Notes under the pieces: generated by a model
What the model was told of the DNA's origin: nothing
What the model saw: the letters and a program-made list of their open reading frames with translations, nothing else
Databases searched by the model: none
In this document: one piece after another, positions 1 to 64,000 of the stretch
Position numbering within the stretch: position 1 is the stretch's first letter
How the letters are laid out: each line of letters starts with the position of its first letter
Program-made: the position numbers and the translations under genes
Assembly: GCA_964605645.1 (NCBI GenBank)
Contig: CAZSDJ010000002.1
Location: 394-64,393 of the forward strand
DNA length: 64,000 nt
Origin: an uncultured Planctomycetia bacterium
GTDB taxonomy: Bacteria; Omnitrophota; Gorgyraeia; Duberdicusellales; 4484-171
Direction: 5' to 3'

Positions 1-1
1 A

Positions 2-1561
2 GAAACTTCAACTACCGCAATTACCAGCCTAATTTTTGAAGGCCTAACCAGAACAAACGGTGTAACTCAAGAGGTTGAACCAAACCTGGCTAAAGCCTGG
101 GAAGTTTCAGAAGATGGAAGGGTTTGGACATTTTATTTAAGAGAAGATGCAAAATGGTTTGACGGCGAGCCTTTTACTGCAGATGATGTGGTGTTTACCT
201 TCCGGCGGCTTATCTTTAATCCTGAGATTGAAACCAGCGCCCGGGATATTTTTACAGTTGAGGGGAAAATTATAAAAGTTAAAAAAATAGATGATTTTAC
301 TGTAGAGTTTAATTTGCCTACTAAATTTGCTCCTTTTTTGCGGGCGATGCCACAAAGCATTTTACCTAAACACCTCTTAGCTGATGTGGTAAAAAAAGAT
401 GAATTTAATTACTTCTGGGGGATAAACACAAAGCCGGAGGAATTGGTAGGAACCGGCCCTTTTAAATTAAGTAAATACCTTTCCGGTGAAAGGATAGTTT
501 TAGAGAAAAATAAAAATTACTGGCGCAGAGGTAAAGGCGGATGCAGGCTTCCCTTTTTAGAAAAAGTAGTCTATGTTATAGTCCAAAATCAAGATGTTGC
601 TTTGTTAAAATTCCTGGAAGGTGAGATTGATTATGTAAGTATAAGAGGCCAGGACTATCCGATCATAAAACCAGCCGAAAAAAAAGGGAATTTTACAATT
701 TATAACGTGGGGCCGGTTTTAAGCTCTAACTTTTTAGTTTTTAATCAAAACAACCGTATAAATCCTAAAACCGGCAAACACTATATTAGCCCTCAAAAAT
801 TAGGTTGGTTCAATGAAGAAAATTTTAGAAAAGCAGTAGCTTATGCGATTGACCGGCAAGCGATAATTGATATTGTTTTTAACGGCCTCGGTTACAGGCA
901 ATATTCTCCCGTGCCGGAATCAGCCGGTTTTTTTCATAATCCAAAGGTAAAAAAGTATGATTATAATACGGAAAAATCTTTAGAATTATTAAAAGATATC
1001 GGAATTTACGACCGGAATCAAGATGGTATTTTAGAAGATAAAGAAGGTAACCAAATAAAATTTAATTTATTTGCGCCAGCCAGAAGTAATCAGCGCCGCG
1101 ACATTGCCAATATTATCAGAAAAGATTTAGAGGATATAGGTATTGGGGTAAATTTTGTGCCGTTAGCATTTAACCAAATTGTGGCAAAACTTGATTCAAC
1201 TTATAATTGGGATGCAATTTTAATTGGCCTAACCGGTGGGATTGAGCCTCATTTTGGCAAAAATGTCTGGAGCTCATCCGGCCATTTGCATATGTGGTAC
1301 CCTAAACAGAAGCAGCCGGCAACTAGATGGGAGGCTGAAATTGATAAGATATTTAATAAGGGAGTTCAAATTTTAGATAGAGATAAACGTAAAATTGTAT
1401 ATGATCGTTGGCAGGAAATTGTGGCTGACAAACTGCCTTTAATTTATACAGTTCAGCCGGCAAATATCTTTGCAATAAGAGATAAGTTTGGCAACTTAAA
1501 GCCTACCTCATACGGGGGAGCTTTTCATAATTTGGAAGAAATCTATATAAAAAATGATTAG
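2..1561 (+). CDS. ABC transporter substrate-binding protein, family 5 (Opp/Dpp-like), 5'-truncated at window edge
   Basis: The frame is open from nt 2 with no upstream stop, so the listed ORF start at 188 is internal. Size and sequence fit periplasmic peptide-binding proteins. It is followed directly by two permeases and two ATPases. Confidence 0.8.
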   Translation, partial: ETSTTAITSLIFEGLTRTNGVTQEVEPNLAKAWEVSEDGRVWTFYLREDAKWFDGEPFTADDVVFTFRRLIFNPEIETSARDIFTVEGKIIKVKKIDDFTVEFNLPTKFAPFLRAMPQSILPKHLLADVVKKDEFNYFWGINTKPEELVGTGPFKLSKYLSGERIVLEKNKNYWRRGKGGCRLPFLEKVVYVIVQNQDVALLKFLEGEIDYVSIRGQDYPIIKPAEKKGNFTIYNVGPVLSSNFLVFNQNNRINPKTGKHYISPQKLGWFNEENFRKAVAYAIDRQAIIDIVFNGLGYRQYSPVPESAGFFHNPKVKKYDYNTEKSLELLKDIGIYDRNQDGILEDKEGNQIKFNLFAPARSNQRRDIANIIRKDLEDIGIGVNFVPLAFNQIVAKLDSTYNWDAILIGLTGGIEPHFGKNVWSSSGHLHMWYPKQKQPATRWEAEIDKIFNKGVQILDRDKRKIVYDRWQEIVADKLPLIYTVQPANIFAIRDKFGNLKPTSYGGAFHNLEEIYIKND

Positions 1562-2519
1562 TTATATAATACGCAGGTTATTATTTTTAATTCCGCTTTT
1601 GTTAATTATGGGGCTGATTGCTTTTATCTGTATCAATCTTGCTCCGGGGAACTATTTTGATACTCTCCGGCTTAACCCTCAAGTTTCAGAACAAACTATA
1701 AAAACTTATGAGCAAAAATATCACTTAGACCAAAATGTATTTGTTCAGTATTTTTATTGGATAAAAAATATTTTGCGCCTGGATTTTGGGTATTCATTCA
1801 CTTATAATCGGCCGGTTTTTGAAGTTTTATACAGCCGGATGTTTAATACCTTTATTTTAGCTTTGTCAGTTATATTATTTAGTTGGTTTATTGCAATTCC
1901 GCTTGGGATATATTGTGCAGTTCATCAATATAAATTTTCGGATAAAATTTTTTCTTTACTATCATTTATTGGATTATCTATCCCTAATTTTTTCTTAGCT
2001 TTACTTCTTTTGTACTTAGTTTCATTAACCGGGGTTTTGCCTACCGGCGGGATGCATTCGGTAGGTTATTATGACTTATCTTTATCGCAGAAATTTATAG
2101 ATTTATTGAAGCATTTAATTATTCCCACCGTAGTTATCGGCACCGCAAGTATTGCCGGCCTGCAGCGGCTGATGCGGGGGAATTTACTGGAGGTGTTACG
2201 CAGCCAGTATGTAATTGCAGCCAGAGCTAAAGGATTACCGGAAAAAAGAGTTATTTATGTCCATGCCCTCAGAAATGCAATAAATCCGATGGTTACAATT
2301 TTTGGCGGCACCTTGCCTGCTCTTTTAAGCGGGGCAGCTTTGACCGAAATTATTTGTAGTTGGCCGGGGCTGGGATCGCTGATGCTGGAGGCGGTGATGA
2401 AACAAGATTTATTTTTATTTGCCGGGAATCTGTTGATGGTTGGTTCTCTTTTGATAATTGGTTATCTGATCGCAGATGTTTTGTTGGCTTGGGTTGATCC
2501 GAGGATTCAGTACAAGTAA
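1554..2519 (+). CDS. ABC transporter permease (OppB/DppB-like)
   Basis: 321 aa, multi-TM, N-terminal hydrophobic MISYIIRRLLFLIPLL typical of DppB/OppB. Overlaps the upstream SBP stop. Confidence 0.85.
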   Translation: MISYIIRRLLFLIPLLLIMGLIAFICINLAPGNYFDTLRLNPQVSEQTIKTYEQKYHLDQNVFVQYFYWIKNILRLDFGYSFTYNRPVFEVLYSRMFNTFILALSVILFSWFIAIPLGIYCAVHQYKFSDKIFSLLSFIGLSIPNFFLALLLLYLVSLTGVLPTGGMHSVGYYDLSLSQKFIDLLKHLIIPTVVIGTASIAGLQRLMRGNLLEVLRSQYVIAARAKGLPEKRVIYVHALRNAINPMVTIFGGTLPALLSGAALTEIICSWPGLGSLMLEAVMKQDLFLFAGNLLMVGSLLIIGYLIADVLLAWVDPRIQYK

Positions 2520-2545
2520 ATAAGTAAAGAGGTAAAGAGGTAAAG

Positions 2546-3643
2546 ATGAAGAGTAAAGACAAGTCAGAGAGTAGTTTCAGGAAAGGATTGAGAAAGTTAA
2601 AGCAGCATAAGCTGGCGGTGTTTTCTTTTTGGCTGTTGTTGATTTTCTATTTATCGGCTTTTTTTGCGCCAATGATTGCTCCTTATCATTACAAGACTGA
2701 AAAGAGAGCATTTAGCTATACACCGCCTTCTAAAATTCATATTATTGATGATAAAGGAAATTGGAATTGGCCTTTTATTTATCAGCGAAGTTATCAATTT
2801 AATCAATTTTATAAAAAGATTTACAAAGAAGACAAAACTGTAAAATATCCTATTAAATTATTTACAAAAGGAGATAGTTATAAATTTTTAGGTTTATTTA
2901 AAACTAATATCCATATTTTGGGAGTTGATAATCCAGCTTATCTTAATATATTAGGGACAGACTCGCGCGGCCGAGATTTATTTAGCCGGATAATTTATGG
3001 TGGGCAAATTTCTTTATCCGTTGGATTAGTAGGGGTCTTTATTGCTTTATTAATTGGGGTTTTTGTAGGAGGCATTTCCGGTTATTTTGGCGGGAAAACT
3101 GATAATTTTTTGATGCGTTTTGCTGAAATTATTATGGTTATCCCCAGTTTTTATTTAATGCTCTCTTTACGGAGTATGTTTTCATATTCGTTAACTTCTT
3201 TACAAATTTATTTTATTATTGTGTTTATTATGTCTTTTATTGGTTGGCCACAGATGGCGCGAGTGGTTAGGGGGATGGCCATATCTTTGCGCCAACGGGA
3301 ATATGTTTTGGCTTCACGCGCTCTCGGCAGCAGTCATTTTCAAACAATTAAAAAACACATTATACCGCATACATTCTCTTATTTGATAGTTTCTGTCTCA
3401 ATCTCAATCCCCGGTTATATTTTAGGAGAATCCGCTTTAAGTTTACTCGGCCTCGGAATTCAAGACCCTTATGCCAGTTGGGGCAATTTATTGTCAGAAT
3501 CGATGGCGATTGCTCAAATTAGGCTGCATCCCTGGGTACTTATCCCGGGTATTTTTATTTTTATTACAGTTATGGCCTTTAATCTATTAGGTGACGGCCT
3601 GCGGGATGCGTTCGACCCGCATGCTGATTTTATTAAAAAATAA
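2546..3643 (+). CDS. ABC transporter permease (OppC/DppC-like) with long N-terminal extension
   Basis: 365 aa multi-TM permease second in the operon. An 8-mer gtaaagag is repeated 3 times just upstream and includes the RBS. Confidence 0.8.
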   Translation: MKSKDKSESSFRKGLRKLKQHKLAVFSFWLLLIFYLSAFFAPMIAPYHYKTEKRAFSYTPPSKIHIIDDKGNWNWPFIYQRSYQFNQFYKKIYKEDKTVKYPIKLFTKGDSYKFLGLFKTNIHILGVDNPAYLNILGTDSRGRDLFSRIIYGGQISLSVGLVGVFIALLIGVFVGGISGYFGGKTDNFLMRFAEIIMVIPSFYLMLSLRSMFSYSLTSLQIYFIIVFIMSFIGWPQMARVVRGMAISLRQREYVLASRALGSSHFQTIKKHIIPHTFSYLIVSVSISIPGYILGESALSLLGLGIQDPYASWGNLLSESMAIAQIRLHPWVLIPGIFIFITVMAFNLLGDGLRDAFDPHADFIKK

Positions 3644-3645
3644 TT

Positions 3646-4638
3646 ATGGAAAATATTTTAGAAGTTAAAAATTTATCTACTCATTTTGAATTAGAAAATT
3701 CAATAGTAAAAGCAGTGGAAGGAGTTAGCTTTAATTTAAAAAAAGGCGAAGTTTTAGGGCTGGTAGGTGAATCCGGTTGTGGAAAATCGGTAACAGCTTA
3801 TTCGATAGTTAATTTGGTGGATAAACCGGGCCAAATAAAAGAGGGTAAAGTAATCTTTGCAGAAAAAGATTTATTAAAAATGAATCAAAAACAACTGCAA
3901 AAAATTAGAGGCGGAGAAATTTCTCTAATTTTCCAAGAACCCCATTCGGCCTTAAATCCGGTTTATACTGTAGGTTTTCAAATTGCCGAGACTATTAGGG
4001 CTCACCATAAAAATATAAAGCAACAAGATTTAAAAAAAAGGATTGAAGAGTTACTCCTGAAAGTAGGTTTGAAATATGATCAGAAAAATAGTTACCCTCA
4101 TAATTTAAGTGGTGGCGAGGCGCAAAGAGTAATGATTGCCCAATCTTTGAGTTGCAATCCAAAGATACTAATTGCCGATGAACCAACGACTGCTTTAGAT
4201 GTAACGGTGCAGGCAAAAATTATCGAACTTTTTAAAAAATTACAAAAAGAGGAGAACTTTAGTTTAATTTTTATTACTCATGATCTTGCGTTATGTTCAC
4301 AAATTGCTGATCGGGTTGCTGTTATGTATTTAGGGCAATTAGTTGAATTAGCTGATCTAGATATGATTATCAAAGAGCCTCTGCACCCATATACCCAAGC
4401 TTTATTTGCCTCACTACCGCAAAGAGCAAAAAGAAAAGAAAAATTAAAAGCAATTGGTGGTGATGTTCCTGATGCAGATGAAAAACCGAGCGGATGTTTT
4501 TTTAATTCGCGTTGTAAAATAAAAGAAGATGATTGTCAAAATATGCGGCCCAAGCTAACAGAGGTAAAAGAAGGCCATTGGGTGAGGTGCATAAAAGTAG
4601 GGAACAGGCCTGCCTGTTCCATTAATAAAAACAATTAA
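3646..4638 (+). CDS. oligopeptide/dipeptide ABC transporter ATP-binding protein (OppD-like)
   Basis: Walker A GESGCGKS, LSGGE signature, Walker B ILIADEPTTALD, C-terminal oligopeptide-transporter extension with Cys cluster. Confidence 0.9.
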   Translation: MENILEVKNLSTHFELENSIVKAVEGVSFNLKKGEVLGLVGESGCGKSVTAYSIVNLVDKPGQIKEGKVIFAEKDLLKMNQKQLQKIRGGEISLIFQEPHSALNPVYTVGFQIAETIRAHHKNIKQQDLKKRIEELLLKVGLKYDQKNSYPHNLSGGEAQRVMIAQSLSCNPKILIADEPTTALDVTVQAKIIELFKKLQKEENFSLIFITHDLALCSQIADRVAVMYLGQLVELADLDMIIKEPLHPYTQALFASLPQRAKRKEKLKAIGGDVPDADEKPSGCFFNSRCKIKEDDCQNMRPKLTEVKEGHWVRCIKVGNRPACSINKNN

Positions 4639-4651
4639 AATAAAGATAAGT

Positions 4652-5452
4652 ATGGAAAACATTTTAGAAGTTAAAAATTTAAAAAAATATTACCCGGTTA
4701 AAAGGGGCTTGTTTTCAAAAAACAATGCTTTTGTAAAAGCTGTAGATGGAGTAAGTTTTTCGGTTCAATCAGGGAAAACTTTAGGATTGGTGGGTGAATC
4801 CGGTTGTGGGAAGAGTACTTTGGCGCGGACGATTTTAAGGTTGATTGAACCTGACTTAGGTTCTGTTTTTTTTCAAGATAAAGATATAACAAAATTATCT
4901 TACAGAGAAATGAAGGTTATTAGAAAAAATTTTCAAATTATTTTTCAAGATCCATTTGGGTCGCTTGACCCGCGCTTTACAGTTTTTGCTATAATCTCAG
5001 AAGGGATAGTAAATTTTTCAAACAATATAAAACAAGAAGCGATCTATAAAAAAATGGTAAAAGTCTTAGAAGATGTCGGCTTGTCGAAGGATATCTTGAA
5101 CCGTTATCCGCACGAATTTAGCGGCGGCCAACGGCAAAGAATAAGTATCGCCAGAGCCTTGGTGCTTGAACCGAAACTTTTAGTTTTAGATGAGCCGGTT
5201 TCATCGCTAGATGTATCAATTCAAGCTCAAATTATCAATCTTTTAATCGATTTACAAAAAAAAAGAGGCCTTAACTATATATTTATTGCCCACGATCTCT
5301 CGGTTGTAAGGCATATTTGTGATAAAGTTTGTGTGATGAGAGAGGGTAAGATTATAGAAGAAGGGGAAACTAGCAAAATATTTGAAAATCCTGAGAATTA
5401 TTATACCAAAAAGTTACTTGTATCTATCCCTAAAATTTTTTCTCAATATTAA
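4652..5452 (+). CDS. oligopeptide/dipeptide ABC transporter ATP-binding protein (OppF-like)
   Basis: Walker A GESGCGKS, FSGGQRQR signature, Walker B LLVLDEPVSSLD. Confidence 0.9.
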   Translation: MENILEVKNLKKYYPVKRGLFSKNNAFVKAVDGVSFSVQSGKTLGLVGESGCGKSTLARTILRLIEPDLGSVFFQDKDITKLSYREMKVIRKNFQIIFQDPFGSLDPRFTVFAIISEGIVNFSNNIKQEAIYKKMVKVLEDVGLSKDILNRYPHEFSGGQRQRISIARALVLEPKLLVLDEPVSSLDVSIQAQIINLLIDLQKKRGLNYIFIAHDLSVVRHICDKVCVMREGKIIEEGETSKIFENPENYYTKKLLVSIPKIFSQY

Positions 5453-5473
5453 ATTTATTTGTTATTTTAATAG

Positions 5474-7327
5474 GTGTCTGTCCCTATTTTTGTCCCTATT
5501 TTTGGGGATTGCGGTTTGATTCTGGCTATGATAAACTATAATGTTATGAGGAATTCATCGCAAAAAGAATTGATTGATTTTATTCGGGAGAAGCAAGGCA
5601 GTATTTCAGAAGAGTTGGTGGGATATATAAAAAGATTGGCTTTTTATGATGTTTTGTACCTGTATGCTTTGTATCAAAAATTTTGGCAAGCAGAAAAAGA
5701 ACTTCAAATTGGCCATAATTTTATCCCCGCGGCACTTCTTAGTGAAAAAGAAAGAATCAAGGAGCTGAATGTAGTTGATTATAGTCAGATTAGAGATGAT
5801 TCCAGTTTAAATAAATTTGCAAAAAAAGTTAATCTTATTTGTAATCCGATGGACGCCGGACTTGGTTCATCCTTGTCGCGGCTGAGTTATTTAAAGAAAA
5901 TTTGGAAAAGTATCAATAGGAAAGGAAAGCCTCGCCTGGGGGCTAAAGGGGAAGATTTATATTTTGATATTAAGGTAGGAGATTCTAGTCAAAAAATAAA
6001 TGTTACCGAGATTAAATACTTACAAGCTATAAATGCAGCTTCCTGTTATAAAAAAATTATTATTGAAGAGCTAGTCAACGAAGAAAGCATTGATTCAATT
6101 AATGAATTTTTAGATGAAACTATTAATTTTAAGGGATTAACCTACCGGAAATTAATTGCGAAAAAGAAAAAAATAGATTTAGCCAAAAAGATGATTGTCC
6201 AAGCGTCTCTACCGACTATCGATAAAGAAAGCAAGAAGCTGACTATGAAGCGAGTTGCTCCCGGCGGCCACGGCCAGCTTGGTTCGATGGTTTTAGGAGA
6301 TGCCGCCGAAGCAAAGAATTCTTTTGCAGAGCTTTTAATTAGGGTAATTTACAACGGAGATGGCCCCAATAATTTTCCCGATCAAAAAATTATTGGATTT
6401 ATGGCAAAAAATAAAATACCGATTATTATGATTACTTCAACTAAAACTCCAATTGATCAAAAAGGGGGCCAAATTGGTTTGGAAATAACCGAAGAAGGCA
6501 ACAAGAAACCGCAAATTTTAGAGTTAGCTCAGGCAGAAGAGCAGGGACAAAAAGATATATTTAGAAAGATTGGGATAAAAGGATTTGATGAATCTATTTA
6601 CGGCAAAGCAGATAAACAATATTTTAATACCAATATTGCTCTGATAAATTATTCGGTAATTTCATCTTTTTTAAAAGATTTATACAATGTAATTGGAGCC
6701 AGAAAATTTTCTCAGATTATTAGTCCCGATTTAATTAAAAATGAAAAAATTCAAGCTAAAAAATCTTATATTCAATTAGAAGGAGCGTTAGCTTCAACTC
6801 TTTTAAATTTAGCCGGATTTATAAAAATAAATAAAGATAAAAAAGTAAAAAAGCTGATTAAGAAATATAAAGTTACTAATTTTTTAGTGATAGTAAATAT
6901 TGATAAAAAGCAAAGGACAGAATTCTTTACTCCGATTAAGTATGCTTGGGATTTTTGGTTTTATGCTTATTCGGATCATTTTAGGCTAGATATTAATAAT
7001 TTTAAGTTGGAAAATTTAAGATCAAACAGCTTACCCAGTTTTGATTTAGGTCCCTTTTATCAAGATTTAGAAAATTGTATTGAAGCTTTTGGCAAAGCCT
7101 CAACTATTGATTTAGATTTTTTGACAATCGAAGGCAAGGTATTTCTAAAAAATGCAAAATTGTCAGGAGTGGTTGTAATCGAGAATCAACTAGAGAAACT
7201 AATTGACCTCAATAATGATCTATTTAAAAATAAGCTTGAATATCAAAATCAATGTTTATTCTTAAAAGATATCAAGATAACGATTAAATCTGAGAAAAAA
7301 ATAGAAGTAGAAGAGCTAACCACTTAG
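5474..7327 (+). CDS. UDP-sugar pyrophosphorylase family protein (eukaryotic-type UTP-glucose-1-phosphate uridylyltransferase, UDPGP/PF01704-like)
   Basis: Motifs align with UGPase/UAP family: nucleotide loop AGLGSSLSR (cf. GGLGTSMG), PGGHGQ (cf. PPGHGD), TSTKTPIDQKGGQ...ILELAQ (cf. TNKTRADVKGG...LVEIAQ), FNTNIALIN (cf. FNTNNLWISL). Exact start uncertain (no clear RBS). Confidence 0.6.
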   Translation: MSVPIFVPIFGDCGLILAMINYNVMRNSSQKELIDFIREKQGSISEELVGYIKRLAFYDVLYLYALYQKFWQAEKELQIGHNFIPAALLSEKERIKELNVVDYSQIRDDSSLNKFAKKVNLICNPMDAGLGSSLSRLSYLKKIWKSINRKGKPRLGAKGEDLYFDIKVGDSSQKINVTEIKYLQAINAASCYKKIIIEELVNEESIDSINEFLDETINFKGLTYRKLIAKKKKIDLAKKMIVQASLPTIDKESKKLTMKRVAPGGHGQLGSMVLGDAAEAKNSFAELLIRVIYNGDGPNNFPDQKIIGFMAKNKIPIIMITSTKTPIDQKGGQIGLEITEEGNKKPQILELAQAEEQGQKDIFRKIGIKGFDESIYGKADKQYFNTNIALINYSVISSFLKDLYNVIGARKFSQIISPDLIKNEKIQAKKSYIQLEGALASTLLNLAGFIKINKDKKVKKLIKKYKVTNFLVIVNIDKKQRTEFFTPIKYAWDFWFYAYSDHFRLDINNFKLENLRSNSLPSFDLGPFYQDLENCIEAFGKASTIDLDFLTIEGKVFLKNAKLSGVVVIENQLEKLIDLNNDLFKNKLEYQNQCLFLKDIKITIKSEKKIEVEELTT

Positions 7328-7339
7328 AATCGCTCCCCA

Positions 7340-7368
7340 TTGACATTTACCTATATATTATATATAAT
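7340..7368 (+). promoter_or_regulatory. consensus sigma70-type promoter TTGACA-17-TATAAT upstream of lysS
   Basis: TTGACA at 7340-7345, 17-nt spacer, TATAAT at 7363-7368. The ATG at 7378 is about 10 nt downstream with no Shine-Dalgarno, implying a near-leaderless transcript. Confidence 0.55.
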
Positions 7369-7377
7369 CAGCAAGTC

Positions 7378-8808
7378 ATGGAAAACGAAGCCTTTAACAA
7401 AAATATAGACAAATTTGGCAATCCTTTTCAGGAAACCAGCTTTCCTAAGCCTTTATCTATCAAGGATATAGTTAATCAATACAGGGAAGAAAAACCGGTT
7501 TCATTAGCCGGCAGAGTTGTTTCGAAGCGGGAACACGGAAAATCGGGTTTTGCTCATTTAGCTGATGCGAGCGGAAAAATTCAAATTTATGCCCGTTTGA
7601 ATAATTTGGCTGAAAAATTTGAGTTGTTCAAAAACTTAGATATTGGCGATATTGTTGGGGTTGAAGGTAAACTTTTTATAACTAGAACCGAAGAGATTAC
7701 AGTTATAGCCGATCAGATAAAATTGTTGGCAAAAGCCTACAGGCCTTTGCCGGAGAAATGGCATGGCTTAAAAGATGTTGAAGTAAGGTATCGGCAGCGT
7801 TACCTTGATTTGATAGCTAACGACCAAGCTTGTGATGTTTTTAGAAAAAGAACAGAAATAGTGGCTTTGGTTCGAAAGTTTTTTGAAAACCTTTCATTTA
7901 TGGAAGTTGAAACTCCGATGCTGCATCATATCCCCGGCGGAGCAGCGGGACGGCCTTTTGAAACCTTTCACAACGCTACATCAAATAAAGTTTATTTGCG
8001 AATTGCTCCTGAACTTTACCTAAAAAGGCTTTTGGTGGGAGGGTTTGATAAAGTTTTTGAGATAAACAGAAGTTTTCGCAACGAGGGATTATCGAGGCGG
8101 CACAATCCGGAGTTTACGATGCTGGAAGCTTATGCAGCTTATTTTGATTATCAGTTTATGATGAAAGTTTGTGAAGATTTATTTACAAAGTTGGCAGAAA
8201 AATTTTGCGGTAGTTTAATCTTTGAATACCAAGGTAAAAAAATAGATTTTACAGCTCCTTGGCAAAGAATTTCTTTAACAAGCCTTTTTAAAAAAGAATT
8301 TGATATTAATCCCGAAGATGAATATAAAGAAGTAGTTTCAAAAATTAGCAAGAAAATAAAATTAAAAGAAGGATTGTCACGAACTCAGATACTTAAATTA
8401 TGCGAAGAGTTGATAGAAAAGAATTATCCTCAAGATAAACCGGCTTTTATTATTGATTTTTTTACTTGGACTTCGCCTTTAGCAAAGCAAAGGCCGGAAG
8501 ATCCGAATTTAGTGGAAAGATTTGAATTGTTTATCGCCGGCATTGAAGTTGCAAATGCTTATTCAGAGCTTAATGATCCGGTTGAGCAAAAACAACGGTT
8601 TTTGGCCCAGCAAAAAGATAAAGAACTTGATGCTAAAATAGATCAAGATTTTATAAAAAGCCTCCAATACGGGATGCCGCCGGCAACCGGCTTAGGAGTC
8701 GGGATAGATCGATTAGTAATGATTCTGCTCAATCAGCCTTCTATTCGGGATGTAATTCTTTTTCCTCTCTTGAAGTTAAAACAAGAATCTGAAGAAAAAA
8801 AATGTTAA
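7378..8808 (+). CDS. lysS: lysine--tRNA ligase (class II)
   Basis: N-terminal OB-fold region, class II motif 2 FRNEGLSRRHNPEFTMLEAY, motif 3 GxGIDRLVM. Confidence 0.92.
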   Translation: MENEAFNKNIDKFGNPFQETSFPKPLSIKDIVNQYREEKPVSLAGRVVSKREHGKSGFAHLADASGKIQIYARLNNLAEKFELFKNLDIGDIVGVEGKLFITRTEEITVIADQIKLLAKAYRPLPEKWHGLKDVEVRYRQRYLDLIANDQACDVFRKRTEIVALVRKFFENLSFMEVETPMLHHIPGGAAGRPFETFHNATSNKVYLRIAPELYLKRLLVGGFDKVFEINRSFRNEGLSRRHNPEFTMLEAYAAYFDYQFMMKVCEDLFTKLAEKFCGSLIFEYQGKKIDFTAPWQRISLTSLFKKEFDINPEDEYKEVVSKISKKIKLKEGLSRTQILKLCEELIEKNYPQDKPAFIIDFFTWTSPLAKQRPEDPNLVERFELFIAGIEVANAYSELNDPVEQKQRFLAQQKDKELDAKIDQDFIKSLQYGMPPATGLGVGIDRLVMILLNQPSIRDVILFPLLKLKQESEEKKC

Positions 8809-9956
8809 CAGAAATTTTCCTTGCCTTTCGTTATCTTTTTCGAGGCCAAGCTCGCCATTTATCCTTTATCGGGCTAATGTCGATTACCGGAATTGTTTTA
8901 GGGGTAGCTACAGTAATTGTAGCAATGTCAATTGTTAACGGAATCGACGGATCTTTAATTCAACGCATAATGAAGTTCAAATACCATGTTGTTATAGATT
9001 CTTCCGATGAGCAAGTTTTATCCGGCTTAGCCAAAAAAATGGAAAAGAGAGAAGAAGTCAAAGAGGCATCTTTGTCGGCCCGAACTCAAGTTTTTGCAAA
9101 AATAGATGATACAATCATCCCTTTGGTAGTAAGAGGGTTTGATTTAGAAAAATTTTCTAAAGATCATTTTTTTGCCAAATACATAAAAGAAGATTTTGGT
9201 AATTCAGGTTTTTTTCTGGGAAAAGGGCTGCAGAGGAGGTTTTATTTACAAGATTCAATTAGTTTTTATCCTTTGCAAAAGAAACTATCTTTAGAAAAAG
9301 AGAAGATTAGAGGTTATTTTGAGACCGGCCTTTATGATGTAGATAATTATTATTTAATTGCTGATTTAAAGAAAGTAAAAAGCCTTTCACCCCACTATCA
9401 TCTTTTTTTAGGATTACGGGTTAGAGAACCTTTTGCGGCGGATAAAATAGCAGAAAAAATTTCTGAAAGCAATCCTGAAATTTTAGTTTCAACTTGGACT
9501 GATTCAAATCAAGACTTATTTGCTACTTTAAAATTAGAAAAAATTGCTTTATTTATTATTTTAACTTTAATTATTATAATTGCTTCCTTTAACATCTTTG
9601 CTACCTTAACAGTTAAAGTGGTGGAGAAAACAAAAGATATTGGGGTGCTTAAATCAATCGGGTTTACGAGCCGAAAGATATTATCGATATTTACTGTGCA
9701 AGGTTTAATTTTAGGGATAATGGGGTCAGGAGGGGGCATCTTGTTGGGGTTGGGATTATGTTATTTGTTAAAAACTTATCCTTTTATTAAGCTGCCCGCA
9801 GAGATCTTTTTTACTGAATATCTTCCGATAATTGTAGATTTAGGTGAAGTTGTAATTATTGGGTTAGTGGCAGTCTTTATTTCATTTTTATCAAGTATTT
9901 GGCCGGCTCTGCGAGCTTGCCGGCTTTGTCCAACCGAGGCATTGCGTTATGAGTAA
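8802..9956 (+). CDS. lipoprotein-releasing system permease (LolC/LolE, FtsX family)
   Basis: 384 aa, N-terminal TM, large periplasmic loop, C-terminal three-TM FtsX-like domain. Followed by the lolD-type ATPase. Confidence 0.75.
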   Translation: MLTEIFLAFRYLFRGQARHLSFIGLMSITGIVLGVATVIVAMSIVNGIDGSLIQRIMKFKYHVVIDSSDEQVLSGLAKKMEKREEVKEASLSARTQVFAKIDDTIIPLVVRGFDLEKFSKDHFFAKYIKEDFGNSGFFLGKGLQRRFYLQDSISFYPLQKKLSLEKEKIRGYFETGLYDVDNYYLIADLKKVKSLSPHYHLFLGLRVREPFAADKIAEKISESNPEILVSTWTDSNQDLFATLKLEKIALFIILTLIIIIASFNIFATLTVKVVEKTKDIGVLKSIGFTSRKILSIFTVQGLILGIMGSGGGILLGLGLCYLLKTYPFIKLPAEIFFTEYLPIIVDLGEVVIIGLVAVFISFLSSIWPALRACRLCPTEALRYE

Positions 9957-10623
9957 TTTAATTACGGTAAATAATTTAACTAAATTATACAAAACGCATC
10001 AATATCAAGTCAAAGCCATTGAGGGAGTATCTTTTTCAGCGAATAAAGGAGACTTTATATCTATTGTCGGCCCTTCCGGATCAGGTAAATCCACTCTTTT
10101 GCACAGTATCGGGGGGATTTTAGCTCCCGACAAAGGTGAAATCTTATATAAAGGGACAAATATTTACAAACAACGGGAAAGCAAAATTGCGAATTGGCGC
10201 AATAGCAACGTTGGTTTTGTTTTTCAATTTTATTATTTAATCGAAGAGCTTAACGTCTTAGAGAATATAGCTTTAGCTGGGTTTAAAGTTAAAAAAAAAT
10301 ATTCTTTTCAAAGGGCTCATAAATTGTTAGAATATTTTAGGTTGAGAAAAAGAAGTGGTTTTTATCCTTCTCAATTAAGCGGAGGGCAAAAACAAAAAGT
10401 TGCTATTGCCAGAGCTTTAATGAATAAACCGGATCTTCTTCTTTGTGATGAACCAACAGGGAATTTAGATCAAGGATCGCAGGAAAAAATTAAAGTTTTG
10501 CTTGATAAGATAAATAAAGAAGATAAAACTACTATAATTTTGGTGACCCATAACATAGAGTTAGCTCAAATGGCAAAAAGGGTAATGTTTATTGAGAACG
10601 GAAAGTTAAAAAACGGAGAATAA
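9949..10623 (+). CDS. lolD: lipoprotein-releasing system ATP-binding protein
   Basis: Walker A GPSGSGKST, signature LSGGQKQKVAIARAL, Walker B LLLCDEPTGNLD. MacB/LolD-type short ATPase. Confidence 0.8.
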   Translation: MSNLITVNNLTKLYKTHQYQVKAIEGVSFSANKGDFISIVGPSGSGKSTLLHSIGGILAPDKGEILYKGTNIYKQRESKIANWRNSNVGFVFQFYYLIEELNVLENIALAGFKVKKKYSFQRAHKLLEYFRLRKRSGFYPSQLSGGQKQKVAIARALMNKPDLLLCDEPTGNLDQGSQEKIKVLLDKINKEDKTTIILVTHNIELAQMAKRVMFIENGKLKNGE

Positions 10624-10630
10624 GTAGGAA

Positions 10631-10790
10631 AGATACAAGATACAAGAAACAAGATGCAAATAAATTCCAAATCCCAATATCCAATAATCAAACATAGACC
10701 AGAGGGGTAGTTTGAAAATTGGTTATTGTATCTTGGTTATTGTTTGTATCTTGTAACTTGTATCTTGGTTATTTCGATTGTGCCTTGATT
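10631..10790. repeat. inverted arrays of heptamer repeats (CAAGATA)n ... (TATCTTG)n in lolD-ilvE intergenic region
   Basis: agatacaagatacaagaaacaagatgc at 10631-10657. Complementary ttgtatcttggttattgtttgtatcttgtaacttgtatcttgg at 10726-10768. Can pair into a long imperfect hairpin. Confidence 0.6.
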
Positions 10791-10831
10791 GTTGGTTGTT
10801 TTGATTACGAAAATGTTACAGGAGGAGTAAG

Positions 10832-11707
10832 ATGAAAGTATATCTTAATGGGAAGTTGGTAGATAAAAAGGATGCTAAAATTTCTGTATTTGATCATGGT
10901 TATTTGTATGGAGATGGTGTTTTTGAGGGGATAAGATCTTATAATCAGTTAGTTTTTAAGTTAGACGAGCATATAGGCCGTCTTTATGAATCAGCGCATT
11001 CGATAATGCTGCAGTTTCCTTTTACCAAGAAACAAATGGAAAAAGCAATAATTACAACTATTAAGGCAAATAAATTGAAAGATGCCTACATCAGGGTTAT
11101 TTTGTCACGAGGCGAGGGTGATCTTGGCCTTGATCCCAGAAAGTGTAAGGGTAATCATACTTTAGTTATTATAGCTGATAGAATCTCACTTTTTCCGAAT
11201 GAACTTTATAAACAAGGGATGGAAATAGTAACCGTTCCTACAGTGAGAAATTTACTGGAGGCGGTAAACCCGCAAATAAAATCTTTAAATTATTTGAATA
11301 ATGTTTTAGCAAAGATAGAAGCAATAAATTCCGGGCATCAGGAAGGGCTGATGTTAGACCATCTTGGTTATGTGGCGGAATGCACCGGAGAAAATATTTT
11401 TGTGATAAAAAGAGGGGAACTTTACACTCCACCTCAATGCATGGGTACTTTACGCGGGATTACCAGAGACACCGTGTTAGGCCTTGCCAAAAAATTAAAA
11501 ATTCCTGCCCATGAACATGTGTTAAGCAGGCATGAATTTTACATTAGTGACGAATCTTTTTTAACCGGAACTGCTGCAGAAATTGTGCCGGTAGTGAAAG
11601 TCGATGGCAGAAAAATCGGGGATGGGAAACCGGGTAAAGTTACGAAAAAAATAATGAAAGAGTTTCATAAATTAACTAAGAAGGATGGAGTCAAATATAG
11701 TTTATAA
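10832..11707 (+). CDS. ilvE: branched-chain-amino-acid aminotransferase (class IV PLP enzyme)
   Basis: 291 aa. N-terminus VFDHGYLYGDGVFEGIR is typical of IlvE/DAAT fold type IV. RBS GGAGGAG 6 nt upstream. Confidence 0.8.
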   Translation: MKVYLNGKLVDKKDAKISVFDHGYLYGDGVFEGIRSYNQLVFKLDEHIGRLYESAHSIMLQFPFTKKQMEKAIITTIKANKLKDAYIRVILSRGEGDLGLDPRKCKGNHTLVIIADRISLFPNELYKQGMEIVTVPTVRNLLEAVNPQIKSLNYLNNVLAKIEAINSGHQEGLMLDHLGYVAECTGENIFVIKRGELYTPPQCMGTLRGITRDTVLGLAKKLKIPAHEHVLSRHEFYISDESFLTGTAAEIVPVVKVDGRKIGDGKPGKVTKKIMKEFHKLTKKDGVKYSL

Positions 11708-11760
11708 TTAAAAAAATTAGATAATGTTAAAAATTTAATGAAAAATGAAATAATATTGTC

Positions 11761-11788
11761 ATTGCGAGGAGCACAGCGACGAAGCAAT
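11761..11788. repeat. ATTGCGAGGAGC-N-CGACGAAGCAAT element (copy 1)
   Basis: 28-nt element with 5-bp terminal inverted repeat ATTGC/GCAAT. A near-identical copy is at 53899-53927. Confidence 0.6.
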
Positions 11789-11811
11789 CTTTATGACTGG
11801 CGAGGAATAAA

Positions 11812-11990
11812 GTATTCGCTAAATAATTTCATTAAGTATAAAGGCATCTCGCCGAGGAAGTTGGCTCGATGTCATTAAAAATAAAGGTATTCGTTGAAGA
11901 ATAATATTAGGTATAAGGCATCTCGCCGAGGAAGTCGGCTCGATGTCATTAAAAATAAAGGTATTCGCTAAATATATTCATTTTTAATGA
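11812..11990. repeat. about 75-bp tandem direct repeat (2.3 copies) in clpC upstream region
   Basis: Unit gtattcgctaaataatttcattaagtataaaggcatctcgccgaggaagttggctcgatgtcattaaaaataaag. Copies at 11812-11886, 11887-11961, partial 11962-11990. Confidence 0.7.
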
Positions 11991-11997
11991 GGAGGGG
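11958..11997 (+). promoter_or_regulatory. conserved leader block with palindrome TCATTTTTAATGA abutting RBS GGAGG of clpC
   Basis: aaggtattcgctaaatatattcatttttaatgaggaggg is about 95% identical to 19022-19060 upstream of yacL. Perfect 5-3-5 palindrome at 11978-11990. Confidence 0.6.
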
Positions 11998-12000
11998 AAG

Positions 12001-14442
12001 ATGTTTAATCGATTTACGGAACGGGCCAGAAAGGTATTAGTGTTAGCAAAAGAAGAATCAAGGAGATTTAATCATGATTATATCGGCACAGAACATATTC
12101 TTCTCGGTTTAATCCGAGAAGGAGAAGGCGTTGCTTGTGCTGTTTTACAAAATATTGGTATGGATTTAGGGCGCCTGCGGGCCGAAATAGAAAAGCTGAT
12201 GTCGCCGGGCAGCACAGCATCAGTTTTAGGAGATATCCCTTTTACGCCGCGGGCAAAAAAAGCATTAGAACTTGCTACCGAAGAGGCGCGGGGATTAGGG
12301 CATAATTACATCGGCACAGAACATATTTTGTTGGGGTTATTGCGGGAAGAAGAGGGGATTGCTTCTCAGGTTCTTTTTTCGTTAGGGGTAGATATCAAAA
12401 AAGCAAAAAATGAAATAGCTGCACTTTTAGGGGGAGTGTCAGAATCGAGCCGCGCTCAATCAAAAAGAACTGCATCGAGGACCCCGGCTCTAGATTCTTT
12501 TGGCAAGGACCTTACTAAATTACAAAAAGAAGGCGAATTGGATCCGGTTATCGGCAGGAAAGCGGAAATTGAAAGAGTAATCCAGATTTTGTCGCGGCGA
12601 ACCAAGAATAATCCGGTGCTGTTGGGAGAAGCCGGAGTGGGCAAAACTGCGATTGTAGAGGGGTTGGCACAAAGTGTTGTGAGAGGCGATGTGCCGGAGA
12701 TTTTACGCAATAAGAGGATAATAGTACTTGATTTAGCATTGATGATTGCCGGGACTAAATACAGAGGCCAGTTTGAAGAGCGAATTAAAGCGGTGATGGA
12801 AGAAATTAAACGTTCTAAAGATGTAATAATTTTTGTTGATGAACTTCATACTTTAGTTGGCGCAGGAGCTGCGGAAGGCGCAATTGATGCATCAAATATT
12901 TTAAAACCGGCATTATCAAGAGGAGAAATCCAATGTATCGGAGCAACAACCTTAGATGAGTATCGCAAGCACATTGAAAAAGATGCAGCTCTGGAGAGAA
13001 GGTTTCAGATGATTTTTGTGGAACCAAATACCGTATCAGAAACAATTCAAATTTTAGAAGGCTTAAGAGACAAGTATGAAGCTCATCATCGCGTGAAATT
13101 TACTGATGAATCTCTTGCAGCTGCGGCTAAATTTTCAGATCGTTATGTTTCAGGCCGGTTCTTACCGGATAAAGCTATTGATTTAATTGATGAAGCAGGA
13201 GCAAGGTCTCGGCTTGCAATATTAACTGCTCCGGATGGAGTAAAAAAAATAGAAGATAAAATCTCGGAAATAGTTAGAGAAAAAGAAGCTTTTATCAGGC
13301 AGCAAGATTTTGAACAGGCAGCAAAATTGAGGGATGAAGAAAAAAAACTGCGTTTTGAACTCGAAGATTTAAGGCGTGAATGGGGGAAAAAGAGAGATAA
13401 AATTTCACCGGAGGTAAAGGAAGAGGATATTGCTAAATTGGTTTCACAAATAACAGGAGTACCTACTTATCGGTTAGAGCAAAAAGAATCAGAAAAATTA
13501 ATGAAGATGGAAGATTATTTATCGAAAAAAGTTATTGGCCAAGCAGAACCAATTCATGCGATTTCGCGGGCGGTACGCAGGGCCAGAGCCGGGGTTAAGG
13601 AACCGCGCCGGCCGATTGGTTCTTTTATGTTTTTAGGCCCTACTGGGGTAGGGAAAACTTTATTGGCAAGAGCCTTAACGGAATTTATGTTTGGTAATGA
13701 AGAATCATTAATTCAGTTGGATATGAGTGAATATATGGAAAAATTTAATGTATCAAGGCTGGTAGGGGCTCCGCCGGGTTATGTTGGCTATGAAGAAGGC
13801 GGGCAATTAACCGAAAGGGTAAGGCGGAGGCCGTATTCTGTAATTTTGTTGGATGAGATAGAAAAGGCACATCCTGATGTATACAATCTGTTACTCCAGA
13901 TTTTAGAAGAAGGCCGTCTCACTGACAGTTATGGGCGATCGGTAGATTTTAGAAATGTAATCTTGATTATGACTTCTAACGTAGGAGCAGATATTATTCG
14001 TCAAAAAGGGTCGTTAGGGTTTAAATCCAAGCAGGAAGGTGTTGGTTATCAGGAAATGAAAACAGCCTTATTAGATGAGGTTAAAAAGAAATTTAAGCCG
14101 GAATTTCTAAACAGGTTAGATGAAATTACGGTTTTTAAATCTTTAGATAAAAAATCATTAGAAAAAATAGTTGAAATAGAAATAGGGTATGTAAACCGGC
14201 GGCTTCAAGATCAAGGTTTTGTGGTAAAACTTAGCCCGGGAGCTAAGGATTTTTTTATTGAAAAAGGCTTTGATCCAAGTTATGGGGCCCGGCCCTTAAA
14301 AAGAGTTATCCAGAGATTTTTAGAAGACCCTTTAGCCGAGGATATTATTAAAGGCAGATTTTCCGAAAGAATAAAGAAGGCAAAAGAAAAGCCAATTACA
14401 ATTAAAGCTTTAAAAAAAGGACAAATATTAAAATTTGAATGA
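12001..14442 (+). CDS. clpC: ATP-dependent Clp protease ATP-binding subunit ClpC
   Basis: Two N-terminal Clp R repeats, two AAA+ modules (GEAGVGKT and GPTGVGKT), UVR-like linker [26 protein letters not shown]. 813 aa. Confidence 0.92.
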
Positions 14443-15308
14443 AGAAAAATGCAGTAATTTTTTTGTTTTCGTTGATTTTGTTTTTTTTGGTTGAGAGTAA
14501 AGTATATCCGGGGTACGTTGAAATTGATGTAAACCGGAAAAATATTAAAATAAAGGATATTTCTTTCGGTGAAAATGGTATTTCCGGAAATTTTAATTAT
14601 CAAATTGATAAAGAAGATGGAAGAATAATCTTTTTGATAAAGAGAAAAAATTTAAAGTTAGGGGGTAAAGAACTAAAAAATGTTCAAGTAAATCTAGAGA
14701 AAAAAGGAAATATTTTATTCTTCAATGAAATTAAATCATCGCGATTTTCGGGGACAGGAACTGTTGATTTAAAAGAAGAAAAAATTTTGTTTAACTTTAG
14801 CGGTACCTGGCAGGAAAACTTGGAGTATTTTAAAGGTGATATCAATTTACAGGCAAAAATTTGGGGTGATTTTGATAGTTTTTTAATAAGCGGGAATTTT
14901 ATAGTAACTGATGGAGTCTATGAAGGAATTTCTTTTAAGAAACTTCGCTGTAGTTTTGTCGGAACTCCGCCTGTATTTAATGTTACAGACGCTAAAGTAA
15001 TTCTTCATGAAGGGAGTATTTTTGAGTTAAAAGGAAATTTAGATATTAGGGATTCGGAAAATTTTTTCCCGGGTGCAGAGTTTCTCTCAGAAAAATTATT
15101 TGTTGATGGGTGGCAAATTTTTGGCGAAGAAGAAGAAGTGGGGCTAAAAAAGCAAATAGATGATAAGTTTAATGTTGAAATAGATACTGAGCGTGAAGCT
15201 GAAAGCGGTACGGAGCTAAGATACAGTCTGGAAAACGATAATTTTTTAAAATTAAGAATGCAGGAAGAAGAAACTATTTTAGGCCTTGAGAAGAAAAAAG
15301 AATTTTAA
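14439..15308 (+). CDS. hypothetical secreted protein, co-operonic with mlaEFD
   Basis: Signal peptide [20 protein letters not shown]. Beta-rich, low-complexity acidic C-terminus. Start overlaps the clpC stop (ATGA); mlaE begins 6 nt after its stop. Confidence 0.5.
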
Positions 15309-15313
15309 GAGAA

Positions 15314-16072
15314 ATGTTTTTATTCAAGCAAATCGAAGATTTTTTTTATTATATTGGCGGTATTGTTTGTTTTATAAAAGAAATATTTTATTGGTTGTTT
15401 ACAAAAAAAAGAGATTTAAAAATTGTAGGACGTGAAATAATTTTTGCCGGCATTGACAGTTTCTTTTTAGTGTCTTTGATTGCTTTTTTTATCGGGATGA
15501 TTATTGCCTTCCAAACTGCTTATCAATTACAGCAGTTTAAATCAGAAATTCACTTAGCTTCTTTGGTAGCTTTGTCCTTGGTGAGAGAGCTTGGCCCGGT
15601 GATTACAGCTTTAATTGTTGCAGCCAGAAGCGGTGCTTCAATAACAGCAGGCATTGGCTCAATGAAGATTAGTGAGCAAGTAGATGCATTGGAAGTTTTT
15701 GGTGTAGAGCCGATTGATTATTTGGTAGTACCAAAATTTATTGCACTGGTAATTTGTTTGCCGGTTTTGGTTATTTATGCTGATTTATTAGGAATATTTG
15801 GCGGTTATTTAGTTGGTTCATTGAAATTTTCGATGCCTTTTAATTTATATATGAGAATGACTTTAGAGTCTTTGAGCTTAATTGATGTTGTAAGCGGCCT
15901 GGTCAAGAGTGTATTTTTTGGCAGTATTATTGCTATTATTTGTTGTTTTGAAGGTTTTAAGCCTTTTTCTTCGATAGATGTATCAAAAGTCGTAACGCGC
16001 TCTATCGTTCGTTCTTTTATCTTAATTATTATTTTTGATTGCATACTAACGGCATTTTTTTATTTTATATGA
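15314..16072 (+). CDS. mlaE: phospholipid ABC transporter permease MlaE
   Basis: 252 aa, multi-TM, MlaE/YrbE-like. Followed by ATPase and MCE protein. Confidence 0.85.
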   Translation: MFLFKQIEDFFYYIGGIVCFIKEIFYWLFTKKRDLKIVGREIIFAGIDSFFLVSLIAFFIGMIIAFQTAYQLQQFKSEIHLASLVALSLVRELGPVITALIVAARSGASITAGIGSMKISEQVDALEVFGVEPIDYLVVPKFIALVICLPVLVIYADLLGIFGGYLVGSLKFSMPFNLYMRMTLESLSLIDVVSGLVKSVFFGSIIAIICCFEGFKPFSSIDVSKVVTRSIVRSFILIIIFDCILTAFFYFI

Positions 16073-16833
16073 AAAGTGAGATGATTAAATTATCGGATGT
16101 AAAAAGATCCTTTGGAGAAAAAAATGTTCTCAAAGGCATAAGTTTAGGGGTGAATAAAGGAGAAACATTTTTGTTGATTGGAAGAAGCGGAGCGGGAAAA
16201 ACCGTTTTACTTAAATCTATTTTAGGTTTGTTGCGGCCGGATTCAGGAACAATTATTGTTGACGGGCAGGAGATTACTCAATTAGTTAAACTAAAATTAG
16301 AAAAAATTAGGCTTAAGTTTGGATTAGTGTTTCAAAATAGCGCGCTTTTTGATTTTTTAACTGTTTGGGAAAATGTAAGTTTTTTCTTTAAACAACACAC
16401 CAAAATGTCCAAGCAAGAGATGCGAAAAAAAGTTACTAAAACTCTTGCTTTGGTGGGGCTAGAGGGGATAGAGGACATGTATCCTTATGAGTTAAGCGGG
16501 GGGATGCGGAAAAGAGTAGCTATTGCCCGGGCAATTATTTATAATCCGAAAATTGTGATTTATGATGAGCCGACAACGGGGATTGATCCGATTGCAGTAG
16601 ATAAAATTGTTTCGTTGATAAAAGATTTACACAGCCGGCTTGCTGTTACTTCGATAGTTGTAACTCATGATTTAGAAACGGGTTTAAAATTGGCAGATAG
16701 AGTAGCTTTTTTGTTAGGTGGTAAGATCATTTTTGAAGGCAAAAAAGAAGAGGTGGAAAATACAAACGATAAACGATTAATTCAATTTATTGAAGGTGCC
16801 TCCGGAGGGCCGATAAGGGAGATGGAAGTATAA
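16069..16833 (+). CDS. mlaF: phospholipid ABC transporter ATP-binding protein MlaF
   Basis: Walker A GRSGAGKT, signature LSGGMRKRVAIARA, Walker B IVIYDEPTTGIDP. Start chosen at the ATG overlapping the mlaE stop. Confidence 0.85.
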   Translation: MKSEMIKLSDVKRSFGEKNVLKGISLGVNKGETFLLIGRSGAGKTVLLKSILGLLRPDSGTIIVDGQEITQLVKLKLEKIRLKFGLVFQNSALFDFLTVWENVSFFFKQHTKMSKQEMRKKVTKTLALVGLEGIEDMYPYELSGGMRKRVAIARAIIYNPKIVIYDEPTTGIDPIAVDKIVSLIKDLHSRLAVTSIVVTHDLETGLKLADRVAFLLGGKIIFEGKKEEVENTNDKRLIQFIEGASGGPIREMEV

Positions 16834-16837
16834 AGGT

Positions 16838-16887
16838 AAGTCCAAAGTTTTTTGACATAGGACGTAGGACATAGGACGATGGACTAT
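16838..16887. repeat. heptamer repeat array (GGACNTA)x5 preceded by AAGTCCAAAGT, mlaF-mlaD spacer
   Basis: aagtccaaagttttttgacataggacgtaggacataggacgatggactat. Member of the dispersed AAGTCC/GGAC heptamer family. Confidence 0.7.
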
Positions 16888-16905
16888 AAAAAGGGAGGAA
16901 TATAG

Positions 16906-17610
16906 GTGAGTAAGAATTTGTGGGAAATTAGAAAAAGGTTTTCTTATATAAAAGTGGGTGTATTTTTTTTAGGAGGGGTATCTTTATTGTTTATAGCCTT
17001 GGTAGCAATTAAAGATATTAATTTATTCAAACAAGGTTATAAAATACAAGTTATTTTTGATTTTGCAGAAGGCATGAAAAGAGCTTCACCGGTGCGGTTT
17101 TGCGGGGTTGATATAGGTGAGGTGCAAGAAGTAGTAGTTGTAAATAGTACAAAAGGGCCTCATGTTCAGGCTAGAGTTAACCTGGAAAAGGGAGTAAAAA
17201 TACCAAAAGGTTCTTATTTTTTTATAAATAGTTTAAGTTTATTTGGTGAAAAATATTTGGAAATTACTCCGCCGGAAGAGTTTTCCGGGTATATAAAAGA
17301 GGGAGAAACGATTAAAGGAATATCACCGGTACCTCTTTTTAAGTTATTTGCTGATTTTAGTAAAACTATGGATGAACTAAGAAGCTTTGTGAAGGAAGGC
17401 GAAATTAAAGAATCTTTAGAAAATACGATGAAAAATTTAGAAGAGATTAGCTTGGAAGCTAAAAAGTTAATATTAGATGTAAGGGATAAAAAAGGTACAA
17501 TCGGAAAATTGTTTTATGATGATTCGCTCTATCAAGAAACAGAAGAGTTTATCTCAGATATAAAGAAAAACCCCTGGAAGCTATTATACAAACCGAAAGA
17601 GGGGAGATAG
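16906..17610 (+). CDS. mlaD: MCE-family phospholipid-binding protein MlaD (GTG start)
   Basis: N-terminal TM then MCE domain. RBS AAGGGAGGAA at 16891-16900 with GTG at 16906. Confidence 0.8.
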   Translation: MSKNLWEIRKRFSYIKVGVFFLGGVSLLFIALVAIKDINLFKQGYKIQVIFDFAEGMKRASPVRFCGVDIGEVQEVVVVNSTKGPHVQARVNLEKGVKIPKGSYFFINSLSLFGEKYLEITPPEEFSGYIKEGETIKGISPVPLFKLFADFSKTMDELRSFVKEGEIKESLENTMKNLEEISLEAKKLILDVRDKKGTIGKLFYDDSLYQETEEFISDIKKNPWKLLYKPKEGR

Positions 17611-17653
17611 TAGGAGTTTAAAAAGTTAAATGTCACACGTCTCAAACTAACAT

Positions 17654-19015
17654 ATGACTTGTGACTTTAATATTATGTATAGTTGTAAAGAATGCGGATA
17701 TCAATCAATAAAGTGGATGGGTAAGTGCCCTAATTGCGGGGGTTGGGAAACTTTTTTGCAAAAAATTAGTGAATCTTCTTCCCGAAAATTAAAATCTCGG
17801 CCCAAATCAGTTCCTCGTCTGCTTAAAGATATTGGTAAAATAAAAAACGAAAGAACAAAAACTGATCTTTCTGAATTTGACCGGATTTTGGGCGGAGGGT
17901 TAATAGCCGGCCAGGTAATATTGATTGGAGGTGAACCGGGGATTGGAAAATCTACGCTTTTGCTGGAGGTAGCTTCTAAATTATCAAAAGAAGGAAAAAC
18001 TATGTATGTAAGTGCTGAAGAATCGCCGCAGCAAATTGGAGTTAGAGCTGAGCGCCTGGCAAATGTTTATCCCGAAAAACTTTATATTAGTGATGAAGAA
18101 AGAGTGGAAAATATTTATAAAACTATTGAATCAGAAGGATTTCAATTTGTAGTTGTAGATTCTATTCAAGTTATGACTAGTGCTTTTGCCGACGGTGCCA
18201 AGGGGAGTGTTCTTTCGGTCAGAAGTTGTGCTGATTATCTAACTCAGGCAGCAAAAGCGTTAGGAGTTGTAATATTTATAGTGGGGCACGTTACAAAGTC
18301 GGGTACAATCGCCGGGCCTAAGCTGCTTGAACATATTGTAGATAGTGTACTTTATTTTGAGGGTGAAACTCTATCTAATTATCGAATTTTACGTTCAATT
18401 AAAAACCGATTTGGGCCAACGGGCGATATTGCTGTTTTTGATATGACATCCAGCGGTTTATCGGAAGTTAAAAAGATTAATGATATTTTTTTGCCGCATA
18501 AAAAAGAATCGTCTCCCGGGAGTTGTGTTATTTGCCCTTTACAAGGTTCGCGTCCAATTTTAGTTGAACTGCAATCACTTGTAAGCCGGGCAACTTTTGG
18601 AACAGTAAGAAGAAGAAGCTTAGGTTTTGATTTTAATCGATTTTCTTTATTGGTTGCGATAATTGAAAAAAGGTTGAAGGCTAAAATATCCGGTGAAGAT
18701 ATTTTTTTAAATGTTGCCGGCGGCCTGCGTATCAATGATCCGGCTGCAGATTTAGGGGCGGTAGTTGCGATTATCTCCAGTTTTTTAGAAAAAAAAGTTC
18801 CTGCCGGAGGGGTATTTATTGGTGAAGTGGGGTTAGGAGGAGAGTTAAGGAAAGTTCGGGATATAAATTCAAGGTTGCGAGAAATAGAGAGGGCAAATTT
18901 CACTTATTGTTATTTGCCTGAGGCTAACAAAAAAGAAGTGGATAAAAAATTTGTGAATAAGGTTTTTGGTTTTTCCAATTTAGGAGAAATTTATCAGGAA
19001 CTTTTTAAAAGTTGA
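17654..19015 (+). CDS. radA: DNA repair protein RadA (Sms)
   Basis: N-terminal C4 zinc finger CKECGY...CPNCGGW, RecA-like Walker A GEPGIGKST, KNRFG motif, C-terminal Lon-like domain. Alternative start at 17675 (MYSCKECG). Confidence 0.9.
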   Translation: MTCDFNIMYSCKECGYQSIKWMGKCPNCGGWETFLQKISESSSRKLKSRPKSVPRLLKDIGKIKNERTKTDLSEFDRILGGGLIAGQVILIGGEPGIGKSTLLLEVASKLSKEGKTMYVSAEESPQQIGVRAERLANVYPEKLYISDEERVENIYKTIESEGFQFVVVDSIQVMTSAFADGAKGSVLSVRSCADYLTQAAKALGVVIFIVGHVTKSGTIAGPKLLEHIVDSVLYFEGETLSNYRILRSIKNRFGPTGDIAVFDMTSSGLSEVKKINDIFLPHKKESSPGSCVICPLQGSRPILVELQSLVSRATFGTVRRRSLGFDFNRFSLLVAIIEKRLKAKISGEDIFLNVAGGLRINDPAADLGAVVAIISSFLEKKVPAGGVFIGEVGLGGELRKVRDINSRLREIERANFTYCYLPEANKKEVDKKFVNKVFGFSNLGEIYQELFKS

Positions 19016-19021
19016 TATTGT

Positions 19022-19060
19022 AAGGTATTCTCTAAATATATTCATTTTTAATGAGGAGGG
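19022..19060 (+). promoter_or_regulatory. conserved leader block with palindrome TCATTTTTAATGA abutting RBS GGAGG of yacL
   Basis: Near-identical to 11958-11997 (clpC leader). Palindrome at 19042-19054. Candidate -35 TTGATA at 19017-19022. Confidence 0.6.
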
Positions 19061-19063
19061 TGT

Positions 19064-20053
19064 ATGTGGGCTTTAGTTTTTTTACGAATATTTTTTATTT
19101 TTATTTTTGTGGTATTGGGTTTTTCTTTAAGTAAAGGTAATCCTTTATTATTTGCTGCAATCGGCCTCGGTACAGGGATTTTTGTAGTAGTTTTAGAGAT
19201 GTTTGGGCGCAAAGTATCATTAAAAGGCTTAAGCAGTGCTGTGTTTGGAATTTTACTGGGCTTATTGCTTTCTGCTGTCTTTGGCTTAGCTTTAGCTCAG
19301 TTTCCTTTGCCTGCTGATGTGACACCTGATTTTTTAGATAATATTAAATTGTTTGTTACTTTAGTTTTTGTTTACCTGGGTTTAACTTTGGGGATCAAAG
19401 GCCAGGATGAATTTAATTTGGTTATCCCTTATGTAAAATTTAAAAGAGGAGAATCGAGAGAAGAAGAAATTATTGTTGATACAAGTAGTATTATCGACGG
19501 GAGAATCCTGGATATTGTAAAAACCGGTTTTGTTGAAGCAAAATTTATTATTCCTCGCTTTGTGTTGAATGAAATGCATACTTTAGCTGATTCAACTGAT
19601 CACATGAAAAGGCAGAAAGGAAAAAGGGGGATAGAAATATTACATGATTTAAAAAAACAGCCGAATATCGACATTGAAGTTACGGAAGAAGAAATTGCCG
19701 TAGTGAAAACAGTTGATGAAAAGATTATTAAATTAGCTCAAAAACACAGCGCTAAAGTGTTAACTACAGATTATAATTTAAATCGAATTGCTCAATTTCA
19801 GGGAGTAAAAGTATTAAATATCAATGATCTTGCGAATGCCTTAAAGCCGTCTTTGATAACGGGTAATACTTTTAATTTGAAATTAGTGAAAGAAGGTAAA
19901 GAACGGAATCAGGCAATAGGATATCTAGAAGATGGAACGATGGTAGTTGTCGAGGGCGGCAAGAAATTAGTGGGAAAAACTGTGAATGTAGAAGTTGCTT
20001 CTGTATTACAGAATCCAAGTGGTAGAATTATTTTTACAAAATTAAGTAGTTAA
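19064..20053 (+). CDS. yacL: PIN/TRAM domain membrane protein (YacL-like)
   Basis: N-terminal TM helices, PIN-like core, C-terminal TRAM-like beta domain. Position after radA and before ispD/ispF as in the Firmicutes clpC-radA-disA-yacL-ispDF locus. Confidence 0.7.
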   Translation: MWALVFLRIFFIFIFVVLGFSLSKGNPLLFAAIGLGTGIFVVVLEMFGRKVSLKGLSSAVFGILLGLLLSAVFGLALAQFPLPADVTPDFLDNIKLFVTLVFVYLGLTLGIKGQDEFNLVIPYVKFKRGESREEEIIVDTSSIIDGRILDIVKTGFVEAKFIIPRFVLNEMHTLADSTDHMKRQKGKRGIEILHDLKKQPNIDIEVTEEEIAVVKTVDEKIIKLAQKHSAKVLTTDYNLNRIAQFQGVKVLNINDLANALKPSLITGNTFNLKLVKEGKERNQAIGYLEDGTMVVVEGGKKLVGKTVNVEVASVLQNPSGRIIFTKLSS

Positions 20054-20054
20054 G

Positions 20055-20717
20055 ATGAAAGTTGCAGCTGTAATTGTGGGTGCCGGTTTTGGCAAGCGTA
20101 TTGGCAAAGCGAAGGCAGCTATTTTGCTGGAGGGGAAGCCTCTTTTTTACTATAGCCTAAAGACTTTTTTGAATTGCAAAGCGATAGGCCAAGTAATTTT
20201 GGTCCTTCAGAAAAAGCATTTTAAAATAGCAAAAAATTTTATAGATAATAAGAAAGTTACTTTAACAGCTGGCGGTCAAACCAGAAAACAATCTGTAATA
20301 AATGGATTGGAAAAAGTAAGAGAAGGGATAGATTTTATTTTAATTCATGATTGTGCGCGGCCTTTTTTAAAAAAACAATTAATATTAAAAGTAATTAAAG
20401 AATTAAAAAATTATCCGGCCGTAATTCCGGGGATTAAGGTAAAAGATACTTTAAAACAAGTTCAAAAAGGGCTAGTAAAAAAGACCTTAAATAGAGAGAA
20501 TATTTTATCTATTCAGACCCCTCAGGGTTTTCGAAAAAATTTACTTAAATCTGAATATAAAAAACATAAACATCTTAAAATAACCGATTCAGCCAAAATT
20601 TTTGAAAAAGCAGGGCATCCTGTAAAAATAGTCGAAGGAGACAGGCTCAATTTTAAAATAACTTATAAAGAAGATATCTTTTTGGCCAAGAGGATAAAAA
20701 AATATGAAAGAATATAG
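20055..20717 (+). CDS. ispD: 2-C-methyl-D-erythritol 4-phosphate cytidylyltransferase
   Basis: N-terminal AAVIVGAGFGKRIG nucleotide-binding motif. 220 aa. Directly upstream of ispF. Confidence 0.85.
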   Translation: MKVAAVIVGAGFGKRIGKAKAAILLEGKPLFYYSLKTFLNCKAIGQVILVLQKKHFKIAKNFIDNKKVTLTAGGQTRKQSVINGLEKVREGIDFILIHDCARPFLKKQLILKVIKELKNYPAVIPGIKVKDTLKQVQKGLVKKTLNRENILSIQTPQGFRKNLLKSEYKKHKHLKITDSAKIFEKAGHPVKIVEGDRLNFKITYKEDIFLAKRIKKYERI

Positions 20718-21198
20718 AGTTGGTTTAGGTTTTGACTTGCACCGGTTATCAAAAGGAAAATTACCTTTAGTTTTAGGGGGAGTTGAAATTGACTGCGCTC
20801 TTAACTTAATAGCTGTGTCTGACGGAGACGTGTTATTACATGCAATAGCAGATGCAGTTTGTGGTGCTTGCAGCTTAGGCGATATTGGAGATTATTTCCC
20901 GCCTGCCGACAAAAGCAATCAAGGTATAGACAGTAAAGATATTGTTGATACTATTTTAAGTAAAATAGAAGGTAATTATAAGTTAATTAATATCGATATA
21001 ACACTAGTTGCAGAGAAGCCGAAATTGGTTTCTTATAAAAAAGAAATTGTTAAATCATTGAAAAATATATTTAAGATAAAAGACATTAATTTAAAAATAA
21101 AATCTAAAGAAGCCACAGAAGTTTTAGGAGGCATTGATTCTATGAGCTGTCTTGCGGCAGTCTTAGTTTCAAAGTTTGAAGATGATAAAAATTTATAA
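20704..21198 (+). CDS. ispF: 2-C-methyl-D-erythritol 2,4-cyclodiphosphate synthase
   Basis: RVGLGFDLHRL metal-binding motif. 164 aa. Confidence 0.9.
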   Translation: MKEYRVGLGFDLHRLSKGKLPLVLGGVEIDCALNLIAVSDGDVLLHAIADAVCGACSLGDIGDYFPPADKSNQGIDSKDIVDTILSKIEGNYKLINIDITLVAEKPKLVSYKKEIVKSLKNIFKIKDINLKIKSKEATEVLGGIDSMSCLAAVLVSKFEDDKNL

Positions 21199-22591
21199 TT
21201 CATTAACTAAAAAAAAGCAAGAATTTATACCTGTTGAAAAAAATCATATTAAATTTTATGCTTGCGGCGTAACTGTTTATGATGATTGTCATATCGGCCA
21301 CGGCCGTTCCTTATATATTTTTGATGTTATTTACCGTTATTTAGAATTTCGCGGCTACAAAGTAAAATTTGTCCGCAATATTACAGATATTGATGATAAA
21401 ATTATTAATAAATCTCGACAATTAGGGATTAGCTGGAAAGAGGTAGCTGATAAATACATAAGCCATTACCGGAAGGATTTAGAAAGTTTAGAGTTAAAAC
21501 CGATTAATTGCCAGCCAAAAGCAACAGAAAATATTAAAGAGATGATAAATTACATAAAACAATTAATCGAAAAAGGATATGCTTACCAAACTGATACCGG
21601 TGTCTATTTTTCTGTGAGAAAATTTAGCCAATACGGTCAACTATCCGGCCAGAAAATTGATGATATTTTAGCTTCGGGGAGAATCAGTGCTGATGAAAAT
21701 AAAAAAGATCCTCTTGATTTTGCACTTTGGAAAGCATCGAAAGAAGGCGAACCAAGTTGGGAGAGCCCCTGGGGAAAAGGAAGGCCGGGTTGGCATATAG
21801 AGTGTTCTGTAATGAGTCAAAAATATCTTAAGTGTGAAACTTTAGATATTCATGGGGGGGGGAGGGATTTAATTTTTCCTCATCATGAAAATGAAGCTGC
21901 ACAGGCTGAAAGTTTATCCGGGAAGAATTTTGTAAACTATTGGCTGCATCATGGCCTATTAACTATTGAGGGGCAAAAGATGTCGAAGTCTTTAGGTAAT
22001 TTTGTAAAAATATCGGATGTATTACACCGGTATCCCGCGGATGTTTTAAAGTTTTTTTATTTACAAGCTCATTATTCTTCTGCGATTGATTTTTCTTGGG
22101 CTAAAATGGAAGAAGCAAAAAAAGCATATCAACACATTAAAATATTGAAAGAAAAGTTAGAAAATTATCTTCAAGGTAAAAAAGGCCAAAAAGAAATTCC
22201 AGAAGAAAATGATAAGAGCAAAGATTACCGGAAGCAGTTTAGTGAAGTTATGGATGATGATTTTAATATGCCGAAAGGCTTGGCAGTATTATTTGATTTA
22301 ATAAATCAGGCAAATAAAAAGTTTGCCGAAAAAACAAGCAGTAAAAAAGATAAAAGTTTAGCCGGTTACAGGAAAATATTAGCGAAAATAACAAATGTTT
22401 TTGGGTTTAGTTTTTCAAAAAAAGAAGCGGCCGAAATAAATAGCGGCCAAATAAACAAATTAATAGAAAAAAGAAATCAATGCAGAACAGAAAAAAACTT
22501 TACAAAAGCTGATCAGATCCGGGATGAACTGGCCGGAAAAGGAATAATATTGGAAGACAGCAAAGAAGGAACCGTATGGCGAAGAGAATAA
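21176..22591 (+). CDS. cysS: cysteine--tRNA ligase
   Basis: Class I HIGH (CHIGHGRS) and KMSKS (QKMSKSLGN) motifs. Zinc-binding Cys at WHIECS. Confidence 0.9.
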   Translation: MKMIKIYNSLTKKKQEFIPVEKNHIKFYACGVTVYDDCHIGHGRSLYIFDVIYRYLEFRGYKVKFVRNITDIDDKIINKSRQLGISWKEVADKYISHYRKDLESLELKPINCQPKATENIKEMINYIKQLIEKGYAYQTDTGVYFSVRKFSQYGQLSGQKIDDILASGRISADENKKDPLDFALWKASKEGEPSWESPWGKGRPGWHIECSVMSQKYLKCETLDIHGGGRDLIFPHHENEAAQAESLSGKNFVNYWLHHGLLTIEGQKMSKSLGNFVKISDVLHRYPADVLKFFYLQAHYSSAIDFSWAKMEEAKKAYQHIKILKEKLENYLQGKKGQKEIPEENDKSKDYRKQFSEVMDDDFNMPKGLAVLFDLINQANKKFAEKTSSKKDKSLAGYRKILAKITNVFGFSFSKKEAAEINSGQINKLIEKRNQCRTEKNFTKADQIRDELAGKGIILEDSKEGTVWRRE

Positions 22592-23223
22592 AAAGAAAAA
22601 AAGCAATATTAATTACTGTTGAAGGCTTGGAAGGCTGCGGTAAAACCAGTGTTATTAAATTTCTTGAAAATTTATTTTCTGAAAAAAAAATGAAAGTTAA
22701 AGTTTACCGCGAACCGGGTTCAACAAAAATTGGTGAAGAGATAAGAAAGATTTTGCTGGATAAAAAAGAAATGGTGCTTTCTCCGCACACTGAACTGCTC
22801 CTTTATTTAGCAGCCCGGACACAATTGATTGAAGAAAAGCTAAATAAGGATTTAGGTAATTTTGATATTATTATCTGTGATCGCTTTTATGATTCAACTT
22901 TAGTTTATCAAGGTTATGCCTTAGGTTTAGGTGAAATTGTAAAAAAGTCGGTAGAATTTTTTTCTTTAGGGATAAAGCCCGATTTAACTTTATTCTTAGA
23001 TGTGGCAGTGGAGATAGGTTTATCTCGATTAAAAACAAAGGATAGAATTGAATCACGTTCATTAACTTTTCATAAAAAATTAAGGGAAGGTTTTCTAAAA
23101 CTAGCCCATACAGAACCAAAGCGGATAAAGGTTGTTAATGCATCAGGCCGGCTTAATCAAATTTATCCCCGGATCAGAGAAATTTTGATTAAATCAAAAA
23201 AAGTTCCGCTATCCAAAGATTAA
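22576..23223 (+). CDS. tmk: thymidylate kinase
   Basis: P-loop EGLEGCGKTS, DRF/DRY motif, LID region. 215 aa. Confidence 0.85.
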   Translation: MAKRIKRKKAILITVEGLEGCGKTSVIKFLENLFSEKKMKVKVYREPGSTKIGEEIRKILLDKKEMVLSPHTELLLYLAARTQLIEEKLNKDLGNFDIIICDRFYDSTLVYQGYALGLGEIVKKSVEFFSLGIKPDLTLFLDVAVEIGLSRLKTKDRIESRSLTFHKKLREGFLKLAHTEPKRIKVVNASGRLNQIYPRIREILIKSKKVPLSKD

Positions 23224-23245
23224 TCTTTCAACAATAAAAAGAAAA

Positions 23246-25069
23246 ATGATAAAAAAATACGATCTTATTATAATTGGTGGGGGCCATGCCGGAATCGAAG
23301 CAGGCAATGCAGCCTCAAAGATGGGGTGTTTGGTGCTGTTGATTAGTCTTGACCTTGATTTAATCGGAAAACTTTCCTGCAACCCGGCTGTGGGGGGAGT
23401 TTCAAAAGGAACTTTGGTGAGGGAAGTTGATGCTTTAGGCGGGTTAATCGGTAAAATTACAGATCAGTGTGCTTTGGGATATAAAACTTTAAATAAAAGT
23501 AAGGGGAAAGCCGTGTGGGCGACACGAGCCCAAGTAGATATGTTTTTATATCCGCAACTAGCAAAAAAATATTTGGAAAACAATCAAAATATAGATATAT
23601 TGCAGGCAAAAGTAAAAGAAATCATTGTACGTAAAGGCAAAGCAGCCGGGGTTAAAACTAATCTTGGCCAAGATTTTTTAAGTAGTTGTATTATTGTTGC
23701 AGCCGGCACTTTTTTAAAAAGTAAAATCCATATTGGTTTAAACTCATTTTCCGGGGGACGGATAGCTGAAAGCTCCAGTGATCAATTATTTAATTCAATT
23801 AAGGCTTTAGGTTTTAAAACTAAACATTTTAAAACGGGAACTTGCGCCCGCCTTGACAACAGAACAATTAATTTTGATAAAATGATCAAGCAGCTGCCGG
23901 AAAATGATGTCCTGCCATTTTCATTTACCAATAAAAAGATTAATAAAAATAGAGTCAGTTGCTTTATTACCCATACTAATAAAAAAACTCATAAAATAAT
24001 AAAAGATAATTTAAAATTCTCACCTCTTTATACCGGTAAAATTAAATCTCAAGGGGTAAGATATTGCCCTTCTTTGGAAGATAAGATTATAAAATTTTGG
24101 CAAAAAGATAAACATCAAATTTTCATTGAACCGGAAGGGCTTGATTCTTATGAAGTATATCCTAACGGTATTTCAACTTCATTGCCTTTTCAAACTCAAA
24201 TACAATTTATTCATTCAATAGCAGGGTTAGAAAAAGCAAAAATTATTCGGCCCGGTTATGGGATTGAGCACGGCTTAATCGATGCACGTCAGCTTTTCGC
24301 TAATCTTGAATCCAAGAAATATTCGGGTTTGTTTTTCGCCGGGCAAGTTAACGGCACAACCGGGTATGAAGAAGCTGCCGCGCAAGGGATTGTGGCCGGG
24401 ATAAATGCAGCTTTAAAAATAAAAAATAAAAAACCTTTTGTTTTAAAAAGAGATCAAGCTTATATCGGGGTGTTAATTGATGACTTGGTTAAGAAGGGGA
24501 CAGATGAGCCTTACCGGATGTTTACTTCGCGTTGTGAGTTTAGGCTAACTTTACGAGAAAGTAATTCTGGCTTACGCCTTGGTTGGTTAGGTTATCAATT
24601 AGGATTATTGAAGAAACAGGATTATCAACTGATAAAGGAAAAAGAACAAGAAATAAAAAGAATCAAAAATAAATTAAAGAGCATTAATTCTAAAAAAAGA
24701 CCAAAACAGAAAAATTTATTTGAATTACTTAAGGAGCCCGGAGTTACTTTTCGGCAGATTAAAAAGGAAGCAAAAGAAAGTAAAATTCCTCCGGATGTTG
24801 AAGCTGAAGTGGAAATAGCTGCTAAATATCAAGGGTTTTTAAAGCGAGAGAAGGTTTGGCTGCGTGAACTTAAAAATTTAGATAAAGTTAAAATGCCGAA
24901 AATAGATTTTGCTCAAATACCTTCTTTATCTAAAGAGGTGACCGAAAAGCTTAATAAGTTTAAGCCGGATTCCCTGGGTGAAGCTTTTGCTATTTCCGGA
25001 ATTACTCCGGCTGCAATTTTGACTGTTTATAATTTTATTAAAAGTAAGCAGAAGAAAAATAAGTTATAA
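23246..25069 (+). CDS. mnmG: tRNA uridine 5-carboxymethylaminomethyl modification enzyme MnmG (GidA)
   Basis: FAD-binding DLIIIGGGHAGIEAG. 607 aa, GidA family signature regions. Confidence 0.9.
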   Translation: MIKKYDLIIIGGGHAGIEAGNAASKMGCLVLLISLDLDLIGKLSCNPAVGGVSKGTLVREVDALGGLIGKITDQCALGYKTLNKSKGKAVWATRAQVDMFLYPQLAKKYLENNQNIDILQAKVKEIIVRKGKAAGVKTNLGQDFLSSCIIVAAGTFLKSKIHIGLNSFSGGRIAESSSDQLFNSIKALGFKTKHFKTGTCARLDNRTINFDKMIKQLPENDVLPFSFTNKKINKNRVSCFITHTNKKTHKIIKDNLKFSPLYTGKIKSQGVRYCPSLEDKIIKFWQKDKHQIFIEPEGLDSYEVYPNGISTSLPFQTQIQFIHSIAGLEKAKIIRPGYGIEHGLIDARQLFANLESKKYSGLFFAGQVNGTTGYEEAAAQGIVAGINAALKIKNKKPFVLKRDQAYIGVLIDDLVKKGTDEPYRMFTSRCEFRLTLRESNSGLRLGWLGYQLGLLKKQDYQLIKEKEQEIKRIKNKLKSINSKKRPKQKNLFELLKEPGVTFRQIKKEAKESKIPPDVEAEVEIAAKYQGFLKREKVWLRELKNLDKVKMPKIDFAQIPSLSKEVTEKLNKFKPDSLGEAFAISGITPAAILTVYNFIKSKQKKNKL

Positions 25070-25082
25070 TTTACTTGTTTAT

Positions 25083-26162
25083 TTATAAATTTAGGTAATC
25101 CGCTATATAATCGGCGAATTTAGTGATTCCATCAGAAGGGCTGAGTATCTTTTTTGCTTCTTTTAATCTTTCCTTAAACAAATTATAGGCTTCTTTATCT
25201 CTTAAATAATATAGGGTATTGTCAGCTATATTTTGAGGGGTTGCTTTTTCCTGAAGCAGTTCAGGGACTATCTGTTTGTTTGCTAATATGTTGATCATCC
25301 CGGCAAATTTTGTATGGATAAGTTTTTTTATTATATACCAGGTAAGTTTGTTAACTTTATAGATTATTAAATAGGGAATTTCTAAAATTGCAGTCTCAAC
25401 TGTTGCTGTACCGGATGCCGCTACCGCAAACTCAGAATGGCTTAAAACTTTATAAGAGTGGTTTATAATTTCCTCTTTGCTAAAAAACCTTTGATATATT
25501 TTTTTATCTAATCCCGCAGGCTTCAATATTTGAAATTTATAATTAGGTAATGATTTTTTGATAATTTTTTTTGCCTCGGCTAAAATTTTGAGGTGGTATT
25601 TTATTTCGTTTTTGCGTGAGCCGGGCAAAAAAGAGATAATATTTTTCTTTTTTAAATCTTTTTTATTGATTATCTCAAGCAAAGGATGGCCAAAATAAGC
25701 AGTATCGGTATTTTCTTTTTCATAGATCTTTTTTTCAAATTTAAAAATAGGGATCATTTTGTCGGTATATTTTTTAATAGTTTTTATTCGTTTTTTCCGC
25801 CAAGCCCACACTTGCGGACTGACATAGTAAAAGATTGGTATTTTGTGGTTTATATTTTTTGCTACGTTTAAATTAAAATCAGGGAAATCTATTAAAATTA
25901 TTAAGTCCGGTTTGATTTTATTAATTTCAAATATAGTTTGATCAAATATTTTTTTAAATTTTCCCAAAGAAGAGATTACTTCTATTAAGCCGCAAACTGA
26001 ATGGGAAACCAAATCTATTAATTGGCAAGAATTATCTGCTAAGACTTTTCCGCCAAATGAATAAATTCGGCAAGAATTAAATTTTTCATTAATTGTTTTA
26101 GCTAAATGGCCTCCGTAGAGGTCGCCGGAAGCATCACCGGCGATAATAACAATTTTTTTCAT
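25083..26162 (-). CDS. lpxB: lipid-A-disaccharide synthase
   Basis: N-terminus IVIIAGDASGDLYGGHL characteristic of LpxB. 359 aa. Confidence 0.85.
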   Translation of the reverse strand: MKKIVIIAGDASGDLYGGHLAKTINEKFNSCRIYSFGGKVLADNSCQLIDLVSHSVCGLIEVISSLGKFKKIFDQTIFEINKIKPDLIILIDFPDFNLNVAKNINHKIPIFYYVSPQVWAWRKKRIKTIKKYTDKMIPIFKFEKKIYEKENTDTAYFGHPLLEIINKKDLKKKNIISFLPGSRKNEIKYHLKILAEAKKIIKKSLPNYKFQILKPAGLDKKIYQRFFSKEEIINHSYKVLSHSEFAVAASGTATVETAILEIPYLIIYKVNKLTWYIIKKLIHTKFAGMINILANKQIVPELLQEKATPQNIADNTLYYLRDKEAYNLFKERLKEAKKILSPSDGITKFADYIADYLNL

Positions 26163-26175
26163 TATTTTTTAAAAA

Positions 26176-27075
26176 TTAAGATTTTTTAATAATGTCTTCA
26201 ATTTTTGTTGCAGCCAACAATGCGTCTTTTGCTGATTCGGCATAGGAACTATTTGAATCTTTTTTAATCACTAAATTTATAAAATGATCAATTTCTTTTT
26301 TTAGAGGTTCTTCTTTTTCTATTGTTAAATTTTGATGAGATATTTTAGTGCCGGTTTTTTTGTATACTTCAACACTTTGCCGGGCATAATCGATAGAAAT
26401 ATATTTATTCTGCATAAATATTCTTATTTTTCTTTCTTTTTTTGATGATATTCGCGATGATGTTATGTTGGCTACACAACCGTTTTTAAAACTTATTCTA
26501 CAATTAGCGATATCTTCCGCAGAAGATAGTACTTTAACGCCTTTAGCGTCTATTTTCTTTATTTTATCTTGTACTAAATCTAAAATGATATCTAAATCAT
26601 GAATCATTAAATCAAGCACTACGCTTATATCTAAAGAACGATGCGGATAAGGGCTGAGCCGGTGGCATTCTATAAATAAAGGATTTTTTATACTTTCTTT
26701 GACTTTTAAATAAGCACTGTTATATCTTTCAACGTGTCCTACAAAAAGAAGGGTATTATTTTTTTTTGCAATATTAATTAATTTTTTTGCCTGGCGAGAG
26801 TTTTTTGTGATTGGTTTTTCCACCAACACCGGTATTTTATTTTGAAGAAAAAAGCCGGCTATTTTAAAATGAGACGGAGTAGGGGTTGCGATACTTACCA
26901 AATCTACTTTTTTTACTAAATTATGGTAACTTGAAGAAGCAGGAAGATTGTGTTTTTCTAATTTTTCCTTATCTGTGTCGACAATATAAATTTTTTCTAT
27001 TTTTTTTGATTCCTGATAGATACGTAAATGAATTGAGCCTAGTTTTCCCAGGCCGATTACCGCGGCTTTTAACAT
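26176..27075 (-). CDS. Gfo/Idh/MocA-family NAD-dependent oxidoreductase
   Basis: Rossmann AAVIGLGKLGSIHL. Start chosen at the ATG with RBS AAGGAG 5 nt upstream, rather than the TTG at 27138 used by the ORF track. Co-directional with lpxB. Confidence 0.7.
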   Translation of the reverse strand: MLKAAVIGLGKLGSIHLRIYQESKKIEKIYIVDTDKEKLEKHNLPASSSYHNLVKKVDLVSIATPTPSHFKIAGFFLQNKIPVLVEKPITKNSRQAKKLINIAKKNNTLLFVGHVERYNSAYLKVKESIKNPLFIECHRLSPYPHRSLDISVVLDLMIHDLDIILDLVQDKIKKIDAKGVKVLSSAEDIANCRISFKNGCVANITSSRISSKKERKIRIFMQNKYISIDYARQSVEVYKKTGTKISHQNLTIEKEEPLKKEIDHFINLVIKKDSNSSYAESAKDALLAATKIEDIIKKS

Positions 27076-27117
27076 GGAACTCCTTATATTAAGCAGATCG
27101 ATGATACCTAAATATAC

Positions 27118-27140
27118 CCTTGACATTTTTAATGTCAAGG
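27118..27140. promoter_or_regulatory. perfect 23-bp palindrome CCTTGACATT-TTT-AATGTCAAGG in divergent oxidoreductase/msbA promoter region
   Basis: Contains TTGACA on both strands. Minus-strand TTGACA-16-TATATT arrangement could drive the oxidoreductase-lpxB transcript. Core CATTTTTAATG also occurs in the clpC and yacL leaders. Confidence 0.55.
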
Positions 27141-27304
27141 ATTATCCGCCTCAAGACTGCTGTTTCATCTATTTTTAATGATAATGAAGGCGGATAAAAT
27201 TATATTATCAGAGAACTTGAGAAAAGTCAATTAATGTGGTACAATCCCTCACCGTTTAATAAGGATAAAGGATAAAGGTTAAAAAAGGGAAGAGTGAAGA
27301 AAAA

Positions 27305-29122
27305 ATGAAAGAATGCCTAAAGGAATATCGTAAATTATTAAGCTTTGCTAAAGGCCAAAAACTCTGGCTTTTTTTAGCAATTGTTTGTATGGGAGTTACT
27401 ACTCTTTTTGAAGGGGTAAGCCTGGGTTTGATTATCCCTGTTTCGGACAGAGTCTTAACGAATAAAGAGATAGTTATCCCGGGCCAACTCCCTGATTTTT
27501 TAAGTAATTTGATCGATAAATTAAATGCGATTGAACCAATTTCTTTTTTAAAAATTATTGTTATTTTTATACCTTTTCTTTTCTTGCTTAAAGGTATTTT
27601 TGTTTTTCTCCAAAATTATTTTATGAATATAGTCGGCCAAAAAGTAATTTATGAAGTGAGAAACCGCCTTTTTGATAAATTCCATCAGCTTTCTATGAAT
27701 TTTTATTCACGCACCAGGATGGGGGAACTTATGTCCCGAATTACAAATGATGTGGGGGCAATTACCCAAGCTATTTCTTATGCCTTAAAAGACCTTTTAT
27801 TTGAATCAATGAAAGTTATTATTTTTGCGATTTTGGCTTTTTATATCGGTTTTAAAATTTCCTGGAAACTTCCCTTGGTGGCGTTTGTTCTTTTTCCTTT
27901 AATTATGCTTCCTGTCATCAAATTAGGAAAAAGAATTAAAAAATTTACAAGAACTATGCAGGAGAAAATGGCTGATTTAAATTCTTTAATGGCCGATACA
28001 ATTGGCGGAATGTATATTGTAAAAGCTTTTTCCCGCCAAAATCATGAAATGAAACGGTTTAGAGACATAAATTACAGTTATTATAAATTTAATATAAAAG
28101 CAATTAAAAGATTAATCATGATTTCTCCCTTAACAGAATTTATCGCTACAATCGGAGTTGGTTTTGTGTTGTGGGTGGTAGGGAGTGAAGTTATTGCCGG
28201 GAGAGTTTCTTTCGGTATTTTTGGTGCATTTATGGCTTATTTAATGTCAATGATTAGCCCTCTGAAGAAATTATCAAATGTGCATGCCATTAATCAGAAA
28301 GCATTAGCCGCATCATCCAGAATTTATCAAATCTTAGAGGAAACTCCGCAAATAGAAGAAAAAGATGATGCAGAAAACATTGACAATATGAATAATTGCA
28401 TTGAATTTAAAGATGTTTATTTTAGATATGGCTCCGACGATGAATTAGTATTAAAGGATATCAACTTAACAGTGAAAAAGGGGGAAGCCGTTGCTTTAGT
28501 GGGCCCGTCAGGAGCCGGTAAAACTACTCTGGTTAATTTGTTGCCGCGTTTTTATGATCCGGAAAAGGGGATGGTTCAAATTGACCAAAAGGATATAAAA
28601 AATCTAAAAATTGAACCTTTGCGAAATTTAGTTTCAATAGTTTCCCAACAAACAGTACTTTTTCATTCTACTGTGGGCGAAAATATTGCTTACGGGAAAG
28701 AAGGCGCGAGCCGAAGAGAGGTAGAGGAGGCTGCAAAAAAAGCACATGCTTATCAATTTATTCAACAATTTCCGAAAAAGTTTGATACTGTTGTCGGCGA
28801 TCGGGGCGTAAAGCTCTCCGGAGGCCAAAAACAAAGAATATCTATTGCCAGAGCAATCTTAAAAGATGCACCAATTTTAATTTTAGATGAGGCCACTAGC
28901 CAGTTAGACTCAGTTTCAGAGAAATTTATTAAAGAAGCTTTATCGTTATTGATGAAAGATAAAACTACCTTTGTGATTGCTCATCGGCTTTCTACAGTAG
29001 AAAATGCTGATTTAATTGTGGTTTTAGATAAAGGCAGAATCCAGGAAACCGGGACTCACGCCTCGCTTATTGCCGGTGATACTGCTTATAAAAGGCTGTA
29101 TGAACTGCAATTTAACATATAG
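27305..29122 (+). CDS. msbA: ABC transporter permease/ATPase, MsbA-like lipid A exporter
   Basis: Six-TM N-terminal domain and C-terminal NBD (GPSGAGKTT, LSGGQKQRISIARA, ILILDEATSQLD). Adjacent to lpxB. Confidence 0.7.
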   Translation: MKECLKEYRKLLSFAKGQKLWLFLAIVCMGVTTLFEGVSLGLIIPVSDRVLTNKEIVIPGQLPDFLSNLIDKLNAIEPISFLKIIVIFIPFLFLLKGIFVFLQNYFMNIVGQKVIYEVRNRLFDKFHQLSMNFYSRTRMGELMSRITNDVGAITQAISYALKDLLFESMKVIIFAILAFYIGFKISWKLPLVAFVLFPLIMLPVIKLGKRIKKFTRTMQEKMADLNSLMADTIGGMYIVKAFSRQNHEMKRFRDINYSYYKFNIKAIKRLIMISPLTEFIATIGVGFVLWVVGSEVIAGRVSFGIFGAFMAYLMSMISPLKKLSNVHAINQKALAASSRIYQILEETPQIEEKDDAENIDNMNNCIEFKDVYFRYGSDDELVLKDINLTVKKGEAVALVGPSGAGKTTLVNLLPRFYDPEKGMVQIDQKDIKNLKIEPLRNLVSIVSQQTVLFHSTVGENIAYGKEGASRREVEEAAKKAHAYQFIQQFPKKFDTVVGDRGVKLSGGQKQRISIARAILKDAPILILDEATSQLDSVSEKFIKEALSLLMKDKTTFVIAHRLSTVENADLIVVLDKGRIQETGTHASLIAGDTAYKRLYELQFNI

Positions 29123-29177
29123 TAATAAATAATTGAAAATATTGTTGAATATGATATACTTTTCAAATGAATCTTAC

Positions 29178-29219
29178 TCCTTGACAATCAAACTGCCTAG
29201 ATAGTATATTTGTCAAGGA
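29178..29219 (+). promoter_or_regulatory. rpsB promoter P1 (TTGACA-18-TATATT) embedded in inverted repeat TCCTTGACAA...TTGTCAAGGA
   Basis: TTGACA at 29181-29186 and TATATT at 29205-29210. 10-bp arms at 29178-29187 and 29210-29219. A second TTGACA at 29238-29243. Confidence 0.5.
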
Positions 29220-29314
29220 TTTAGATGAATTTGACCCTTGACATTTCTTGATGAACAAAGTTTATTATACATACATTTTACAATGCGAAAACGATATAAG
29301 GAGGAAAAAATACA

Positions 29315-30310
29315 ATGGGATTGACAGATACTATTAAAAAAATGTTGGAAGGAGGGGTTCATTTTGGGCATCTGAAGCGCAATTGGAACCCTAAAATGAA
29401 GAAATTTATTTTTGGTAGAAAGAAGAATATTTATATTATTGACTTAGAAAAAACTACTAAAAAGTTAGATCAAGCAAAAGAATTTGTTAAAGAAATAGCC
29501 AAATCAGGCGGGAATATTCTTTTTGTGGGGACCAAAAGGCAGATTAGGCCGGTGATTAAAGAGTTGGCAAATTCGTGTGACATGCCTTATGTGGACCAAA
29601 AATGGGTAGGAGGCTTGCTTACCAATTTTTCTACTATCAAAAAACGCTTGCAAAGATATCAAGAACTTCTCAAAATGCGGGAAAATGGAGAATTCGACGA
29701 CATCCCCAGTAAAGAAGTGGTGCGCCTGAATCGCCAAATTAGCCGGATGGATAAAAATTATAGTGGGCTGACCTCACTTACAACTTTACCGGATTGCGTG
29801 TTTGTGGTAGATCCAAAAAGAGAAAAATCTTCTGTAAGAGAAACAGCTAAATTATCAATTCCTTTGGTGGCTCTAATTGATACCGATGCTAACCCTGAAG
29901 AAGTAGATTACCCTATCCCCGGTAATGATGATGCAATTAGATCAGTAAAATTTATTGTCAGTTCTTTAGTTGAGGCGATAGAGGCCGGAAGAGAAAGTTA
30001 CCACAAAATAGAAAAAGAAAAAGAATCTAAAGAAAATAAAGAATTAAATGGCCAAGAAGAAAAATCGGAAGATGGAACCGAACAAGATAAAGAGCAGCAA
30101 GGAGAGAAAAAAGAGAAGGGAGAGAAATCCGAAATAGGAAATGCGAAATCCGAAAAGGAGAAAGGAGAAGAACAAAAAGAGAAATCCGAAATACGAAATA
30201 CGAAATCCGAAAAGGAGAAAGGAGAAGAACAAAAAGAGAAATCCGAAATAGGAAATGCGAAATCCGAAAAGGAGAAAGGAGAAACAAACAAAGAGGAGGA
30301 AGAGGAGTAG
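29315..30310 (+). CDS. rpsB: 30S ribosomal protein S2 with about 95-aa acidic/lysine-rich tandem-repeat C-terminal extension
   Basis: N-terminal S2 core (GVHFGH, ILFVGTKRQ, FVVDP...AL...IP). The tail contains three 19-aa repeats EKSEIGNAKSEKEKGEEQK. Confidence 0.9.
   Translation: MGLTDTIKKMLEGGVHFGHLKRNWNPKMKKFIFGRKKNIYIIDLEKTTKKLDQAKEFVKEIAKSGGNILFVGTKRQIRPVIKELANSCDMPYVDQKWVGGLLTNFSTIKKRLQRYQELLKMRENGEFDDIPSKEVVRLNRQISRMDKNYSGLTSLTTLPDCVFVVDPKREKSSVRETAKLSIPLVALIDTDANPEEVDYPIPGNDDAIRSVKFIVSSLVEAIEAGRESYHKIEKEKESKENKELNGQEEKSEDGTEQDKEQQGEKKEKGEKSEIGNAKSEKEKGEEQKEKSEIRNTKSEKEKGEEQKEKSEIGNAKSEKEKGETNKEEEEE
30122..30292 (+). repeat. 3 x 57-bp tandem repeat within rpsB 3' coding region
   Basis: Unit gagaaatccgaaataggaaatgcgaaatccgaaaaggagaaaggagaagaacaaaaa repeated in-frame. 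Explains the spurious minus-strand ORFs at 29998-30380. Confidence 0.85.
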
Positions 30311-30841
30311 ATGAGTTTAGAGGACATAAAAAAATTGCGAGAACAAACTTCATTGGGGATAAAAGATTGTAAACAGGCACTTAAAGAGGCAGAAGGTGAT
30401 TTCGGAAAAGCCCTAAAAGTGTTGAGGGCAAAAGGAGCGGATGTTTTAAAAAAGAAAGGTTCCCGTACAGCTTCCCAAGGTGTAATTGAATCTTATGTGC
30501 ACTTTGGCGGTAATATCGGGGTTTTAGTTGAGGTTAATTGTGAAACGGATTTTGTGGCCAGAACCGACTTATTTAAAAAATTTGCAAAAGATATAGCAAT
30601 GCACATTGCAGCTATCGCACCTGAACATATAAGTGAAGACCAAGTACCGGAAGATATTTTAGAACAAGTAAAAAATAAGGATGATTATATTAAAAAAAAT
30701 TGCTTGTTAAATCAATCTTTTGTGAAAGACCCTTCGTTAACGGTGGCTGATTATTTAAAGAAGGTAGTATCTCAAACCGGTGAAAATATGAGGATAAAGA
30801 GATTTGCCCGCTTTGTAGTTGGGGAGGAAGATGAAGCCTAA
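30311..30841 (+). CDS. tsf: translation elongation factor Ts (short form)
   Basis: N-terminal UBA-like region LREQTSLGIKDCKQALKEAEGDFGKALKVLRAKG. 176 aa. Immediately after rpsB. Confidence 0.85.
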   Translation: MSLEDIKKLREQTSLGIKDCKQALKEAEGDFGKALKVLRAKGADVLKKKGSRTASQGVIESYVHFGGNIGVLVEVNCETDFVARTDLFKKFAKDIAMHIAAIAPEHISEDQVPEDILEQVKNKDDYIKKNCLLNQSFVKDPSLTVADYLKKVVSQTGENMRIKRFARFVVGEEDEA

Positions 30842-31544
30842 ATACAAGCGAATTTTGCTTAAATTGAGCGGCGAAGCATTTTTAGGAAAATTCTCGCACG
30901 GCATAGACACTGTAATTTGTGCTAATCTTGCTAAACAGATTAAAGAAATAGAAAAGATTGGTACAGAGATAGCGTTAGTAGTTGGCGGAGGCAATATCTT
31001 TCGCGGAGTTTCTAAGTCAAAAGAATTCAAGATGGAAAGAACGGTAGCTGATTATATGGGGATGATCGCTACAGTTATAAATGGCTTAGCTCTGCAGAAT
31101 GCCCTCAAAAATGAAAAAATTGATTCAAGAGTGATGACTGCGATCTCGATGCATAAGGTAGCAGAACCATATATACGGAGGCGGGCGATAAGACATTTGG
31201 AGAAAAAAAGAGTTGTTATTTTTGTAGCCGGAACGGGAAATCCTTATTTTACAACTGATACTGCAGCAGCTTTAAGAAGTGTTGAAATCGGCGGAGATGC
31301 ATTGTTTAAGGCGACCAAAGTAGATGGAGTTTATAGCGAGGATCCTTTGAAAAATAAAAAAGCAAAACTGTATACTAGTTTAAAATATAGGGATGTAATC
31401 AATAAAGAACTAAAAATCATGGATTCTACAGCAATTACTTTATGTATGGAAAATAAATTACCGATTACTGTTTTCAATTTTACAAAAGCCGGTAATTTAA
31501 AAAAAGCTGTTTCCGGACAAAAAATTGGGACAGTTATCAGTTAA
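30831..31544 (+). CDS. pyrH: uridylate kinase
   Basis: Start MKPKYKRILLKLSGEA with RBS GGGGAGGAAG. UMP kinase motifs VVGGGN and GTGNPYFTTD. Confidence 0.9.
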   Translation: MKPKYKRILLKLSGEAFLGKFSHGIDTVICANLAKQIKEIEKIGTEIALVVGGGNIFRGVSKSKEFKMERTVADYMGMIATVINGLALQNALKNEKIDSRVMTAISMHKVAEPYIRRRAIRHLEKKRVVIFVAGTGNPYFTTDTAAALRSVEIGGDALFKATKVDGVYSEDPLKNKKAKLYTSLKYRDVINKELKIMDSTAITLCMENKLPITVFNFTKAGNLKKAVSGQKIGTVIS

Positions 31545-31555
31545 GGGGAGGAAGT

Positions 31556-32116
31556 ATGGGGACTAAAGAAGTAATAAAGAAAATTGAAAATAATATGGAA
31601 AAAACGATAGAAGCTATTAAACGCGAATTTTCCGAATTACGTTCAGGCCGGGCTAACCCTAAAATGGTAGAAGGGGTGAGGGTTAATTATTACGGCACAC
31701 CTACCTTGCTTAAGGAATTAGCTACAATTGGTGTTCCGGAAGCCAGAATGCTGGTAATTAGTCCTTACGACCCGTCTTCAGTAGCTGAAATTGAAAAAGC
31801 GATTCTCCAAGCAGATCTGGGGATTGCACCGATAAATGACGGTAAAATTATTCGTTTAGTGGTCCCGCCTTTATCCGAAGAAAGAAGAGACGAGCTGATA
31901 AAAATGGTCAAAAAAATTACTGAAGAAGGAAAAGTTTCTTTAAGAACAATACGCAGAGGCGGTAGAGAAGACATTAAAGATTTAGAAAAAGATAAAGAAA
32001 TTTCAGAAGATGAAAAATATAACACAGAAGAAGAACTTCAAAAATTAACTGACCGATATATAAAAACATTAGATAATCTTCTCGAAGAGAAAGAAAAAGA
32101 ATTAAAAGAATTTTAA
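31556..32116 (+). CDS. frr: ribosome recycling factor
   Basis: 186 aa, RRF family. RBS GGGGAGGAAG upstream. Confidence 0.9.
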   Translation: MGTKEVIKKIENNMEKTIEAIKREFSELRSGRANPKMVEGVRVNYYGTPTLLKELATIGVPEARMLVISPYDPSSVAEIEKAILQADLGIAPINDGKIIRLVVPPLSEERRDELIKMVKKITEEGKVSLRTIRRGGREDIKDLEKDKEISEDEKYNTEEELQKLTDRYIKTLDNLLEEKEKELKEF

Positions 32117-32122
32117 AATTTA

Positions 32123-32195
32123 GAGCCGCTAGCTCAGTTGGTAGAGCACCGCCCTTTTAAGGCGGCTGTCCCGAGTTCGAGCCTCGGGCGGCTCA
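32123..32195 (+). tRNA. tRNA-Lys (anticodon TTT)
   Basis: Cloverleaf read by hand: acceptor GAGCCGC/GCGGCTC, D-arm GCTCAGTTGGTAGAGC, anticodon loop CTTTTAA, T-arm CCGAGTTCGAGCCTCGG. No encoded CCA. Confidence 0.8.
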
Positions 32196-32198
32196 CTT

Positions 32199-32283
32199 GC
32201 CGCGGTGGCGGAATTGGCAGACGCGCTGGACTTAGAATCCAGTCTCGTGAGAGGTGGGAGTTCGACTCTCCCCCGCGGCACCA
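32199..32283 (+). tRNA. tRNA-Leu (anticodon TAG), class II with long variable arm, CCA encoded
   Basis: Acceptor GCCGCGG/CCGCGGC, anticodon loop CTTAGAA, variable arm TCTCGTGAGAGGT, T-arm GGGAGTTCGACTCTCCC, 3' ACCA. Confidence 0.8.
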
Positions 32284-32323
32284 ATTAGCCAATGGCTAAT
32301 GGCTAATAGCTATAAGCTAAATT

Positions 32324-32396
32324 GCGGGTGTAGCTCAGCCGGTAGAGCGTCACGTTGCCAACGTGAAGGTCGGGGGTTCGAGACCCCTCGCCCGCT
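32324..32396 (+). tRNA. tRNA-Gly (anticodon GCC)
   Basis: Acceptor GCGGGTG/CGCCCGC, D-arm AGCTCAGCCGGTAGAGC, anticodon loop TTGCCAA, T-arm GGGGGTTCGAGACCCCT. Confidence 0.8.
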
Positions 32397-32459
32397 TGTT
32401 TAATGTTCTTTATATAAGGCGAGTAGCAAGTAGTAAATTAACCAATTAACCAATTAATT

Positions 32460-32930
32460 ATGGATATAGTTAATTATTTAGATGAAGAAAGTATTATTTT
32501 TGGTTGTAAACAAAGGGATAAAAAAAGTCTTATTTCTTTTTTGTTGGATAATTTAGTATTGTCTAATAAGTTAAATAAAAAAAATAAAAGAGACATTTTA
32601 GCTACTGTAATCCAAAGAGAAGAAATGGGTTCGACTGCTATTGGCGGCAGTATTGCCTTACCTCACGCTCGCATTAATTCAGTTAACAATATTTTACTTT
32701 CCTTATATATCACCAAAGAAGGTATTGATTTTGATGCTCTTGATGAAAAGCCGGTTAACATTGTAGTTTTACTTTTATCCAATAAAATGCAAGCCGGTAG
32801 CCATTTGAAAACTTTAGCATTTTTGGCGAGGATGCTCAGAGATAAATATTTTGTAGAAAGTTTGACAAAAGCAAAAGATAAAAAAGAAATTATCAAATTA
32901 TTAATAAAACAACAGCAAGCTGTTAGTTGA
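32460..32930 (+). CDS. ptsN: PTS EIIA(Ntr)-type regulatory protein
   Basis: PTS EIIA type-2 fold with active-site His in GGSIALPHARI. 156 aa. No EIIB/C nearby, which suggests a regulatory PTS. Confidence 0.75.
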   Translation: MDIVNYLDEESIIFGCKQRDKKSLISFLLDNLVLSNKLNKKNKRDILATVIQREEMGSTAIGGSIALPHARINSVNNILLSLYITKEGIDFDALDEKPVNIVVLLLSNKMQAGSHLKTLAFLARMLRDKYFVESLTKAKDKKEIIKLLIKQQQAVS

Positions 32931-34201
32931 TTGTTATGAAAAAATTTATAAAAATTGTAAAATGGTTTTACCCCGGCCTTAGGGTTAAAAGATGGGTTAG
33001 CTTGCTGCTGGTAAGTTTATTTTTCCTTGTTTTTTCTGCGGTTCGTCTTTTTTTTGATACAGTTTTGTTGTTGAGGGTCTTTGACAGCCTTCTTTTAATT
33101 GCTTCTTTTCTAGGGGTGGTTGTAGGGCTTTCTTCTTTGATGCATAGTTTTTTTCAAGCCGTTTATCCTCAGGATCAACGGGGGATGATTGATTTAATAT
33201 ATGAAAAAAGATTTTTATCAAAAGGCCCGAAGATAGTGGCGATTGGAGGCGGGACCGGCCTTTCGACATTACTGGAAGGACTGAAAAAATATACCGCAAA
33301 CATTACCGCAATTGTAACTGTTGCCGATGAAGGTGGTTCTTCAGGCCGCTTGCGGGAAGAATTTGGGATATTGCCGCCGGGGGATATCAGAAATTGTCTT
33401 GTTTCGTTAGCTGAGACTCCTCAGTTGTTGCGTGATTTATTTCAGTATCGGTTTAAAGAAGGCGAAGGAATGAAAGGGCATAGTTTTGGCAATATTTTTA
33501 TTACTGCCATGACCCAGGTAAGCGGAAGCTTTAAGGATGCAATCAAGGAATCCAGCATTATTTTAGCAATTCGCGGAAAGGTTTTGCCGTCTTCGCTCTC
33601 AAATTTAAGAATTAAAGCTGATTACTTAGATGGAACCACTATCCAGGGAGAAGATAAGATTCCGCAGAATAGAAGTAATATCAAAAGATTGCATTTAATG
33701 CCAAAAGATGCTAAAGCTAACCCGGAAGCAATAGCGGCAATTAAAAAAGCAGACATTATAGTTTTAGGCCCGGGAAGTTTATTTACCAGTGTAATTCCAA
33801 ATTTATTAATTAAGGATTTAGGTGATGCAATTTCGCGTCAGCAAGTTACAAAAGTATATATTTGCAACGTAATGACTCAGGAAGGTGAAACTGATAATTA
33901 TACCGCAGCCGATCACCCAAAACAGATTATAGCTCATACTAATAAAAATATTGTTAATTCATGTATTGTAAATTCCGGTAGGTTGAATTCAAATTTATTA
34001 TCTAAATATGCAGAACAAAAATCATTTCCGGTTGTGTTTGACCGAGGCAGGTTAAAGAGCATGGGGATATCTGTTTATGAGTCTGACGTAATAGATCGAA
34101 CTAATTATCTCAGGCATAATCCTCAAAAAACAGCTCGTGAAATAATACGTATTTATAATAAAAGAAGGAAAAAATGGCTAGGGTTGAGAAACAGGTTTTA
34201 A
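32927..34201 (+). CDS. YvcK/CofD-like (UPF0052, gluconeogenesis factor) protein with N-terminal two-TM membrane anchor
   Basis: KIVAIGGGTGLSTLLEGL motif typical of YvcK. About 95-aa N-terminal extension with two hydrophobic helices. Sits between ptsN and ptsH. Confidence 0.75.
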   Translation: MIVMKKFIKIVKWFYPGLRVKRWVSLLLVSLFFLVFSAVRLFFDTVLLLRVFDSLLLIASFLGVVVGLSSLMHSFFQAVYPQDQRGMIDLIYEKRFLSKGPKIVAIGGGTGLSTLLEGLKKYTANITAIVTVADEGGSSGRLREEFGILPPGDIRNCLVSLAETPQLLRDLFQYRFKEGEGMKGHSFGNIFITAMTQVSGSFKDAIKESSIILAIRGKVLPSSLSNLRIKADYLDGTTIQGEDKIPQNRSNIKRLHLMPKDAKANPEAIAAIKKADIIVLGPGSLFTSVIPNLLIKDLGDAISRQQVTKVYICNVMTQEGETDNYTAADHPKQIIAHTNKNIVNSCIVNSGRLNSNLLSKYAEQKSFPVVFDRGRLKSMGISVYESDVIDRTNYLRHNPQKTAREIIRIYNKRRKKWLGLRNRF

Positions 34202-34437
34202 TAAAAAGAAAACACGGGCTGCATGCAAGGCCGGTTACTTTATTTGTACAAATTGCTAATAAATTTAATTCAGTGATAAAAATAAAACATAAAAAAGAAG
34301 TTGTTGACGGAAAATCGATAATTGCTACCCTTAGCCTTGGCCTAAACAGAGGGGAAAAGATTAACATTATTACCGAAGGTGAAGATGCTAAAGAGGCTTT
34401 AAATGAATTAGTAAATTTTATCAAAGAAGGAGATTGA
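34174..34437 (+). CDS. ptsH: phosphocarrier protein HPr
   Basis: Active-site His in KHGLHARP. 87 aa. Confidence 0.9.
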   Translation: MARVEKQVLIKRKHGLHARPVTLFVQIANKFNSVIKIKHKKEVVDGKSIIATLSLGLNRGEKINIITEGEDAKEALNELVNFIKEGD

Positions 34438-34472
34438 GTTGAATTTATATATAGAATATTCAGGGAGGTTTT

Positions 34473-36230
34473 ATGATTAAGCGCAAGGGTGTGGTGGCAT
34501 CCGGTGGAGTAGGCATAGGTAAAGCTTACATAATTAGAGAAGATGACCTTTTTGTACCGAAGAAAAAGATTGCCTATGGTGATATATCGCGCGAAATCTA
34601 TAAATTCGAAGAAGCTTTGATAAAAACTCGGCGTCAAATATCTCAAATTCAAGAAAAAATTTCAAAGGAAATTGGATTTGACCACGGGAGAATTTTTGAA
34701 GCTCATTTTCTTGTTTTAGAAGACAGGGTTTTAATTGAAGATGTGATTAAACAGATAAAGAATAATCGGGTAAATGTGGAATATGCTTTTTCACAAAGTA
34801 TCAAAAAGTATATCGAAACATTGTTAAAATTAAATGATGAATATTTGCGGGAAAGGGTTGTAGACATTAAAGATATTGCGCGTCGAGTAATAAAAGCAAT
34901 GCTTAAAGAAAAAAGTGCAAAATTGATGGATTTAAAAAATAAAAGTGTAATTGTAGCTCATGACCTCACCCCTTCTCAAACAGCAGATATACCTAAGGAA
35001 AAAGTTATAGCTTTTATTACGGATGTGGGGGGGAGAACTTCACATACGGCAATTATTGCCAGAAGCTTGGGGATCCCGGCAGTAGTGGGGCTTAAAGATG
35101 TTACTAAAAATATCAGCGATGGCAATGAAGTAATAGTTGATGGGTTTTCGGGGATGGCGATAGTTAAGCCGACTAAAAAAACAGTTGCAGATTATAAGAA
35201 AAAAATAAATCGCTACTCTCAAGAAATAAAAGCAGCTAAAAGGCCGAAAATCGGCAAGGCGGTGACCAAAGACGGCAGGCGAATTGAGGTTTCAGCTAAT
35301 ATAGAATTACCGGAAGAATTAGGATTAGTGAAAAAATATGGTGCCGACGGGATAGGCCTTTATCGGACTGAATATATTTTTCTCGGTAAAAGGGATTTGC
35401 CTTCTGAAGAACAGCAATATCAAGCTTATCTAAATGTGGCGAAGAAAGGTAAACCGGAATCGGTCATAATTAGAACGATTGATATTGGCGGAGATAAGTT
35501 TTTATCGCGGCCTGATGTTCCTCAAGAAATGAGTCCTTTTTTAGGCTGGAGAGCAATACGATTTTGTTTGGCTCGCCCCGAAGTATTTAAAACTCAAATT
35601 CGTGCTATATTGAGAGCTTCTGCAGAAGGAAATGTAAAAATGATGTTTCCGATGATCTCCGGGATTGAAGAACTGCGTCAAGCTAAAAAGGTAGTTTCTG
35701 ACTGCAAAAGAGAATTGAGAAAAAAAGGAAAAAAATTTGATGAACATATTAAAATAGGAGCAATGATTGAAGTTCCTGCGGCCGCCTTAACTGCTGATAT
35801 CTTGGCAAAAGAATCTGATTTTTTTAGCATTGGCACAAATGATTTAATTCAATATTCTTTGGCAGTGGACAGGGCAAATGAAAAGGTTGCTTATCTTTAC
35901 CAGCCGGCGCATCCGGCGGTATTGAAATTAATCAAAACTATTATTGAAGGTGCACAAAAAAATAAAATTTGGGTAGGGATGTGTGGGGAAATGTCATCAG
36001 AGCCTACTTTAGCATTTTTACTGTTAGGCCTTGGCCTTGATGAATTCAGTATGCCGCCGCCTCAAGTATTAAAAATTAAAGAATTAATCCAAAGAGTAAA
36101 ATTTGCAGATGCTAAAACGGCTGCCCAAAAAGCAATTAGCTTGCCTACTGCAGGAGAGATAGAAAAATATTTAAAAAGTAAATTAAGAAAAATTTTAGAT
36201 AAAGATTTTTATAATTTTCTCAATATATAA
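34473..36230 (+). CDS. ptsI: phosphoenolpyruvate-protein phosphotransferase (PTS enzyme I)
   Basis: 585 aa. Phosphohistidine domain GGRTSHTAIIARSLGIPAVVG. PEP-utilising C-terminal TIM barrel. Confidence 0.92.
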   Translation: MIKRKGVVASGGVGIGKAYIIREDDLFVPKKKIAYGDISREIYKFEEALIKTRRQISQIQEKISKEIGFDHGRIFEAHFLVLEDRVLIEDVIKQIKNNRVNVEYAFSQSIKKYIETLLKLNDEYLRERVVDIKDIARRVIKAMLKEKSAKLMDLKNKSVIVAHDLTPSQTADIPKEKVIAFITDVGGRTSHTAIIARSLGIPAVVGLKDVTKNISDGNEVIVDGFSGMAIVKPTKKTVADYKKKINRYSQEIKAAKRPKIGKAVTKDGRRIEVSANIELPEELGLVKKYGADGIGLYRTEYIFLGKRDLPSEEQQYQAYLNVAKKGKPESVIIRTIDIGGDKFLSRPDVPQEMSPFLGWRAIRFCLARPEVFKTQIRAILRASAEGNVKMMFPMISGIEELRQAKKVVSDCKRELRKKGKKFDEHIKIGAMIEVPAAALTADILAKESDFFSIGTNDLIQYSLAVDRANEKVAYLYQPAHPAVLKLIKTIIEGAQKNKIWVGMCGEMSSEPTLAFLLLGLGLDEFSMPPPQVLKIKELIQRVKFADAKTAAQKAISLPTAGEIEKYLKSKLRKILDKDFYNFLNI

Positions 36231-36241
36231 TTGGGGGTAGT

Positions 36242-37300
36242 ATGGAAATTGGTAAAATACGAAAAAAAATAGATAAAATTGACGAACAAATCTTAAAAAA
36301 TTTAAATCAGCGGGCTGAAGAAGTTTTAAAGATATCAAATTTGAAAAAGGAAAAAAAGATAAGAAGGTATTCTCCCGAACGAGAAAGTAAAATTATTAGG
36401 CGCTTGAGCCGGATTAACAAAGGGCCATTTACAAAAAAAGATATACAAAATATATTTGTGGAGATTCTTTCAGCTTCAAGATCTCAAAAAGAACAACTTA
36501 AAATAGCCTATCTTGGCCCGGAAGGTACCTTTACCCATTTGGCAGCAAGAAAAAAATTTGGTAAAAAATGTCAATATTTACCGGCTGAAGGGATCGCTGA
36601 TGTTTTCTCCGGGATAGCCAAAGAAAAGGCAGATTTTGGAGTAGTCCCTGTCGAGAATTCTACAGAAGGGGTGGTAAGCCATACTTTAGATATGTTTTTT
36701 ACTTCAAATTTAAGTATTTGTGCAGAAGTTACTTTAAATATTTCTCATAACCTTCTCGGGCGGAAAAACTGTAAGATAAAAAGAGTTTACTCTAATCCTC
36801 AAGTATTTTCTCAATGCCGAGGTTGGCTTGCTAAAAATTTAGCCGATGTAGAATTGATACCGACAACTTCAACTGCAACTGCGGCAAAAAGAGCAAAAAG
36901 TGACCGCTGGGGCGCTTGCGTTGGAGGAAAAATTTTGGCTGATTTATACAAGCTGGATTGGATAACCGGTTCTATTGAAGATTCATCTTCAAATTATACA
37001 AGGTTTTTAGTTATTGCCCCTTCAGACAGTGATCCTTCCGGAGACGATAAGACTTCGGTATTATTTTCAGTAAAGGATAAAGTGGGGGCACTATATGATG
37101 TGTTATCTTTTTTTCGGCAGAATAAAATAAATCTTACCAAAATTGAATCGCGGCCTTCTAAAAAGAAACCCTGGGAATATTATTTTTTTGTGGATCTCGA
37201 AGGACATAAAAATTCAAAACATCTCAAAAAAGCATTAGATAAATTAAAAGAAAAGTGTATTTTTGTTAAAATTTTAGGATCTTATCCAAAAGAAAAATAA
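36242..37300 (+). CDS. pheA: bifunctional chorismate mutase / prephenate dehydratase
   Basis: N-terminal CM domain (IRKKIDKIDEQILKNLNQRAE). PDT domain with TRF and ESRP motifs. C-terminal ACT domain. Confidence 0.85.
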   Translation: MEIGKIRKKIDKIDEQILKNLNQRAEEVLKISNLKKEKKIRRYSPERESKIIRRLSRINKGPFTKKDIQNIFVEILSASRSQKEQLKIAYLGPEGTFTHLAARKKFGKKCQYLPAEGIADVFSGIAKEKADFGVVPVENSTEGVVSHTLDMFFTSNLSICAEVTLNISHNLLGRKNCKIKRVYSNPQVFSQCRGWLAKNLADVELIPTTSTATAAKRAKSDRWGACVGGKILADLYKLDWITGSIEDSSSNYTRFLVIAPSDSDPSGDDKTSVLFSVKDKVGALYDVLSFFRQNKINLTKIESRPSKKKPWEYYFFVDLEGHKNSKHLKKALDKLKEKCIFVKILGSYPKEK

Positions 37301-37315
37301 AACTAATTTAAAATA

Positions 37316-38410
37316 TTGAATATGAAATATCGAAATGAATTAGATAAAGTGAAGGCTTATCAACCCGGTAAACCCATTGAAGAGTTAAAACGAGAAAAAA
37401 AATTGATAAAAATTGATAAATTAGCTTCGAATGAAATTCCTTTTAGGCCCACTTACATTAATAAAGCCGTAAACAAAGAATTAAAAAATATAAACCGTTA
37501 TCCGGAAAGTTCTTGTTTTTACCTAAGGCAAAAATTAGCCAAAAACTTAGATGTAACAACTGATTCGATAGTATTTGGAAATGGATCTGATGAAATTATC
37601 ACATTAGCCCTTAAAACTTTTATAGAAAAACAAGATGAAGTTATTGTAGCTTTTCCCACATTTTTAATTTACCAAATACAATCCCAACTTTTTGGGGCGA
37701 AGGTGGTGAAAATACCTTTAAAGAATTACGTTAATTATTTAGATAAAATTATTGAAAAAATCAATAAAAAAACAAAAATTATTTTTATCGCTAATCCGGA
37801 TAATCCAACCGGGATTTATTTCAATCAAAACCAAATAATGAATTTTATCAGAAAAGTACCTAAGAATATCTTGTTATTTTTTGATGAGGCTTACTTTGAA
37901 TTTGCACCTGATGATTTTCCAAATCTAATTAAATTATTAAAAACCAGAAAGAATATATTAGTAACCAGAACTTTTTCAAAAGCTTACGGCTTAGCCGGCT
38001 TGAGGATCGGTTACGCTGTAACCGGTAAAAAAATAGCAGAACTGCTTAATAAGGTACGTGAACCTTTTAATATAAATAGAATTGCCCAAGTTGCAGCTCA
38101 AGCTGCTTTAGAAAATAAAGATTTTGCTAAAAAAATAGTTAACTTTACAAACAAGGAGAAGAATTATTTTTATAAAAGTTTTGATCGTTTAAATATTAGT
38201 TATCAAAGAAGTGCAACTAACTTTATTTTAGTTAATTTTAAAAAAAATACCAAAAAACTTTATCAATATATGTTAAATAATGGTGTAATTGTGAGAGAAT
38301 TAAGTAGGTGGGGCCTGACTAATTATTTTCGAGTTACCGTCGGCACCAATCTACAAAATAAAAATTTTATTAAACTTCTTAAAAATTATGCGGGGAGGAA
38401 AAAGAGATGA
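37316..38410 (+). CDS. hisC: histidinol-phosphate/aromatic aminotransferase (class II PLP)
   Basis: LDKVKAYQPGKP N-terminal motif. PLP-lysine region TFSKAYGLAGLRIGY. Located inside the aromatic amino-acid cluster. Confidence 0.75.
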   Translation: MNMKYRNELDKVKAYQPGKPIEELKREKKLIKIDKLASNEIPFRPTYINKAVNKELKNINRYPESSCFYLRQKLAKNLDVTTDSIVFGNGSDEIITLALKTFIEKQDEVIVAFPTFLIYQIQSQLFGAKVVKIPLKNYVNYLDKIIEKINKKTKIIFIANPDNPTGIYFNQNQIMNFIRKVPKNILLFFDEAYFEFAPDDFPNLIKLLKTRKNILVTRTFSKAYGLAGLRIGYAVTGKKIAELLNKVREPFNINRIAQVAAQAALENKDFAKKIVNFTNKEKNYFYKSFDRLNISYQRSATNFILVNFKKNTKKLYQYMLNNGVIVRELSRWGLTNYFRVTVGTNLQNKNFIKLLKNYAGRKKR

Positions 38411-39423
38411 TTATTGTTTTAAAAAAAGGCACAGAGCAGAAAGATATTGATAATTTACTTAAAAAAGTGAAGAGTTTAGGTTTGAAACCGATGGTATCTA
38501 AAGGACAAGAACGAACAATTGTAGGGGTGATCGGCCCGGAAGATGTTATCCGGCTTCAGCCACTAGAAGCTTATCCCGGTGTTGATAAAGTTATGCCGGT
38601 ATTGGCACCTTACAAATTAGTTTCTCGGGAATTTAAACAGCAAAATAGTGTGATTAAAATTAAAGATTCAGTTGAATTTGGCGCAAAAAAAATAAATATT
38701 GTTGCCGGCCCTTGTTCAATTGAGACAAAAGAATCACTGGAGGCGGTGGCAAAAAGTATAAAAATGATGGGTGGATCTTTGGTTCGGGGCGGAGCTTTTA
38801 AACCGAGAACTTCTCCCTATAGTTTTCAAGGACTGGGAGAAGAGGGTTTGAAAATTTTGCAAGGGGTATCAGAACAGTTTGATATGCCTACTGTAACTGA
38901 AGTTATGGATACCAGAGATGTTGAATTAGTGGCTCGTTATGCTGATGTATTGCAGATTGGTGCAAGAAATATGCAGAATTTTAATCTTTTGAAAGAAGTC
39001 GGCCAAACTAAAAAACCAATTATCTTAAAAAGAGGATTGTCGGCTACCGTCAAAGAACTTTTGATGAGTGCAGAATATATTTTATCCGAGGGTAATTTTA
39101 ACGTAATTTTATGTGAAAGGGGTGTTAGAACTTTTAGTGAATTTACCCGCAACACTTTAGATATAAGTGCTGTCCCGGTTATCAAGATGCTTTCACACCT
39201 TCCGGTAATTGTCGATCCTTCTCATGCTGCCGGCAAGTGGGGTTTGGTCAATCCTTTAAGTAAAGCTGCGGTGGCAGCCGGTGCCGATGGCCTTTTAGTT
39301 GAGGTTCACCCTAATCCTAAGGAAGCTTTAAGCGATGGCCCTCAGCAATTGTTGCCGGAAAATTTTAATGTTTTAGTTAAGGAAGTAAGAAAAGTCGCTG
39401 AAGCTGTGGGAAGAGAGTTATAA
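38407..39423 (+). CDS. 3-deoxy-7-phosphoheptulonate (DAHP) synthase, type I-beta with N-terminal regulatory domain
   Basis: About 80-aa N-terminal ACT/ferredoxin-like extension then KDO8P/DAHPS barrel (GPCSIE, KPRTSPYSFQG, DPSHA). Confidence 0.85.
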   Translation: MIIVLKKGTEQKDIDNLLKKVKSLGLKPMVSKGQERTIVGVIGPEDVIRLQPLEAYPGVDKVMPVLAPYKLVSREFKQQNSVIKIKDSVEFGAKKINIVAGPCSIETKESLEAVAKSIKMMGGSLVRGGAFKPRTSPYSFQGLGEEGLKILQGVSEQFDMPTVTEVMDTRDVELVARYADVLQIGARNMQNFNLLKEVGQTKKPIILKRGLSATVKELLMSAEYILSEGNFNVILCERGVRTFSEFTRNTLDISAVPVIKMLSHLPVIVDPSHAAGKWGLVNPLSKAAVAAGADGLLVEVHPNPKEALSDGPQQLLPENFNVLVKEVRKVAEAVGREL

Positions 39424-39426
39424 ATT

Positions 39427-39458
39427 AGTCCATAGTCCAAAGTCCTATGTCCAAAGTC
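39427..39458. repeat. heptamer repeat array (AGTCCNN)x4.5 after DAHP synthase stop
   Basis: agtccatagtccaaagtcctatgtccaaagtc. Overlaps the annotated tyrA 5' end, whose true start may be 39474. Confidence 0.7.
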
Positions 39459-40310
39459 AATATTAGAAATGATATGGAGTTGAAGCAAGTTAAAAAAGTT
39501 GGGGTTATCGGAGTTGGTTTAATGGGGGGCTCTTTAGCCTTGGCTCTTAAGAAAAGTTTCAATAATTTTGAGATTATAGGCCATGCCAGAAGCGATAAAA
39601 CATTTAGGCGCCTTAGAAAAGCAAAGGTCTTAGATAGGATTGAAAGGTCTGATAAAAAAATTGCTCAAGAAGCGGATATTCTAATTTTAGCTACTCCGGT
39701 GGGGATAATTATTGATCTTTTAAAGAAATTAGCTCCTCACCTTAAAAAAGGAGCAATTGTTTTTGATTTAGGAAGCAGTAAAAAAGAAATAGAAAAAATA
39801 GCTAAAAGCAATCTTTCTAAAGGAGTTTATTTTGTGGGTTGCCATCCTTTTTGCGGTTCAGAAAAAAAAGGAGTTGCCAGAGCCAGAGGGGATCTTTACC
39901 AAGATTCAATATGCTTTATAACTTCAAAAAATAAAGCAACACCGGTAGTTTCCAAAATTTGGAAAAAAATTGGTGCTATTGTTATTCAAGTAAACTCAAA
40001 AGCTCATGATAAAATTACTTGTTTTCTTTCGCACCTACCTCATCTTATTTGTTTTTCTTTGCTGAATACAGTACCGAATAATTATTTAAATTTCAGTTCG
40101 TCAGGTTTTCGTGATTTTACCAGAATCGGTTCTTCTTCCGATAGCCTTTGGACCGATATTTTTTTAACCAACAAAAAAGAAATATTAAAAAGTATAAATA
40201 AAACAAAAAAAGAAATAGGTAAATTTACTAAAGCAATTAAAACAGAAGACCGGAAAAAAATAAAAATATTAATAAAGAAAGCAAACAGAAAAAGAACTAA
40301 AGTTTTATGA
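39447..40310 (+). CDS. tyrA: prephenate dehydrogenase
   Basis: Rossmann VGVIGVGLMGGSLALAL. Alternative start 39474 (MELKQVKK) would place the heptamer repeat in the intergenic region. Confidence 0.8.
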   Translation: MSKVNIRNDMELKQVKKVGVIGVGLMGGSLALALKKSFNNFEIIGHARSDKTFRRLRKAKVLDRIERSDKKIAQEADILILATPVGIIIDLLKKLAPHLKKGAIVFDLGSSKKEIEKIAKSNLSKGVYFVGCHPFCGSEKKGVARARGDLYQDSICFITSKNKATPVVSKIWKKIGAIVIQVNSKAHDKITCFLSHLPHLICFSLLNTVPNNYLNFSSSGFRDFTRIGSSSDSLWTDIFLTNKKEILKSINKTKKEIGKFTKAIKTEDRKKIKILIKKANRKRTKVL

Positions 40311-40960
40311 TTGTAGCAATAGATGGGCCGGCAGGTTCAGGTAAAACTACTGTAGCAAGAAGGTTAGCTAAAAGATTAGGTTTTGCTTTCCTCGATACGG
40401 GGGCAACTTACCGGGCTTTAACTTATTCTGCTTTGGAAAAAAATATCAACCTGGAAGTTGAAGAAAAATTAGCTGATTTGGCAGCCAATCTCAATTTAAA
40501 GATAGAAGACAATAAAATATATCTGTACGACAATGATATCAGTAAGGAAATTCGTAAATCAAGAATTGATAAAAATATTTCAAAAATAGTTAGTTTTGAG
40601 AAAGTGCGGAAAGTGATGAGCTCACTGCAAAGGCGAGAAGCTTCCGATAAAGATTGTGTGATAGAAGGCAGGGATATTACAACTGTAGTTTTTCCCGATG
40701 CAGAATTTAAATTTTATCTGGACGCTGATCAAAAGATCCGGGCTAAAAGAAGAATCCATCAATTGTTGGAAGAAGGAGAGGCTGTAAATTCAGAAGAGGT
40801 TGAAGCCGATCTGATAAAAAGAGACAATGCAGATAAAAACCGCAAAGTAGGATCTCTTCAATTAACCAAAGAAACTCGTTATATTGATACTACAAAGTTA
40901 TTAATTCCAGAAGTTATTGAAAAGTTATACGGGATAGTTAGCCAGAGATTTCAAAAGTAA
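40307..40960 (+). CDS. cmk: cytidylate kinase
   Basis: IAIDGPAGSGKTT P-loop. 217 aa. Confidence 0.9.
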   Translation: MIVAIDGPAGSGKTTVARRLAKRLGFAFLDTGATYRALTYSALEKNINLEVEEKLADLAANLNLKIEDNKIYLYDNDISKEIRKSRIDKNISKIVSFEKVRKVMSSLQRREASDKDCVIEGRDITTVVFPDAEFKFYLDADQKIRAKRRIHQLLEEGEAVNSEEVEADLIKRDNADKNRKVGSLQLTKETRYIDTTKLLIPEVIEKLYGIVSQRFQK

Positions 40961-40996
40961 TTGAACTTGCCAATTGCTGATAAATAAGTAAAAAAG

Positions 40997-42793
40997 ATGA
41001 ATCAAATAAATAAAATTAGAAATTTTTGTATTATTGCTCATATTGATCATGGCAAATCTACTTTGGCTGATCGATTTTTAGAAATAGCCGGTACTATCGG
41101 AAAAGGTAAAATTGCTCAGCAAATGTTAGATAGCATGGAACTGGAAAGGGAAAGAGGGATAACCATCAAAGCAAAAGCAGTGCGATTGATTTACTCAGCG
41201 GGCGGGATCAGTTACATTTTAAATTTGATTGATACCCCCGGCCATGTTGATTTTAGTTATGAGGTAGCAAAATCTCTTAAAGGCTGTGAAGGAGCGATTC
41301 TTTTGGTTGATGCGGCTCAAGGGATTGAAGCTCAAACAGTAGCTAATTTTCATCTTGCTTTAGAAAGTAATTTAAAAATCATACCGGTTCTGAATAAAAT
41401 TGATTTACCGGGAGCAGATCCTGAAAAAATTTATCGGCAACTATTTGATATTTTTGGTTTTAGGCGAGAAGAGATTTTAGCAGTATCTGCCAAAGATGGA
41501 ACCGGGGTGAAACATTTGTTAAATAAAATAATTGAAGAGGTTCCATCTCCCTCTGGAAACATTAGTGATCCGGTTAAAGCCGTGCTTTTTGATTCTGCCT
41601 ACGACCTATACAAAGGAGTTATACTTTTTGTACGTGTTTTTGACGGTAAAATTAAATTAGGAGATAAAATTTTATTGATGTACCAAAACAAAGAGTACCG
41701 GGTGGAAGAAATGGGGATATTCTGTCCGGAACCGCTAAAAAAAGAAAGTCTGGCTTGCGGCCAAGTTGGTTATGTTTGTTGTAATATAAAAAATCCTAAT
41801 GAAATTGATGTAGGAGACACCATAACATTGAGTGCTAAGCCGGCTGCTACTCCTTTTGAAGGGTATAAAAAAATGTCACCTATGGTTTTTGCAGGGATTT
41901 TTCCTTCTTCTTCACAAGATTATGAGGGTTTGCGGAAAGCAATTGAAAAATTAAACCTTTCCGACTCTTCTTTTAGTTATGAGCCGGATAGTTTAGGGAG
42001 TTTAGGCTATGGTTTTCGCTGTGGTTTTTTAGGCCTTCTCCACATGGATATAGTTCAAGAAAGATTGGAAAGAGAATATAATCTGGATTTAATAGTCACA
42101 TCACCCAGTGTTAAGTATAAAATAAAACGAAAAGGAGAAACCAAAACCGAAGAAATCGAAAGTGCCCATCAATTCCCGGATCAACAAGAAGTTGAAGAAG
42201 CTTATGAACCGTATGTTTCTGCGGCGATTATGGCGCCGGTTGATTTTATTGATCCCGTCTGTGATTTGGCTAAATCAAAAAGAGGGAATTTTGTAAAAAT
42301 GGATTATTTAGGAAAAGACCGGTTGAATATTGTATTTGAAATACCATTATCGGAGATAGTTATTGATTTTTATGATAAAATAAAATCTGTTACTCGCGGC
42401 TACGGTTCCTTTGATTACCAGTTTATAGGGTACAAAAAAACAGATATTGTCCAATTAGATATTTTGTTTAATCAAAAGAAAGTGGATGCTTTTTCACTTT
42501 TAGTACATAGTAGCAAAGCCGAAAGCAAAGGTAGAGCAGTTGCGGAAAGGTTAAAAGAATTGATACCGCGTCAGATGTATGAAGTTAAAGTTCAGGCTGC
42601 AATTGGTTCAAAAATTATTGCATCCACTAAAGTTCGGGCTATGAAAAAGAATGTTACTGCCAAGTGCTACGGAGGCGATGTAACTCGAAAAAGAAAACTT
42701 TGGGAAAAGCAGAAACAAGGTAAAAAGAAAATGAAACAATTAGGCAATGTTTCTGTACCAAGGGAAGCATTTCTCGAAGTTTTAAAAATGTAG
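40997..42793 (+). CDS. lepA: translation elongation factor 4 (LepA)
   Basis: G-domain AHIDHGKST, DTPGHVDF, NKID. 598 aa with LepA C-terminal domain. Confidence 0.92.
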   Translation: MNQINKIRNFCIIAHIDHGKSTLADRFLEIAGTIGKGKIAQQMLDSMELERERGITIKAKAVRLIYSAGGISYILNLIDTPGHVDFSYEVAKSLKGCEGAILLVDAAQGIEAQTVANFHLALESNLKIIPVLNKIDLPGADPEKIYRQLFDIFGFRREEILAVSAKDGTGVKHLLNKIIEEVPSPSGNISDPVKAVLFDSAYDLYKGVILFVRVFDGKIKLGDKILLMYQNKEYRVEEMGIFCPEPLKKESLACGQVGYVCCNIKNPNEIDVGDTITLSAKPAATPFEGYKKMSPMVFAGIFPSSSQDYEGLRKAIEKLNLSDSSFSYEPDSLGSLGYGFRCGFLGLLHMDIVQERLEREYNLDLIVTSPSVKYKIKRKGETKTEEIESAHQFPDQQEVEEAYEPYVSAAIMAPVDFIDPVCDLAKSKRGNFVKMDYLGKDRLNIVFEIPLSEIVIDFYDKIKSVTRGYGSFDYQFIGYKKTDIVQLDILFNQKKVDAFSLLVHSSKAESKGRAVAERLKELIPRQMYEVKVQAAIGSKIIASTKVRAMKKNVTAKCYGGDVTRKRKLWEKQKQGKKKMKQLGNVSVPREAFLEVLKM

Positions 42794-42801
42794 GAGAAAA
42801 A

Positions 42802-43386
42802 ATGAAAAAAGGTGCATTAAGAGAGTGGATTGAATCAATAGTTGTTGCAGCGATTTTGGTAATAATTTTAAAAATGTTTTTCTTTCAAATGTATAAAATC
42901 CCTACTACTTCAATGGTTCCCACTTTGATGCCGGGAGATAAAATTTTTGTCAGTAAATTAAGTTATGGGCCAAAGCTCCCGTTTAGTTTATTGCGCTTGC
43001 CCGGATTTAGTAAGGTTAAGAGAGGAGATGTAATTGTTTTTGTTCCGCCGGATGAAGTCAATCAGCCATGGTACAGGCGGAAACCTTATATAAAAAGAGT
43101 TATTGGCTTACCGGGAGAGATGGTGCAGATAAAAAAAGGAAATATCAGGATTAATGATCAAGAAATTTTAATGCCGGAGATTGCTGCGTTTTTTTATTAT
43201 AATCAAGGCAAATACGGAGATTTAGAAAAAAAAGTAATTGTTCCCCAAGATAAATATTTTTGTTTAGGCGATAATAGCATTAGTTCCAAGGATAGCCGCT
43301 ATTGGGGGTTTGTAGATCAAGAACAAATTATTGGGGAAGCACTTTTTATTTGGTGGCCGCCAAAAAGAATCGGGATGATTGAATGA
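42802..43386 (+). CDS. lepB: signal peptidase I
   Basis: S26 motifs SMVPTLMPGD (Ser nucleophile), KRVIGLPGE, GDNSISSKDSRYWG. Immediately after lepA as in E. coli. Confidence 0.9.
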   Translation: MKKGALREWIESIVVAAILVIILKMFFFQMYKIPTTSMVPTLMPGDKIFVSKLSYGPKLPFSLLRLPGFSKVKRGDVIVFVPPDEVNQPWYRRKPYIKRVIGLPGEMVQIKKGNIRINDQEILMPEIAAFFYYNQGKYGDLEKKVIVPQDKYFCLGDNSISSKDSRYWGFVDQEQIIGEALFIWWPPKRIGMIE

Positions 43387-43700
43387 TTAAAAGTCCAAAG
43401 TCCAAAGTCCAAAGTCCAAAGTCAATAAAAGAGATTAGTTTACTTTTTATAATAGGTTTGTTTTTAATTGGTTGCATTAGAACTCAGGAATATATTTATC
43501 AAGAGGATGCTTTTAAGAAAGTTGAAGAAGTTGAAGGACAGCCGGAAGAAAAGTTAGAAATTGGCCAAGAAAAATGGATGGATATTTATTTCGAAGAAAA
43601 TAATTTTATTATGCAGTGTCCGGTTTGTATGAGAAGATATCCGGGCAATGTAGAAAAATGTCCTTATGATGGGGCAAATTTAGATAAAATTAAGGAGTAA
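43383..43700 (+). CDS. small lipoprotein with C-terminal zinc-ribbon (CPVC...CPYDG); N-terminus encoded by heptamer repeat
   Basis: Start overlaps the lepB stop (ATGA). N-terminus KSPKSKVQSPKS translates the (AAGTCC)n array. Lipobox LIGC. C-terminal CxxC-x13-CxxDG. Confidence 0.5.
   Translation: MIKSPKSKVQSPKSIKEISLLFIIGLFLIGCIRTQEYIYQEDAFKKVEEVEGQPEEKLEIGQEKWMDIYFEENNFIMQCPVCMRRYPGNVEKCPYDGANLDKIKE
43391..43423. repeat. heptamer repeat array (AAGTCCA)x4.5
   Basis: aagtccaaagtccaaagtccaaagtccaaagtc. The most regular copy of the family. Confidence 0.8.
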
Positions 43701-43723
43701 CTTTTAACCTATGAGGTGTAAAA

Positions 43724-44275
43724 ATGAGTTTTGCCGATAAGATTAGTTCGATTAGGATAATTCTTATCCCGGTTTTTGTATCATTGCTTATTTATTCCGG
43801 CAACCATCCTCAGCTGAGATATTTTGCAGTTGCAGTTTTTATCTTAGCAATTTTAACAGATTTTTTTGATGGGATGGTGGCTAGGATAAAAAAAGAAAAA
43901 TCAGAACTAGGGCAAATTATTGATCCTTTAGCAGATAAGCTCCTTCTCTTAACTGCTTTTATAACGTTATTATTGCTTAATCAATACTCCATGTATCTAT
44001 GGTTAGTTTTGATTGTAGTAAGCAGAGATTTGATTATTTCCTTTGGTTTTGGGATTTTAAAAATGCTTAATATTGAGGTAAAAATTTCTCCCTCATCTTG
44101 GGGTAAAATCACTACTTTTTCTCAAATGATTACAATTCTTTGGATTTTATTGCAAATACCTTATTATTTTTATATTTCACTGGTAGCGGCGGGTTTTACT
44201 TTAATTTCGGGATTAGATTATTTTTTAAGAGGTATAAAGGCATTAAATGCTAAAGCTAATTCTTCCCATAGCTAG
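43724..44275 (+). CDS. pgsA: CDP-alcohol phosphatidyltransferase (PgsA-like)
   Basis: DFFDGMVAR ... GQIIDPLADK signature D(x)2DG(x)2AR...G(x)3D(x)3D. Multi-TM, 183 aa. Confidence 0.75.
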   Translation: MSFADKISSIRIILIPVFVSLLIYSGNHPQLRYFAVAVFILAILTDFFDGMVARIKKEKSELGQIIDPLADKLLLLTAFITLLLLNQYSMYLWLVLIVVSRDLIISFGFGILKMLNIEVKISPSSWGKITTFSQMITILWILLQIPYYFYISLVAAGFTLISGLDYFLRGIKALNAKANSSHS

Positions 44276-44846
44276 TTTTTTATTGGGGGCTATCCCTTTC
44301 GGTTATTTAGTCTCATACTTTGTAAAAGGGGTTGATATTCGAAAATATGGTTCAGGTAATGTGGGTGCAACTAATGTTTTTCGAGTAGTAGGCGAAGGCT
44401 GGGGGATTTTAGTTTTTGTCTTAGATTTTTTAAAAGGTTTTATTGTTCTTTTTTTAACTTATCAATTAGGCAGTTTTGGGCTGTATTTTTTAATTTTAAT
44501 TGGTGTATTGGCAATTCTCGGCCACAATTGGACTCCTTTTTTACAATTTAAAGGCGGAAAAGGAGTGGCTACCAGTTTAGGGGTTTTATTTGCATTATCT
44601 TTTTCTTTTTCTTCTTTAAAAATGATTATACCGGCTGCTTTGTTAGTTTGGATTATTGCATTTTTATTGTTGCGAATTGTTTCGGCTGCATCTCTTTTAG
44701 CTAGTTTTTCTTTTTTAATTTTATCTTTATTATTAGCTGAGATAATTCAGGTAAAAATTCTAGCTGTTTTGCTTTTTTTATTTATTGTAATCAGGCATAA
44801 AAGTAATCTAAGGCGAATATTAAAAGGAAAAGAAAATAAATTTTAA
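44247..44846 (+). CDS. plsY: glycerol-3-phosphate acyltransferase PlsY
   Basis: GSGNVGATN motif. Multi-TM, 199 aa. Confidence 0.9.
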   Translation: MLKLILPIASFLLGAIPFGYLVSYFVKGVDIRKYGSGNVGATNVFRVVGEGWGILVFVLDFLKGFIVLFLTYQLGSFGLYFLILIGVLAILGHNWTPFLQFKGGKGVATSLGVLFALSFSFSSLKMIIPAALLVWIIAFLLLRIVSAASLLASFSFLILSLLLAEIIQVKILAVLLFLFIVIRHKSNLRRILKGKENKF

Positions 44847-44857
44847 TCTTGTGGAAT

Positions 44858-44886
44858 TTGACACTCTTATTTTAGAAGAGTATAAT
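44858..44886 (+). promoter_or_regulatory. consensus promoter TTGACA-17-TATAAT for recA with inverted repeat CTCTT-N7-AAGAG in spacer
   Basis: TTGACA at 44858-44863, TATAAT at 44881-44886. RBS GGAGGT precedes the ATG at 44922. Confidence 0.55.
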
Positions 44887-44921
44887 TCAAATGAAACTCA
44901 AACTTATGAATGGAGGTAACT

Positions 44922-45950
44922 ATGAGCCAGAAAAAAACCAATAATCAAGACAGTAAAAAGAAAGCACTTAATCTTGCTCTTTCACAAATTGAGAAACAAT
45001 TTGGCAAGGGGGCGATTATGAGGATGGGAGAGGGGCGCAGTTTAGATGTAGCGGTGATACCTACGGGGATATACTCTTTAGATGAAGCATTGGGTGCAGG
45101 AGGCTTGCCGCGAGGCAGAGCGATGGAGATTTACGGGCCGGAAGGCTCCGGCAAAACCACACTTACTTTAAGTATTATTGCGCAAGCCCAAACTAACGAG
45201 GGGGTTGCTGCTTTTATCGATGCTGAACATAGCTTTGACCCGAAATACGCAAAATTAATTGGATTAAATTTAGAGGATCTTTTAATTTCGCAGCCGGATA
45301 CCGGTGAACAAGCTTTAGATATAGTGGAAGCTTTAGTGCGTTCAAATGCAGTGGATATGATTGTAATTGATTCAGTAGCAGCACTTGTGCCGAAAGCTGA
45401 GATTGAAGGGCAAATGGGGGATTCTCAAATTGCCTTACAAGCTAGATTAATGAGTCAAGCTATGCGCAAACTAACTGCAGTTGTAAGTAAGTCCAAAACT
45501 TGTGTTGTTTTCATCAACCAAATTAGAGAAAAGATTGGTGTAATGTTTGGTTCGCCGGAAGTTACACCCGGAGGAAGAGCATTAAAATTTTATTCATCAG
45601 TCAGGATTGATCTTCGAAAAAGAGCAACCCTGACGACCAGCGAAGGAGTTGTCGGGATGAGGGTTAGGGCAAAAATTGTAAAAAATAAAGTCGCACCGCC
45701 GTTTCGAGAAGCAATGTTTGAAATCATGTTTGATGAAGGGGTTTCTAAAACGGGTGCATTAATTGATGCGGCGATGGAAAAAGGGATATTAACGCAATCG
45801 GGAAGCTGGTTTTCCTGGGGCGATAAAAATATTGCCCAAGGTAAAGAAAAATTACGCAAAACTCTAAAAGAAGACAAACAGTTAAAAGAAAAATTAGAAC
45901 AAGAATTAACTAAAGTGGCCACAGCCGGGAAAGAAGAAAAGGAGGCCTAA
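44922..45950 (+). CDS. recA: recombinase RecA
   Basis: Walker [10 protein letters not shown] and Walker B region. RBS-supported start MSQKK. Confidence 0.95.
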
Positions 45951-47363
45951 ATGAAAAAAGTAATAATAACTTTAATTTTAGTACTTTGTTTTATACCGGC
46001 CGGTTTTGCGGCTAAAGTTTCTGATCTAGAAAAAGCGACTATTGAAGTCGCAGAAAGTATCGGTAAGTCAGTAGTATCGATAAGTACGGTAGTCAAAGAA
46101 AAAATCGGCGGCCAATTTTATTTTGGATCTCCTTTTGAAGGTGAAAGTAATGATCTTTTTCAGAGATTCTTTGAAGATTTTTTTCAAACGCAGCCGGAGC
46201 GAGAATACAAACGAATGGGGTTGGGCAGCGGCTTGGTAATTAAAGAGGATGGGTATATCTTAACTAATCAGCATGTTGTTTCAAGAGCAACTGACATTAA
46301 AGTAAAGTTGTCAGACGGCAGAGAATTTGATGCAGAGGTAACCGGATCTGATCCAAAAAGTGATTTAGCGGTAATAAAAATAAAAACTAAAGGCTTGCCT
46401 GTCCCCCGTTTTGGCAATTCATCTCAATTGAAAATAGGCAGCTGGGTGGTTGCAGTCGGAAATCCCTTTGGGTTTGCAATTGAAAATCCGGAACCGACAG
46501 TTACCGTAGGGGTAGTTAGTGCAGTCAAAAGATACTTACCGGCTTTAGGAAGAAGAAGCAGCGGCTATGACGACTTAATTCAAACCGATGCCGCGATTAA
46601 TCCCGGCAATAGCGGCGGCCCTCTTGTTAATTTAAGCGGAGAAGTGATTGGTATCAACGTAGCTATCCTTATCCGTACCGGCGGCAGCCAAGGGCTTGGA
46701 TTTGCAATCCCCATTGATAGGGCTAAAAAGATAATGGAAAAGTTGATTAAAGGCCAAGAGGTAACCTATGGTTGGTTAGGGGTAAGTATCCAAGATTTAA
46801 ACAAAGATCTCCGAAATTATTTTAATATCGAGAAAAAAGAAGGGGTAATCATAGTTAAAGTTTATAAAAATTCGCCGGCCGAAAAAACAGGCCTCCGGGA
46901 AGGTGATTTAATTCTAGCTTACGACAACAGTCCGGTAAAAGCAACGCGGGATTTAGTGCGGATGGTTACCGAAACAGAAGTTGGGAAAAAAGCCAACTTG
47001 TCATTTTTACGAAATGGTAAAATGAAAGATGTCCATATCATAATTGGTAAAAGGCCCGAAGATGCAGCAAGCTTAGGAAGGCCGTCTGGAGGAGGAGAAG
47101 CTAGTTTCCGGGGGATGTCGGTTAAAAATATTACTCCTGTCGTTAGTCAACACTTGCAAATTAAAGACAAAGAGGCGGTGGTCGTAATAGGTATCGAAAA
47201 CGGTTCAAGAGCAGAAGATAGCGGGTTGCAGGAAGGGGACCTGATCAAAGAAATTGAGAATAAAGAAATAAAAAATGTTGAAGATTTTAAAAAAATTACA
47301 TCAACAGTAAGAGGAAGCTGCTTGCTGAAGACAAATCGAGGCTATATAGTTTTAAAAGAATGA
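45951..47363 (+). CDS. htrA: periplasmic serine endoprotease HtrA/DegP (trypsin domain + 2 PDZ)
   Basis: Signal peptide. Catalytic triad context HVV...D...GNSGGPL. Two PDZ domains. 470 aa. Confidence 0.9.
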   Translation: MKKVIITLILVLCFIPAGFAAKVSDLEKATIEVAESIGKSVVSISTVVKEKIGGQFYFGSPFEGESNDLFQRFFEDFFQTQPEREYKRMGLGSGLVIKEDGYILTNQHVVSRATDIKVKLSDGREFDAEVTGSDPKSDLAVIKIKTKGLPVPRFGNSSQLKIGSWVVAVGNPFGFAIENPEPTVTVGVVSAVKRYLPALGRRSSGYDDLIQTDAAINPGNSGGPLVNLSGEVIGINVAILIRTGGSQGLGFAIPIDRAKKIMEKLIKGQEVTYGWLGVSIQDLNKDLRNYFNIEKKEGVIIVKVYKNSPAEKTGLREGDLILAYDNSPVKATRDLVRMVTETEVGKKANLSFLRNGKMKDVHIIIGKRPEDAASLGRPSGGGEASFRGMSVKNITPVVSQHLQIKDKEAVVVIGIENGSRAEDSGLQEGDLIKEIENKEIKNVEDFKKITSTVRGSCLLKTNRGYIVLKE

Positions 47364-47367
47364 TAAA

Positions 47368-47838
47368 TTGAAAAATTTCAGTAAGGCCTTAAGTTATTCT
47401 TTTCTTCTTCTCCGTTATCGGCCAAGAACTGAAGTTGAGATTTATAAACGTCTTAAAAATAAAAAATATCCCTGGGCAATTATCAAGGATGTAGTTGAAG
47501 TTTTAAAAAATTATAATTACATAAATGACCAAGATTTTATAAAATCTTATATAAGCAGTTCTCTAGAAAAGGGTTGGGGGCCGGTAAGGGTTAACGTTAA
47601 TTTGAAAAAAATTGGAATATCTGAAAAATTACGGGAAAAAGCCGTAAGAAAAATAGAAGCAAAAAGTAATAAATTAATAAAAAATCTTATAGATCAAAAA
47701 AAATATTCTTTAAATAAAAACCAGCCAAATTTAGATAAAAACAAAAAACAAAAAAAAATAATAAAGTTTTTAGCAAATAAGGGTTTTTACTATCGAGATA
47801 TATTTACTCATTTAGCAAATAAAAAAAATGAAAACTAA
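47368..47838 (+). CDS. recX: recombination regulator RecX
   Basis: RecX-like three-repeat helical protein (ALSYSFLLLRYRPRTEVEIYKRL, KGWGPVRVNVNLKKIGI). Between recA and alaS as in many bacteria. Confidence 0.7.
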   Translation: MKNFSKALSYSFLLLRYRPRTEVEIYKRLKNKKYPWAIIKDVVEVLKNYNYINDQDFIKSYISSSLEKGWGPVRVNVNLKKIGISEKLREKAVRKIEAKSNKLIKNLIDQKKYSLNKNQPNLDKNKKQKKIIKFLANKGFYYRDIFTHLANKKNEN

Positions 47839-50503
47839 CCAACTCCGAAAAAAATACATAAACTTCTTTAAAGAAAAAGGCCACCGGCTTTTTCCTTCTG
47901 ATAGCTTAGTTCCTGATGATCCTTCAGTTCTTTTTACTTCAGCGGGCATGAATCAATTTAAACCTTATTTTCTTGGCCAAAATAAAAAAGTAAATACAGC
48001 TGTATCTTGTCAAAGGTGCTTGCGTACCGGCGATATTGAAAGAGTAGGGCAAACTCCTTATCATCATACTTTTTTTGAAATGTTAGGTAATTTTTCTTTT
48101 GGGGATTATTTTAAAAAGAAAGCAATAAGTTTAGCTTGGGAATTCCTGACTCAAACTTTAAAAATTGATAAAAAAGATCTTTGGGTCTCAGTTTATAAAA
48201 AAGATAAAGAAGCTTTTTCAATTTGGAAGGATGAAATAGGAGTTTCCACCAAAAAAATATTAAAATTAGGCCAAGATGAGAATTTTTGGCCGGCTAATGT
48301 TATTGAGGAGGGGCCCTGCGGCCCCTGCGGCCCTTGTTCTGAAATTTTTTTTGATCGAGGCAACAATATTGGGTGCAAAAAAAAATCTTGCAATCCAACC
48401 TGTGATTGTAATCGTTTTGTAGAAATTTGGAATCTTGTTTTTACTCAATTCAACCGGCAAGCCGACAAAAACCTAAAGCCATTACCTCAAAAAAATATTG
48501 ATACCGGGATGGGGCTGGAAAGGATGGCTTCTGTTTTACAAAATAAAGATTCTAATTTTGAAATTGATATTTTAGCTCCGGCGGTTAGCAAAGTAAAAGA
48601 AATATTAAAATTAGATAAAAATTTTGATAAAAATTATTTAATCAATTCCATTGTTGATCATTCCCGTGCAGTTGTGTTTTCAATAGCGGATGGGGTGTAC
48701 CCTTCTAATGAAGAACGAGGCTATGTTATCCGTAAATTATTGCGAAAATCTTTGTGGGCTGCTAATCTTTGTGGTTATAAAGAATCATTTGTTTATAAAT
48801 TATTACCTATATTTATTAAAACGATGCAGGAACCTTATCCTTACTTGGCAAAAAAAGAAAAAGTAATAAAAAAGGTTATAAAAGCGGAAGAAGAAAAGTT
48901 TATTCTCTCCTTAGAAGAAGGGAAAAATAAATTTTTTGAATATTTAAAAGAATTAAAAAATAAAAATAAAAAAATTTTGCCGGCAACAAAATTGTTTCGC
49001 CTTTACGATACTTACGGTTTTCCTTTTGAGTTAAGTGAAACTATGGCAAAAGAAAATAATATTAATGTTGACAAGCAAGGAGCAAAAAAGCTATTGGCAA
49101 AACAAAAAGAACGTTCTCGGGCCGGCAGTAAGTTTTTAAAAGATATATTTACAAAGAATTCCTCTCTGTTTGGCGGCAGCGAGCCTACAATTTTTGTTGG
49201 TTATCAAAAAATAAAAACTAATGCTCGAATTAGTCATATTTTGCCCATAGACAAAATGAAAGTTAATTGGCACAAGCAAAAACAGCAACTTCAAGAAGGA
49301 GAAACCGGAGTAATTATTTTAGACAAAACTTCTTTTTATCCGGAATCCGGCGGGCAACTTTCTGATTGCGGCCGGATCAAAACTAATCAAGGAGTATTTT
49401 TTGTAGAGAATGTGTATAAAATAGGTGATGGAGATATTTTTGTTCACCGGGGAAAAGTTATTGAAGGTATAATTAAAAAAGAAGATGCAGAATTAATAGT
49501 TGACCAAAAAAGAAGGCAAGCCTTAAAAAGGGCTCATACTGCAACGCACCTTCTTCAAGCAGCTTTAAAACATTGCTTGGGAGATCATGTAAGCCAACAG
49601 GGTTCTTTAGTTGATGTAGATAGATTACGCTTTGATTTTACTCATTTTAAAGCGTTAACTAAAAAAGAAATAGAAACTACAGAAGAGTTAGTAAATACTT
49701 ATATTTTTGCAGCAAATAAGATTAATAAAGAAGAAAAATCTTTAGAGCAGGCTAAAAAAGAAGGAGCACTGGCATTTTTTAAAGAAAAGTATAAAGATAA
49801 AGTTAGAATGGTTTCTGTAGCTAACTATAGTAAAGAATTGTGTGGAGGTACTCATTTAGAAAATACTTCAGAAGTAGGGGGTTTTGCAATAGTTTCAGAA
49901 AGTTCAGTAAGCAGTGGGATAAGAAGAATTGAAGCGATAACCGGAAATAAATTCTATCGGCTTTTTAAGCAGAATGAAAAAGAAATTATCGATTTAGCCC
50001 AGCTGCTTAAATGCAATCCTGCCAGTATCAAACAAACTATTATAAAAACAATAAATAGTTACAAAGATTGCAAGAGTGAGATTGGTAAAATTGCTAAAGA
50101 AAAAATTTTAGATATTTCTAAAAAATTAATTAAAGATTCTGCTGAAAAAATTAAGGGTATCGATTTGGTAGTCTATGATTTTACAAAAAAAGATAATTTT
50201 AACCTAGAATACAATAATTTTTTTGATTTATTGGATATAACCAAAAAACAAATAAAATTATTTTTTATTTTTGTAATTGGCCGGCAGAATGATAAAATAA
50301 GGTTTTTTTGTTCTTGCTCAAAACAACTCAATAAGAAAGGAATAAGTTGCCGGAGTTTTATCAATCAATTTAAAGAGGAGCTGCCCATAAAAGGCGGCGG
50401 CACCGATAGTTTAGTGCAGGGGGTTGTAAGCGGCAAAGGTAACAACTTGGATCAGAAGGTTAAAAAATGTATTGTGAGGTATTTAAAAAATGAGAGTAGT
50501 TAG
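47828..50503 (+). CDS. alaS: alanine--tRNA ligase
   Basis: Class II catalytic core with GPCGPC(GPC)SEIFFD. Editing domain HTATHLL and CGGTH. C-terminal DHHA1 with GGG. 891 aa. Confidence 0.95.
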   Translation: MKTNQLRKKYINFFKEKGHRLFPSDSLVPDDPSVLFTSAGMNQFKPYFLGQNKKVNTAVSCQRCLRTGDIERVGQTPYHHTFFEMLGNFSFGDYFKKKAISLAWEFLTQTLKIDKKDLWVSVYKKDKEAFSIWKDEIGVSTKKILKLGQDENFWPANVIEEGPCGPCGPCSEIFFDRGNNIGCKKKSCNPTCDCNRFVEIWNLVFTQFNRQADKNLKPLPQKNIDTGMGLERMASVLQNKDSNFEIDILAPAVSKVKEILKLDKNFDKNYLINSIVDHSRAVVFSIADGVYPSNEERGYVIRKLLRKSLWAANLCGYKESFVYKLLPIFIKTMQEPYPYLAKKEKVIKKVIKAEEEKFILSLEEGKNKFFEYLKELKNKNKKILPATKLFRLYDTYGFPFELSETMAKENNINVDKQGAKKLLAKQKERSRAGSKFLKDIFTKNSSLFGGSEPTIFVGYQKIKTNARISHILPIDKMKVNWHKQKQQLQEGETGVIILDKTSFYPESGGQLSDCGRIKTNQGVFFVENVYKIGDGDIFVHRGKVIEGIIKKEDAELIVDQKRRQALKRAHTATHLLQAALKHCLGDHVSQQGSLVDVDRLRFDFTHFKALTKKEIETTEELVNTYIFAANKINKEEKSLEQAKKEGALAFFKEKYKDKVRMVSVANYSKELCGGTHLENTSEVGGFAIVSESSVSSGIRRIEAITGNKFYRLFKQNEKEIIDLAQLLKCNPASIKQTIIKTINSYKDCKSEIGKIAKEKILDISKKLIKDSAEKIKGIDLVVYDFTKKDNFNLEYNNFFDLLDITKKQIKLFFIFVIGRQNDKIRFFCSCSKQLNKKGISCRSFINQFKEELPIKGGGTDSLVQGVVSGKGNNLDQKVKKCIVRYLKNESS

Positions 50504-51710
50504 AAACATAGAAAGCTTAAAAAAAGTAATTGATAAAAGAAGAGTGCGCAAAGATAGTGTTAACCTAAAGGTTGCTAAAATTATTGCAAAAGTTAAACAA
50601 GAAGGGGATAAGGCCTTAGTCGATTATACTAAAAAATTTGATAAAGTGAAAATTCCTTTAAAAGCTATTCAAATTAGCGAATCAGAAGTAAGTGCGGCTT
50701 TTGGAGATTTAAATTCAGCACTTATTTCCAGCTTTAAAATAGCTATTGAAAATATTACTAAATTTTATAAAAAACAAATCCCCAAAGCCAGAAGAACAAA
50801 AGACCCTAATGGCAAAAAACTTATTAGCCGTTATGTTCCTTTGGCTAAAGTTGGGGTTTATGTCCCGGCTGGTACAGCTCCGCTCGTGTCTTCTGTGTAT
50901 ATGTCTGTGATCCCGGCGTTGGTAGCAGGAGTTGATGAAGTCGTATTAGTTTCACCGCCGAATAAAGAAGGCAGAATTAATCCTTTTATTTTAGCTATTG
51001 CATCTTTATTGAAAATTAAAAAAATATATCGAGCCGGCGGCGCGCAAGCTATTGCTGCTTTAGCTTATGGCACAGAAACTATTGAAAAAGTTGATAAAAT
51101 TGTCGGTCCCGGTAATGAATATGTTACCGAGGCAAAAAGGCAAGTTTTTGGGCAAGCTGATATTGATATGTTAGCCGGGCCTTCCGAGGTTGTGGTGGTA
51201 GCATCCAGTAATTCAAACGTTGACTACATTATTGCTGATCTGGACGCTCAGATAGAACATTATAAAGGGTTAGGGATTGTGGTTACTAATTCAAAGCGAA
51301 TTATTAGGGCCCTGCGGCAAAGTAAAGTTACCGGTTATGCTTTAAGGGTAAGGAATTTGGATAAGGCAGTCGAAGTAGTCAACCAAATTGCACCGGAACA
51401 TTTAGCAATTTTAACTAAAAAACCACATGCTTTAGTTAGTAAGATAAGAAATGCCGGAGCAATATTCTTAGGAGATTATAGTCCCGTTGCTTTAGGAGAT
51501 TATACTGCCGGGCCGTCCCATGTTCTCCCCACCGGAGGCAGCAGCCGTTTCTTTTCTACACTTTCGGTAAAAGATTTCTTAAAAGAAAGCCATATTATTC
51601 GTTATACTAAAAAAGCTGTATTAGAAGAGTTTGATACTTTAGAAAAAATTGCGAATTTAGAAGGGATGAAAAAACACATAGAAAGTGTGAGAAAACGGAT
51701 AGAAAATTAA
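50490..51710 (+). CDS. hisD: histidinol dehydrogenase
   Basis: 406 aa, HisD family (zinc and NAD binding regions). Confidence 0.9.
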
Positions 51711-51725
51711 GCAAGGAGAAGAGTG

Positions 51726-52355
51726 ATGTTCAATAAAAAAAGAGAATCAAAATTAATGAGAAAAACTAACGAAGTAGATATTGAAGGCTGTTTTAACCTG
51801 GATGGCTCAGGTAAAACTAAAATAAATACCGGTTTTGAACCGCTTAATCATCTACTTACTTTATTTGTTTTCCATGGCTTGTTTGATTTAGAGTTGAAAG
51901 CGAAAGGTGATCTCCAACATCATATCATAGAAGATATCGGGATTGCTTTGGGAAAAGCCCTGAAAGAATCATTGGCAGAAAAAAAAGGCATAAATAGATA
52001 CGGTACTTTTTCCGCTACTATGGATAAGGTAGTGGTTGAAGCAAACATTGATATCAGCGGCAGGCCTTCTTTACAGAAAAAAGTAAGTGATGACAATAAA
52101 GCAATCGTTGAAGCTACCTTGTCCGGAGATACTTTTGATGACACAAACTTTCGTTTTAAGGATGCTGAGGAATTTTTAGAAGCATTTATTCAGCACTCGG
52201 GTTTAAGTGTGGTTTATATAATTAAATCTGGAGAAGGAGATCTGCACCATCTATTGGAAGCTTTATTTAAAGCTTTGGGTAAGGCCCTAGATCAAGCCAG
52301 TCAAATTGATCCTCGCCGTCGCGGTGTTCCTTCAACCAAGGGAATTATTGATTGA
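51726..52355 (+). CDS. hisB: imidazoleglycerol-phosphate dehydratase (monofunctional)
   Basis: IGPD motifs (TNEVDIEG, HHIIEDIGIALG, GDLHHLLEA). RBS AAGGAG supports the ATG at 51726. No fused phosphatase domain. Confidence 0.9.
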   Translation: MFNKKRESKLMRKTNEVDIEGCFNLDGSGKTKINTGFEPLNHLLTLFVFHGLFDLELKAKGDLQHHIIEDIGIALGKALKESLAEKKGINRYGTFSATMDKVVVEANIDISGRPSLQKKVSDDNKAIVEATLSGDTFDDTNFRFKDAEEFLEAFIQHSGLSVVYIIKSGEGDLHHLLEALFKALGKALDQASQIDPRRRGVPSTKGIID

Positions 52356-52357
52356 AA

Positions 52358-52463
52358 AGTCCTAAGTCCAGAGTCCTATGTCCTGTGTCGAAAAAATAAT
52401 TAAGAAAGATTTAATAAATTATAAAAATTATGACGTTGGACTTAAGACGTAGGACCTTGGACT
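52358..52463. repeat. inverted pair of heptamer arrays (AGTCCNN)x4 ... (GGACNNN)x4 flanking a 48-nt A/T-rich spacer, hisB-hisH intergenic
   Basis: Left arm aagtcctaagtccagagtcctatgtcctgtgtc at 52358-52389. Right arm ggacttaagacgtaggaccttggact at 52438-52463, the approximate reverse complement. Confidence 0.75.
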
Positions 52464-52471
52464 AAAATATT

Positions 52472-53128
52472 ATGACAGTAATAGTTGACTATGGGATGGG
52501 TAATTTAGAGAGTGTAAAAAACGCGGTTCTTTTTTTAGACAAAAAAGTAATTATTACCAGCTCACCTAAAGACTTACTCGCGGCTGAAAAGATTATTTTT
52601 CCCGGTGTGGGCCATTTTGGAAAAGCAATAACTGAATTAAAAAAAAGAGGGCTTGTTGAAATTTTAAAGAAAAGAATTAACCAAGGTATACCTTTTTTAG
52701 GAATTTGTTTAGGGATGCAATTGCTATTTGAAAAAAGCAGCGAAGCAGAAGGGGTAAACGGCCTTGGCCTGATAAAAGGAGAAGTTTTAAAGTTTAATTC
52801 TAAAAATTTAATTGTGCCTCATATGGGGTGGAATCAGATAAATAAAGTCCAAAGTCCTAAGTCCAAAGTCTCCGCCTCCGCCAAGACTATGGCGGACAAG
52901 CTAAGTCAAGAAAAGGGGTTGTTTGAGGGGATTGAAGACGGCAGTTATTTTTATTTTGCCCACTCTTATTTTTGTAAGCCCCATGAAGATGTTACCTTAG
53001 CAACCGTTGATTATGGTGAAAATTTTAGTTGTGCTATACATAAAAAAAATATTTGGGCTATTCAATTTCATCCGGAAAAAAGCCAAAAGAAAGGCTTAAA
53101 AGTTTTAGATAATTTCTTAATAATTTAG
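52472..53128 (+). CDS. hisH: imidazole glycerol phosphate synthase glutaminase subunit HisH, with in-frame repeat-derived insertion
   Basis: Class I GATase triad (GICLGMQ Cys, HPE His). Extra segment KVQSPKSKVSASAKTMADKLSQEK between the GWN and LF motifs. Confidence 0.9.
   Translation: MTVIVDYGMGNLESVKNAVLFLDKKVIITSSPKDLLAAEKIIFPGVGHFGKAITELKKRGLVEILKKRINQGIPFLGICLGMQLLFEKSSEAEGVNGLGLIKGEVLKFNSKNLIVPHMGWNQINKVQSPKSKVSASAKTMADKLSQEKGLFEGIEDGSYFYFAHSYFCKPHEDVTLATVDYGENFSCAIHKKNIWAIQFHPEKSQKKGLKVLDNFLII
52845..52870. repeat. heptamer array (AAGTCCN)x3.5 inside hisH coding sequence
   Basis: aagtccaaagtcctaagtccaaagtc read in-frame as KVQSPKSKV. Followed by the tccgcctccgcc mini-repeat. Confidence 0.75.
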
Positions 53129-53132
53129 AAAA

Positions 53133-53840
53133 ATGATAATAATTCCTGCTATTGATTTATATCAGAAAAAAGTTGTAAGATTGATTAAGGGAGAGAAGTC
53201 CGATTGTAAGGTTTATAGTGATAACCCGGTTGAGGTGGCAAAAAAATGGCAAAGCCAAGGAGCTAAGTGGCTGCATTTAGTAGATTTATCTGCTGCTTTT
53301 TCTGAAGGTGACAACAAAGATATAATCGAAAGGATTATAAGAGAAGTAAATATCTCAGTGGAGGTAGGCGGCGGTATTCGCAGTCTTGAAGAAATAGAAA
53401 AATTAGTGTCTCTGGGGACAGATAGGATAATATTAGGCACTAAGGCAACAGAATTAGATTTTTTAAAACAAGCTTTAGCTATTGCCGGTGATAAAATAGC
53501 AGTGGCAGTGGATGAAAAAGATGACAAAGTCGCAGTAGACGGTTGGCAGAAAAATAGTGATTTATCAATATCCCAATATCTAAATTATCTAAAAAAGCAG
53601 AGAGTTGAGTGGGTAATTTATACCGATATCTCTCGTGATGGCACCTTGCAAGGCTTAAATTTTTCGAAAATAAAACAATTTTTTAAAGATAATCAATTTA
53701 ATTTAATTTTTTCCGGAGGTATTTCTTGCCTAGAAGATATAAAAAGCTTAAAAACAGCAGCTCCTACCGCAAAAGGAGTAATCGTGGGAAAAGCTCTTTA
53801 TGAGAAAAGATTCAGTCTCGCAGCTGCTTTAGCTATTTAG
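53133..53840 (+). CDS. hisA: ProFAR isomerase HisA
   Basis: N-terminus IIIPAIDL, (beta/alpha)8 HisA/HisF family. 235 aa. Follows hisH. Confidence 0.85.
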   Translation: MIIIPAIDLYQKKVVRLIKGEKSDCKVYSDNPVEVAKKWQSQGAKWLHLVDLSAAFSEGDNKDIIERIIREVNISVEVGGGIRSLEEIEKLVSLGTDRIILGTKATELDFLKQALAIAGDKIAVAVDEKDDKVAVDGWQKNSDLSISQYLNYLKKQRVEWVIYTDISRDGTLQGLNFSKIKQFFKDNQFNLIFSGGISCLEDIKSLKTAAPTAKGVIVGKALYEKRFSLAAALAI

Positions 53841-53898
53841 GTTTAAGAAGATTGTAATTACAAGTGCGACAATTCTAAAAAGTAGTTTTTTACCTGTT

Positions 53899-53927
53899 AT
53901 TGCGAGGAGCGTAAGCGACGAAGCAAT
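53899..53927. repeat. ATTGCGAGGAGC-N-CGACGAAGCAAT element (copy 2)
   Basis: Differs from copy 1 (11761-11788) at about 3 positions. Lies in the hisA-MNT spacer. Confidence 0.6.
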
Positions 53928-53957
53928 CTCTCATAAATAGAGTAAAGATTGTTTCGC

Positions 53958-53996
53958 CTTTGACAACAGAACCGCTAAAATATACAGTTGTCAAAG
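53958..53996. promoter_or_regulatory. inverted repeat CTTTGACAAC-N19-GTTGTCAAAG containing TTGACA -35-like boxes on both strands
   Basis: Same architecture as the rpsB P1 region and the 27118 palindrome. Upstream of the MNT/HepT pair. Confidence 0.45.
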
Positions 53997-54116
53997 ACTC
54001 CCAATGACACTGAGACAAGTTGTTGCAATATGAGTTACAATTCACCTTGATAGTGCTCAGTTGCAAAAAAGGTGTTTTTTAGAATCTTTTTATGCTATAA
54101 TTATTCGAATATAATT

Positions 54117-54419
54117 ATGTTGACTAGAAAAGAAATATTTTCAATTTTAAAAAATCAATTGCCTTATTTACGCAATTATTTTGGTGTAAGCCGCATTGCA
54201 GTTTTTGGTTCTTTTGCAGAGGGTTCTCCGCGGGAAAATAGTGATGTTGATTTATTGGTTGAATTTGATAAATCACCCGGATTAAAATTTATAGAACTGA
54301 GCGAGTATCTTGAAAAAAAAATAGGTAAAAAGGTTGATATTTTGACACCGGGCGGCCTTAAAGGGATACGGCTTTCTAGAGTGGCTGAAGATATAAAGAA
54401 TAGTTTGCACTATGTCTAA
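54117..54419 (+). CDS. minimal nucleotidyltransferase (MNT) antitoxin of HepT/MNT type VII TA system
   Basis: GSFAEGSPRENSDVDLLV, a Pol-beta-type NTase GS...D.D motif. About 100 aa. Start chosen at MLTRKEIF rather than the ORF-track 54072. Confidence 0.7.
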   Translation: MLTRKEIFSILKNQLPYLRNYFGVSRIAVFGSFAEGSPRENSDVDLLVEFDKSPGLKFIELSEYLEKKIGKKVDILTPGGLKGIRLSRVAEDIKNSLHYV

Positions 54420-54759
54420 AAGAAATGATCTTGATTATATAGCAGACATCTTGGAAGCATTAAAAAGGATATTTTCTTACTGTGATAATTTGAATTATGA
54501 TCAATTTTTAGATGATGAAAAGACTCAGGATGCTGTAGTACGCAACCTTGAAATAATTGGCGAAGCATCTAAAAATATTTCTTCTGTTTTTTCTCAAAAA
54601 TATTCCGAAGTTACTTGGAGTGATTTAGCTAAAGTTAGAGACAAGCTTATTCATCATTATTTTGGTGTGAATATAGATATTGTTTGGAGTATTATCGAAA
54701 GTTCTTTGCCTAAACTGCAGAATCAATTAAAAGAGATTTATGATCGCGAGATTTGCTAG
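54412..54759 (+). CDS. HepT-like (DUF86/HEPN) RNase toxin
   Basis: HEPN Rx4HxY motif RDKLIHHY. 115 aa. Overlaps the MNT gene by 8 nt. Confidence 0.7.
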   Translation: MSKRNDLDYIADILEALKRIFSYCDNLNYDQFLDDEKTQDAVVRNLEIIGEASKNISSVFSQKYSEVTWSDLAKVRDKLIHHYFGVNIDIVWSIIESSLPKLQNQLKEIYDREIC

Positions 54760-54812
54760 TTTTTTAAGATTAATTGTTGACAAGACTCTATAATATGGTA
54801 TAAAAATTGCCT

Positions 54813-55238
54813 ATGCAAAAGACTAAATTTTATAAAAAAGACGAAAAAGATTGGATTTTGATTAACGGCCGCGGCAGGATTTTGGGCCGTTTAGCTACCC
54901 GCATTGCGCGAATTTTGCAGGGTAAACACAAGGCTACCTATACTCCTAATTCTATTTGTGGAGATAAAGTGGTGGTTATCAATGCAAAAGGGATAAAAGT
55001 AACGGGCAAAAAAGATACAGATAAAAAATATGATAAATATTCCGGCTATCCGGGTGGGCGAAAAGAAATCAGGTTAGAAGAGTTATTGGAAAAAAGCCCT
55101 ACTAAAGCTTTATTTTATGCGGTAAGCGGGATGCTTCCGAAAAATAAATTAAGAAAAGATATGCTGAGGTCATTAAAGATTTATGCCGGCAAAGATCATA
55201 AACAAGCTGCACAGCAGCCAAAAGAGGTAGATGTTTAA
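54813..55238 (+). CDS. rplM: 50S ribosomal protein L13
   Basis: L13 family (DWILINGRGRILGRLATRIARIL). 141 aa from the ATG at 54813. Confidence 0.9.
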   Translation: MQKTKFYKKDEKDWILINGRGRILGRLATRIARILQGKHKATYTPNSICGDKVVVINAKGIKVTGKKDTDKKYDKYSGYPGGRKEIRLEELLEKSPTKALFYAVSGMLPKNKLRKDMLRSLKIYAGKDHKQAAQQPKEVDV

Positions 55239-55239
55239 G

Positions 55240-55650
55240 ATGGAAATGAAAACAGAAAATAATAAGATACATAATGCTACCGGCCGCCGCAAGGAATCAG
55301 TGGCAAGGGTTAAATTAGTGCCGGAAGGCTCAGGAGTGCTAAAGGTAAATGGTAAAAAGATAGATGATTATTTTACTACTGTTGACAGTAGAAATCAGGC
55401 AAAGAAGCCTTTGCTCGCAACTGAATTAGATAAAAATGTAGATATTCAGGCGAAGGTAAGCGGTGGAGGCCTAAGCGGTCAAGCGGGGGCAATCTCTTTA
55501 GGGATAGCCCGTTGCTTACTTGTTTGGCGGCCGGAATTAAAGACCATCCTTAAAGAACAGAACTTTCTTACCCGTGATCCCCGTGCAAAAGAGCGGAAAA
55601 AATACGGCCGTAAAGGTGCCCGCAAAAGATTTCAGTGGACAAAGCGCTAA
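55240..55650 (+). CDS. rpsI: 30S ribosomal protein S9
   Basis: GRRKESVARVKL and C-terminal KYGRKGARKRFQWTKR. Start chosen for RBS AAGAGG spacing. Confidence 0.9.
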   Translation: MEMKTENNKIHNATGRRKESVARVKLVPEGSGVLKVNGKKIDDYFTTVDSRNQAKKPLLATELDKNVDIQAKVSGGGLSGQAGAISLGIARCLLVWRPELKTILKEQNFLTRDPRAKERKKYGRKGARKRFQWTKR

Positions 55651-55698
55651 TTTTTTTCGTCTTGATAATTATTTTTGTAAATTGAGGTATTCCCATTC

Positions 55699-56886
55699 AT
55701 GACCAATACAATTGAAGAAATTATTGAAGATATTAAGCAAGGTAAGCCGGTAATTGTGGTCGATGATGAATCTCGCGAAAATGAGGGTGATATTGTCATT
55801 GCAGCTCAATTTGCAACTCCTAAAATTATTAATTTTATGATTAAAGAGGCAAGAGGATTAGTTTGTGTGCCTTTAACCAAAAAAAGGACAGAACAATTAC
55901 AACTTAATCCGATGTCTGATAAAGATTCTGATGATAAATTTAAAACGGCTTGGCGAATTTCAGTTGATGCAAAAAAGGGAGTAACTACCGGAATTTCTGC
56001 TTATGATCGAGCTCGGACCATTGAAGTATTAATTGATCCAAAAAGCAATGGAGATTCTTTTCTGAAGCCCGGCCATCTTTTTCCCCTTGAAGCTGAAGAA
56101 GGAGGAGTTTTAGTAAGGGCCGGCCACACTGAGGCGGCCGTTGATTTAGCAAAGATATCAGGGCTTAAGCCAGCTGGAGTAATTTGTGAAGTGATCAAAG
56201 AAGATGGCTCAATGGCAAGATTCCCCGATTTAGTTGAATTTACTAAAATTCATAATTTAAAAATTTGTACTATTGCTTCTTTAATCGAATATCGCAGGCG
56301 TAAAGAAAAATTAGTTAGTTTAGTTGAAAAAGTTAAATTGCCCACTGCTTATGGTGATTTTTCTTTATGTTTATATCAATCAATTTTAGATAACAGCCAA
56401 CATCTGGCTTTAGTTAATAATTTAAAAAGAGATAAACCTGTTTTGGTTAGAGTTCACTCCGAATGTTTAACGGGTGATGTGCTGGCCTCACTGCGGTGTG
56501 ATTGCGGAACTCAATTGCAAAAAGCCTTAAAGATGATTGGAGAATCGGGAGGAGTGCTTTTGTATATGCGTCAAGAAGGTAGGGGGATTGGCCTCGCCAA
56601 TAAAATTAAAGCTTATAAATTGCAAGAAGAAGGTAAAGATACAGTGGAGGCAAATACTGATTTAGGTTTTGAGCCTGACCTCCGTGATTATGGGATTGGG
56701 GCACAAATTTTAGCGGATTTGGGTATTAAAAAAATAAGGCTGCTAACCAATAATCCGCGCAAAATAGTCGGCCTGGAAGGTTATGGCTTAGAGATAACCG
56801 AAAGAGTTTCAGTTAAAATTAAATCAGGTAAAGACAATAGTTGTTACCTCAATACAAAAAAAGATAAATTAGATCATATCTTGTGA
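55699..56886 (+). CDS. ribBA: bifunctional 3,4-dihydroxy-2-butanone-4-phosphate synthase / GTP cyclohydrolase II
   Basis: DHBP synthase N-terminal half (VVDDESRENEGD, RAGHTEA). GCH II half with zinc Cys CLTGD...CDCG. 395 aa. Confidence 0.9.
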   Translation: MTNTIEEIIEDIKQGKPVIVVDDESRENEGDIVIAAQFATPKIINFMIKEARGLVCVPLTKKRTEQLQLNPMSDKDSDDKFKTAWRISVDAKKGVTTGISAYDRARTIEVLIDPKSNGDSFLKPGHLFPLEAEEGGVLVRAGHTEAAVDLAKISGLKPAGVICEVIKEDGSMARFPDLVEFTKIHNLKICTIASLIEYRRRKEKLVSLVEKVKLPTAYGDFSLCLYQSILDNSQHLALVNNLKRDKPVLVRVHSECLTGDVLASLRCDCGTQLQKALKMIGESGGVLLYMRQEGRGIGLANKIKAYKLQEEGKDTVEANTDLGFEPDLRDYGIGAQILADLGIKKIRLLTNNPRKIVGLEGYGLEITERVSVKIKSGKDNSCYLNTKKDKLDHIL

Positions 56887-56913
56887 TATAATCGTATTTA
56901 ATCGGGAGGGTTT

Positions 56914-57372
56914 ATGAAAGAAATCAAAGGCAAATTTGACGGTAAAGGGAAAAAGATAGCGATAGTAATTTCCCGTTTTAATGAATTAATTAGTAAGCGG
57001 TTGCTGGAAGGCTGTCTGGATACTTTAGGAAAGTGCGGGACTGACGACAAAAGTATCTCTATCTATTGGTCACCGGGTGCTTATGAAATCCCTCAAGTTT
57101 TGTCAAAATTACAGACAAGCAAGTTTGACGCAGTCGTAACTTTAGGTGCAGTGATTAGAGGCGATACGCCTCATTTTGAATATATATCTTCTGAGGTTGC
57201 AAAAGGAGTGGCGAAAGTAGCTCAAGATAAAAAAATACCAATAGCTTTTGGGATAATTACAGCTGATACCATTGAGCAAGCAACCGAAAGATCAGGGACT
57301 AAACAGGGCAATAAAGGCTCTCAGGCAGCTTTTTCTGCTTTGGAAATGGCTAACTTATACAGTCAATTATAA
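56914..57372 (+). CDS. ribH: 6,7-dimethyl-8-ribityllumazine synthase
   Basis: 152 aa lumazine synthase fold (IAIVISRFNE, GAYEIP). Confidence 0.9.
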   Translation: MKEIKGKFDGKGKKIAIVISRFNELISKRLLEGCLDTLGKCGTDDKSISIYWSPGAYEIPQVLSKLQTSKFDAVVTLGAVIRGDTPHFEYISSEVAKGVAKVAQDKKIPIAFGIITADTIEQATERSGTKQGNKGSQAAFSALEMANLYSQL

Positions 57373-57375
57373 AAC

Positions 57376-57477
57376 AGTCCAAAGTCCATAGTCCCAAGTC
57401 AAAAGAATAAACTTTATTGCTTATTTTAAAATTTAAAAATAATGACATAGGGCTTCGGACACAGGACATAGGACTAT
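57376..57477. repeat. inverted pair of heptamer arrays (AGTCCNN)x3.5 ... (GGACNNN)x4.5 flanking a 44-nt A/T-rich spacer, ribH-nusB intergenic
   Basis: Left arm agtccaaagtccatagtcccaagtc at 57376-57400. Right arm gacatagggcttcggacacaggacataggactat at 57445-57477. Confidence 0.75.
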
Positions 57478-57506
57478 AAAGTCGTTACTTAATTTTCGTT
57501 CTAAAC

Positions 57507-57932
57507 ATGAGATCTCGATCAAAAGCACGTGATATAGCTCTTTGCCTTCTCTATCAGATAGAGATATCTAAGATTAAACCCGAAGACGCCCTCCTTGGCG
57601 ATTTAGCCAAAAGTTTTAAAGACCAAATAGTAATTGATTTCATGTCTCAATTAGTTGAAGGGGTAATTTTCAATCAAGAAAAAATTGATTCTATAATTAA
57701 AAAGTATGCACAAAATTGGAAAATAAAACGAATGGCTGTTGTTGACAGAAATGTGTTAAGGATATCTGTTTATGAACTATTTTTTTTAGAGGATATCCCT
57801 CCGAAGGTTTCGATCAACGAAGCAATTGAATTGGCTAAGCGGTATGGAGATCTTGATTCAGCTCGTTTCGTGAATGGTATTTTAGATAAAATTTATAAAA
57901 AAGAAAAAATGATTCAGGAAAAAAAGAATTAA
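57507..57932 (+). CDS. nusB: transcription antitermination factor NusB
   Basis: 141 aa all-helical NusB family (ARDIALCLLYQ, ARFVNGILD). Follows rib genes as in many bacteria. Confidence 0.85.
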   Translation: MRSRSKARDIALCLLYQIEISKIKPEDALLGDLAKSFKDQIVIDFMSQLVEGVIFNQEKIDSIIKKYAQNWKIKRMAVVDRNVLRISVYELFFLEDIPPKVSINEAIELAKRYGDLDSARFVNGILDKIYKKEKMIQEKKN

Positions 57933-58774
57933 TGCAGAACCAAGAAAAAAAATGTGACCTTCATCTCCATACATCTTATTCAGACGGGGATTTATCACCG
58001 CAAGAATTAATAGAGGCTGCTTTGGCAGCAAAAGTGGCTTGTATTTCTATTACCGACCACGATAGCATAAAAGCAATTCAAGAAGTTGAAAATAAATCCT
58101 ACCTAGATTATTTAGAGTTAATAAAAGGAATAGAATTAACTACTTCCTACCAAGATCACGAAGTCCACATTTTAGGATATTTAATTGATATAAAAAGTGA
58201 TTCTTTTCAACAAAAAATAAGAGAAGCTTATCAAGTTCGACAAGATAGGTTTAAAGTAATGGTTGAAAGATTAATATTGAAAGGATTAAACATTGATCAA
58301 GAAAGCTTATTGAAAACAGTAAAAGATGTTGCTCCAACTCGCCTTCATTTGGCAAAGTATCTTTTGGAAATTAGGCAGGTCAATTCTATCCATGAAGCTT
58401 TTCGCAGGCATCTTAGCCCCGGTAAAGACGGCTATCTATGCAGCAGTAGATTTAGTGCTAAAGAAGCCATTGATTTTATTCATCAGCATCAGGGTTTAGC
58501 CTTTTTAGCTCATCCCCACAAGCTTATTTGCCAAGATTGGTTAGGTGATTTTTTATCACTCGGTATCGATGGATTGGAAGTTTCTTATCCTACTATGGGG
58601 AGTAAAGAAAAATATTCTTATACTGAATATGCCTTAAAAAATAAACTTTTATTTAGCGGTGGGTCTGATTTTCATCAAAAAATCAAGGGGTTTTCCGGTA
58701 TTGGCTCTGTAGATGTTCCTTATGATTGGGTTATAAAGATGAAACAAAGAAAAAAAGAATTAATTGGTATATAA
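57932..58774 (+). CDS. PHP-domain metal-dependent phosphoesterase (TrpH/YciV-like)
   Basis: N-terminal CDLHLHTSYSDGDLSPQELIEAA, a PHP motif I HxH with Asp. Later HILG and DGLEV. 280 aa. Embedded between nusB and ribD. Confidence 0.7.
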   Translation: MQNQEKKCDLHLHTSYSDGDLSPQELIEAALAAKVACISITDHDSIKAIQEVENKSYLDYLELIKGIELTTSYQDHEVHILGYLIDIKSDSFQQKIREAYQVRQDRFKVMVERLILKGLNIDQESLLKTVKDVAPTRLHLAKYLLEIRQVNSIHEAFRRHLSPGKDGYLCSSRFSAKEAIDFIHQHQGLAFLAHPHKLICQDWLGDFLSLGIDGLEVSYPTMGSKEKYSYTEYALKNKLLFSGGSDFHQKIKGFSGIGSVDVPYDWVIKMKQRKKELIGI

Positions 58775-58790
58775 AAAAATTTTAATAAAA

Positions 58791-59873
58791 ATGGAAAAAA
58801 AAGATATTTATTTTATGAGAAAAGCTATAAATTTAGCCAAGCAAGGCGAAGGGGAAACTTCACCTAATCCGTTAGTCGGGGCGGTGGTGGTTAAGAATCA
58901 AAAAATATTAGCTAAAGGGTTTCACCAAAGATACGGGATGGCTCATGCAGAAATTAATGCATTAGAAAAAGCTGGCAGCTTGGCTTGTGGTGCAACTCTG
59001 TATGTAAACCTTGAACCCTGTTGCCATTATGGTAAAACTCCGCCTTGCCTGGATAGGATAATTAAAGCCGGGATTAAGAGAGTGGTGATAGCTATCAAAG
59101 ATCCTAACCCGCAGGTGTGCGGTAAATCGATTAGAAAGTTAAGAAGCCACAGTGTAAAAGTGTCTTTAGGGATTTGTAAAGAAGAAGCTTTAGAATTGAA
59201 TAAAGTATTTTTTAAAAATATGAAGCAAAGGCTTCCCTTTGTAGCCGCAAAAGCAGCTCAAAGCTTGGATGGAAAAATTGCAACTAGTGCCGGCCAATCA
59301 AAATGGATTACCACAAAGCAGGCAAGAAATTTTTCTTATAAGCTTCGTGACAAATATGATGCAATTTTAATTGGAGCAGAAACTTTACGCAAAGATAATC
59401 CGAAACTTAATGGTTTAAAAAAAATTCCCTATAAAGTGATAATTTCTTCTAGTCTGGATTTACCGGAGAATTCTTATCTATTTAAAAATTTTCCCGGCAA
59501 TACTGTAATTTTTACTGATAAAAAATCAGGTAAAAACAACAAATTACCGAAGCAAATTAAAATTATTCCTTTAAAAATGACCAAAAAAGGACTCTCTTTA
59601 AAACAAATATTAAAAAAATTATACTCATTTGGCATTATGTCGGTGTTTGTTGAAGGTGGTTCTGAAACTTTAGGCAGATTTTTTAAACAAAAATTGATAG
59701 ATAAGGCTTATTTTTTTCTGGCCCCAAAAATTTTGGGTGGGAAAAAGGCCTTAACTTCAGTAGGATTTGAAGGTTTTCGAAAAATAAATGAAGCTTTAGA
59801 AATTGATAACATAACAATAAACAAAATAGGCAAAGACATTTTAATTTCCGGCTACCCTATTAAAAGTAGATAA
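58791..59873 (+). CDS. ribD: bifunctional riboflavin biosynthesis deaminase/reductase RibD
   Basis: CMP/dCMP-type deaminase zinc motif HAE...PCCHYGKTPPC. C-terminal RibD reductase domain. Start 58791 chosen over 58764. Confidence 0.85.
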   Translation: MEKKDIYFMRKAINLAKQGEGETSPNPLVGAVVVKNQKILAKGFHQRYGMAHAEINALEKAGSLACGATLYVNLEPCCHYGKTPPCLDRIIKAGIKRVVIAIKDPNPQVCGKSIRKLRSHSVKVSLGICKEEALELNKVFFKNMKQRLPFVAAKAAQSLDGKIATSAGQSKWITTKQARNFSYKLRDKYDAILIGAETLRKDNPKLNGLKKIPYKVIISSSLDLPENSYLFKNFPGNTVIFTDKKSGKNNKLPKQIKIIPLKMTKKGLSLKQILKKLYSFGIMSVFVEGGSETLGRFFKQKLIDKAYFFLAPKILGGKKALTSVGFEGFRKINEALEIDNITINKIGKDILISGYPIKSR

Positions 59874-59902
59874 AATATTTAAATATGCTATAATTTATAA
59901 AT

Positions 59903-60250
59903 ATGGATAATAAAAGAAAATTAATTAGGTTAGAGGCTTCTGATTTTTTGCAAATTAAGCCGATAAATGAAATAGGCAGAATTTATGAAGCAGAAGTTAA
60001 GGATTTTACCTTTATGGGTATCTGTTTTTTTTCATCAGTAGAGTGGAAAAAAGGGCAAGTTCTGGCAATAAATTATTTTCTTTCTGAAAATAATGAACCG
60101 GTTAAGATGAAGATGGTCGTGATTTGGTCGGAATTTATTGGTTCAAAGCAAGGTTATTTTTGTGGTGGGCAAATTACAAATATTGAAGAAAAACATCAAG
60201 CTCAGTTTGCTCATTATTATTACAAGAAGCTTAAAGAAAAGTCTTCCTAA
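59903..60250 (+). CDS. PilZ-domain protein (putative c-di-GMP receptor)
   Basis: RxxxR (RKLIR) near the N-terminus and DxTxxG (DFTFMG) about 25 aa later match the PilZ bipartite c-di-GMP motif. 115 aa. Confidence 0.45.
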   Translation: MDNKRKLIRLEASDFLQIKPINEIGRIYEAEVKDFTFMGICFFSSVEWKKGQVLAINYFLSENNEPVKMKMVVIWSEFIGSKQGYFCGGQITNIEEKHQAQFAHYYYKKLKEKSS

Positions 60251-60332
60251 TTCGCTATAATTTTCCTATATTTTAAAATTTTCCTTCATTTTGATCAAAT
60301 TTTTCTAATTTGGTTATGTTAAAAAAAAATTT

Positions 60333-63300
60333 ATGCAAATTCAATATCCTCAAATTACAATAGTTGAAGCATCAGCAGGATCGGGGAAGACTTATGCTTT
60401 GGCTAAACGCTTTTTGCAATTGTTGATTAACAGACAATCTCCTTCCCCCGATTACTTGCGAACAATTTTAGCCATCACTTTTACTAATAAAGCTGCTTAT
60501 GAAATGAAAGAAAGAATTTTAGAGATTTTAAAAAATATTGCTTTAGATTCGTTTTCTGATCAATCCCAAAAAAAAGATGTTTTAGATAGCTTGACGGTAG
60601 ATTATAATTTTGCCCGCAAGCAAGCACACCTATTAATTGAAAAAATTATTCACAATTATAGTTATTTCGGGATTAAAACTATAGATAGTTTTATCAATTC
60701 TTTATTATTGGGTTGTCCTCTTCATATTGGGCGCTCAGCGTCATTTACGATTAAAAGAAATTATAAAGAATATCTTTTATATGCGCTTGATACCTTAATT
60801 GATAAATCATTATCGAGTCAAGAATTAAAAAAGGATTTTAATGAATTTTTAAGCCATTATCTTTTTGTTGAAAACAGGGGCAGTTGGTTTCCGAAAGATA
60901 AAATATTAGATTTAATGATAACTCTTTTTGAATTGGTTAATCGTTATGGCAAAGATTTTTCTAAATATAAAACTAGTACTGATTTATTGTTTAATCAAAA
61001 AAGGTATTTATATAAAAAAATAAAAGAACTAGTTGATGTTTTTCCTTCCGGCTTGAACAAAAGGAGTAAAGACTCTTTTATTAAGTTTATTGAGCAAAAT
61101 GGCTGCCAATTCGAAATAGCTAATTTACCCAACAGTTTAGCTAAAGCCGGCCCTCCCCTCAATAAAGATAAATTTGCGAATAAAGATTTTTTGAAAAAAT
61201 GGCATTCAATTCATAAACAAGTAGAAAATTTAATAGAAACAGAAGCAGAAACTTCTTATAATTCTTATATCGGATTATTTAATGAAGTGGAAGATGTTTT
61301 TGAAATTTTTGCAGAAAAAGAAGATATTTTATTTTTAAGTCAGCTCAATCATCAAGCCCGTTTTCTTTTTAGTAAGCAAGGTATAACCGTAGCCGAACTT
61401 TATTATCGGTTGGCCACGCGATTCCAACATTATTTGATTGATGAATTTCAAGATACAAGCCAACTGCAATGGGATAATTTAGAAGAAATGATCTCTGAAG
61501 GCCTAGCTTCGGGAGGGACGCTTTTTTATGTTGGTGATAAAAAACAGGCAATTTACCGCTTTCGCGGCGGGCAAAGCCAGCTTTTTTATGAAATCAAGAG
61601 AAAGCTTGAACCTTACCAATCGGCTACATTATTATTAAAAAAAAATTGGCGCAGTCAAAAAGAAATAGTTGAGTTTAATAATTTTATTTTTTCTCAACAA
61701 AATTTAAAAAGTTTCTTGGAAAGATCAAAAATTTCTAAAGAAGTTAGTAATAGAAAGTATCTTCAGGAAATTAGGGATAATTTTAAAAATGGCGAACAAA
61801 CCTATACAAAAGGCAATAAGGATGGATTTGTATTTATTGAAAAATTAAATGAATCCGACAAGGCAGAACGGGACAAAATAGTCAGGGATAAAGTTGTTAA
61901 TTTAATTAAAGATTTAAAAAAGCGTTTTAGTTTGGGAGACATTGCGTTATTAACCAGAGACAATCGAGAAGTAGAACTTTTAACCGGATGGTTGATAGAA
62001 GAGGGCTTTCCGGTTGAATCTGAAAAGACTTTATGTGTGTTGGAGCATCCTCAAATAAAAGAAATAATCAGCCTCCTGCAATTTTTATATTCACCAATTA
62101 ATGATTTAAGTTTTGCTTCATTTATCCTAGGAGATATTTTTAGCAAAGAAACAGGGATAAAAAAAGAAAAAATAACTGATTTCCTTTTCAATTTATACCA
62201 GAATAAGAAAAAAGAAAATATAAGCACCTACCGTAAGTTTATAGATGAATTTCCTCAAGTTTGGAATTCCAAATTTGCTTCTTTTTTTAAAACAGTTGGC
62301 TTTGTTTCCCCCTACCAGTTGATAGTTGCTATTTATGAACAATTTAATTTACCGAAAAATTTTCCTAAAGCCCAGGCTTTTTTTAAAAAATTTCTTCAAC
62401 TTTGTAAAGACAGCCAAGAAGAAAAGCTTGGCTTGTGGGGATTTTTAACTTATCTTCAGAATCCTGAACCTGATAAACTTTATGTCGAGATAAATGCAAA
62501 AAATTCTTTAAAAATTTTAACTATTCATAAAGCTAAAGGCCTGGAGTTTCCGGTTGTAATCATCCCATTTTTAAAAATTGATATTTCTTCAGAAATTGTC
62601 AAGATGGGGGCCAAATCTCATTTGGAAAAAAAGAGACAAAAGCTGCATCTTTTGAGAATTACAAAAGAATATTCGCGTTATTCAAGCCGCCTCAGAAATA
62701 TTTATCAGAATGATTATAAACTGGCCTGCATTGATGAACTTAATAATATTTATGTAGCATTAACTCGGCCCAAATATGAACTTTATGTCTTTATCCCCCG
62801 CAAAAGCGGCAATTCTTTGAATCAAGCTTCCTTTTTAGTAGATCAAGAAAACATAAAAAGAGGAAAAAAAGTTTGCTATCCCCGCTTGGACTCACAGCAA
62901 AACATTAAAAAAATTAAGGCTTCACAATATAGGAATTGGGTTCATTACTTAAATGAAGAATCTTTTTCCGGCCAGTCAGCCAGAAACAGGGAAGAAAAAA
63001 AAGAAGGTATAATTTTACATCAGGCCTTATCTGCTGTCGGAGATTGTTCTAAAAAGAATATTAATATATATCTTGACCAAGCAATGGCTAAAATTAAAAA
63101 TAATTTTTTCAGCGAAGATATTAAAAAATACAGAAGAAAAATAAAAGAAATAATTACCAATAAAAATTTAAAGGAGATATTCTTTCCTCTAAAAGCCGGG
63201 GTTTATTGCGAAAAGGAATTTGTAAATAAAAAGGGAGAAACAAGGAAAATAGATAGAATTATGATTTTTAAAGATAAGATAACAATTGTTGATTATAAAA

Positions 63301-63437
63301 AAAGCAGGAGTCGAAAAATAGAACATCGCAGGCAATTAAAAGATTACAAAGAAGTTGTTCGAGCCATTTATCCGCAAAAAAAAATTCGAGGGGTTATCGT
63401 TTATCTCGCGGAATTAGAAAAAGAATATTTATTTTAA
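60333..63437 (+). CDS. UvrD/PcrA-type SF1 helicase fused to C-terminal PD-(D/E)XK nuclease (AddA/RecB-like helicase-nuclease)
   Basis: Helicase motifs I ASAGSGKT, Ia TFTNKAA, II DEFQDTSQ, III GDKKQAIYRFRGG, IV NWRSQ, V-VI TIHKAKGLEFPVV / VALTRPK. Nuclease motifs ILHQALSAVGD and IDRIMIF...IVDYKKS. 1034 aa. Confidence 0.75.
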   Translation: MQIQYPQITIVEASAGSGKTYALAKRFLQLLINRQSPSPDYLRTILAITFTNKAAYEMKERILEILKNIALDSFSDQSQKKDVLDSLTVDYNFARKQAHLLIEKIIHNYSYFGIKTIDSFINSLLLGCPLHIGRSASFTIKRNYKEYLLYALDTLIDKSLSSQELKKDFNEFLSHYLFVENRGSWFPKDKILDLMITLFELVNRYGKDFSKYKTSTDLLFNQKRYLYKKIKELVDVFPSGLNKRSKDSFIKFIEQNGCQFEIANLPNSLAKAGPPLNKDKFANKDFLKKWHSIHKQVENLIETEAETSYNSYIGLFNEVEDVFEIFAEKEDILFLSQLNHQARFLFSKQGITVAELYYRLATRFQHYLIDEFQDTSQLQWDNLEEMISEGLASGGTLFYVGDKKQAIYRFRGGQSQLFYEIKRKLEPYQSATLLLKKNWRSQKEIVEFNNFIFSQQNLKSFLERSKISKEVSNRKYLQEIRDNFKNGEQTYTKGNKDGFVFIEKLNESDKAERDKIVRDKVVNLIKDLKKRFSLGDIALLTRDNREVELLTGWLIEEGFPVESEKTLCVLEHPQIKEIISLLQFLYSPINDLSFASFILGDIFSKETGIKKEKITDFLFNLYQNKKKENISTYRKFIDEFPQVWNSKFASFFKTVGFVSPYQLIVAIYEQFNLPKNFPKAQAFFKKFLQLCKDSQEEKLGLWGFLTYLQNPEPDKLYVEINAKNSLKILTIHKAKGLEFPVVIIPFLKIDISSEIVKMGAKSHLEKKRQKLHLLRITKEYSRYSSRLRNIYQNDYKLACIDELNNIYVALTRPKYELYVFIPRKSGNSLNQASFLVDQENIKRGKKVCYPRLDSQQNIKKIKASQYRNWVHYLNEESFSGQSARNREEKKEGIILHQALSAVGDCSKKNINIYLDQAMAKIKNNFFSEDIKKYRRKIKEIITNKNLKEIFFPLKAGVYCEKEFVNKKGETRKIDRIMIFKDKITIVDYKKSRSRKIEHRRQLKDYKEVVRAIYPQKKIRGVIVYLAELEKEYLF

Positions 63438-63443
63438 TGGTAT

Positions 63444-64000
63444 GGAAAAAGAAAATATAATCACTAATAACTTCGGAGTTGACTCAATTAATTTGATTGC
63501 TGATACTTTGTATAAAGATTTTTATAAAAATAATAAATCTTTAGAAACGATAGCTTGTGTATTTGGCGGAAAACGTCCGGCGTTATTTTTAAAAGATAAA
63601 CTTTCCCAAAAAATTAATAATAGCTTTATCCCCCCTCTTATTTTTTCCATGGATGAATTTATGCAATATCTCATAGCCAAGAATCAAACTATTGCTAAGA
63701 TTTCTGATTTAGAATTATATTATCTTATCTATAGAATCTCTAAAGATAAATTCAATATTTTTGGGAAAAAACAAATAGATTTTTCGGCTTTTTTAAGTTG
63801 GGCAAAAGAAATAACTGCTTTTATTGAACAGCTTGATTTGGAAAAAGTTGCCAATAACTCCTTATTAGATGTTGAAAAAAGTGCAACAATTGGATATGAA
63901 ATACCGGACAGTATTAATCATATTTTAAAAAATATTGTTTTAATCAGAAAAGAGTATCATAGTGTTTTACAAAAAAATAATATTTATTCGCGGGGATTGA
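63444..64000 (+). CDS. hypothetical protein, 3'-truncated at window end; possible partner subunit of the helicase-nuclease
   Basis: Frame is open from the ATG at 63444 to the end of the window (more than 185 codons). No Walker A motif in the visible part. Immediately downstream of the AddA-like gene. Confidence 0.4.

Follow-up and report, generated by a model that had tools for sequence, protein, structure and literature searches.

Heptanucleotide repeat arrays with persistent sites and changing units in a Candidatus Omnitrophota lineage

Our results make it probable that the heptamer arrays found here in a Candidatus Omnitrophota lineage belong to a known class of dispersed heptanucleotide simple-sequence repeats. 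The arrays most likely originated by replication slippage and local inverted duplication, and were retained where a folded hairpin keeps the stop codon of one gene close to the start codon of the next. The assignment to this lineage follows the nearest source-named HisH homologues, which are listed as Candidatus Omnitrophica/Omnitrophota.

The window (the whole stretch of DNA analyzed, 64 kb) carries nine GTCC/GGAC heptamer arrays at six loci (Table 1), with array boundaries refined by use of Tandem Repeats Finder (TRF) and a pattern search. Arrays were present as described at all of the loci listed in a preliminary description of this DNA, although its count of at least eight loci has to be replaced by nine arrays at six loci. 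A typical array comprises approximately 4 to 5 units with a strict 7-nt period. Several unit families stand side by side, with AAGTCCA as the dominant unit; four of them (AAGATAC, AAGGATA, AATGGCT, and GAAATNC) had been missed. The arrays are not random, as the pattern GTCCNNNGTCCNNNGTC, with up to 2 mismatches allowed, had 24 matches in the window versus 2.0 ± 1.4 (maximum, 5) in dinucleotide-preserving shuffles (n = 100). Period 7 was the sole enriched period among periods 4 to 12, with 6 stringent segments versus 0.05 in shuffles. Array density was 14 per 100 kb in the window and 14 to 15 in the clade, compared with 5.5 in unrelated metagenome loci (727 kb) and 2.4 in distant Omnitrophota.

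Table 1. Heptamer arrays and associated segments in the window
Position	Strand	Feature	Sequence or context
10626-10695	+	AAGATAC ×4.3 (10626-10660) plus AAATNCC units	Inverted partner of TTGTATC/TTGGTTA units at 10719-10775
16838-16849	+	Rudimentary 5' arm AAGTCCAAAGTT, 1.5 GTCC units	5 nt past stop of mlaF-like ABC ATPase gene
16854-16887	-	GGAC-type array, ~4.5 units	mlaF-mlaD spacer; - strand, ATAGTCC ATCGTCC TATGTCC TACGTCC TATGTC
27261-27283	+	AAGGATA ×3.3	5' leader of ABC exporter gene
30121-30283	+	GAAATNC heptamers in 57-nt ×2.9 repeat	rpsB
32284-32321	+	AATGGCT ×3	Between tRNA-Leu and tRNA-Gly
39426-39458	+	Unpaired array, ×4.7	TAGTCCA TAGTCCA AAGTCCT ATGTCCA AAGTC; 3 nt past DAHP synthase stop, 5' of prephenate dehydrogenase gene
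43390-43423	+	Perfect (AAAGTCC)×4.9	In frame, encodes KSPKSKVQSPKS
52357-52389	+	hisB-hisH 5' arm	AAGTCCT AAGTCCA GAGTCCT ATGTCCT GTGTC; 2 nt past hisB stop
52390-52431	+	hisB-hisH A+T-rich loop or inner stem	Between the two arms
52432-52464	-	hisB-hisH 3' arm, GGAC-type, 4.5 units	Ends 8 nt before hisH ATG
52844-52870	+	Array within hisH	AAAGTCC AAAGTCC TAAGTCC AAAGTC; in frame, encodes KVQSPKSKV
52871-52902	+	Extra hisH segment TCCGCCTCCGCCAAGACTATGGCGGACAAGC	Alignment gap in window row only
57375-57400	+	ribH-nusB 5' arm	CAGTCCA AAGTCCA TAGTCCC AAGTC; 3 nt past ribH stop
57444-57477	-	ribH-nusB 3' arm, GGAC-type, 4.4 units	Ends 30 nt before nusB ATG

Seven of the 10 heptamer loci are intergenic in a window that is ~96% coding (binomial P ~1.5e-8). 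The 5' arms of the window, like those of most relatives, begin 1 to 8 nt past a stop codon; the exceptions are three arms in relatives, which begin 10 to 17 nt past the stop. The previously described position at gene junctions is supported for these loci; the remaining arrays lie in frame at tolerant places within hisH, rpsB, and a small lipoprotein-like open reading frame (ORF). In HisH, the site is a variable surface loop flanked by the GWNQ and LFxGI motifs; in RpsB, it is the tail of ribosomal protein S2, a K/E-rich C-terminal extension encoded by the 57-nt repeat; and in the small ORF, it is the N-terminal part of a signal peptide. The last is the array at 43390, which had been placed at a bare gene boundary and instead is in frame within the 5' end of the small ORF (43383-43700; MIKSPKSKVQSPKS...), encoding the charged N-terminal part of the signal peptide; this ORF overlaps the lepB stop. 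The mlaF-mlaD array stops 19 nt short of the MlaD start, just 5' of the Shine-Dalgarno (SD) sequence GGGAGGA, and no SD sequence is present at the hisH start. The orientation rule proposed previously (GTCC-type arrays first, GGAC-type arrays second) is uninformative because it is inherent in one type of inverted pair, reading alike on both strands; since all genes in the span lie on the + strand, the rule is also silent on orientation relative to transcription.

The proposal that paired arrays form long imperfect hairpins was borne out by RNA folding. For seven paired elements, in which five different units are represented, z scores were -3.6 to -9.9; the elements include the hisB-hisH element (52353-52468; dG, -33 kcal/mol; z, -6.2), the ribH-nusB element (57370-57482; dG, -24.1 kcal/mol; z, -4.2), and a hairpin of 150 nt that separates an ABC ATPase gene from a class IV aminotransferase gene (10626-10775; dG, -56.6 kcal/mol; z, -9.9). 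The mlaF-mlaD array and its short left arm fold weakly (z, -2.3). The unpaired arrays are unstructured, with no significant structure at 39426 (dG, -3.4 kcal/mol; z, -0.95) and a minimum free energy of 0 at 43390. The loop ends of the hisB-hisH and ribH-nusB elements resemble each other (GTCRAAAAAATAA ... AAAAATWATGAC). No compensatory changes were seen in a three-sequence alignment.

Comparison of the window with seven syntenic relatives (eight genomes) revealed persistent sites with changing units. A heptamer-armed hairpin lies between ribH and nusB in all eight genomes, with arms made of at least four different units (GTCC, AGTCC/ACGAAAT, NAGATNN, or GTTCAAC), with homologues of the window pair in L002 and L004. 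The hisH loop carries AAAGTCC, AAAGYCC, AGTTGCC, or, in L206, AAGGATA in place of AAAGTCC. The hisB-hisH spacer carries GTCC, AAGGATT/AAGTGAT, ATATCGT/ACGAAAT, or ATAATTG units, or nothing; its arm in L003 is built from the rpsB repeat unit (as ACGAAAT). At the 43390 site, AAAGTCC or AAAGTCT is found in six relatives and a 14-nt repeat is found instead in L208. Variant units have also spread inside arrays, as seen with AAAGTCT in L003 and with 14-nt super-units in L002 and L004. L004 and L005, being identical, showed no copy-number polymorphism. In L208, the closest relative (89 to 91% nucleotide identity), the changed segments have sharp boundaries, and the unit or arm differs from that of the window at all four shared sites, with at least 4 of 7 positions differing between AAAGTCC and AGTTGCC. 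The neutral divergence between the two genomes (d4, 0.15 to 0.42) is of a size that would let a homogenized unit drift, although the at least 4 changes seen exceed its prediction. Turnover looks faster than simple drift would make it, which counts against the slippage origin proposed below.

Replication slippage favors 7-nt units in many bacteria. Among the origins that had been put forward, a slippage-prone element fits best with the period-7 excess, the perfect arrays, the 14-nt higher-order patterns, and the spread of variants within arrays. We propose that slippage would create and homogenize arrays and that local inverted duplication, through template switching, would add a complementary arm beside an existing array. 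A local origin of the second arm is suggested by the window-specific segment in hisH, which holds a partial GGAC-type inverted copy pairing with the adjacent array (dG, -15.2 kcal/mol; z, -3.3), and by the hisB-hisH spacer, which contains only a right arm in L001 and the full pair in L002. As the genome is compact, only harmless insertions would persist, namely, unstructured, stop-free arrays encoding hydrophilic residues within genes and hairpins in intercistronic spacers. The folded hairpin would pull the upstream stop and the downstream start back together, giving effective distances of ~18 nt for hisB-hisH and ~35 nt for ribH-nusB. As these match the spacers of element-free genomes (15 to 26 nt and 37 nt, respectively), translation of the SD-less hisH and nusB genes can presumably stay coupled to that of the upstream gene. 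This suggestion is based on the distances and the missing SD sequences; against it, mlaD and the aminotransferase gene, two of the four genes preceded by a hairpin, have strong SD sequences.

Purely neutral slippage does not explain the conservation of the units. The (AAAGTCC)×4.9 array in hisH is identical at 34 of 34 positions in L001, L003, L004, and L207, whereas its flanks are 71 to 88% identical, third codon positions are 50 to 83% identical, and d4 to L004 exceeds 1. The GTCC core is unchanged at 122 of 124 positions, compared with variation at 34 of 93 linker positions, in a genome of 65% A+T, and the core is also nearly invariant in unpaired arrays, which have no stem to stabilize. 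A core this invariant, together with AAAGTCC arrays perfectly kept across deep divergence, indicates that some sequence-level constraint acts on top of slippage. Part of this constraint is plausibly stem stability provided by the sole G+C-rich bases of an A+T-rich spacer, and a putative sequence-specific reader may also contribute.

This raises the possibility, which we regard as unlikely although worth weighing, that the arrays are functional cis-elements for which slippage accounts only for array birth. A putative RNA- or DNA-binding factor would read the 4-nt core every 7 nt in a posttranscriptional or nucleoid-level network, much as HutP reads (UAGNNNN)3 or as TRAP reads spaced GAG/UAG triplets; for the heptamers of Beggiatoaceae and Nostoc, Csp, S1, or KH-type proteins have been proposed. 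Consistent with such a factor, the core resists A+T mutational pressure even in unpaired arrays, the hisH array is identical despite saturated synonymous sites, every one of the eight clade genomes retains the AAAGTCC family, and array length clusters at 4 to 5 units. Unpaired arrays, being completely unstructured, would be accessible; arrays abut the starts of SD-less genes, as reported for TAACTGA repeats; and deletion of heptamer repeats is reported in a Nostoc preprint to have modest effects on a reporter gene. However, unrelated cores occupy the same sites in close relatives (AGAT, ACGAAAT, GTTCAAC, ATAATTG, AGTTGCC, and AAGGATA), and therefore one sequence-specific reader cannot explain the class. 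In addition, pairs contain both orientations, the associated genes (his, rib, mla, aro, and lepB) share no common theme, and this reading comes with no candidate factor. Among bacteria at large, the AGTCC core does not stand out, being no commoner than permuted cores (94 loci in viral contigs versus 18 to at least 120 for permuted-core controls).

It is improbable that the paired elements are copies of a MITE- or REP/BIME-like nonautonomous element, with heptamer terminal inverted repeats, inserted just past stop codons. The hisB-hisH and ribH-nusB elements do share their architecture and their size (~110 nt), and their loop ends are similar. Spacers at orthologous junctions are 20 to 375 nt long, with short hisB-hisH spacers in L001, L206, and L207, short spacers without the element in outgroups (at both junctions in L621), and a further insertion of ~300 nt within the hairpin loop in L004. 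No consistent target-site duplication was visible at the three window elements, loops and arms were not nearly identical between copies (63% mean column identity), and no transposase or REP-associated transposase was noticed among the ten window ORFs scanned. Many arrays have no partner, L001 keeps one arm where L002 has both, arms share a core without being exact inverted copies, and the unit turns over in situ at fixed sites, also within hisH.

Two further readings had been put forward, clustered CsrA/RsmA sites controlling downstream translation and transcription terminators or attenuators. In their favor, GGA recurs at 7-nt spacing 5' of mlaD, hisH, and nusB, and the hairpins are stable. 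Both readings are largely refuted and very improbable, as base pairing in the stem engages the GGA triplets, which lie outside hairpin loops; the mRNA strand of unpaired arrays reads AAGUCC, without GGA, in every case; heptamers at the same junctions in relatives (NAGATNN, ACGAAAT, GTTCAAC, and ATAATTG) lack GGA; only the mlaD array adjoins an SD sequence; no array within 39000-58000 coincides with a terminator-like site, meaning a G+C-rich stem with a T run after it; the ~45-nt loops are unlike those of intrinsic terminators; and the hisB-hisH element separates two successive his biosynthesis genes, the closest strong promoter-like sites being at 44858 and 53960.

Elsewhere among bacteria, (AGTCCNN)×4 was found in >120 genome loci from many phyla, and the same loci contain another 155 arrays, made up of various other units. 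According to Mrazek et al. (2007), as cited in PMC4692102 and PMC4679880, heptamers are the most abundant class of long simple-sequence repeats, and polymerase slippage has been put forward for them. Published heptamers have a matching anatomy, being intergenic, with ~4 units, many inverted pairs, and positions near the upstream stop (PMC4692102, PMC4679880). The arrays described here are of the same kind as the STRR heptamers of cyanobacteria, the GGGAATC repeats of Xanthomonas, and the TAACTGA repeats of Beggiatoaceae.

Our results clearly demonstrate that the heptamer arrays pointed out in the preliminary description are genuine and were well described, and that the mechanisms favored there are mostly wrong; in the best-supported reading, the arrays belong to a known, as yet unexplained class of dispersed heptanucleotide repeats. 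Direct reading of the sequence finds tandem units with a GTCC core, or GGAC where inverted, at every GTCC-family coordinate, and an exact chain search places five GTCC chains of 3 to 4 units and three GGAC chains at these sites. Tandem Repeats Finder (TRF) assigns all loci a period of 7, with 3.4 to 5.3 copies, the register being confirmed by pattern search, and GTCCNNNGTCCNNNGTC, allowing up to 2 mismatches, matches 24 times in the window versus 2.0 ± 1.4 times in dinucleotide-preserving shuffles. When periods 4 to 12 were scanned across the window, enrichment appeared at 7 only, with six stringent segments versus 0.05 in shuffles, zero stringent segments at periods 4 to 6 and 9 to 12, and a period-7 density of 14 per 100 kb versus 0 to 6 for other periods. 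The gene identities first assigned to the junctions (ABC ATPase and MlaD, DAHP synthase and prephenate dehydrogenase, signal peptidase, IGPD and HisH, and lumazine synthase and NusB) likewise stand.

The window has 34.5% G+C, is about 96% coding, and carries 60 of its 62 genes on the plus strand. Six loci in 41 kb of this 64-kb stretch carry the GTCC family, and further heptamer families that the preliminary description overlooked are also present (AAGATAC, AAGGATA, AATGGCT, and GAAATNC). Seven of 10 heptamer loci are intergenic, which in a 96%-coding window corresponds to a P value of about 1.5e-8. Two GTCC arrays are coding. The array at 43390 encodes the charged N terminus of a small lipoprotein-like ORF (MIKSPKSKVQSPKS...), and that at 52844 encodes KVQSPKSKV within a variable HisH loop; many of the nearest source-named HisH homologs, which are named Candidatus Omnitrophica or Omnitrophota, also contain the peptide VQSPKSKVQS. 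Directly after the latter array, and in the window genome alone, hisH contains an extra in-frame segment of 32 nt (52871-52902) that encodes SASAKTMADKL. Ribosomal protein S2 (window 29315-30310) has a K/E-rich C-terminal extension reaching about 100 residues past the Pfam domain.

Positions, units, and predicted folds of heptamer arrays and neighboring repeats in the window and its relatives (dG in kcal/mol; L001 to L004 and L206 to L208 are syntenic relatives)
Feature	Genome	Position	Units or arms	dG	z
mlaF-mlaD spacer	window	16838-16887	GTCC/GGAC		-2.3
DAHP synthase	window	39426-39458	GTCC family
lepB/small ORF	window	43390-43423	perfect (AAAGTCC)×4.9, 100% matches (TRF)
hisB-hisH spacer	window	52357-52464	GTCC arms	-33	-6.2
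hisB-hisH spacer	L004		GTCC arms
hisB-hisH spacer	L002		AAGGATT/AAGTGAT arms
hisB-hisH spacer	L003		ATATCGT/(ACGAAAT)5 arms
hisB-hisH spacer	L208		ATAATTG units
hisB-hisH spacer	L001		lone right-arm-like stretch only
hisB-hisH spacer	L206, L207		two TATCCTT-like units, 20-nt spacer
hisH (same codon in all)	window	52844-52870	×3.9 plus 32-nt extra segment
hisH (same codon in all)	L001, L003, L004, L207		perfect (AAAGTCC)×4.9
hisH (same codon in all)	L002		AAAGYCC units
hisH (same codon in all)	L206		AAGGATA/AAGGTTC units
hisH (same codon in all)	L208		(AGTTGCC)×4.4
ribH-nusB spacer	window	57375-57477	GTCC/GGAC	-24.1	-4.2
ribH-nusB spacer	L002, L004		GTCC/GGAC
ribH-nusB spacer	L003, L208		AGTCC paired with ACTATAT/ACGAAAT
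ribH-nusB spacer	L001		NAGATNN/AATCTNC
ribH-nusB spacer	L206, L207		GTTCAAC/AACRTWG
Four paired elements	relatives				-3.6 to -5.7
AAGATAC element, 150-nt hairpin	window	10626-10775	×4.3 plus inverted partner 60 nt downstream	-56.6	-9.9
AAGGATA array	window	27261-27283	×3.3
AATGGCT array	window	between two tRNAs	×3
GAAATNC array, S2 C-terminal extension	window	30121-30283	nested in 57-nt repeat ×2.9, 96% matches
74-nt tandem repeat	window	11806-11982	×2.4
ggcatctcgccgaggaagtcggctcgatgtcattaaaaat core	L001	15663-15702
ggcatctcgccgaggaagtcggctcgatgtcattaaaaat core	L002	5194-5233
ggtattcgctaaatatattcatttttaatgaggagg leader	window	11960-11995, 19024-19059
ggtattcgctaaatatattcatttttaatgaggagg leader	L003	13713-13748
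ggtattcgctaaatatattcatttttaatgaggagg leader	L206	3513-3548
attgcgaggagc...gcgacgaagcaatct hairpin motif	window	53899-53929, ~11758-11790
8-nt repeat AATTAACC	window	32436-32457	×2.8
21-nt in-frame repeat, hisD 3' end	window	51658-51705	×2.3
21-nt in-frame repeat, hisD 3' end	L208	9211-9258	×2.3

The suggestion that paired arrays fold into hairpins is borne out by RNA folding, which predicts long imperfect hairpins at the inverted pairs, at hisB-hisH and ribH-nusB among others. Their stems consist of 4- to 5-bp GUCC/GGAC helices separated by partly mismatched linkers, and their loops measure about 45 nt. The mlaF-mlaD pair, whose left arm comprises just 1.5 units, folds weakly, and unpaired arrays are unstructured, the minimum free energy of (AAAGUCC)5 being 0. 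Within the window-only hisH segment, a partial GGAC-type copy is predicted to pair with the neighboring array in the mRNA (dG of -15.2 kcal/mol; z of -3.3). At the gathering score of Rfam 15, three tRNAs are the sole matches in the window and none falls at the arrays; an alignment of three sequences, too few to inform, contains 0 compensatory pairs in the GTCC hairpin.

When the window was compared with the seven syntenic relatives, to which two more distant loci (L620 and L621) were added, the sites of the arrays proved to persist while their units turn over. The closest relative, L208, is 89 to 91% identical to the window at the DNA level, with a divergence at four-fold degenerate sites of 0.15 to 0.42; for most other pairs with the window, this divergence (d) is 1 or more. 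A heptamer-armed hairpin occupies the ribH-nusB spacer in 8 of 8 genomes, its unit varying from one to another, and the hisH array lies at an identical codon position throughout. Between the window and L208, flanking sequence retains 93 to 98% identity as far as the stop and start codons; at 3 of the 4 shared sites the arrays are unalignable, and at ribH-nusB the left arm alone is recognizably related. The distant locus L621 has 0 period-7 arrays in 20 kb and short spacers of 15 nt (hisB-hisH) and 37 nt (ribH-nusB), and L620 carries a decayed CAAAATC array at the equivalent hisH loop. Per 100 kb, the clade has 14 to 15 period-7 arrays, compared with 2.4 for the two distant genomes and 5.5 for unrelated metagenome loci. 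In that background set (L126 to L205, unrelated metagenome contigs that total 727 kb around hisH and encode generic HisH of up to 56% identity), 7 is the commonest non-triplet period, the other values being 0 to 2.5 per 100 kb for periods 4 to 6, 8, 10, and 11, and this excess agrees with the published over-representation of heptamers.

Two array sites in relatives also hold insertions. In L004, the loop of the hisB-hisH hairpin contains an insertion of about 300 nt (~9640-9950) that includes a G+C-rich palindromic stretch and extends the spacer to 375 nt. In L206, a pair of short ORFs, one of them a match to the 23S_rRNA_IVP (four-helix bundle) family, is inserted between ribBA and ribH (13648-13984), flanked by AATGACA and AATTTGA heptamer arrays. 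Other repeats were observed nearby. The 74-nt tandem repeat upstream of the gene at 12001 has as its core ggcatctcgccgaggaagtcggctcgatgtcattaaaaat, a small G+C-rich hairpin that recurs at the ribBA-ribH junction of relatives but is missing there in the window; the repeat is a second dispersed intergenic element, unrelated to the heptamers. The 36-nt leader ggtattcgctaaatatattcatttttaatgaggagg, which ends in a Shine-Dalgarno (SD) sequence, precedes unrelated genes in several genomes in nearly identical form, and the G+C-rich hairpin motif attgcgaggagc...gcgacgaagcaatct, found in two long intergenic regions, may represent another small repeat family. The 8-nt repeat AATTAACC lies just downstream of the tRNA cluster, immediately 5' of an ATG at 32460.

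A universal AGTCC core was considered and abandoned. In a scan of one genome per species, (AGTCCNN)×4 was found at 120 or more loci, which among the matches listed span Acidobacteria, Planctomycetes, Verrucomicrobia, Chloroflexi, Gemmatimonadetes, Bacteroidetes, Saccharibacteria, proteobacteria, and Nostocales. These loci hold a further 155 period-7 arrays with very diverse, unrelated units, and in viral contigs five permuted cores gave 18, 36, 44, 102, and at least 120 loci versus 94 for AGTCC. Because AGTCC is no commoner than permuted cores, the general phenomenon is that of tandem heptamers of any sequence. A universal order rule for inverted pairs was also dropped, as across phyla the two orders occur 8 (GTCC..GGAC) and 12 (GGAC..GTCC) times and most arrays are unpaired, and so was CCAAGACTAT as a shared motif, which adjoins an array in the window and in one other locus (L089) and has 9 matches in 5.6 Mb, the level expected by chance.

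Replication slippage would account for the origin and homogenization of the arrays. Between species, arrays vary greatly in length and unit, and the single same-species pair (L004 and L005) is identical. A variant has spread through the lepB array of L003, in which 3 of 5 units are AAAGTCT, and arrays of L004 and L002 show 14-nt super-units. Inverted arms would arise by local template switching. The hisB-hisH spacer of L001 has a right arm without a left arm, and that of L002 has the left arm too; this lone arm, together with the GGAC segment found in the window hisH alone, suggests that inverted arms form in place and do not arrive as a unit. Templated synthesis of the DGR or telomerase kind was considered as the source of the unit swaps and found unsupported, the changes being concerted across units and not adenine-specific; no sign of a reverse transcriptase was seen in the small number of window ORFs scanned.

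Arrays made in this way would be retained solely where they are harmless. With the hairpin folded, the distance from stop to start codon is about 10+8 nt for hisB-hisH and 4+31 nt for ribH-nusB, and in element-less genomes these spacers measure 15 to 26 nt and 37 nt, respectively. An SD sequence is missing from hisH and nusB in all eight genomes, whereas other window genes possess strong ones. By folding away, the hairpin would preserve translational coupling, an idea that does not hold generally, since mlaD and the aminotransferase gene each possess an SD sequence. If the arrays have no reader, they are a clear case of a compact genome tolerating insertions that fold away or encode a harmless peptide.

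The GTCC family is, in addition, constrained. The 34-nt hisH array is identical at 34 of 34 sites in every pair among L001, L003, L004, and L207, in which the flanking 107 to 113 nt are 71 to 88% identical and third codon positions 50 to 83%; the chance of 34 unchanged sites at a per-site identity of about 74% is of the order of 1e-5. According to the theory of concerted evolution, which we apply here by inference, homogenization through slippage leaves the rate at which a unit consensus drifts undiminished. Across 31 GTCC-family units of the window, positions 3 to 6 (G, T, C, and C) are unchanged in 122 of 124 cases, a figure that carries some ascertainment bias because arrays were recognized by their cores, and 34 of 93 cases at positions 1, 2, and 7 are non-consensus, chiefly through A/T exchanges. 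In hairpin arms, the constancy of GTCC can be read as selection for the sole G+C-rich base pairs. In unpaired arrays, conservation of the core is not accounted for by stem stability, and constraint beyond slippage leaves a narrow opening for a sequence-specific reader.

This raises the possibility that the arrays are cis-elements under purifying selection, with a 4-nt core and a 3-nt free linker that would be read by a factor in a 7-nt register. AAAGTCC arrays remain base-perfect within an essential enzyme gene while synonymous sites are saturated across lineages, and sites are kept while unit families swap, as if readers and units co-evolve. We consider such a role unlikely; were it true, comparison among Omnitrophota would open a way to study the function of bacterial heptamers, a question standing since STRR were first described.

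The idea of a mobile element survives less well. The window hisB-hisH and ribH-nusB elements share an architecture, and TATAAA flanks 2 of the 3 inverted-arm elements of the window, where it coincides with the stop-codon context. Rather than being near-identical over their full length, copies in the window have a mean column identity of 63%, and arms share the core only. No target-site duplication was seen at hisB-hisH or in L002 and L004, and neither a REP-associated tyrosine transposase (RAYT) nor another enzyme for mobility was noticed among ten ORFs scanned in the window. Lacking consistent target duplications, near-identical copies, and an enzyme, this is a weakly supported reading. The proposal of intrinsic terminators, which would need a G+C-rich stem and short loop ahead of a U tract, fails on anatomy: no terminator-like site overlaps the arrays in 39000-58000, and the loops measure about 45 nt. 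Strong promoter-like sites lie away from the arrays, at 44858 and 53960; the former (44858-44886) is a perfect sigma-70 consensus (TTGACA, 17 nt, TATAAT) upstream of recA and may start the transcription unit that holds the hisB-hisH and hisH arrays. Clustered CsrA/RsmA sites, also proposed at first, are contradicted by placement, as the GGA triplets are in long stems, mlaD alone has an adjacent SD sequence, and unpaired arrays present no GGA on the mRNA strand; nor is the motif conserved, for orthologous spacers carry the GGA-free units AGAT, ACGAAAT, GTTCAAC, and ATAATTG. Restriction/methylation, Chi/KOPS-like, and uptake-sequence roles were dropped, since such elements are not tandem 7-nt arrays and the arrays here have many cores.

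To our knowledge, no function or mechanism has been established for heptanucleotide arrays, which in many bacteria outnumber every other class of long simple sequence repeat, and the published cases in cyanobacteria, Xanthomonas, and Beggiatoaceae are mainly descriptions of one or two genomes. No account of such repeats in Omnitrophota emerged from a full-text literature search, and the locus adds this phylum to those with heptamer arrays. Its value lies in the comparative pattern and not in categorical novelty: the eight syntenic genomes jointly show persistence of sites with replacement of units, conservation of AAAGTCC in a coding region, and constrained cores with drifting linkers, a pattern that separates the origin of arrays (slippage) from their retention.

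Among known systems, the sites of HutP (UAG+N4, with a 7-nt period) and TRAP combine a short core, non-conserved spacers, and an oligomeric protein reader. They serve only as an analogy for the idea of a reader, being single leaders of one operon rather than dozens of dispersed arrays with many cores. REP/BIME elements are intergenic, transcribed imperfect palindromes found in operons just past stop codons; they vary between strains and can stabilize mRNA 3' ends. The hairpin elements described here resemble those of enterobacteria in outline, but REP are single palindromes of 20 to 40 nt rather than tandem heptamers and are tied to RAYT, and we know of no 7-nt period reported for them. The STRR heptamers of cyanobacteria (Calothrix and Nostoc; STRR1, for instance, is CCCCAGT) comprise several families in one genome, lie mostly between genes, and have units particular to each lineage. 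Read in another register, STRR1 becomes AGTCCCC and so has an AGTCC core; it is the unit behind the Nostocales matches of our scan, which recovered it in Nostoc, Dolichospermum, and Anabaena. The shared core looks like a coincidence, since permuted cores are just as frequent. The phylum and the units differ from ours, and cyanobacterial arrays reached about 16 units in the scan. Calothrix PCC 7601 has three tandem heptanucleotides, as cited in PMC4692102.

Heptamers are the most abundant class of long simple sequence repeats according to Mrazek et al. 2007, as cited in PMC4692102 and PMC4679880, both of which also credit that work with the notion that the replicative polymerase holds a stretch of about 7 nt. 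In a Nostoc preprint (10.1101/2022.06.06.494920), heptamer repeats are described as having modest effects on a reporter, and a binder, as yet unknown, is postulated. About 170 intergenic TAACTGA sets of 2 to 6 copies each are found in a marine Beggiatoaceae genome, mostly just 5' of start codons without ribosome-binding sites and in some cases in ORFs and ribosomal-protein operons; S1, Csp, or CsrA was proposed as reader, none being demonstrated (MacGregor 2015; PMC4679880). Intergenic sets of heptamers, with some within ORFs and in ribosomal-protein operons, are common to both systems. TAACTGA sets, however, are almost all direct (one is indirect), in one orientation, and beside the start codon, whereas in the arrays described here the 5' arm comes after the stop codon, inverted pairs occur often, and there are several unit families.

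The GGGAATC arrays of Xanthomonas and the GGGGA(C/T)T arrays of Nostoc (Rehm et al. 2015; PMC4692102) are 89 to 93% intergenic, with a mode of about 4 units and an average distance of 28 nt from the upstream stop, and 70 to 75 convergent pairs of nearby arrays occur among about 185 arrays per genome; in related species the same junctions are occupied with extensive variation in length and sequence, and no function was found. Like the arrays described here, these are dispersed heptamers with a conserved core and variable positions (theirs being GGGANTN), intergenic, in inverted pairs, and at junctions that are kept. Their G-rich units form G-quadruplexes, which AAGTCCA cannot, so that quadruplex formation is not the general explanation. 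The host here is, in contrast, an A+T-rich uncultured member of the Omnitrophota, in which arrays also lie in frame within essential genes and the identity of the unit is swapped between close relatives.

What the first reader, a model, noticed from the sequence alone, without database searches (positions are those of the whole stretch)
52845..52905. In-frame repeat-derived insertion inside the hisH glutaminase subunit
HisH proteins normally have a short linker between the conserved GWN and LFxG segments. Here that linker is expanded to NKVQSPKSKVSASAKTMADKLSQEK.

The KVQSPKSKV part is encoded by the same AAGTCC heptamer array found in intergenic regions. It is followed by a tccgcctccgcc mini-repeat. 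The same peptide, KSPKSKVQSPKS, starts the small lipoprotein ORF at 43383.

A dispersed nucleotide repeat has therefore been absorbed into an essential enzyme as a surface loop, with the reading frame preserved.
Basis: partly seen in the sequence, partly recalled or inferred. Interest (0 to 1): 0.55.

Follow-up and report, generated by a model that had tools for sequence, protein, structure and literature searches.

The report
Heptamer DNA repeat translated inside HisH
A 7-base DNA repeat that litters this Omnitrophota genome sits in frame inside the histidine-pathway enzyme HisH as a floppy surface loop, and the same repeat is embedded in many housekeeping proteins of related bacteria, so it is one case of a widespread and barely described way that proteins gain loops.

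Summary
hisH (52472..53128) is intact. Its GWN-to-HSY spacing is 39 residues, against 18-23 in 70 of 72 HisH from other phyla. The extra DNA is a module of the genome's dispersed AAAGTCC heptamer family:
- four units (52844-52870);
- a private 30-nt secondary insert (52871-52900);
- the family's terminal unit TAAGTCA (to 52908).

AlphaFold models the enzyme well; only residues 131-147 fall below pLDDT 50.

It is not private to this genome. Four related Omnitrophota loci carry a perfect (AAAGTCC)4-AAAGTCA in the same loop and one carries exactly two units. More distant lineages carry other heptamers there, as about 5, 8 or 11 units. Loop lengths in 120 orthologues peak at 8, 15 and 22 residues, which fits frame-preserving steps of three units (21 nt, 7 aa).

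The same heptamer lies in frame, sense-oriented, in Mfd, DnaE, UvrA, SecA, CarB, PurL, LeuRS and ABC-F genes on other metagenome contigs. At least one of these is Verrucomicrobial.

Best reading: a tolerated, translated heptanucleotide repeat kept homogeneous by slippage or gene conversion, not an enzyme feature. A nucleic-acid-level function is not excluded. It is a new variant of known heptamer repeat families.

The parts
52472..53128 (+). hisH coding sequence (imidazole glycerol phosphate synthase, glutaminase subunit), 218 aa, intact
   Evidence: ORF list. PDB HisH matches, E = 4.8e-41. Foldseek TM 0.83/0.91 to 4gud. C79, H200 and E202 are invariant in 120 orthologues. Neighbours are hisD, hisB and hisA.
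52835..52918 (+). Expanded loop, aa 122-149 (QINKVQSPKSKVSASAKTMADKLSQEKG), between the GWN strand and LFEGI
   Evidence: 28 aa here, against 8-10 aa in the shortest Omnitrophota orthologues. 23 query residues face 4 in 4gud. pLDDT is below 50 only for aa 131-147.
52844..52870 (+). Heptamer units 1-4 of the module: AAAGTCC AAAGTCC TAAGTCC AAAGTC
   Evidence: Tandem Repeats Finder; pattern statistics; register analysis; alignment with orthologues.
52871..52900 (+). 30-nt secondary insertion TCCGCCTCCGCCAAGACTATGGCGGACAAG, splitting unit 4 from the terminal unit. It encodes most of SASAKTMADK.
   Evidence: Absent from L081, L082, L085, L086 and L093. A gap-free homologue sits at the same place in L087, 21 of 31 positions identical. 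No other copy in the window or in any fetched locus.
52901..52908 (+). Terminal unit of the module, (C)TAAGTCA
   Evidence: Arrays of this family end in GTCA (or GTCG) in the window and in L081-L086. It aligns with the CAAAGTCA of the orthologues.
52356..52390 (+). Intergenic module (5 units). It starts directly after the hisB stop codon and forms the left arm of a hairpin.
   Evidence: RNA fold of 52350-52472 gives -34.1 kcal/mol, z = -6.1.
52431..52465 (-). Inverted module (5 units), the right arm of the same hairpin. It ends 6 nt before the hisH start codon.
43390..43424 (+). Perfect module (AAAGTCC x4 + AAAGTCA), translated as the n-region of the signal peptide of the small lipoprotein ORF 43383..43700
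   Evidence: Orthologous ORFs in L081, L082 and L086 carry 5 units at the same place.
39425..39459 (+). Solo intergenic module (5 units), starting 2 nt after a stop codon
57374..57401 (+). Intergenic module (4 units), left arm of a hairpin after a stop codon
   Evidence: fold z = -4.2.
57443..57477 (-). Inverted module (5 units), right arm of that hairpin
16853..16887 (-). Inverted module (5 units), just upstream of a ribosome-binding site and start codon

Best explanation
The segment is a translated heptanucleotide repeat. It is one module of a dispersed family, [NNNGTCC]x4 + NNNGTCA. In this genome the family mostly sits between genes as inverted, hairpin-forming pairs.

In hisH the module lies in the turn after the GWN strand. 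That place tolerates extra residues. The sense strand has no stop codon in any frame and encodes a hydrophilic Lys/Ser/Pro/Gln peptide (KVQSPKS), so the enzyme keeps working with a disordered loop.

The array has been at this site since before the divergence of a large group of Omnitrophota. It changes by gain or loss of units. Selection for an open frame lets through only changes of three units (21 nt, 7 aa). Homogenisation within the array, or gene conversion from the many other copies, keeps some copies perfect while others decay.

The window's copy is a decaying one: it has a T substitution, a 30-nt secondary insertion, and the terminal unit split off.

**Shown:** the array's identity, the insertion, the intact enzyme, the low-confidence loop, conservation across the clade, the exact 2-versus-5 unit difference, and the same heptamer in frame in other housekeeping genes.

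**Inferred:** slippage or conversion as the maintaining process, and that the loop does nothing for the enzyme.
For: **The insertion and the intact enzyme**
- The insertion is established.
- A confident HisH model (mean pLDDT 89.9, pTM 0.88) has only aa 131-147 below pLDDT 50. The fold matches solved HisH structures.

**The module matches the dispersed family**
- The hisH array is identical in form to the intergenic arrays, including the terminal GTCA unit.

**Orthologues**
- L081, L082, L083 and L086 carry a perfect 35-nt module in the same loop. L085 carries a degenerate 5-unit copy. L093 carries exactly 2 units, a clean 21-nt difference.
- More distant lineages have other heptamers there: 5 units in L089 and L090, about 8 in L088, about 11 in L084.
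- L092, which shows no heptamer array in the 20 kb fetched around hisH, has the basal 8-aa loop.
- Loop lengths in 120 orthologues peak at 8, 15 and 22 aa and at 13 and 20 aa.

**DNA-level conservation beyond the peptide**
- Between L081 and L082, only 51% of codons for identical residues outside the array are the same codon. Inside the array 12 of 12 codons are identical.
- At both coding sites (hisH and the lipoprotein) some lineages have perfect arrays and others decayed ones. That fits turnover better than constant selection.

**The site and the heptamer are both permissive**
- An Anaerolineae HisH carries an unrelated palindromic repeat in the same loop.
- AAAGTCC arrays lie in frame in Mfd, DnaE, UvrA, SecA, CarB, PurL, LeuRS, CobN, ABC-F and a protein kinase on other contigs. 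The sense:antisense ratio is 52:8.

**Precedent**
- TAACTGA heptamer repeats lie inside ORFs, including in a surface loop of an RNA polymerase beta-prime-like protein (PMC4679880).
Against: - Five units is also the commonest length of the intergenic arms, where the reading frame imposes no constraint. Free slippage does not predict that.
- The same heptamer appears in genomes of 35% and about 56% G+C from two phyla. This hints at a sequence-specific process or factor rather than generic slippage.
- Intergenic left arms begin 0-3 nt after the upstream stop codon in 7 of 7 cases. This is unexplained.
- Perfect conservation of the array in three lineages could equally reflect selection on the DNA or RNA.
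- No experiment or coordinate-level structural analysis shows that the loop is inert. Its position relative to the HisF interface was not measured.
Confidence: 0.6

Rival explanations
1. The array is a cis-acting nucleic-acid element under selection. It could be a binding platform for a conserved single-strand or RNA-binding protein (one monomer per 7 nt), or half of an RNA or DNA hairpin. On this view the copy inside hisH is kept for that role and the peptide is the price paid.
For: - The module has a fixed form (about 5 units ending in GTCA) in both coding and intergenic copies.
- The intergenic pairs fold far better than shuffles, z = -6.1 and -4.2.
- They sit flush against stop and start codons.
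- The array is perfectly conserved at the DNA level between loci whose flanks are 71% identical.
- The same heptamer occurs in Omnitrophota and Verrucomicrobiota.
- Csp, S1 or Csr-type binders were proposed for TAACTGA heptamers (PMC4679880).
Against: - The hisH copy is degenerate or interrupted in the window, L085 and L087, is reduced to 2 units in L093, and is absent or eroded in L091 and L092.
- The upstream inverted arm that could pair with it is not conserved. L081 has a 26-nt hisB-hisH spacer, and no array was detected in the L082 spacer.
- The strong sense bias in ORFs (52:8) is explained more simply by peptide tolerance.
- No Rfam family matches.
Confidence: 0.2
2. The loop has a function as protein, for example tuning the HisH-HisF interaction or allostery, or acting as an SPKK-like basic tether or a localisation signal.
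For: - The loop follows the conserved GWN strand, which contacts HisF in the solved complexes. This rests on general knowledge of the 1gpw and 7ac8 structures and was not measured here.
- The KVQSPKSKVQSQ peptide is identical in several lineages.
Against: - Other lineages have quite different peptides at the site (RCQMSDV, KIQKSKV, RRQTKDG), dictated by whichever heptamer is present. Lengths range from 8 to 35 aa.
- The codons are more conserved than the peptide requires.
- The loop has low model confidence.
- The same peptide occurs in unrelated enzymes and in a signal peptide.
Confidence: 0.08
3. The array is a phase-variation switch. Gain or loss of a single 7-nt unit shifts the frame and reversibly turns hisH, and likewise the lipoprotein, off and on.
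For: - Perfect 5-unit tracts in ORFs are slippage-prone.
- The lipoprotein array lies in the signal-peptide coding region. This is the classic position of the opa pentamer repeat in Neisseria (my own knowledge).
- Heptanucleotide repeats drive phase variation in Haemophilus (titles and abstracts).
- Two Verrucomicrobial UvrA entries end in a shifted frame just after a repeat site.
Against: - All 15 orthologous hisH loci read are in frame. The unit count is 5 in every lipoprotein orthologue.
- The window's own hisH tract is interrupted and imperfect, so it is a poor slippage substrate.
- In the metagenome set, the arrays whose flanks lie in different frames are at gene boundaries, not in split genes.
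- hisH is a biosynthetic gene inside an operon, an unlikely contingency locus.
Confidence: 0.05
4. Nothing special is present: an ordinary HisH region, a chance resemblance to the intergenic repeats, or an assembly artefact.
For: None found.
Against: - The pattern occurs 13 times against 0.16 expected.
- The insertion is measured against 72 HisH from other phyla and against solved structures.
- The same array sits at the same site in independent assemblies from NCBI and JGI.
Confidence: 0.01

Closest known systems
TAACTGA heptamer direct repeats of Beggiatoaceae, cyanobacteria and some Bacteroidetes (MacGregor 2015, PMC4679880)
   Same: - Tandem 7-nt units in sets of a few copies (two to six per set in the Beggiatoa genome described), dispersed and mostly intergenic.
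- Positioned tightly against gene ends.
- Indels in 7-nt steps between strains.
- A minority lie inside ORFs in the one translatable orientation, giving a 7-aa periodic peptide (LSVISYQ), including in a surface loop of an RNA polymerase beta-prime-like protein.
- The phylogenetic distribution is puzzling.
   Different: - The unit here is AAAGTCC and the phyla are Omnitrophota and Verrucomicrobiota.
- Both orientations are free of stop codons.
- Intergenic copies come as inverted, hairpin-forming pairs that start after stop codons, rather than direct sets just upstream of start codons.
- In-frame copies sit in conserved housekeeping enzymes at orthologous sites across many lineages, with loop lengths stepping by 7 aa.
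STRR and G-rich heptamer repeats of Nostoc/Anabaena and GGGAATC of Xanthomonas; the general excess of heptanucleotide simple sequence repeats in prokaryotes (PMC4692102 and the work of Mrazek cited there)
   Same: - Over-represented 7-nt tandem repeats, mostly between co-directional genes.
- Often a preferred unit number.
- Found at conserved genomic positions, with sequence and length variation between relatives.
- Slippage has been proposed as the origin.
   Different: - Those repeats are reported as under-represented in coding regions and were studied for G-quadruplex formation.
- The family here is not G-rich and is frequently translated.
REP/BIME and REPIN-type intergenic palindromes (PMC3116915, seen only as a title and abstract)
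   Same: Short dispersed intergenic elements that form hairpins between co-directional genes.
   Different: - Here the arms are built of heptamer units.
- The loops between the arms are not conserved.
- No RAYT-type transposase was looked for.
- No target-site duplication is evident.
Coding-region repeat switches such as the Neisseria opa CTCTT repeat in the signal-peptide region (my own knowledge)
   Same: The lipoprotein ORF at 43383 has a perfect non-triplet repeat in its signal-peptide coding region.
   Different: - No out-of-frame alleles were seen.
- The unit number is the same in four species.

Membership tests
HisH, class I glutamine amidotransferase subunit of imidazole glycerol phosphate synthase | Sequence and fold homology to characterised HisH | tested here: met
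   phmmer against PDB HisH chains gives E = 4.8e-41 to 6e-34. Foldseek against 4gud, 1ka9, 7ac8 and 1gpw gives TM 0.77-0.91.
HisH, class I glutamine amidotransferase subunit of imidazole glycerol phosphate synthase | Catalytic Cys-His-Glu triad present | tested here: met
   C79, H200 and E202 are invariant columns in 120 orthologues, the window protein included.
HisH, class I glutamine amidotransferase subunit of imidazole glycerol phosphate synthase | Histidine-operon context | tested here: met
   The order is hisD (50490..51710), hisB (IGPD), hisH, hisA. The same order holds in all related loci.
Dispersed heptanucleotide tandem repeats (STRR / long simple-sequence-repeat type) | Head-to-tail 7-nt units, three or more copies, far above chance | tested here: met
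   Tandem Repeats Finder gives period 7, 3.9 copies. The pattern occurs 13 times against 0.16 expected.
Dispersed heptanucleotide tandem repeats (STRR / long simple-sequence-repeat type) | Many copies of the same unit elsewhere in the genome, mostly intergenic | tested here: met
   The 64-kb window holds 8 modules, 6 of them intergenic. Period-7 arrays run at 1.3 per 10 kb in Omnitrophota loci, against 0.29 in other phyla.
Dispersed heptanucleotide tandem repeats (STRR / long simple-sequence-repeat type) | Unit-number differences in 7-nt steps between relatives | tested here: met
   hisH has 2 units in L093 and 5 in L081, L082 and L086, a clean 21-nt gap. The hisB-hisH left arm has 7 units in L093 and 5 in the window.
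Phase-variable contingency locus | Uninterrupted repeat tract in the ORF, plus in-frame and out-of-frame alleles in one population | tested here: not met
   The window tract is interrupted. All 15 orthologous hisH loci read are in frame. Read-level population data were not available, so rare variants cannot be excluded.
Miniature mobile element (MITE or REPIN type) | Copies share a whole element (arms plus interior), have target-site duplications, and have a cognate transposase | tested here: inconclusive
   Inverted arms exist. The spacers between arms differ from site to site and no duplication is evident. The arrays sit at orthologous positions across species rather than at new sites. No transposase search was made.

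The most novel reading that the evidence does not exclude
AAAGTCC arrays could be a sequence-specific, actively propagated or actively maintained element shared across PVC-group phyla (Omnitrophota and Verrucomicrobiota). A conserved trans-acting factor would write or recognise them, or gene conversion from a large pool of copies would maintain them. They would routinely colonise loops, linkers and termini of essential proteins such as HisH, UvrA, DnaE, Mfd, SecA, CarB and PurL. That would make them a recurrent, quantised (7-aa) source of protein length variation, and possibly a genome-wide regulatory motif.
Probability: 0.2. Interest if true: 0.8.

Novelty: new variant of a known kind. Interest (0 to 1): 0.55.

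Why it matters
- It gives a concrete, testable route by which non-coding repeat DNA becomes protein. A 7-nt unit with no stop codon in any frame lengthens permissive loops in 7-residue steps.
- The loop-length histogram of a conserved enzyme across a phylum then records repeat dynamics.
- It warns that clade-specific indels in housekeeping proteins, often used as phylogenetic signatures, can be products of a genome's repeat load.
- The same heptamer recurs in genomes of very different base composition. It also sits tightly against stop codons. Both point to an unidentified sequence-specific process in a poorly studied group of bacteria.
- For annotation, it explains low-complexity KSKVQSP-type segments, and the small spurious ORFs called across such arrays.

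Tried and rejected
- **Genome-contig scan with the HisH alignment.** It returned only one close relative, though it did supply a background set of HisH from other phyla.
- **Metagenome scan for the hisH left flank plus array.** It found nothing. The collection evidently lacks those samples, because L081 and L086 match the pattern.
- **Protein search with a (KVQSPKS)6 peptide.** It returned only 44-74 aa hypothetical ORFs and gave no domain context.
- **First AlphaFold run with 36 close sequences.** It was poor across residues 114-163, so it was replaced by a 120-sequence run.
- **Search for other copies of the 30-nt secondary insert.** There are none, so it is not a dispersed element. Its small hairpin is only weakly better than shuffles, z = -3.05.
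- **Pairing of the in-gene array with the upstream inverted arm.** Rejected as a conserved feature, because that arm is missing upstream of hisH in L081 and was not detected in L082.
- **HutP-, TRAP- and CsrA-type binding motifs (from memory).** The units lack a constant UAG, GAG or GGA on the sense strand, so these were not pursued.
- **Frameshifted alleles at arrays in the metagenome set.** The candidates turned out to be arrays at gene boundaries.
- **Rfam scan of the whole window.** It found only three tRNAs.
Full report
**1. What is at the coordinates**

The ORF 52472..53128 (+) encodes a 218-aa HisH. It lies between hisB (IGPD domain) and hisA (His_biosynth domain), downstream of hisD.

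The best PDB matches are HisH chains, with E = 4.8e-41 to V. cholerae 4gud. In those alignments the protein matches in two blocks. Query residues 125-147 face only four residues of 4gud.

I used the distance from GWN to the xxHSY strand as a ruler. This protein has 39 residues there. Of 72 HisH from other phyla fetched, 70 have 18-23, with a median of 20.

At the DNA level, 52844-52870 is AAAGTCC AAAGTCC TAAGTCC AAAGTC (Tandem Repeats Finder). Two-unit matches to this heptamer occur 13 times in the window, against 0.16 expected.

**2. The repeat family in this genome**

I put every GTCC-core array of the window and of five related loci into heptamer register. This showed a discrete module of, in nearly all cases, five units: [NNNGTCC]x4 followed by a unit ending GTCA or GTCG.

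The window holds eight such modules:
- Six are intergenic.
- They tend to come as a sense module that begins 0-3 nt after the upstream stop codon, an A+T-rich spacer, and an inverted module that ends shortly before the next start codon.
- The two GTCA ends face the spacer.

The two pairs in the window fold as long interrupted hairpins, far more stable than shuffled controls. For 52350-52472 the energy is -34.1 kcal/mol with z = -6.1. For 57370-57482, z = -4.2.

Other heptamer families with different units also occur in the window, for example AAGATAC, AATGGCT and GAAATNC. Period-7 arrays are about four times denser in the Omnitrophota loci than in loci from other phyla: 1.30 against 0.29 per 10 kb, by a crude detector. 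No Rfam family covers these elements.

**3. Anatomy of the copy inside hisH**

I aligned the loop DNA with six orthologues. The window carries:
- units 1-4 (52844-52870);
- a 30-nt insertion, TCCGCCTCCGCCAAGACTATGGCGGACAAG (52871-52900);
- the family's terminal unit, (C)TAAGTCA (52901-52908).

The 30-nt piece has no other copy in the window or in any fetched locus. L087, a more distant orthologue, has a gap-free homologue at the same place, with 21 of 31 positions identical by my count. Closer relatives lack it.

Because the piece is flanked by repeat units, precise loss by mispairing between them is easy. I therefore cannot say whether it was gained twice or lost several times.

**4. The enzyme is intact and the insert is a floppy loop**

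Cys79, His200 and Glu202 are invariant in an alignment of 120 orthologues.

An AlphaFold model built on that alignment is confident, with mean pLDDT 89.9 and pTM 0.88. The only segment below pLDDT 50 is residues 131-147. The model superposes on solved HisH structures with TM 0.77-0.91. A first model from a shallow alignment was unreliable and was discarded.

I did not measure where the loop lies relative to the HisF interface.

**5. It is not private to this genome**

The closest database relatives are named Candidatus Omnitrophica or Omnitrophota. In the protein alignment, many orthologues at 69-83% identity have KVQSPKSKVQSQ in the same loop.

I fetched their DNA:
- L081, L082, L083 and L086 carry a perfect AAAGTCC x4 + AAAGTCA.
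- L085 carries a degenerate five-unit copy.
- L093 carries exactly two units, a clean 21-nt difference.

More distant Omnitrophota have other heptamers at the same site:
- (AGTCAAA/ATTCAAA)x5 in L089;
- (ATGTCAG)x5 in L090;
- about eight AYAGACY units in L088;
- about eleven NAGACGN units in L084;
- CCAGGYT-type units in L001, which match, in inverse orientation, that genome's own arrays just upstream of hisH.

L092 shows no heptamer array in the 20 kb fetched around hisH and has the basal 8-residue loop.

Across 120 orthologues the loop ranges from 8 to 35 residues. The peaks fall at 8, 15 and 22 and at 13 and 20. This is what is expected if only changes of three units (21 nt, 7 aa) survive in a coding sequence. 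The sequences are phylogenetically related, so I treat the histogram as supportive rather than as a formal test.

**6. Something acts on the DNA, not only on the peptide**

Between L081 and L082, hisH outside the array is 71% identical in nucleotides. Only 51% of codons for identical residues are the same codon. Inside the array all 36 nucleotides and 12 of 12 codons are identical; 0.51^12 is about 3e-4.

Yet the array is decayed in the window, L085 and L087. Conversely, the lipoprotein array is perfect in the window but decayed in L082 and L086.

Sporadic perfection and sporadic decay at both sites fit turnover (slippage, or conversion from other copies) better than steady purifying selection. 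Selection on the nucleic acid is not excluded.

**7. The same heptamer is translated in many other proteins**

They are mostly of 50-65% G+C.
- Of 127 arrays, 60 have at least 80 open codons on both sides.
- Of those 60, 52 are in the sense orientation and 8 antisense.
- 44 lie in one continuous frame.

Of the 20 longest array-bearing ORFs, 16 have Pfam domains around the array:

| Protein | Note |
|---|---|
| Mfd | |
| DnaE | two contigs at the same HHH_6 site; one contig has a second array |
| CarB | near the C-terminus |
| UvrA | two contigs, same site after the UvrA interaction domain |
| SecA | |
| LeuRS | |
| CobN-type chelatase | two arrays |
| PurL | |
| ABC-F proteins | two contigs, same site |
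| Ser/Thr kinase | |
| TPR proteins | |

The UvrA of L113 is closest to proteins that their sources name Verrucomicrobiae or Limisphaerales. One so-named entry has ESKVQSPKSKVGE at that site. Only this one contig was placed taxonomically.

The cases where the flanks lie in different frames are arrays at gene ends, not split genes. They are C-terminal tails, or N-termini reading M-SPKSKVQSPKS as in the window's lipoprotein.

The antisense peptide (GLWTLDF) is hydrophobic. The sense bias is therefore what a tolerance filter would produce.

The HisH loop is also permissive in general. An Anaerolineae HisH has an unrelated palindromic repeat in the same place.

**8. Interpretation**

The best-supported account is a tolerated, translated heptanucleotide repeat. 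It is one module of a dispersed family sitting in a permissive turn. It is old at this site, changes in frame-preserving steps, and is kept homogeneous in some lineages by repeat-level processes. In this genome it is decaying. I put this at 0.6.

The main rival is that the arrays are cis-acting nucleic-acid elements and that the in-gene copy is retained for that reason (0.2).
- For it: the fixed five-unit form also holds in intergenic arms, the arrays sit flush against stop codons, and the same heptamer appears in two phyla.
- Against it: the hisH copy is often degenerate, shortened or absent, and its potential pairing partner upstream is not conserved.

A protein-level role (0.08) is unlikely. 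The peptide is whatever the local heptamer dictates, and the same peptide appears in unrelated proteins.

Phase variation (0.05) found no support in the 15 orthologous hisH loci read or in the metagenome set. Read-level data would be needed to exclude it.

**9. Relation to what is known**

- An excess of heptanucleotide repeats in prokaryotes, and slippage as their proposed origin, are described in the literature summarised in PMC4679880 and PMC4692102.
- The closest described system is the TAACTGA repeat of Beggiatoaceae and cyanobacteria. It is mostly intergenic and tight against gene ends, shows 7-nt indels between strains, and has ten sets inside ORFs in the translatable orientation. One of those lies in a surface loop of an RNA polymerase beta-prime-like protein.
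- The G-rich heptamers of Xanthomonas and Nostoc are reported as under-represented in coding regions.
- I found no paper in the searchable library linking heptamer repeats to Omnitrophota. The search that combined heptamer-repeat terms with Verrucomicrobia or Planctomycetes listed none in its top results.

The new elements here are:
- the unit and the phyla;
- inverted hairpin pairs that begin at stop codons;
- occupation of orthologous loops of core enzymes across a phylum, with 7-residue quantisation;
- recurrence of one heptamer across genomes of very different composition.

I class it as a new variant of a known kind.

**10. Limits**

- Only 64 kb of this genome and 10-20 kb around each orthologue were examined.
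- The unit counts for L084 and L088 are approximate.
- The taxonomy of the metagenome contigs is known for one contig only.
- No population data, expression data or biochemistry were available.

Noticed in passing
window 29315-30310 (repeat at 30121-30283): Ribosomal protein S2 has its Pfam domain at aa 10-225, followed by a tail of about 105 aa rich in Glu and Lys. The tail contains a 19-aa unit x3 (EKSEIGNAKSEKEKGEEQK), encoded by a 57-nt x2.9 repeat that is itself built of GAAATNC-type heptamers. This is a second case in the window of repeat DNA being translated.
   Followed up: partly
window 43383-43700: A small lipoprotein-like ORF (lipobox LIGC) has a signal-peptide n-region encoded by a perfect 5-unit module. 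Its ATG overlaps the lepB stop codon. Orthologues in L081, L082 and L086 keep 5 units with substitutions. This is a classic position for a repeat switch, but no length variants were seen.
   Followed up: partly
window 54072-54759: A MntA-type nucleotidyltransferase / HepT-like ribonuclease toxin-antitoxin pair sits between hisA and the rplM-rpsI genes. In the related loci L081, L082, L085 and L086, hisA is followed directly by rplM, so the pair is an insertion here.
   Followed up: partly
L016 9904-10011 (Anaerolineae HisH): The same HisH loop carries an in-frame palindromic repeat, GGGGCGAAAAATATTTCGCCCC x2 (peptide GAKNISPLWAKNISPLL). This shows that the loop tolerates insertions in an unrelated phylum too.
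   Followed up: partly
L094-L213, e.g. L205 3340-6819, L113 2867-5884, L172 4476-8318: (AAAGTCC)n arrays lie in frame inside DnaE, UvrA, Mfd, SecA, CarB, PurL, LeuRS, CobN, ABC-F and kinase genes on contigs that are mostly of 50-65% G+C. At least one is Verrucomicrobial. Orthologous sites recur on independent contigs.
   Followed up: partly
proteins P0138 and P0187 (Verrucomicrobial UvrA entries from long contigs): Many UvrA entries are only 370-540 aa although they come from long contigs. Two of them end in a shifted reading frame just after a second repeat-bearing site. Real frameshifts and assembly errors at repeats could not be told apart.
   Followed up: no
window 11740-11990: A 74-nt x2.4 tandem repeat lies upstream of the gene starting at 12002. 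It is preceded by the element cattgcgaggagcacagcgacgaagcaatc.
   Followed up: no
window 10626-10660 and 10744-10806; 32284-32321: Further heptamer families occur. AAGATAC units start directly after a stop codon and have an inverted GTATCTT-type partner before the next gene. AATGGCT units lie between tRNA genes.
   Followed up: no
window and L081-L086, all intergenic sense modules: The sense arm begins 0-3 nt after the upstream stop codon in 7 of 7 cases, and five units is the usual arm length even where no reading frame constrains it. Both are unexplained.
   Followed up: partly

What the first reader, a model, noticed from the sequence alone, without database searches (positions are those of the whole stretch)
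57932..58774. PHP-domain phosphoesterase embedded in the riboflavin operon (ribBA-ribH-nusB-PHP-ribD)
The 280-aa protein has the PHP metal-binding signature (CDLHLHTSYSDGD, later HILG, DGLEV) and resembles TrpH/YciV-type phosphoesterases.

It is translationally coupled: its start overlaps the nusB stop, and the ribD start (58764 or 58791) overlaps or abuts its stop.

The dephosphorylation of 5-amino-6-(5-phosphoribitylamino)uracil is the one riboflavin-pathway step without a dedicated conserved enzyme. In characterised organisms it is done by promiscuous HAD phosphatases. An operon-embedded PHP enzyme is a candidate for that missing phosphatase in this lineage.

Alternatively, hisB here lacks a fused phosphatase domain, so this PHP protein could be the histidinol-phosphate phosphatase (HisK-type PHP).
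Basis: inference. Interest (0 to 1): 0.5.

Follow-up and report, generated by a model that had tools for sequence, protein, structure and literature searches.

The report
RNase AM-type phosphoesterase coupled to nusB
The gene is a real, intact PHP-family enzyme sitting inside the riboflavin operon of an Omnitrophota bacterium, but it looks like the local version of a known nucleotide/RNA-trimming enzyme (RNase AM / pAp phosphatase) that travels with, and in anammox bacteria is fused to, the transcription factor NusB, rather than a new riboflavin-pathway phosphatase.

Summary
A 280-aa PHP-domain ORF (57932-58774) overlaps the nusB stop by 1 nt (TAATG). It ends 16 nt before the likely ribD ATG.

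The protein belongs to the TrpH/YciV (RNase AM)/Cv1693 family, not the HisK family.
- All nine metal ligands are present.
- The three arginines and the phenylalanine that hold a 5'-phosphorylated nucleotide in RNase AM and Cv1693 are present.
- Only the HPGR arginine is missing.

The neighbourhood is strongly conserved.
- In Omnitrophota-type species genomes, nusB lies immediately upstream in 57 of 57 and ribD immediately downstream in 58 of 58.
- Across all PVC lineages sampled, the constant partner is nusB.
- In Brocadiales, NusB and the PHP domain are one fused protein, followed by ftsY.
- Verrucomicrobiota have nusB-PHP-ftsY.
- Ignavibacteria independently have PHP-ribH without nusB.

The favoured reading (confidence about 0.55) is a Mn-dependent 5'-phospho-nucleotide/short-RNA 3'-phosphoesterase working alongside NusB. 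On this reading it sits in the rib operon because of the old ribH-nusB linkage.

The ARPP-phosphatase idea stays open at about 0.2 and is directly testable. The histidinol-phosphate phosphatase idea is rejected.

The parts
55699..56886 (+). ribBA (bifunctional DHBP synthase / GTP cyclohydrolase II), first gene of the block
   Evidence: Pfam DHBP_synthase 274 bits plus GTP_cyclohydro2 243 bits. NCBIfam NF006803 601 bits, above the cut-off of 569.
56914..57372 (+). ribH (lumazine synthase)
   Evidence: Pfam DMRL_synthase 174 bits. TIGR00114 164 bits, cut-off 84.6.
57377..57467 (+). Long imperfect hairpin of GTCC/GGAC repeats in the 134-nt ribH-nusB spacer. It could be a processing or attenuation site separating ribBA-ribH from nusB-PHP-ribD.
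   Evidence: RNA MFE -27.7 kcal/mol, z = -3.0 against shuffles. Conserved in L005 and L006; a different palindrome sits at the same place in L001. The function was not tested.
57507..57932 (+). nusB (transcription antitermination factor). Its stop overlaps the PHP start.
   Evidence: TIGR01951 143 bits, cut-off 88. TAATG overlap.
57932..58774 (+). TrpH/YciV(RNase AM)/Cv1693-family PHP phosphoesterase, 280 aa: the finding itself
   Evidence: - Family hits: NCBIfam RNase RNM 177 bits and pAp phosphatase 154 bits. PDB sequence hits 9etk, 7ug9, 2yb1 and 3e0f.
- Structure: AF2 model pLDDT 93, TM 0.85 to V. cholerae RNase AM and to Cv1693.
- Metal ligands present: H11, H13, D18, H43, E68, H79, H194, D246, H248.
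- 5'-phosphate pocket present: R103, R106, R137, H139, F157.
58791..59873 (+). ribD (deaminase/reductase). The likely ATG start is 16 nt after the PHP stop; an alternative TTG lies at 58764.
   Evidence: TIGR00326 367 bits, cut-off 156. Start position judged from alignment to relatives.

Best explanation
The ORF encodes the Omnitrophota orthologue of the COG0613 PHP phosphoesterases (E. coli/V. cholerae RNase AM = YciV/TrpH; C. violaceum Cv1693).

**Proposed mechanism**
- It is a (beta/alpha)7 PHP barrel with a trinuclear Mn site.
- A helical insertion domain supplies a three-arginine pocket for a 5'-phosphate and a phenylalanine that stacks on the base.
- The enzyme therefore most likely binds a 5'-phosphorylated nucleotide and hydrolyses the ester at its 3' position.
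- That means pAp/pNp 3'-phosphatase activity and/or 5'-to-3' removal of nucleotides from short or 5'-monophosphorylated RNA.

**Proposed role**
- It is made together with NusB and probably acts with it, for example on the 5' leaders of rRNA transcripts that NusB-NusE mark.
- It lies in the riboflavin operon because nusB has long been linked to ribH, not because it acts on a riboflavin intermediate.

**Shown versus inferred**
- Shown here: family, fold, residue conservation, gene order, and the fusion in Brocadiales.
- Inferred: the substrate, the physical or functional partnership with NusB, and the role in rRNA maturation.
For: **1. Family and fold**
- Sequence family hits.
- AF2 model pLDDT 93. 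Best solved-structure matches are RNase AM 9etk and Cv1693 2yb1, each TM 0.85.

**2. Active site**
- All nine metal ligands are invariant in the 84 loci L001-L084 and the three references.
- So are R103/R106/R137/F157, which correspond to E. coli R107/R110/R141/F161. PMC9410882 identifies those residues as the 5'-phosphate pocket and base stack.

**3. Evolution**
- The NJ tree follows taxonomy.
- Identity to RNase AM (32%) is close to identity to homologues in other phyla (34-37%). This points to vertical inheritance of one family.

**4. Link to nusB**
- nusB is immediately upstream in 57/57 Omnitrophota-type, 6/6 Brocadiales and 2/2 Verrucomicrobiota genomes.
- The nusB stop and PHP start overlap in 49 of 76 unfused pairs.

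**5. Fusion**
- NusB and PHP are one polypeptide throughout Brocadiales: Brocadia, Jettenia, Kuenenia, Scalindua and basal lineages.
- All 120 listed clusters (the best 120 hits, 49-97% identity) carry both PF01029 and PF02811.

**6. Independence from rib genes**
- In Verrucomicrobiota the nusB-PHP pair persists with ftsY and without ribH.

**7. Literature**
- RNase AM matures the 5' ends of 16S, 23S and 5S rRNA in E. coli (PMC7261194).
- RNase III-RNase AM fusions exist in deltaproteobacteria (PMC7261194). A second fusion to an rRNA factor therefore fits the family.
- Family members also act as pAp phosphatase and diribonuclease (PMC11528712).
Against: - In Omnitrophota the gene is just as tightly joined to ribD (58/58), with frequent overlaps. 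In many of these genomes it sits in a complete rib operon, ribBA-ribH-nusB-PHP-ribD-ribE.
- Ignavibacteria have PHP-ribH with no nusB nearby: 5/6 genomes and 19/33 metagenome loci. The NusB partnership does not explain this.
- The arginine of the HPGR motif (E. coli R201, which contacts the scissile phosphate) is replaced in all 84 loci L001-L084. Catalytic details may therefore differ.
- The protein scores below both NCBIfam equivalog cut-offs: 177 against 375, and 154 against 400.
- The AF2 model of the natural fusion shows two domains on a disordered linker and no confident interface (pTM 0.65).
- No enzyme assay exists for any member of this clade.
Confidence: 0.55

Rival explanations
1. 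The PHP protein is the missing ARPP (ARAPDP) phosphatase of riboflavin synthesis in Omnitrophota and relatives. It would remove the 5'-phosphate from the RibD product to give the RibH substrate, either as its only job or as a second activity.
For: - It lies between ribH and ribD in 58/58 Omnitrophota-type genomes, often with overlapping stop and start codons.
- Divergent members carry ribBA-ribH-nusB-PHP-ribD-ribE.
- An independent PHP-ribH pair occurs in Ignavibacteria without nusB.
- In Verrucomicrobiota, ribD-ribE lie about 3 kb downstream.
- The step has no conserved dedicated enzyme. Known enzymes come from three unrelated folds: HAD, histidine phosphatase and IMPase (PMC12051542, PMC13151069). 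A fourth fold would therefore be plausible.
Against: - The 5'-phosphate arginine pocket and the base-stacking Phe are invariant, exactly as in RNase AM and Cv1693. ARPP has one phosphate, so the conserved two-site geometry has no matching riboflavin intermediate (inference).
- There is no rib-specific paralogue or sequence divergence.
- The protein is fused to NusB in all Brocadiales, where ribD is not adjacent.
- nusB-PHP-ftsY occurs without ribH in Verrucomicrobiota.
- No FMN riboswitch was found in the window or in nine loci.
- nusB shows that membership of this cluster does not imply a riboflavin role.
- No PHP-family ARPP phosphatase appears in the literature searched.
Confidence: 0.2
2. 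It is a housekeeping pAp phosphatase/nanoRNase with no functional tie to either neighbour. The arrangement would be inherited synteny in compact, gene-dense genomes.
For: - In the Omnitrophota closest to the window, the conserved string also includes unrelated genes: hisD-hisB-hisH-hisA-rplM-rpsI-ribBA.
- Homologues in Firmicutes, Armatimonadota and I. album-like bacteria sit in unrelated contexts.
- Family members have general RNA-turnover roles (PMC11528712).
Against: - The nusB-PHP pair survives wherever the rest of the context changes across three PVC phyla.
- The fusion is fixed across a whole order.
- Stop/start overlaps dominate at the junction.
- Chance synteny rarely lasts at this depth.
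Confidence: 0.2
3. It is the HisK/HisJ-type PHP histidinol-phosphate phosphatase, compensating for the monofunctional hisB.
For: hisB in the window has the IGPD domain only. The his genes lie 4-7 kb upstream in the closest relatives.
Against: - hisJ_fam TIGR01856 scores 22 bits against a cut-off of 90. PRK06361 scores 34 against 117.
- The protein has the COG0613 insertion domain and arginine pocket.
- No histidinol-phosphatase structure appears among the Foldseek hits with E<=1e-3.
- The his genes are absent upstream in the divergent Omnitrophota examined in detail (L004, L025), which keep the PHP block.
Confidence: 0.02

Closest known systems
RNase AM (YciV/TrpH/Rnm) of E. coli and V. cholerae (PDB 7ug9, 9etk)
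   Same: - Same fold: TM 0.85 to 9etk.
- 32% identity.
- All nine metal ligands, the three 5'-phosphate arginines and the stacking Phe are present.
- Similar length, with the insertion domain.
   Different: - It lacks the HPGR arginine (E. coli R201; K197 here).
- It scores 177 bits against the equivalog cut-off of 375.
- The genomic partner is nusB/ribD rather than yciO and the trp region (and own knowledge of E. coli).
- Its activity is untested.
Cv1693, 3',5'-nucleoside bisphosphate (pAp) phosphatase of Chromobacterium violaceum (PDB 2yb1)
   Same: - TM 0.85.
- Same metal site.
- R99/R102/R134/H136 correspond to R103/R106/R137/H139 here.
   Different: - 28% identity.
- Below the NF041577 cut-off: 154 against 400.
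- The HPGR arginine is absent.
NusB-PHP fusion proteins of Brocadiales (annotated by PGAP as 'transcription antitermination factor NusB'; uncharacterised)
   Same: The PHP domain is orthologous (about 35% identity, same residues). The gene order ribH-nusB-PHP is the same.
   Different: - In the window the two proteins are separate, with a 1-nt stop/start overlap.
- Downstream lies ribD, not ftsY.
RNase III-RNase AM fusions in deltaproteobacteria (noted in PMC7261194)
   Same: A COG0613 enzyme joined to a factor of rRNA synthesis or processing.
   Different: The partner differs (RNase III, not NusB). These fusions were not examined here.
Known ARPP phosphatases: HAD enzymes YigB/YbjI, YcsE/YwtE/YitU and PyrP2; Aquifex histidine-family phosphatase and IMPase (PMC12051542, PMC13151069)
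   Same: At most a possible shared task. This gene is clustered with rib genes, which the review reports B. subtilis's ARPP phosphatase is not (PMC13151069).
   Different: The fold and catalytic machinery are unrelated. There is no evidence of activity on ARPP.

Membership tests
COG0613 TrpH/YciV(RNase AM)/Cv1693 PHP phosphoesterases | Distorted (beta/alpha)7 PHP barrel with a helical insertion domain | tested here: met
   AF2 model pLDDT 93, pTM 0.91. Foldseek TM 0.85 to 9etk and 2yb1, and 0.84 to 3o0f.
COG0613 TrpH/YciV(RNase AM)/Cv1693 PHP phosphoesterases | Nine His/Asp/Glu ligands of the trinuclear metal site | tested here: met
   H11, H13, D18, H43, E68, H79, H194, D246 and H248 are invariant. 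They match E. coli H13, D20, H45, E72, H83, H198, D255 and H257 (PMC9410882).
COG0613 TrpH/YciV(RNase AM)/Cv1693 PHP phosphoesterases | 5'-phosphate pocket of three arginines plus a base-stacking Phe | tested here: met
   R103, R106, R137 and F157 correspond to E. coli R107, R110, R141 and F161. They are invariant in the 84 loci L001-L084 (PMC9410882).
COG0613 TrpH/YciV(RNase AM)/Cv1693 PHP phosphoesterases | HPGR arginine contacting the scissile phosphate (E. coli R201) | tested here: not met
   K197 in the window. The position is variable (K/L/I/T/S/A...) in all 84 loci L001-L084, and R in the three references.
RNase AM equivalog (NF047791) / pAp phosphatase equivalog (NF041577) | Score above NCBI's curated equivalog cut-off | tested here: not met
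   177 bits against 375, and 154 bits against 400. The protein is a family-level member, not a named equivalog.
RNase AM / pAp phosphatase | Mn-dependent hydrolysis of pAp or 5'-P oligoribonucleotides; rRNA 5' maturation | not testable with these tools
   Needs an enzyme assay and rRNA 5'-end mapping.
ARPP (ARAPDP) phosphatase of riboflavin synthesis ('RibZ', a functional class) | Homology to a known ARPP phosphatase family (HAD, histidine phosphatase, IMPase) | tested here: not met
   Only PHP-family hits in Pfam, NCBIfam and PDB. Known families as listed in PMC13151069.
ARPP (ARAPDP) phosphatase of riboflavin synthesis ('RibZ', a functional class) | Conserved clustering or co-regulation with rib genes | tested here: met
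   ribD is next in 58/58 Omnitrophota-type genomes. PHP-ribH occurs in 5/6 Ignavibacteria genomes. However, no FMN riboswitch was found, and nusB shares the same clustering.
ARPP (ARAPDP) phosphatase of riboflavin synthesis ('RibZ', a functional class) | Dephosphorylates ARPP and supports riboflavin formation | not testable with these tools
   Needs the one-pot assay of PMC12051542.
HisK/HisJ PHP histidinol-phosphate phosphatase (COG1387) | Match to the hisJ family model and fold | tested here: not met
   TIGR01856 scores 22 bits against a cut-off of 90.2. No histidinol-phosphatase structure appears among the fold hits.
Phosphoribosyl 1,2-cyclic phosphate diphosphodiesterase (NF041661) | Score above the equivalog cut-off | tested here: not met
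   70 bits against 500.

The most novel reading that the evidence does not exclude
In PVC bacteria the RNase AM-like PHP enzyme may be a stoichiometric partner of NusB, fused to it in anammox bacteria. It would then be an unrecognised component of the rRNA antitermination/processing machinery.

NusB-NusE binding to BoxA would tether it to nascent rRNA leaders, where it would trim 5' ends co-transcriptionally. This would parallel, with an unrelated fold, the recruitment of the phosphatase-fold protein SuhB to the E. coli complex (the SuhB comparison is from own knowledge).

A second unexcluded novel reading is that it is the dedicated ARPP phosphatase of these phyla (about 0.2).
Probability: 0.2. 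Interest if true: 0.7.

Novelty: new member of a known kind. Interest (0 to 1): 0.45.

Why it matters
- **If the ARPP reading were right**, it would supply a dedicated, operon-encoded enzyme for the one riboflavin step that still lacks one, in a fourth protein fold. The candidate is easy to test.
- **If the NusB reading is right**, it links an rRNA 5'-end-trimming nuclease physically to the antitermination factor that marks rRNA transcripts. That would give a concrete mechanism for co-transcriptional rRNA maturation in a large, poorly studied group of bacteria. It would also explain hundreds of database entries named simply 'NusB' that carry an extra enzyme domain.
- **Either way**, the case is a caution. 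Being embedded in a biosynthetic operon is weak evidence when a known passenger gene (nusB) sits next door.

Tried and rejected
- **HisK-type histidinol-phosphate phosphatase.** Rejected on model scores, fold hits and loss of his-gene adjacency.
- **Cyclic-phosphate diesterase (PhnPP type).** Rejected: 70 bits against a cut-off of 500.
- **FMN riboswitch as a regulon marker.** None was found in the window or in nine loci, including five with PHP-ribH. This is uninformative rather than negative, because these lineages may not use it.
- **AF2 model of the natural NusB-PHP fusion, to look for a fixed interface.** It gave two confident domains on a disordered linker, pTM 0.65. This is no evidence for or against contact.
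- **Third homologue search, with the Verrucomicrobia protein.** It returned only close relatives (84-100% identity) and added little diversity.
- **Cummings et al. 2014 (Cv1693).** The paper could not be read. Cv1693 residue roles are taken from PMC9410882 and from the alignment.
- **Whole-genome questions.** A second COG0613 paralogue, and the presence of CysQ, NrnA, Orn or HAD phosphatases, could not be addressed because only flanks of loci are available.
- **Literature searches.** Searches for a PHP-family ARPP phosphatase or a NusB-PHP fusion found nothing.

Full report
**Observation**

The window carries a 280-aa ORF at 57932-58774 on the + strand. Its ATG shares one base with the TAA stop of the preceding gene (TAATG).

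The next gene can start at a TTG at 58764, overlapping by 11 nt. More likely it starts at the ATG at 58791, 16 nt after the stop. That start is the one that aligns with relatives.

The neighbours pass curated thresholds as ribBA, ribH, nusB and ribD. The order ribBA-ribH-nusB-PHP-ribD is therefore real. hisB, further upstream, has the dehydratase domain only. The organism is a member of Candidatus Omnitrophota, judged from the source names of the closest homologues.

**What the protein is**

- Pfam sees only the N-terminal part of a PHP domain.
- NCBIfam places the whole length on the RNase RNM (RNase AM) model at 177 bits and on the 3',5'-nucleoside bisphosphate phosphatase model at 154 bits. 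Both scores are far below the equivalog cut-offs.
- The hisJ family model scores 22 bits.
- The solved relatives by sequence are V. cholerae and E. coli RNase AM, Cv1693 and BAD_1165.
- An AlphaFold model built on 14 homologues is confident (pLDDT 93). It superposes on V. cholerae RNase AM and on Cv1693 at TM 0.85. No histidinol-phosphate phosphatase appears among the significant hits.

In an alignment of the 84 loci L001-L084 plus the three reference enzymes, the following are invariant:
- the nine metal ligands;
- R103, R106, R137, H139 and F157.

The structural paper on RNase AM assigns the E. coli equivalents (R107, R110, R141, F161) to the buried 5'-phosphate pocket and the base stack. 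These residues are shared with Cv1693 (PMC9410882).

The one consistent difference is the arginine of the HPGR motif (E. coli R201), which touches the scissile phosphate. It is K197 here and is variable in all 84 loci L001-L084.

A neighbour-joining tree groups the sequences by phylum. The window protein is 32% identical to RNase AM and 34-37% identical to homologues from Brocadiales, Verrucomicrobiota, Ignavibacteria and Firmicutes. This is the pattern of one vertically inherited family, not of a specialised rib-linked paralogue. The tree has no support values.

**Neighbourhood**

| Lineage | Arrangement | Count |
|---|---|---|
| Omnitrophota-type species genomes | nusB immediately upstream | 57/57 with enough flank |
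| Omnitrophota-type species genomes | ribD immediately downstream | 58/58 with enough flank |
| Divergent Omnitrophota | ribBA-ribH-nusB-PHP-ribD-ribE | several loci |
| Brocadiales | ribH-[NusB fused to PHP]-ftsY | 6/6 |
| Verrucomicrobiota | nusB-PHP-ftsY, no ribH adjacent, ribD-ribE about 3 kb further on | 2/2, plus L165 |
| Ignavibacteria | PHP-ribH, no nusB within 10 kb | 5/6 genomes; 19/33 related metagenome loci |
| Firmicutes, an Armatimonadota MAG, I. album-like bacteria | unrelated contexts | 0/5 linked |

Further details:
- In the Omnitrophota closest to the window, the conserved string also runs through hisD-hisB-hisH-hisA-rplM-rpsI. The divergent members examined in detail (L004, L025) have other genes upstream and keep only the five- or six-gene block.
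- In Brocadiales the fused polypeptide is 420-460 aa. A protein search lists its best 120 hits. All 120 clusters, at 49-97% identity, carry both domains. They come from Brocadia, Jettenia, Kuenenia, Scalindua and basal lineages.
- Among unfused pairs, the nusB stop and PHP start overlap in 49 of 76.
- The PHP-ribD junction is about equally tight.

**Weighing the explanations**

Three things count against it.

1. The cluster contains a known passenger. nusB sits in rib operons in many bacteria without a riboflavin role, so membership of this cluster is a poor predictor of function.
2. The constant partner over the whole PVC group is nusB. The pair survives where ribH (Verrucomicrobiota) or ribD (Brocadiales) is gone, and it has been welded into one protein in an entire order.
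3. The active site retains a two-site geometry: a 5'-phosphate pocket plus a metal centre for the 3' ester. This fits pAp or 5'-P RNA. It fits no riboflavin intermediate, since each of these carries a single phosphate. This last step is inference, not measurement.

The literature adds that RNase AM trims the 5' ends of all three rRNAs in E. coli. It also reports that relatives fused to RNase III exist in deltaproteobacteria (PMC7261194). The family also acts as pAp phosphatase and diribonuclease (PMC11528712). A NusB-linked copy fits that picture.

Several points keep the ARPP reading alive at about 0.2:
- the Ignavibacteria PHP-ribH pair, which is a second and differently ordered association with the enzyme that uses the dephosphorylated product;
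- the tight coupling to ribD;
- the fact that known ARPP phosphatases already come from three unrelated folds (PMC12051542, PMC13151069).

No PHP-family ARPP phosphatase and no NusB-PHP fusion were found in the literature searched.

**Limits**

- No assay data exist for this clade.
- The AlphaFold model of the natural fusion shows a flexible linker and no confident interface. Physical contact between the two parts is therefore unproven.
- I could not examine whole genomes for a second paralogue or for alternative pAp, nanoRNA or ARPP enzymes.
- The window itself holds no ribE, no ftsY and no second PHP gene.
- No FMN riboswitch was detected.

**Verdict**

- The family assignment and the conserved neighbourhood are confirmed.
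- The HisK alternative is rejected.
- The ARPP function is possible but less likely than a nucleotide/RNA phosphoesterase that works with NusB.
- The protein is a new member of a known family. Its unreported, phylum-spanning coupling to nusB is the more interesting lead.

Noticed in passing
L054, L058, L070, L073, L075, L083, L166 (e.g. L058:9533-10816); proteins P0121-P0240: In all sampled Brocadiales (anammox bacteria and basal relatives), NusB and the PHP phosphoesterase are a single fused ORF of 420-460 aa. Public annotation usually names it just 'transcription antitermination factor NusB'. The AF2 model shows two folded domains joined by a disordered linker of about 18 residues.
   Followed up: yes
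L028, L046, L067, L069, L078 and metagenome loci L085-L133 (e.g. L069:9995-11316): Ignavibacteria-type homologues sit directly upstream of ribH (PHP-ribH, gaps mostly 2-50 nt), with no nusB nearby. This occurs in 5/6 genomes and 19/33 metagenome loci.
   Followed up: partly
window 57377-57467: A long imperfect hairpin of GTCC/GGAC repeats fills the ribH-nusB spacer (MFE -27.7 kcal/mol, z = -3.0). It is conserved in two relatives, and a different palindrome replaces it in a third. It may split the block into two transcription or processing units.
   Followed up: partly
window 54072-54759: A nucleotidyltransferase (MNT) plus HepT ribonuclease toxin-antitoxin pair lies between hisA and rplM. The closest relatives (L001, L005) have no such pair at that position.
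   Followed up: partly
window 59903-60250 and 60333-63437: A 115-aa PilZ-like ORF and an AddA/UvrD-type helicase follow ribD. Both are conserved downstream in the Omnitrophota closest to the window.
   Followed up: no
L001:9942-10400; L003:9952-10542; L004:10034-10461; L025:11922-13716: The gene after ribD varies among relatives. It is MazG in L001 and an FMN-type nitroreductase in L003 and L004. In L025 it is ribE, followed by an acylphosphatase and a Metallophos_2 phosphoesterase, which is another phosphatase candidate next to rib genes.
   Followed up: no
L063:8607-12052; L150:5502-8024: In Clostridia-type loci the PHP homologue is followed by a class I/II aminotransferase and preceded by YmdB or DUF1292. 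This is a different conserved context and was not explored.
   Followed up: no
window 32123-32396: A cluster of three tRNA genes.
   Followed up: no
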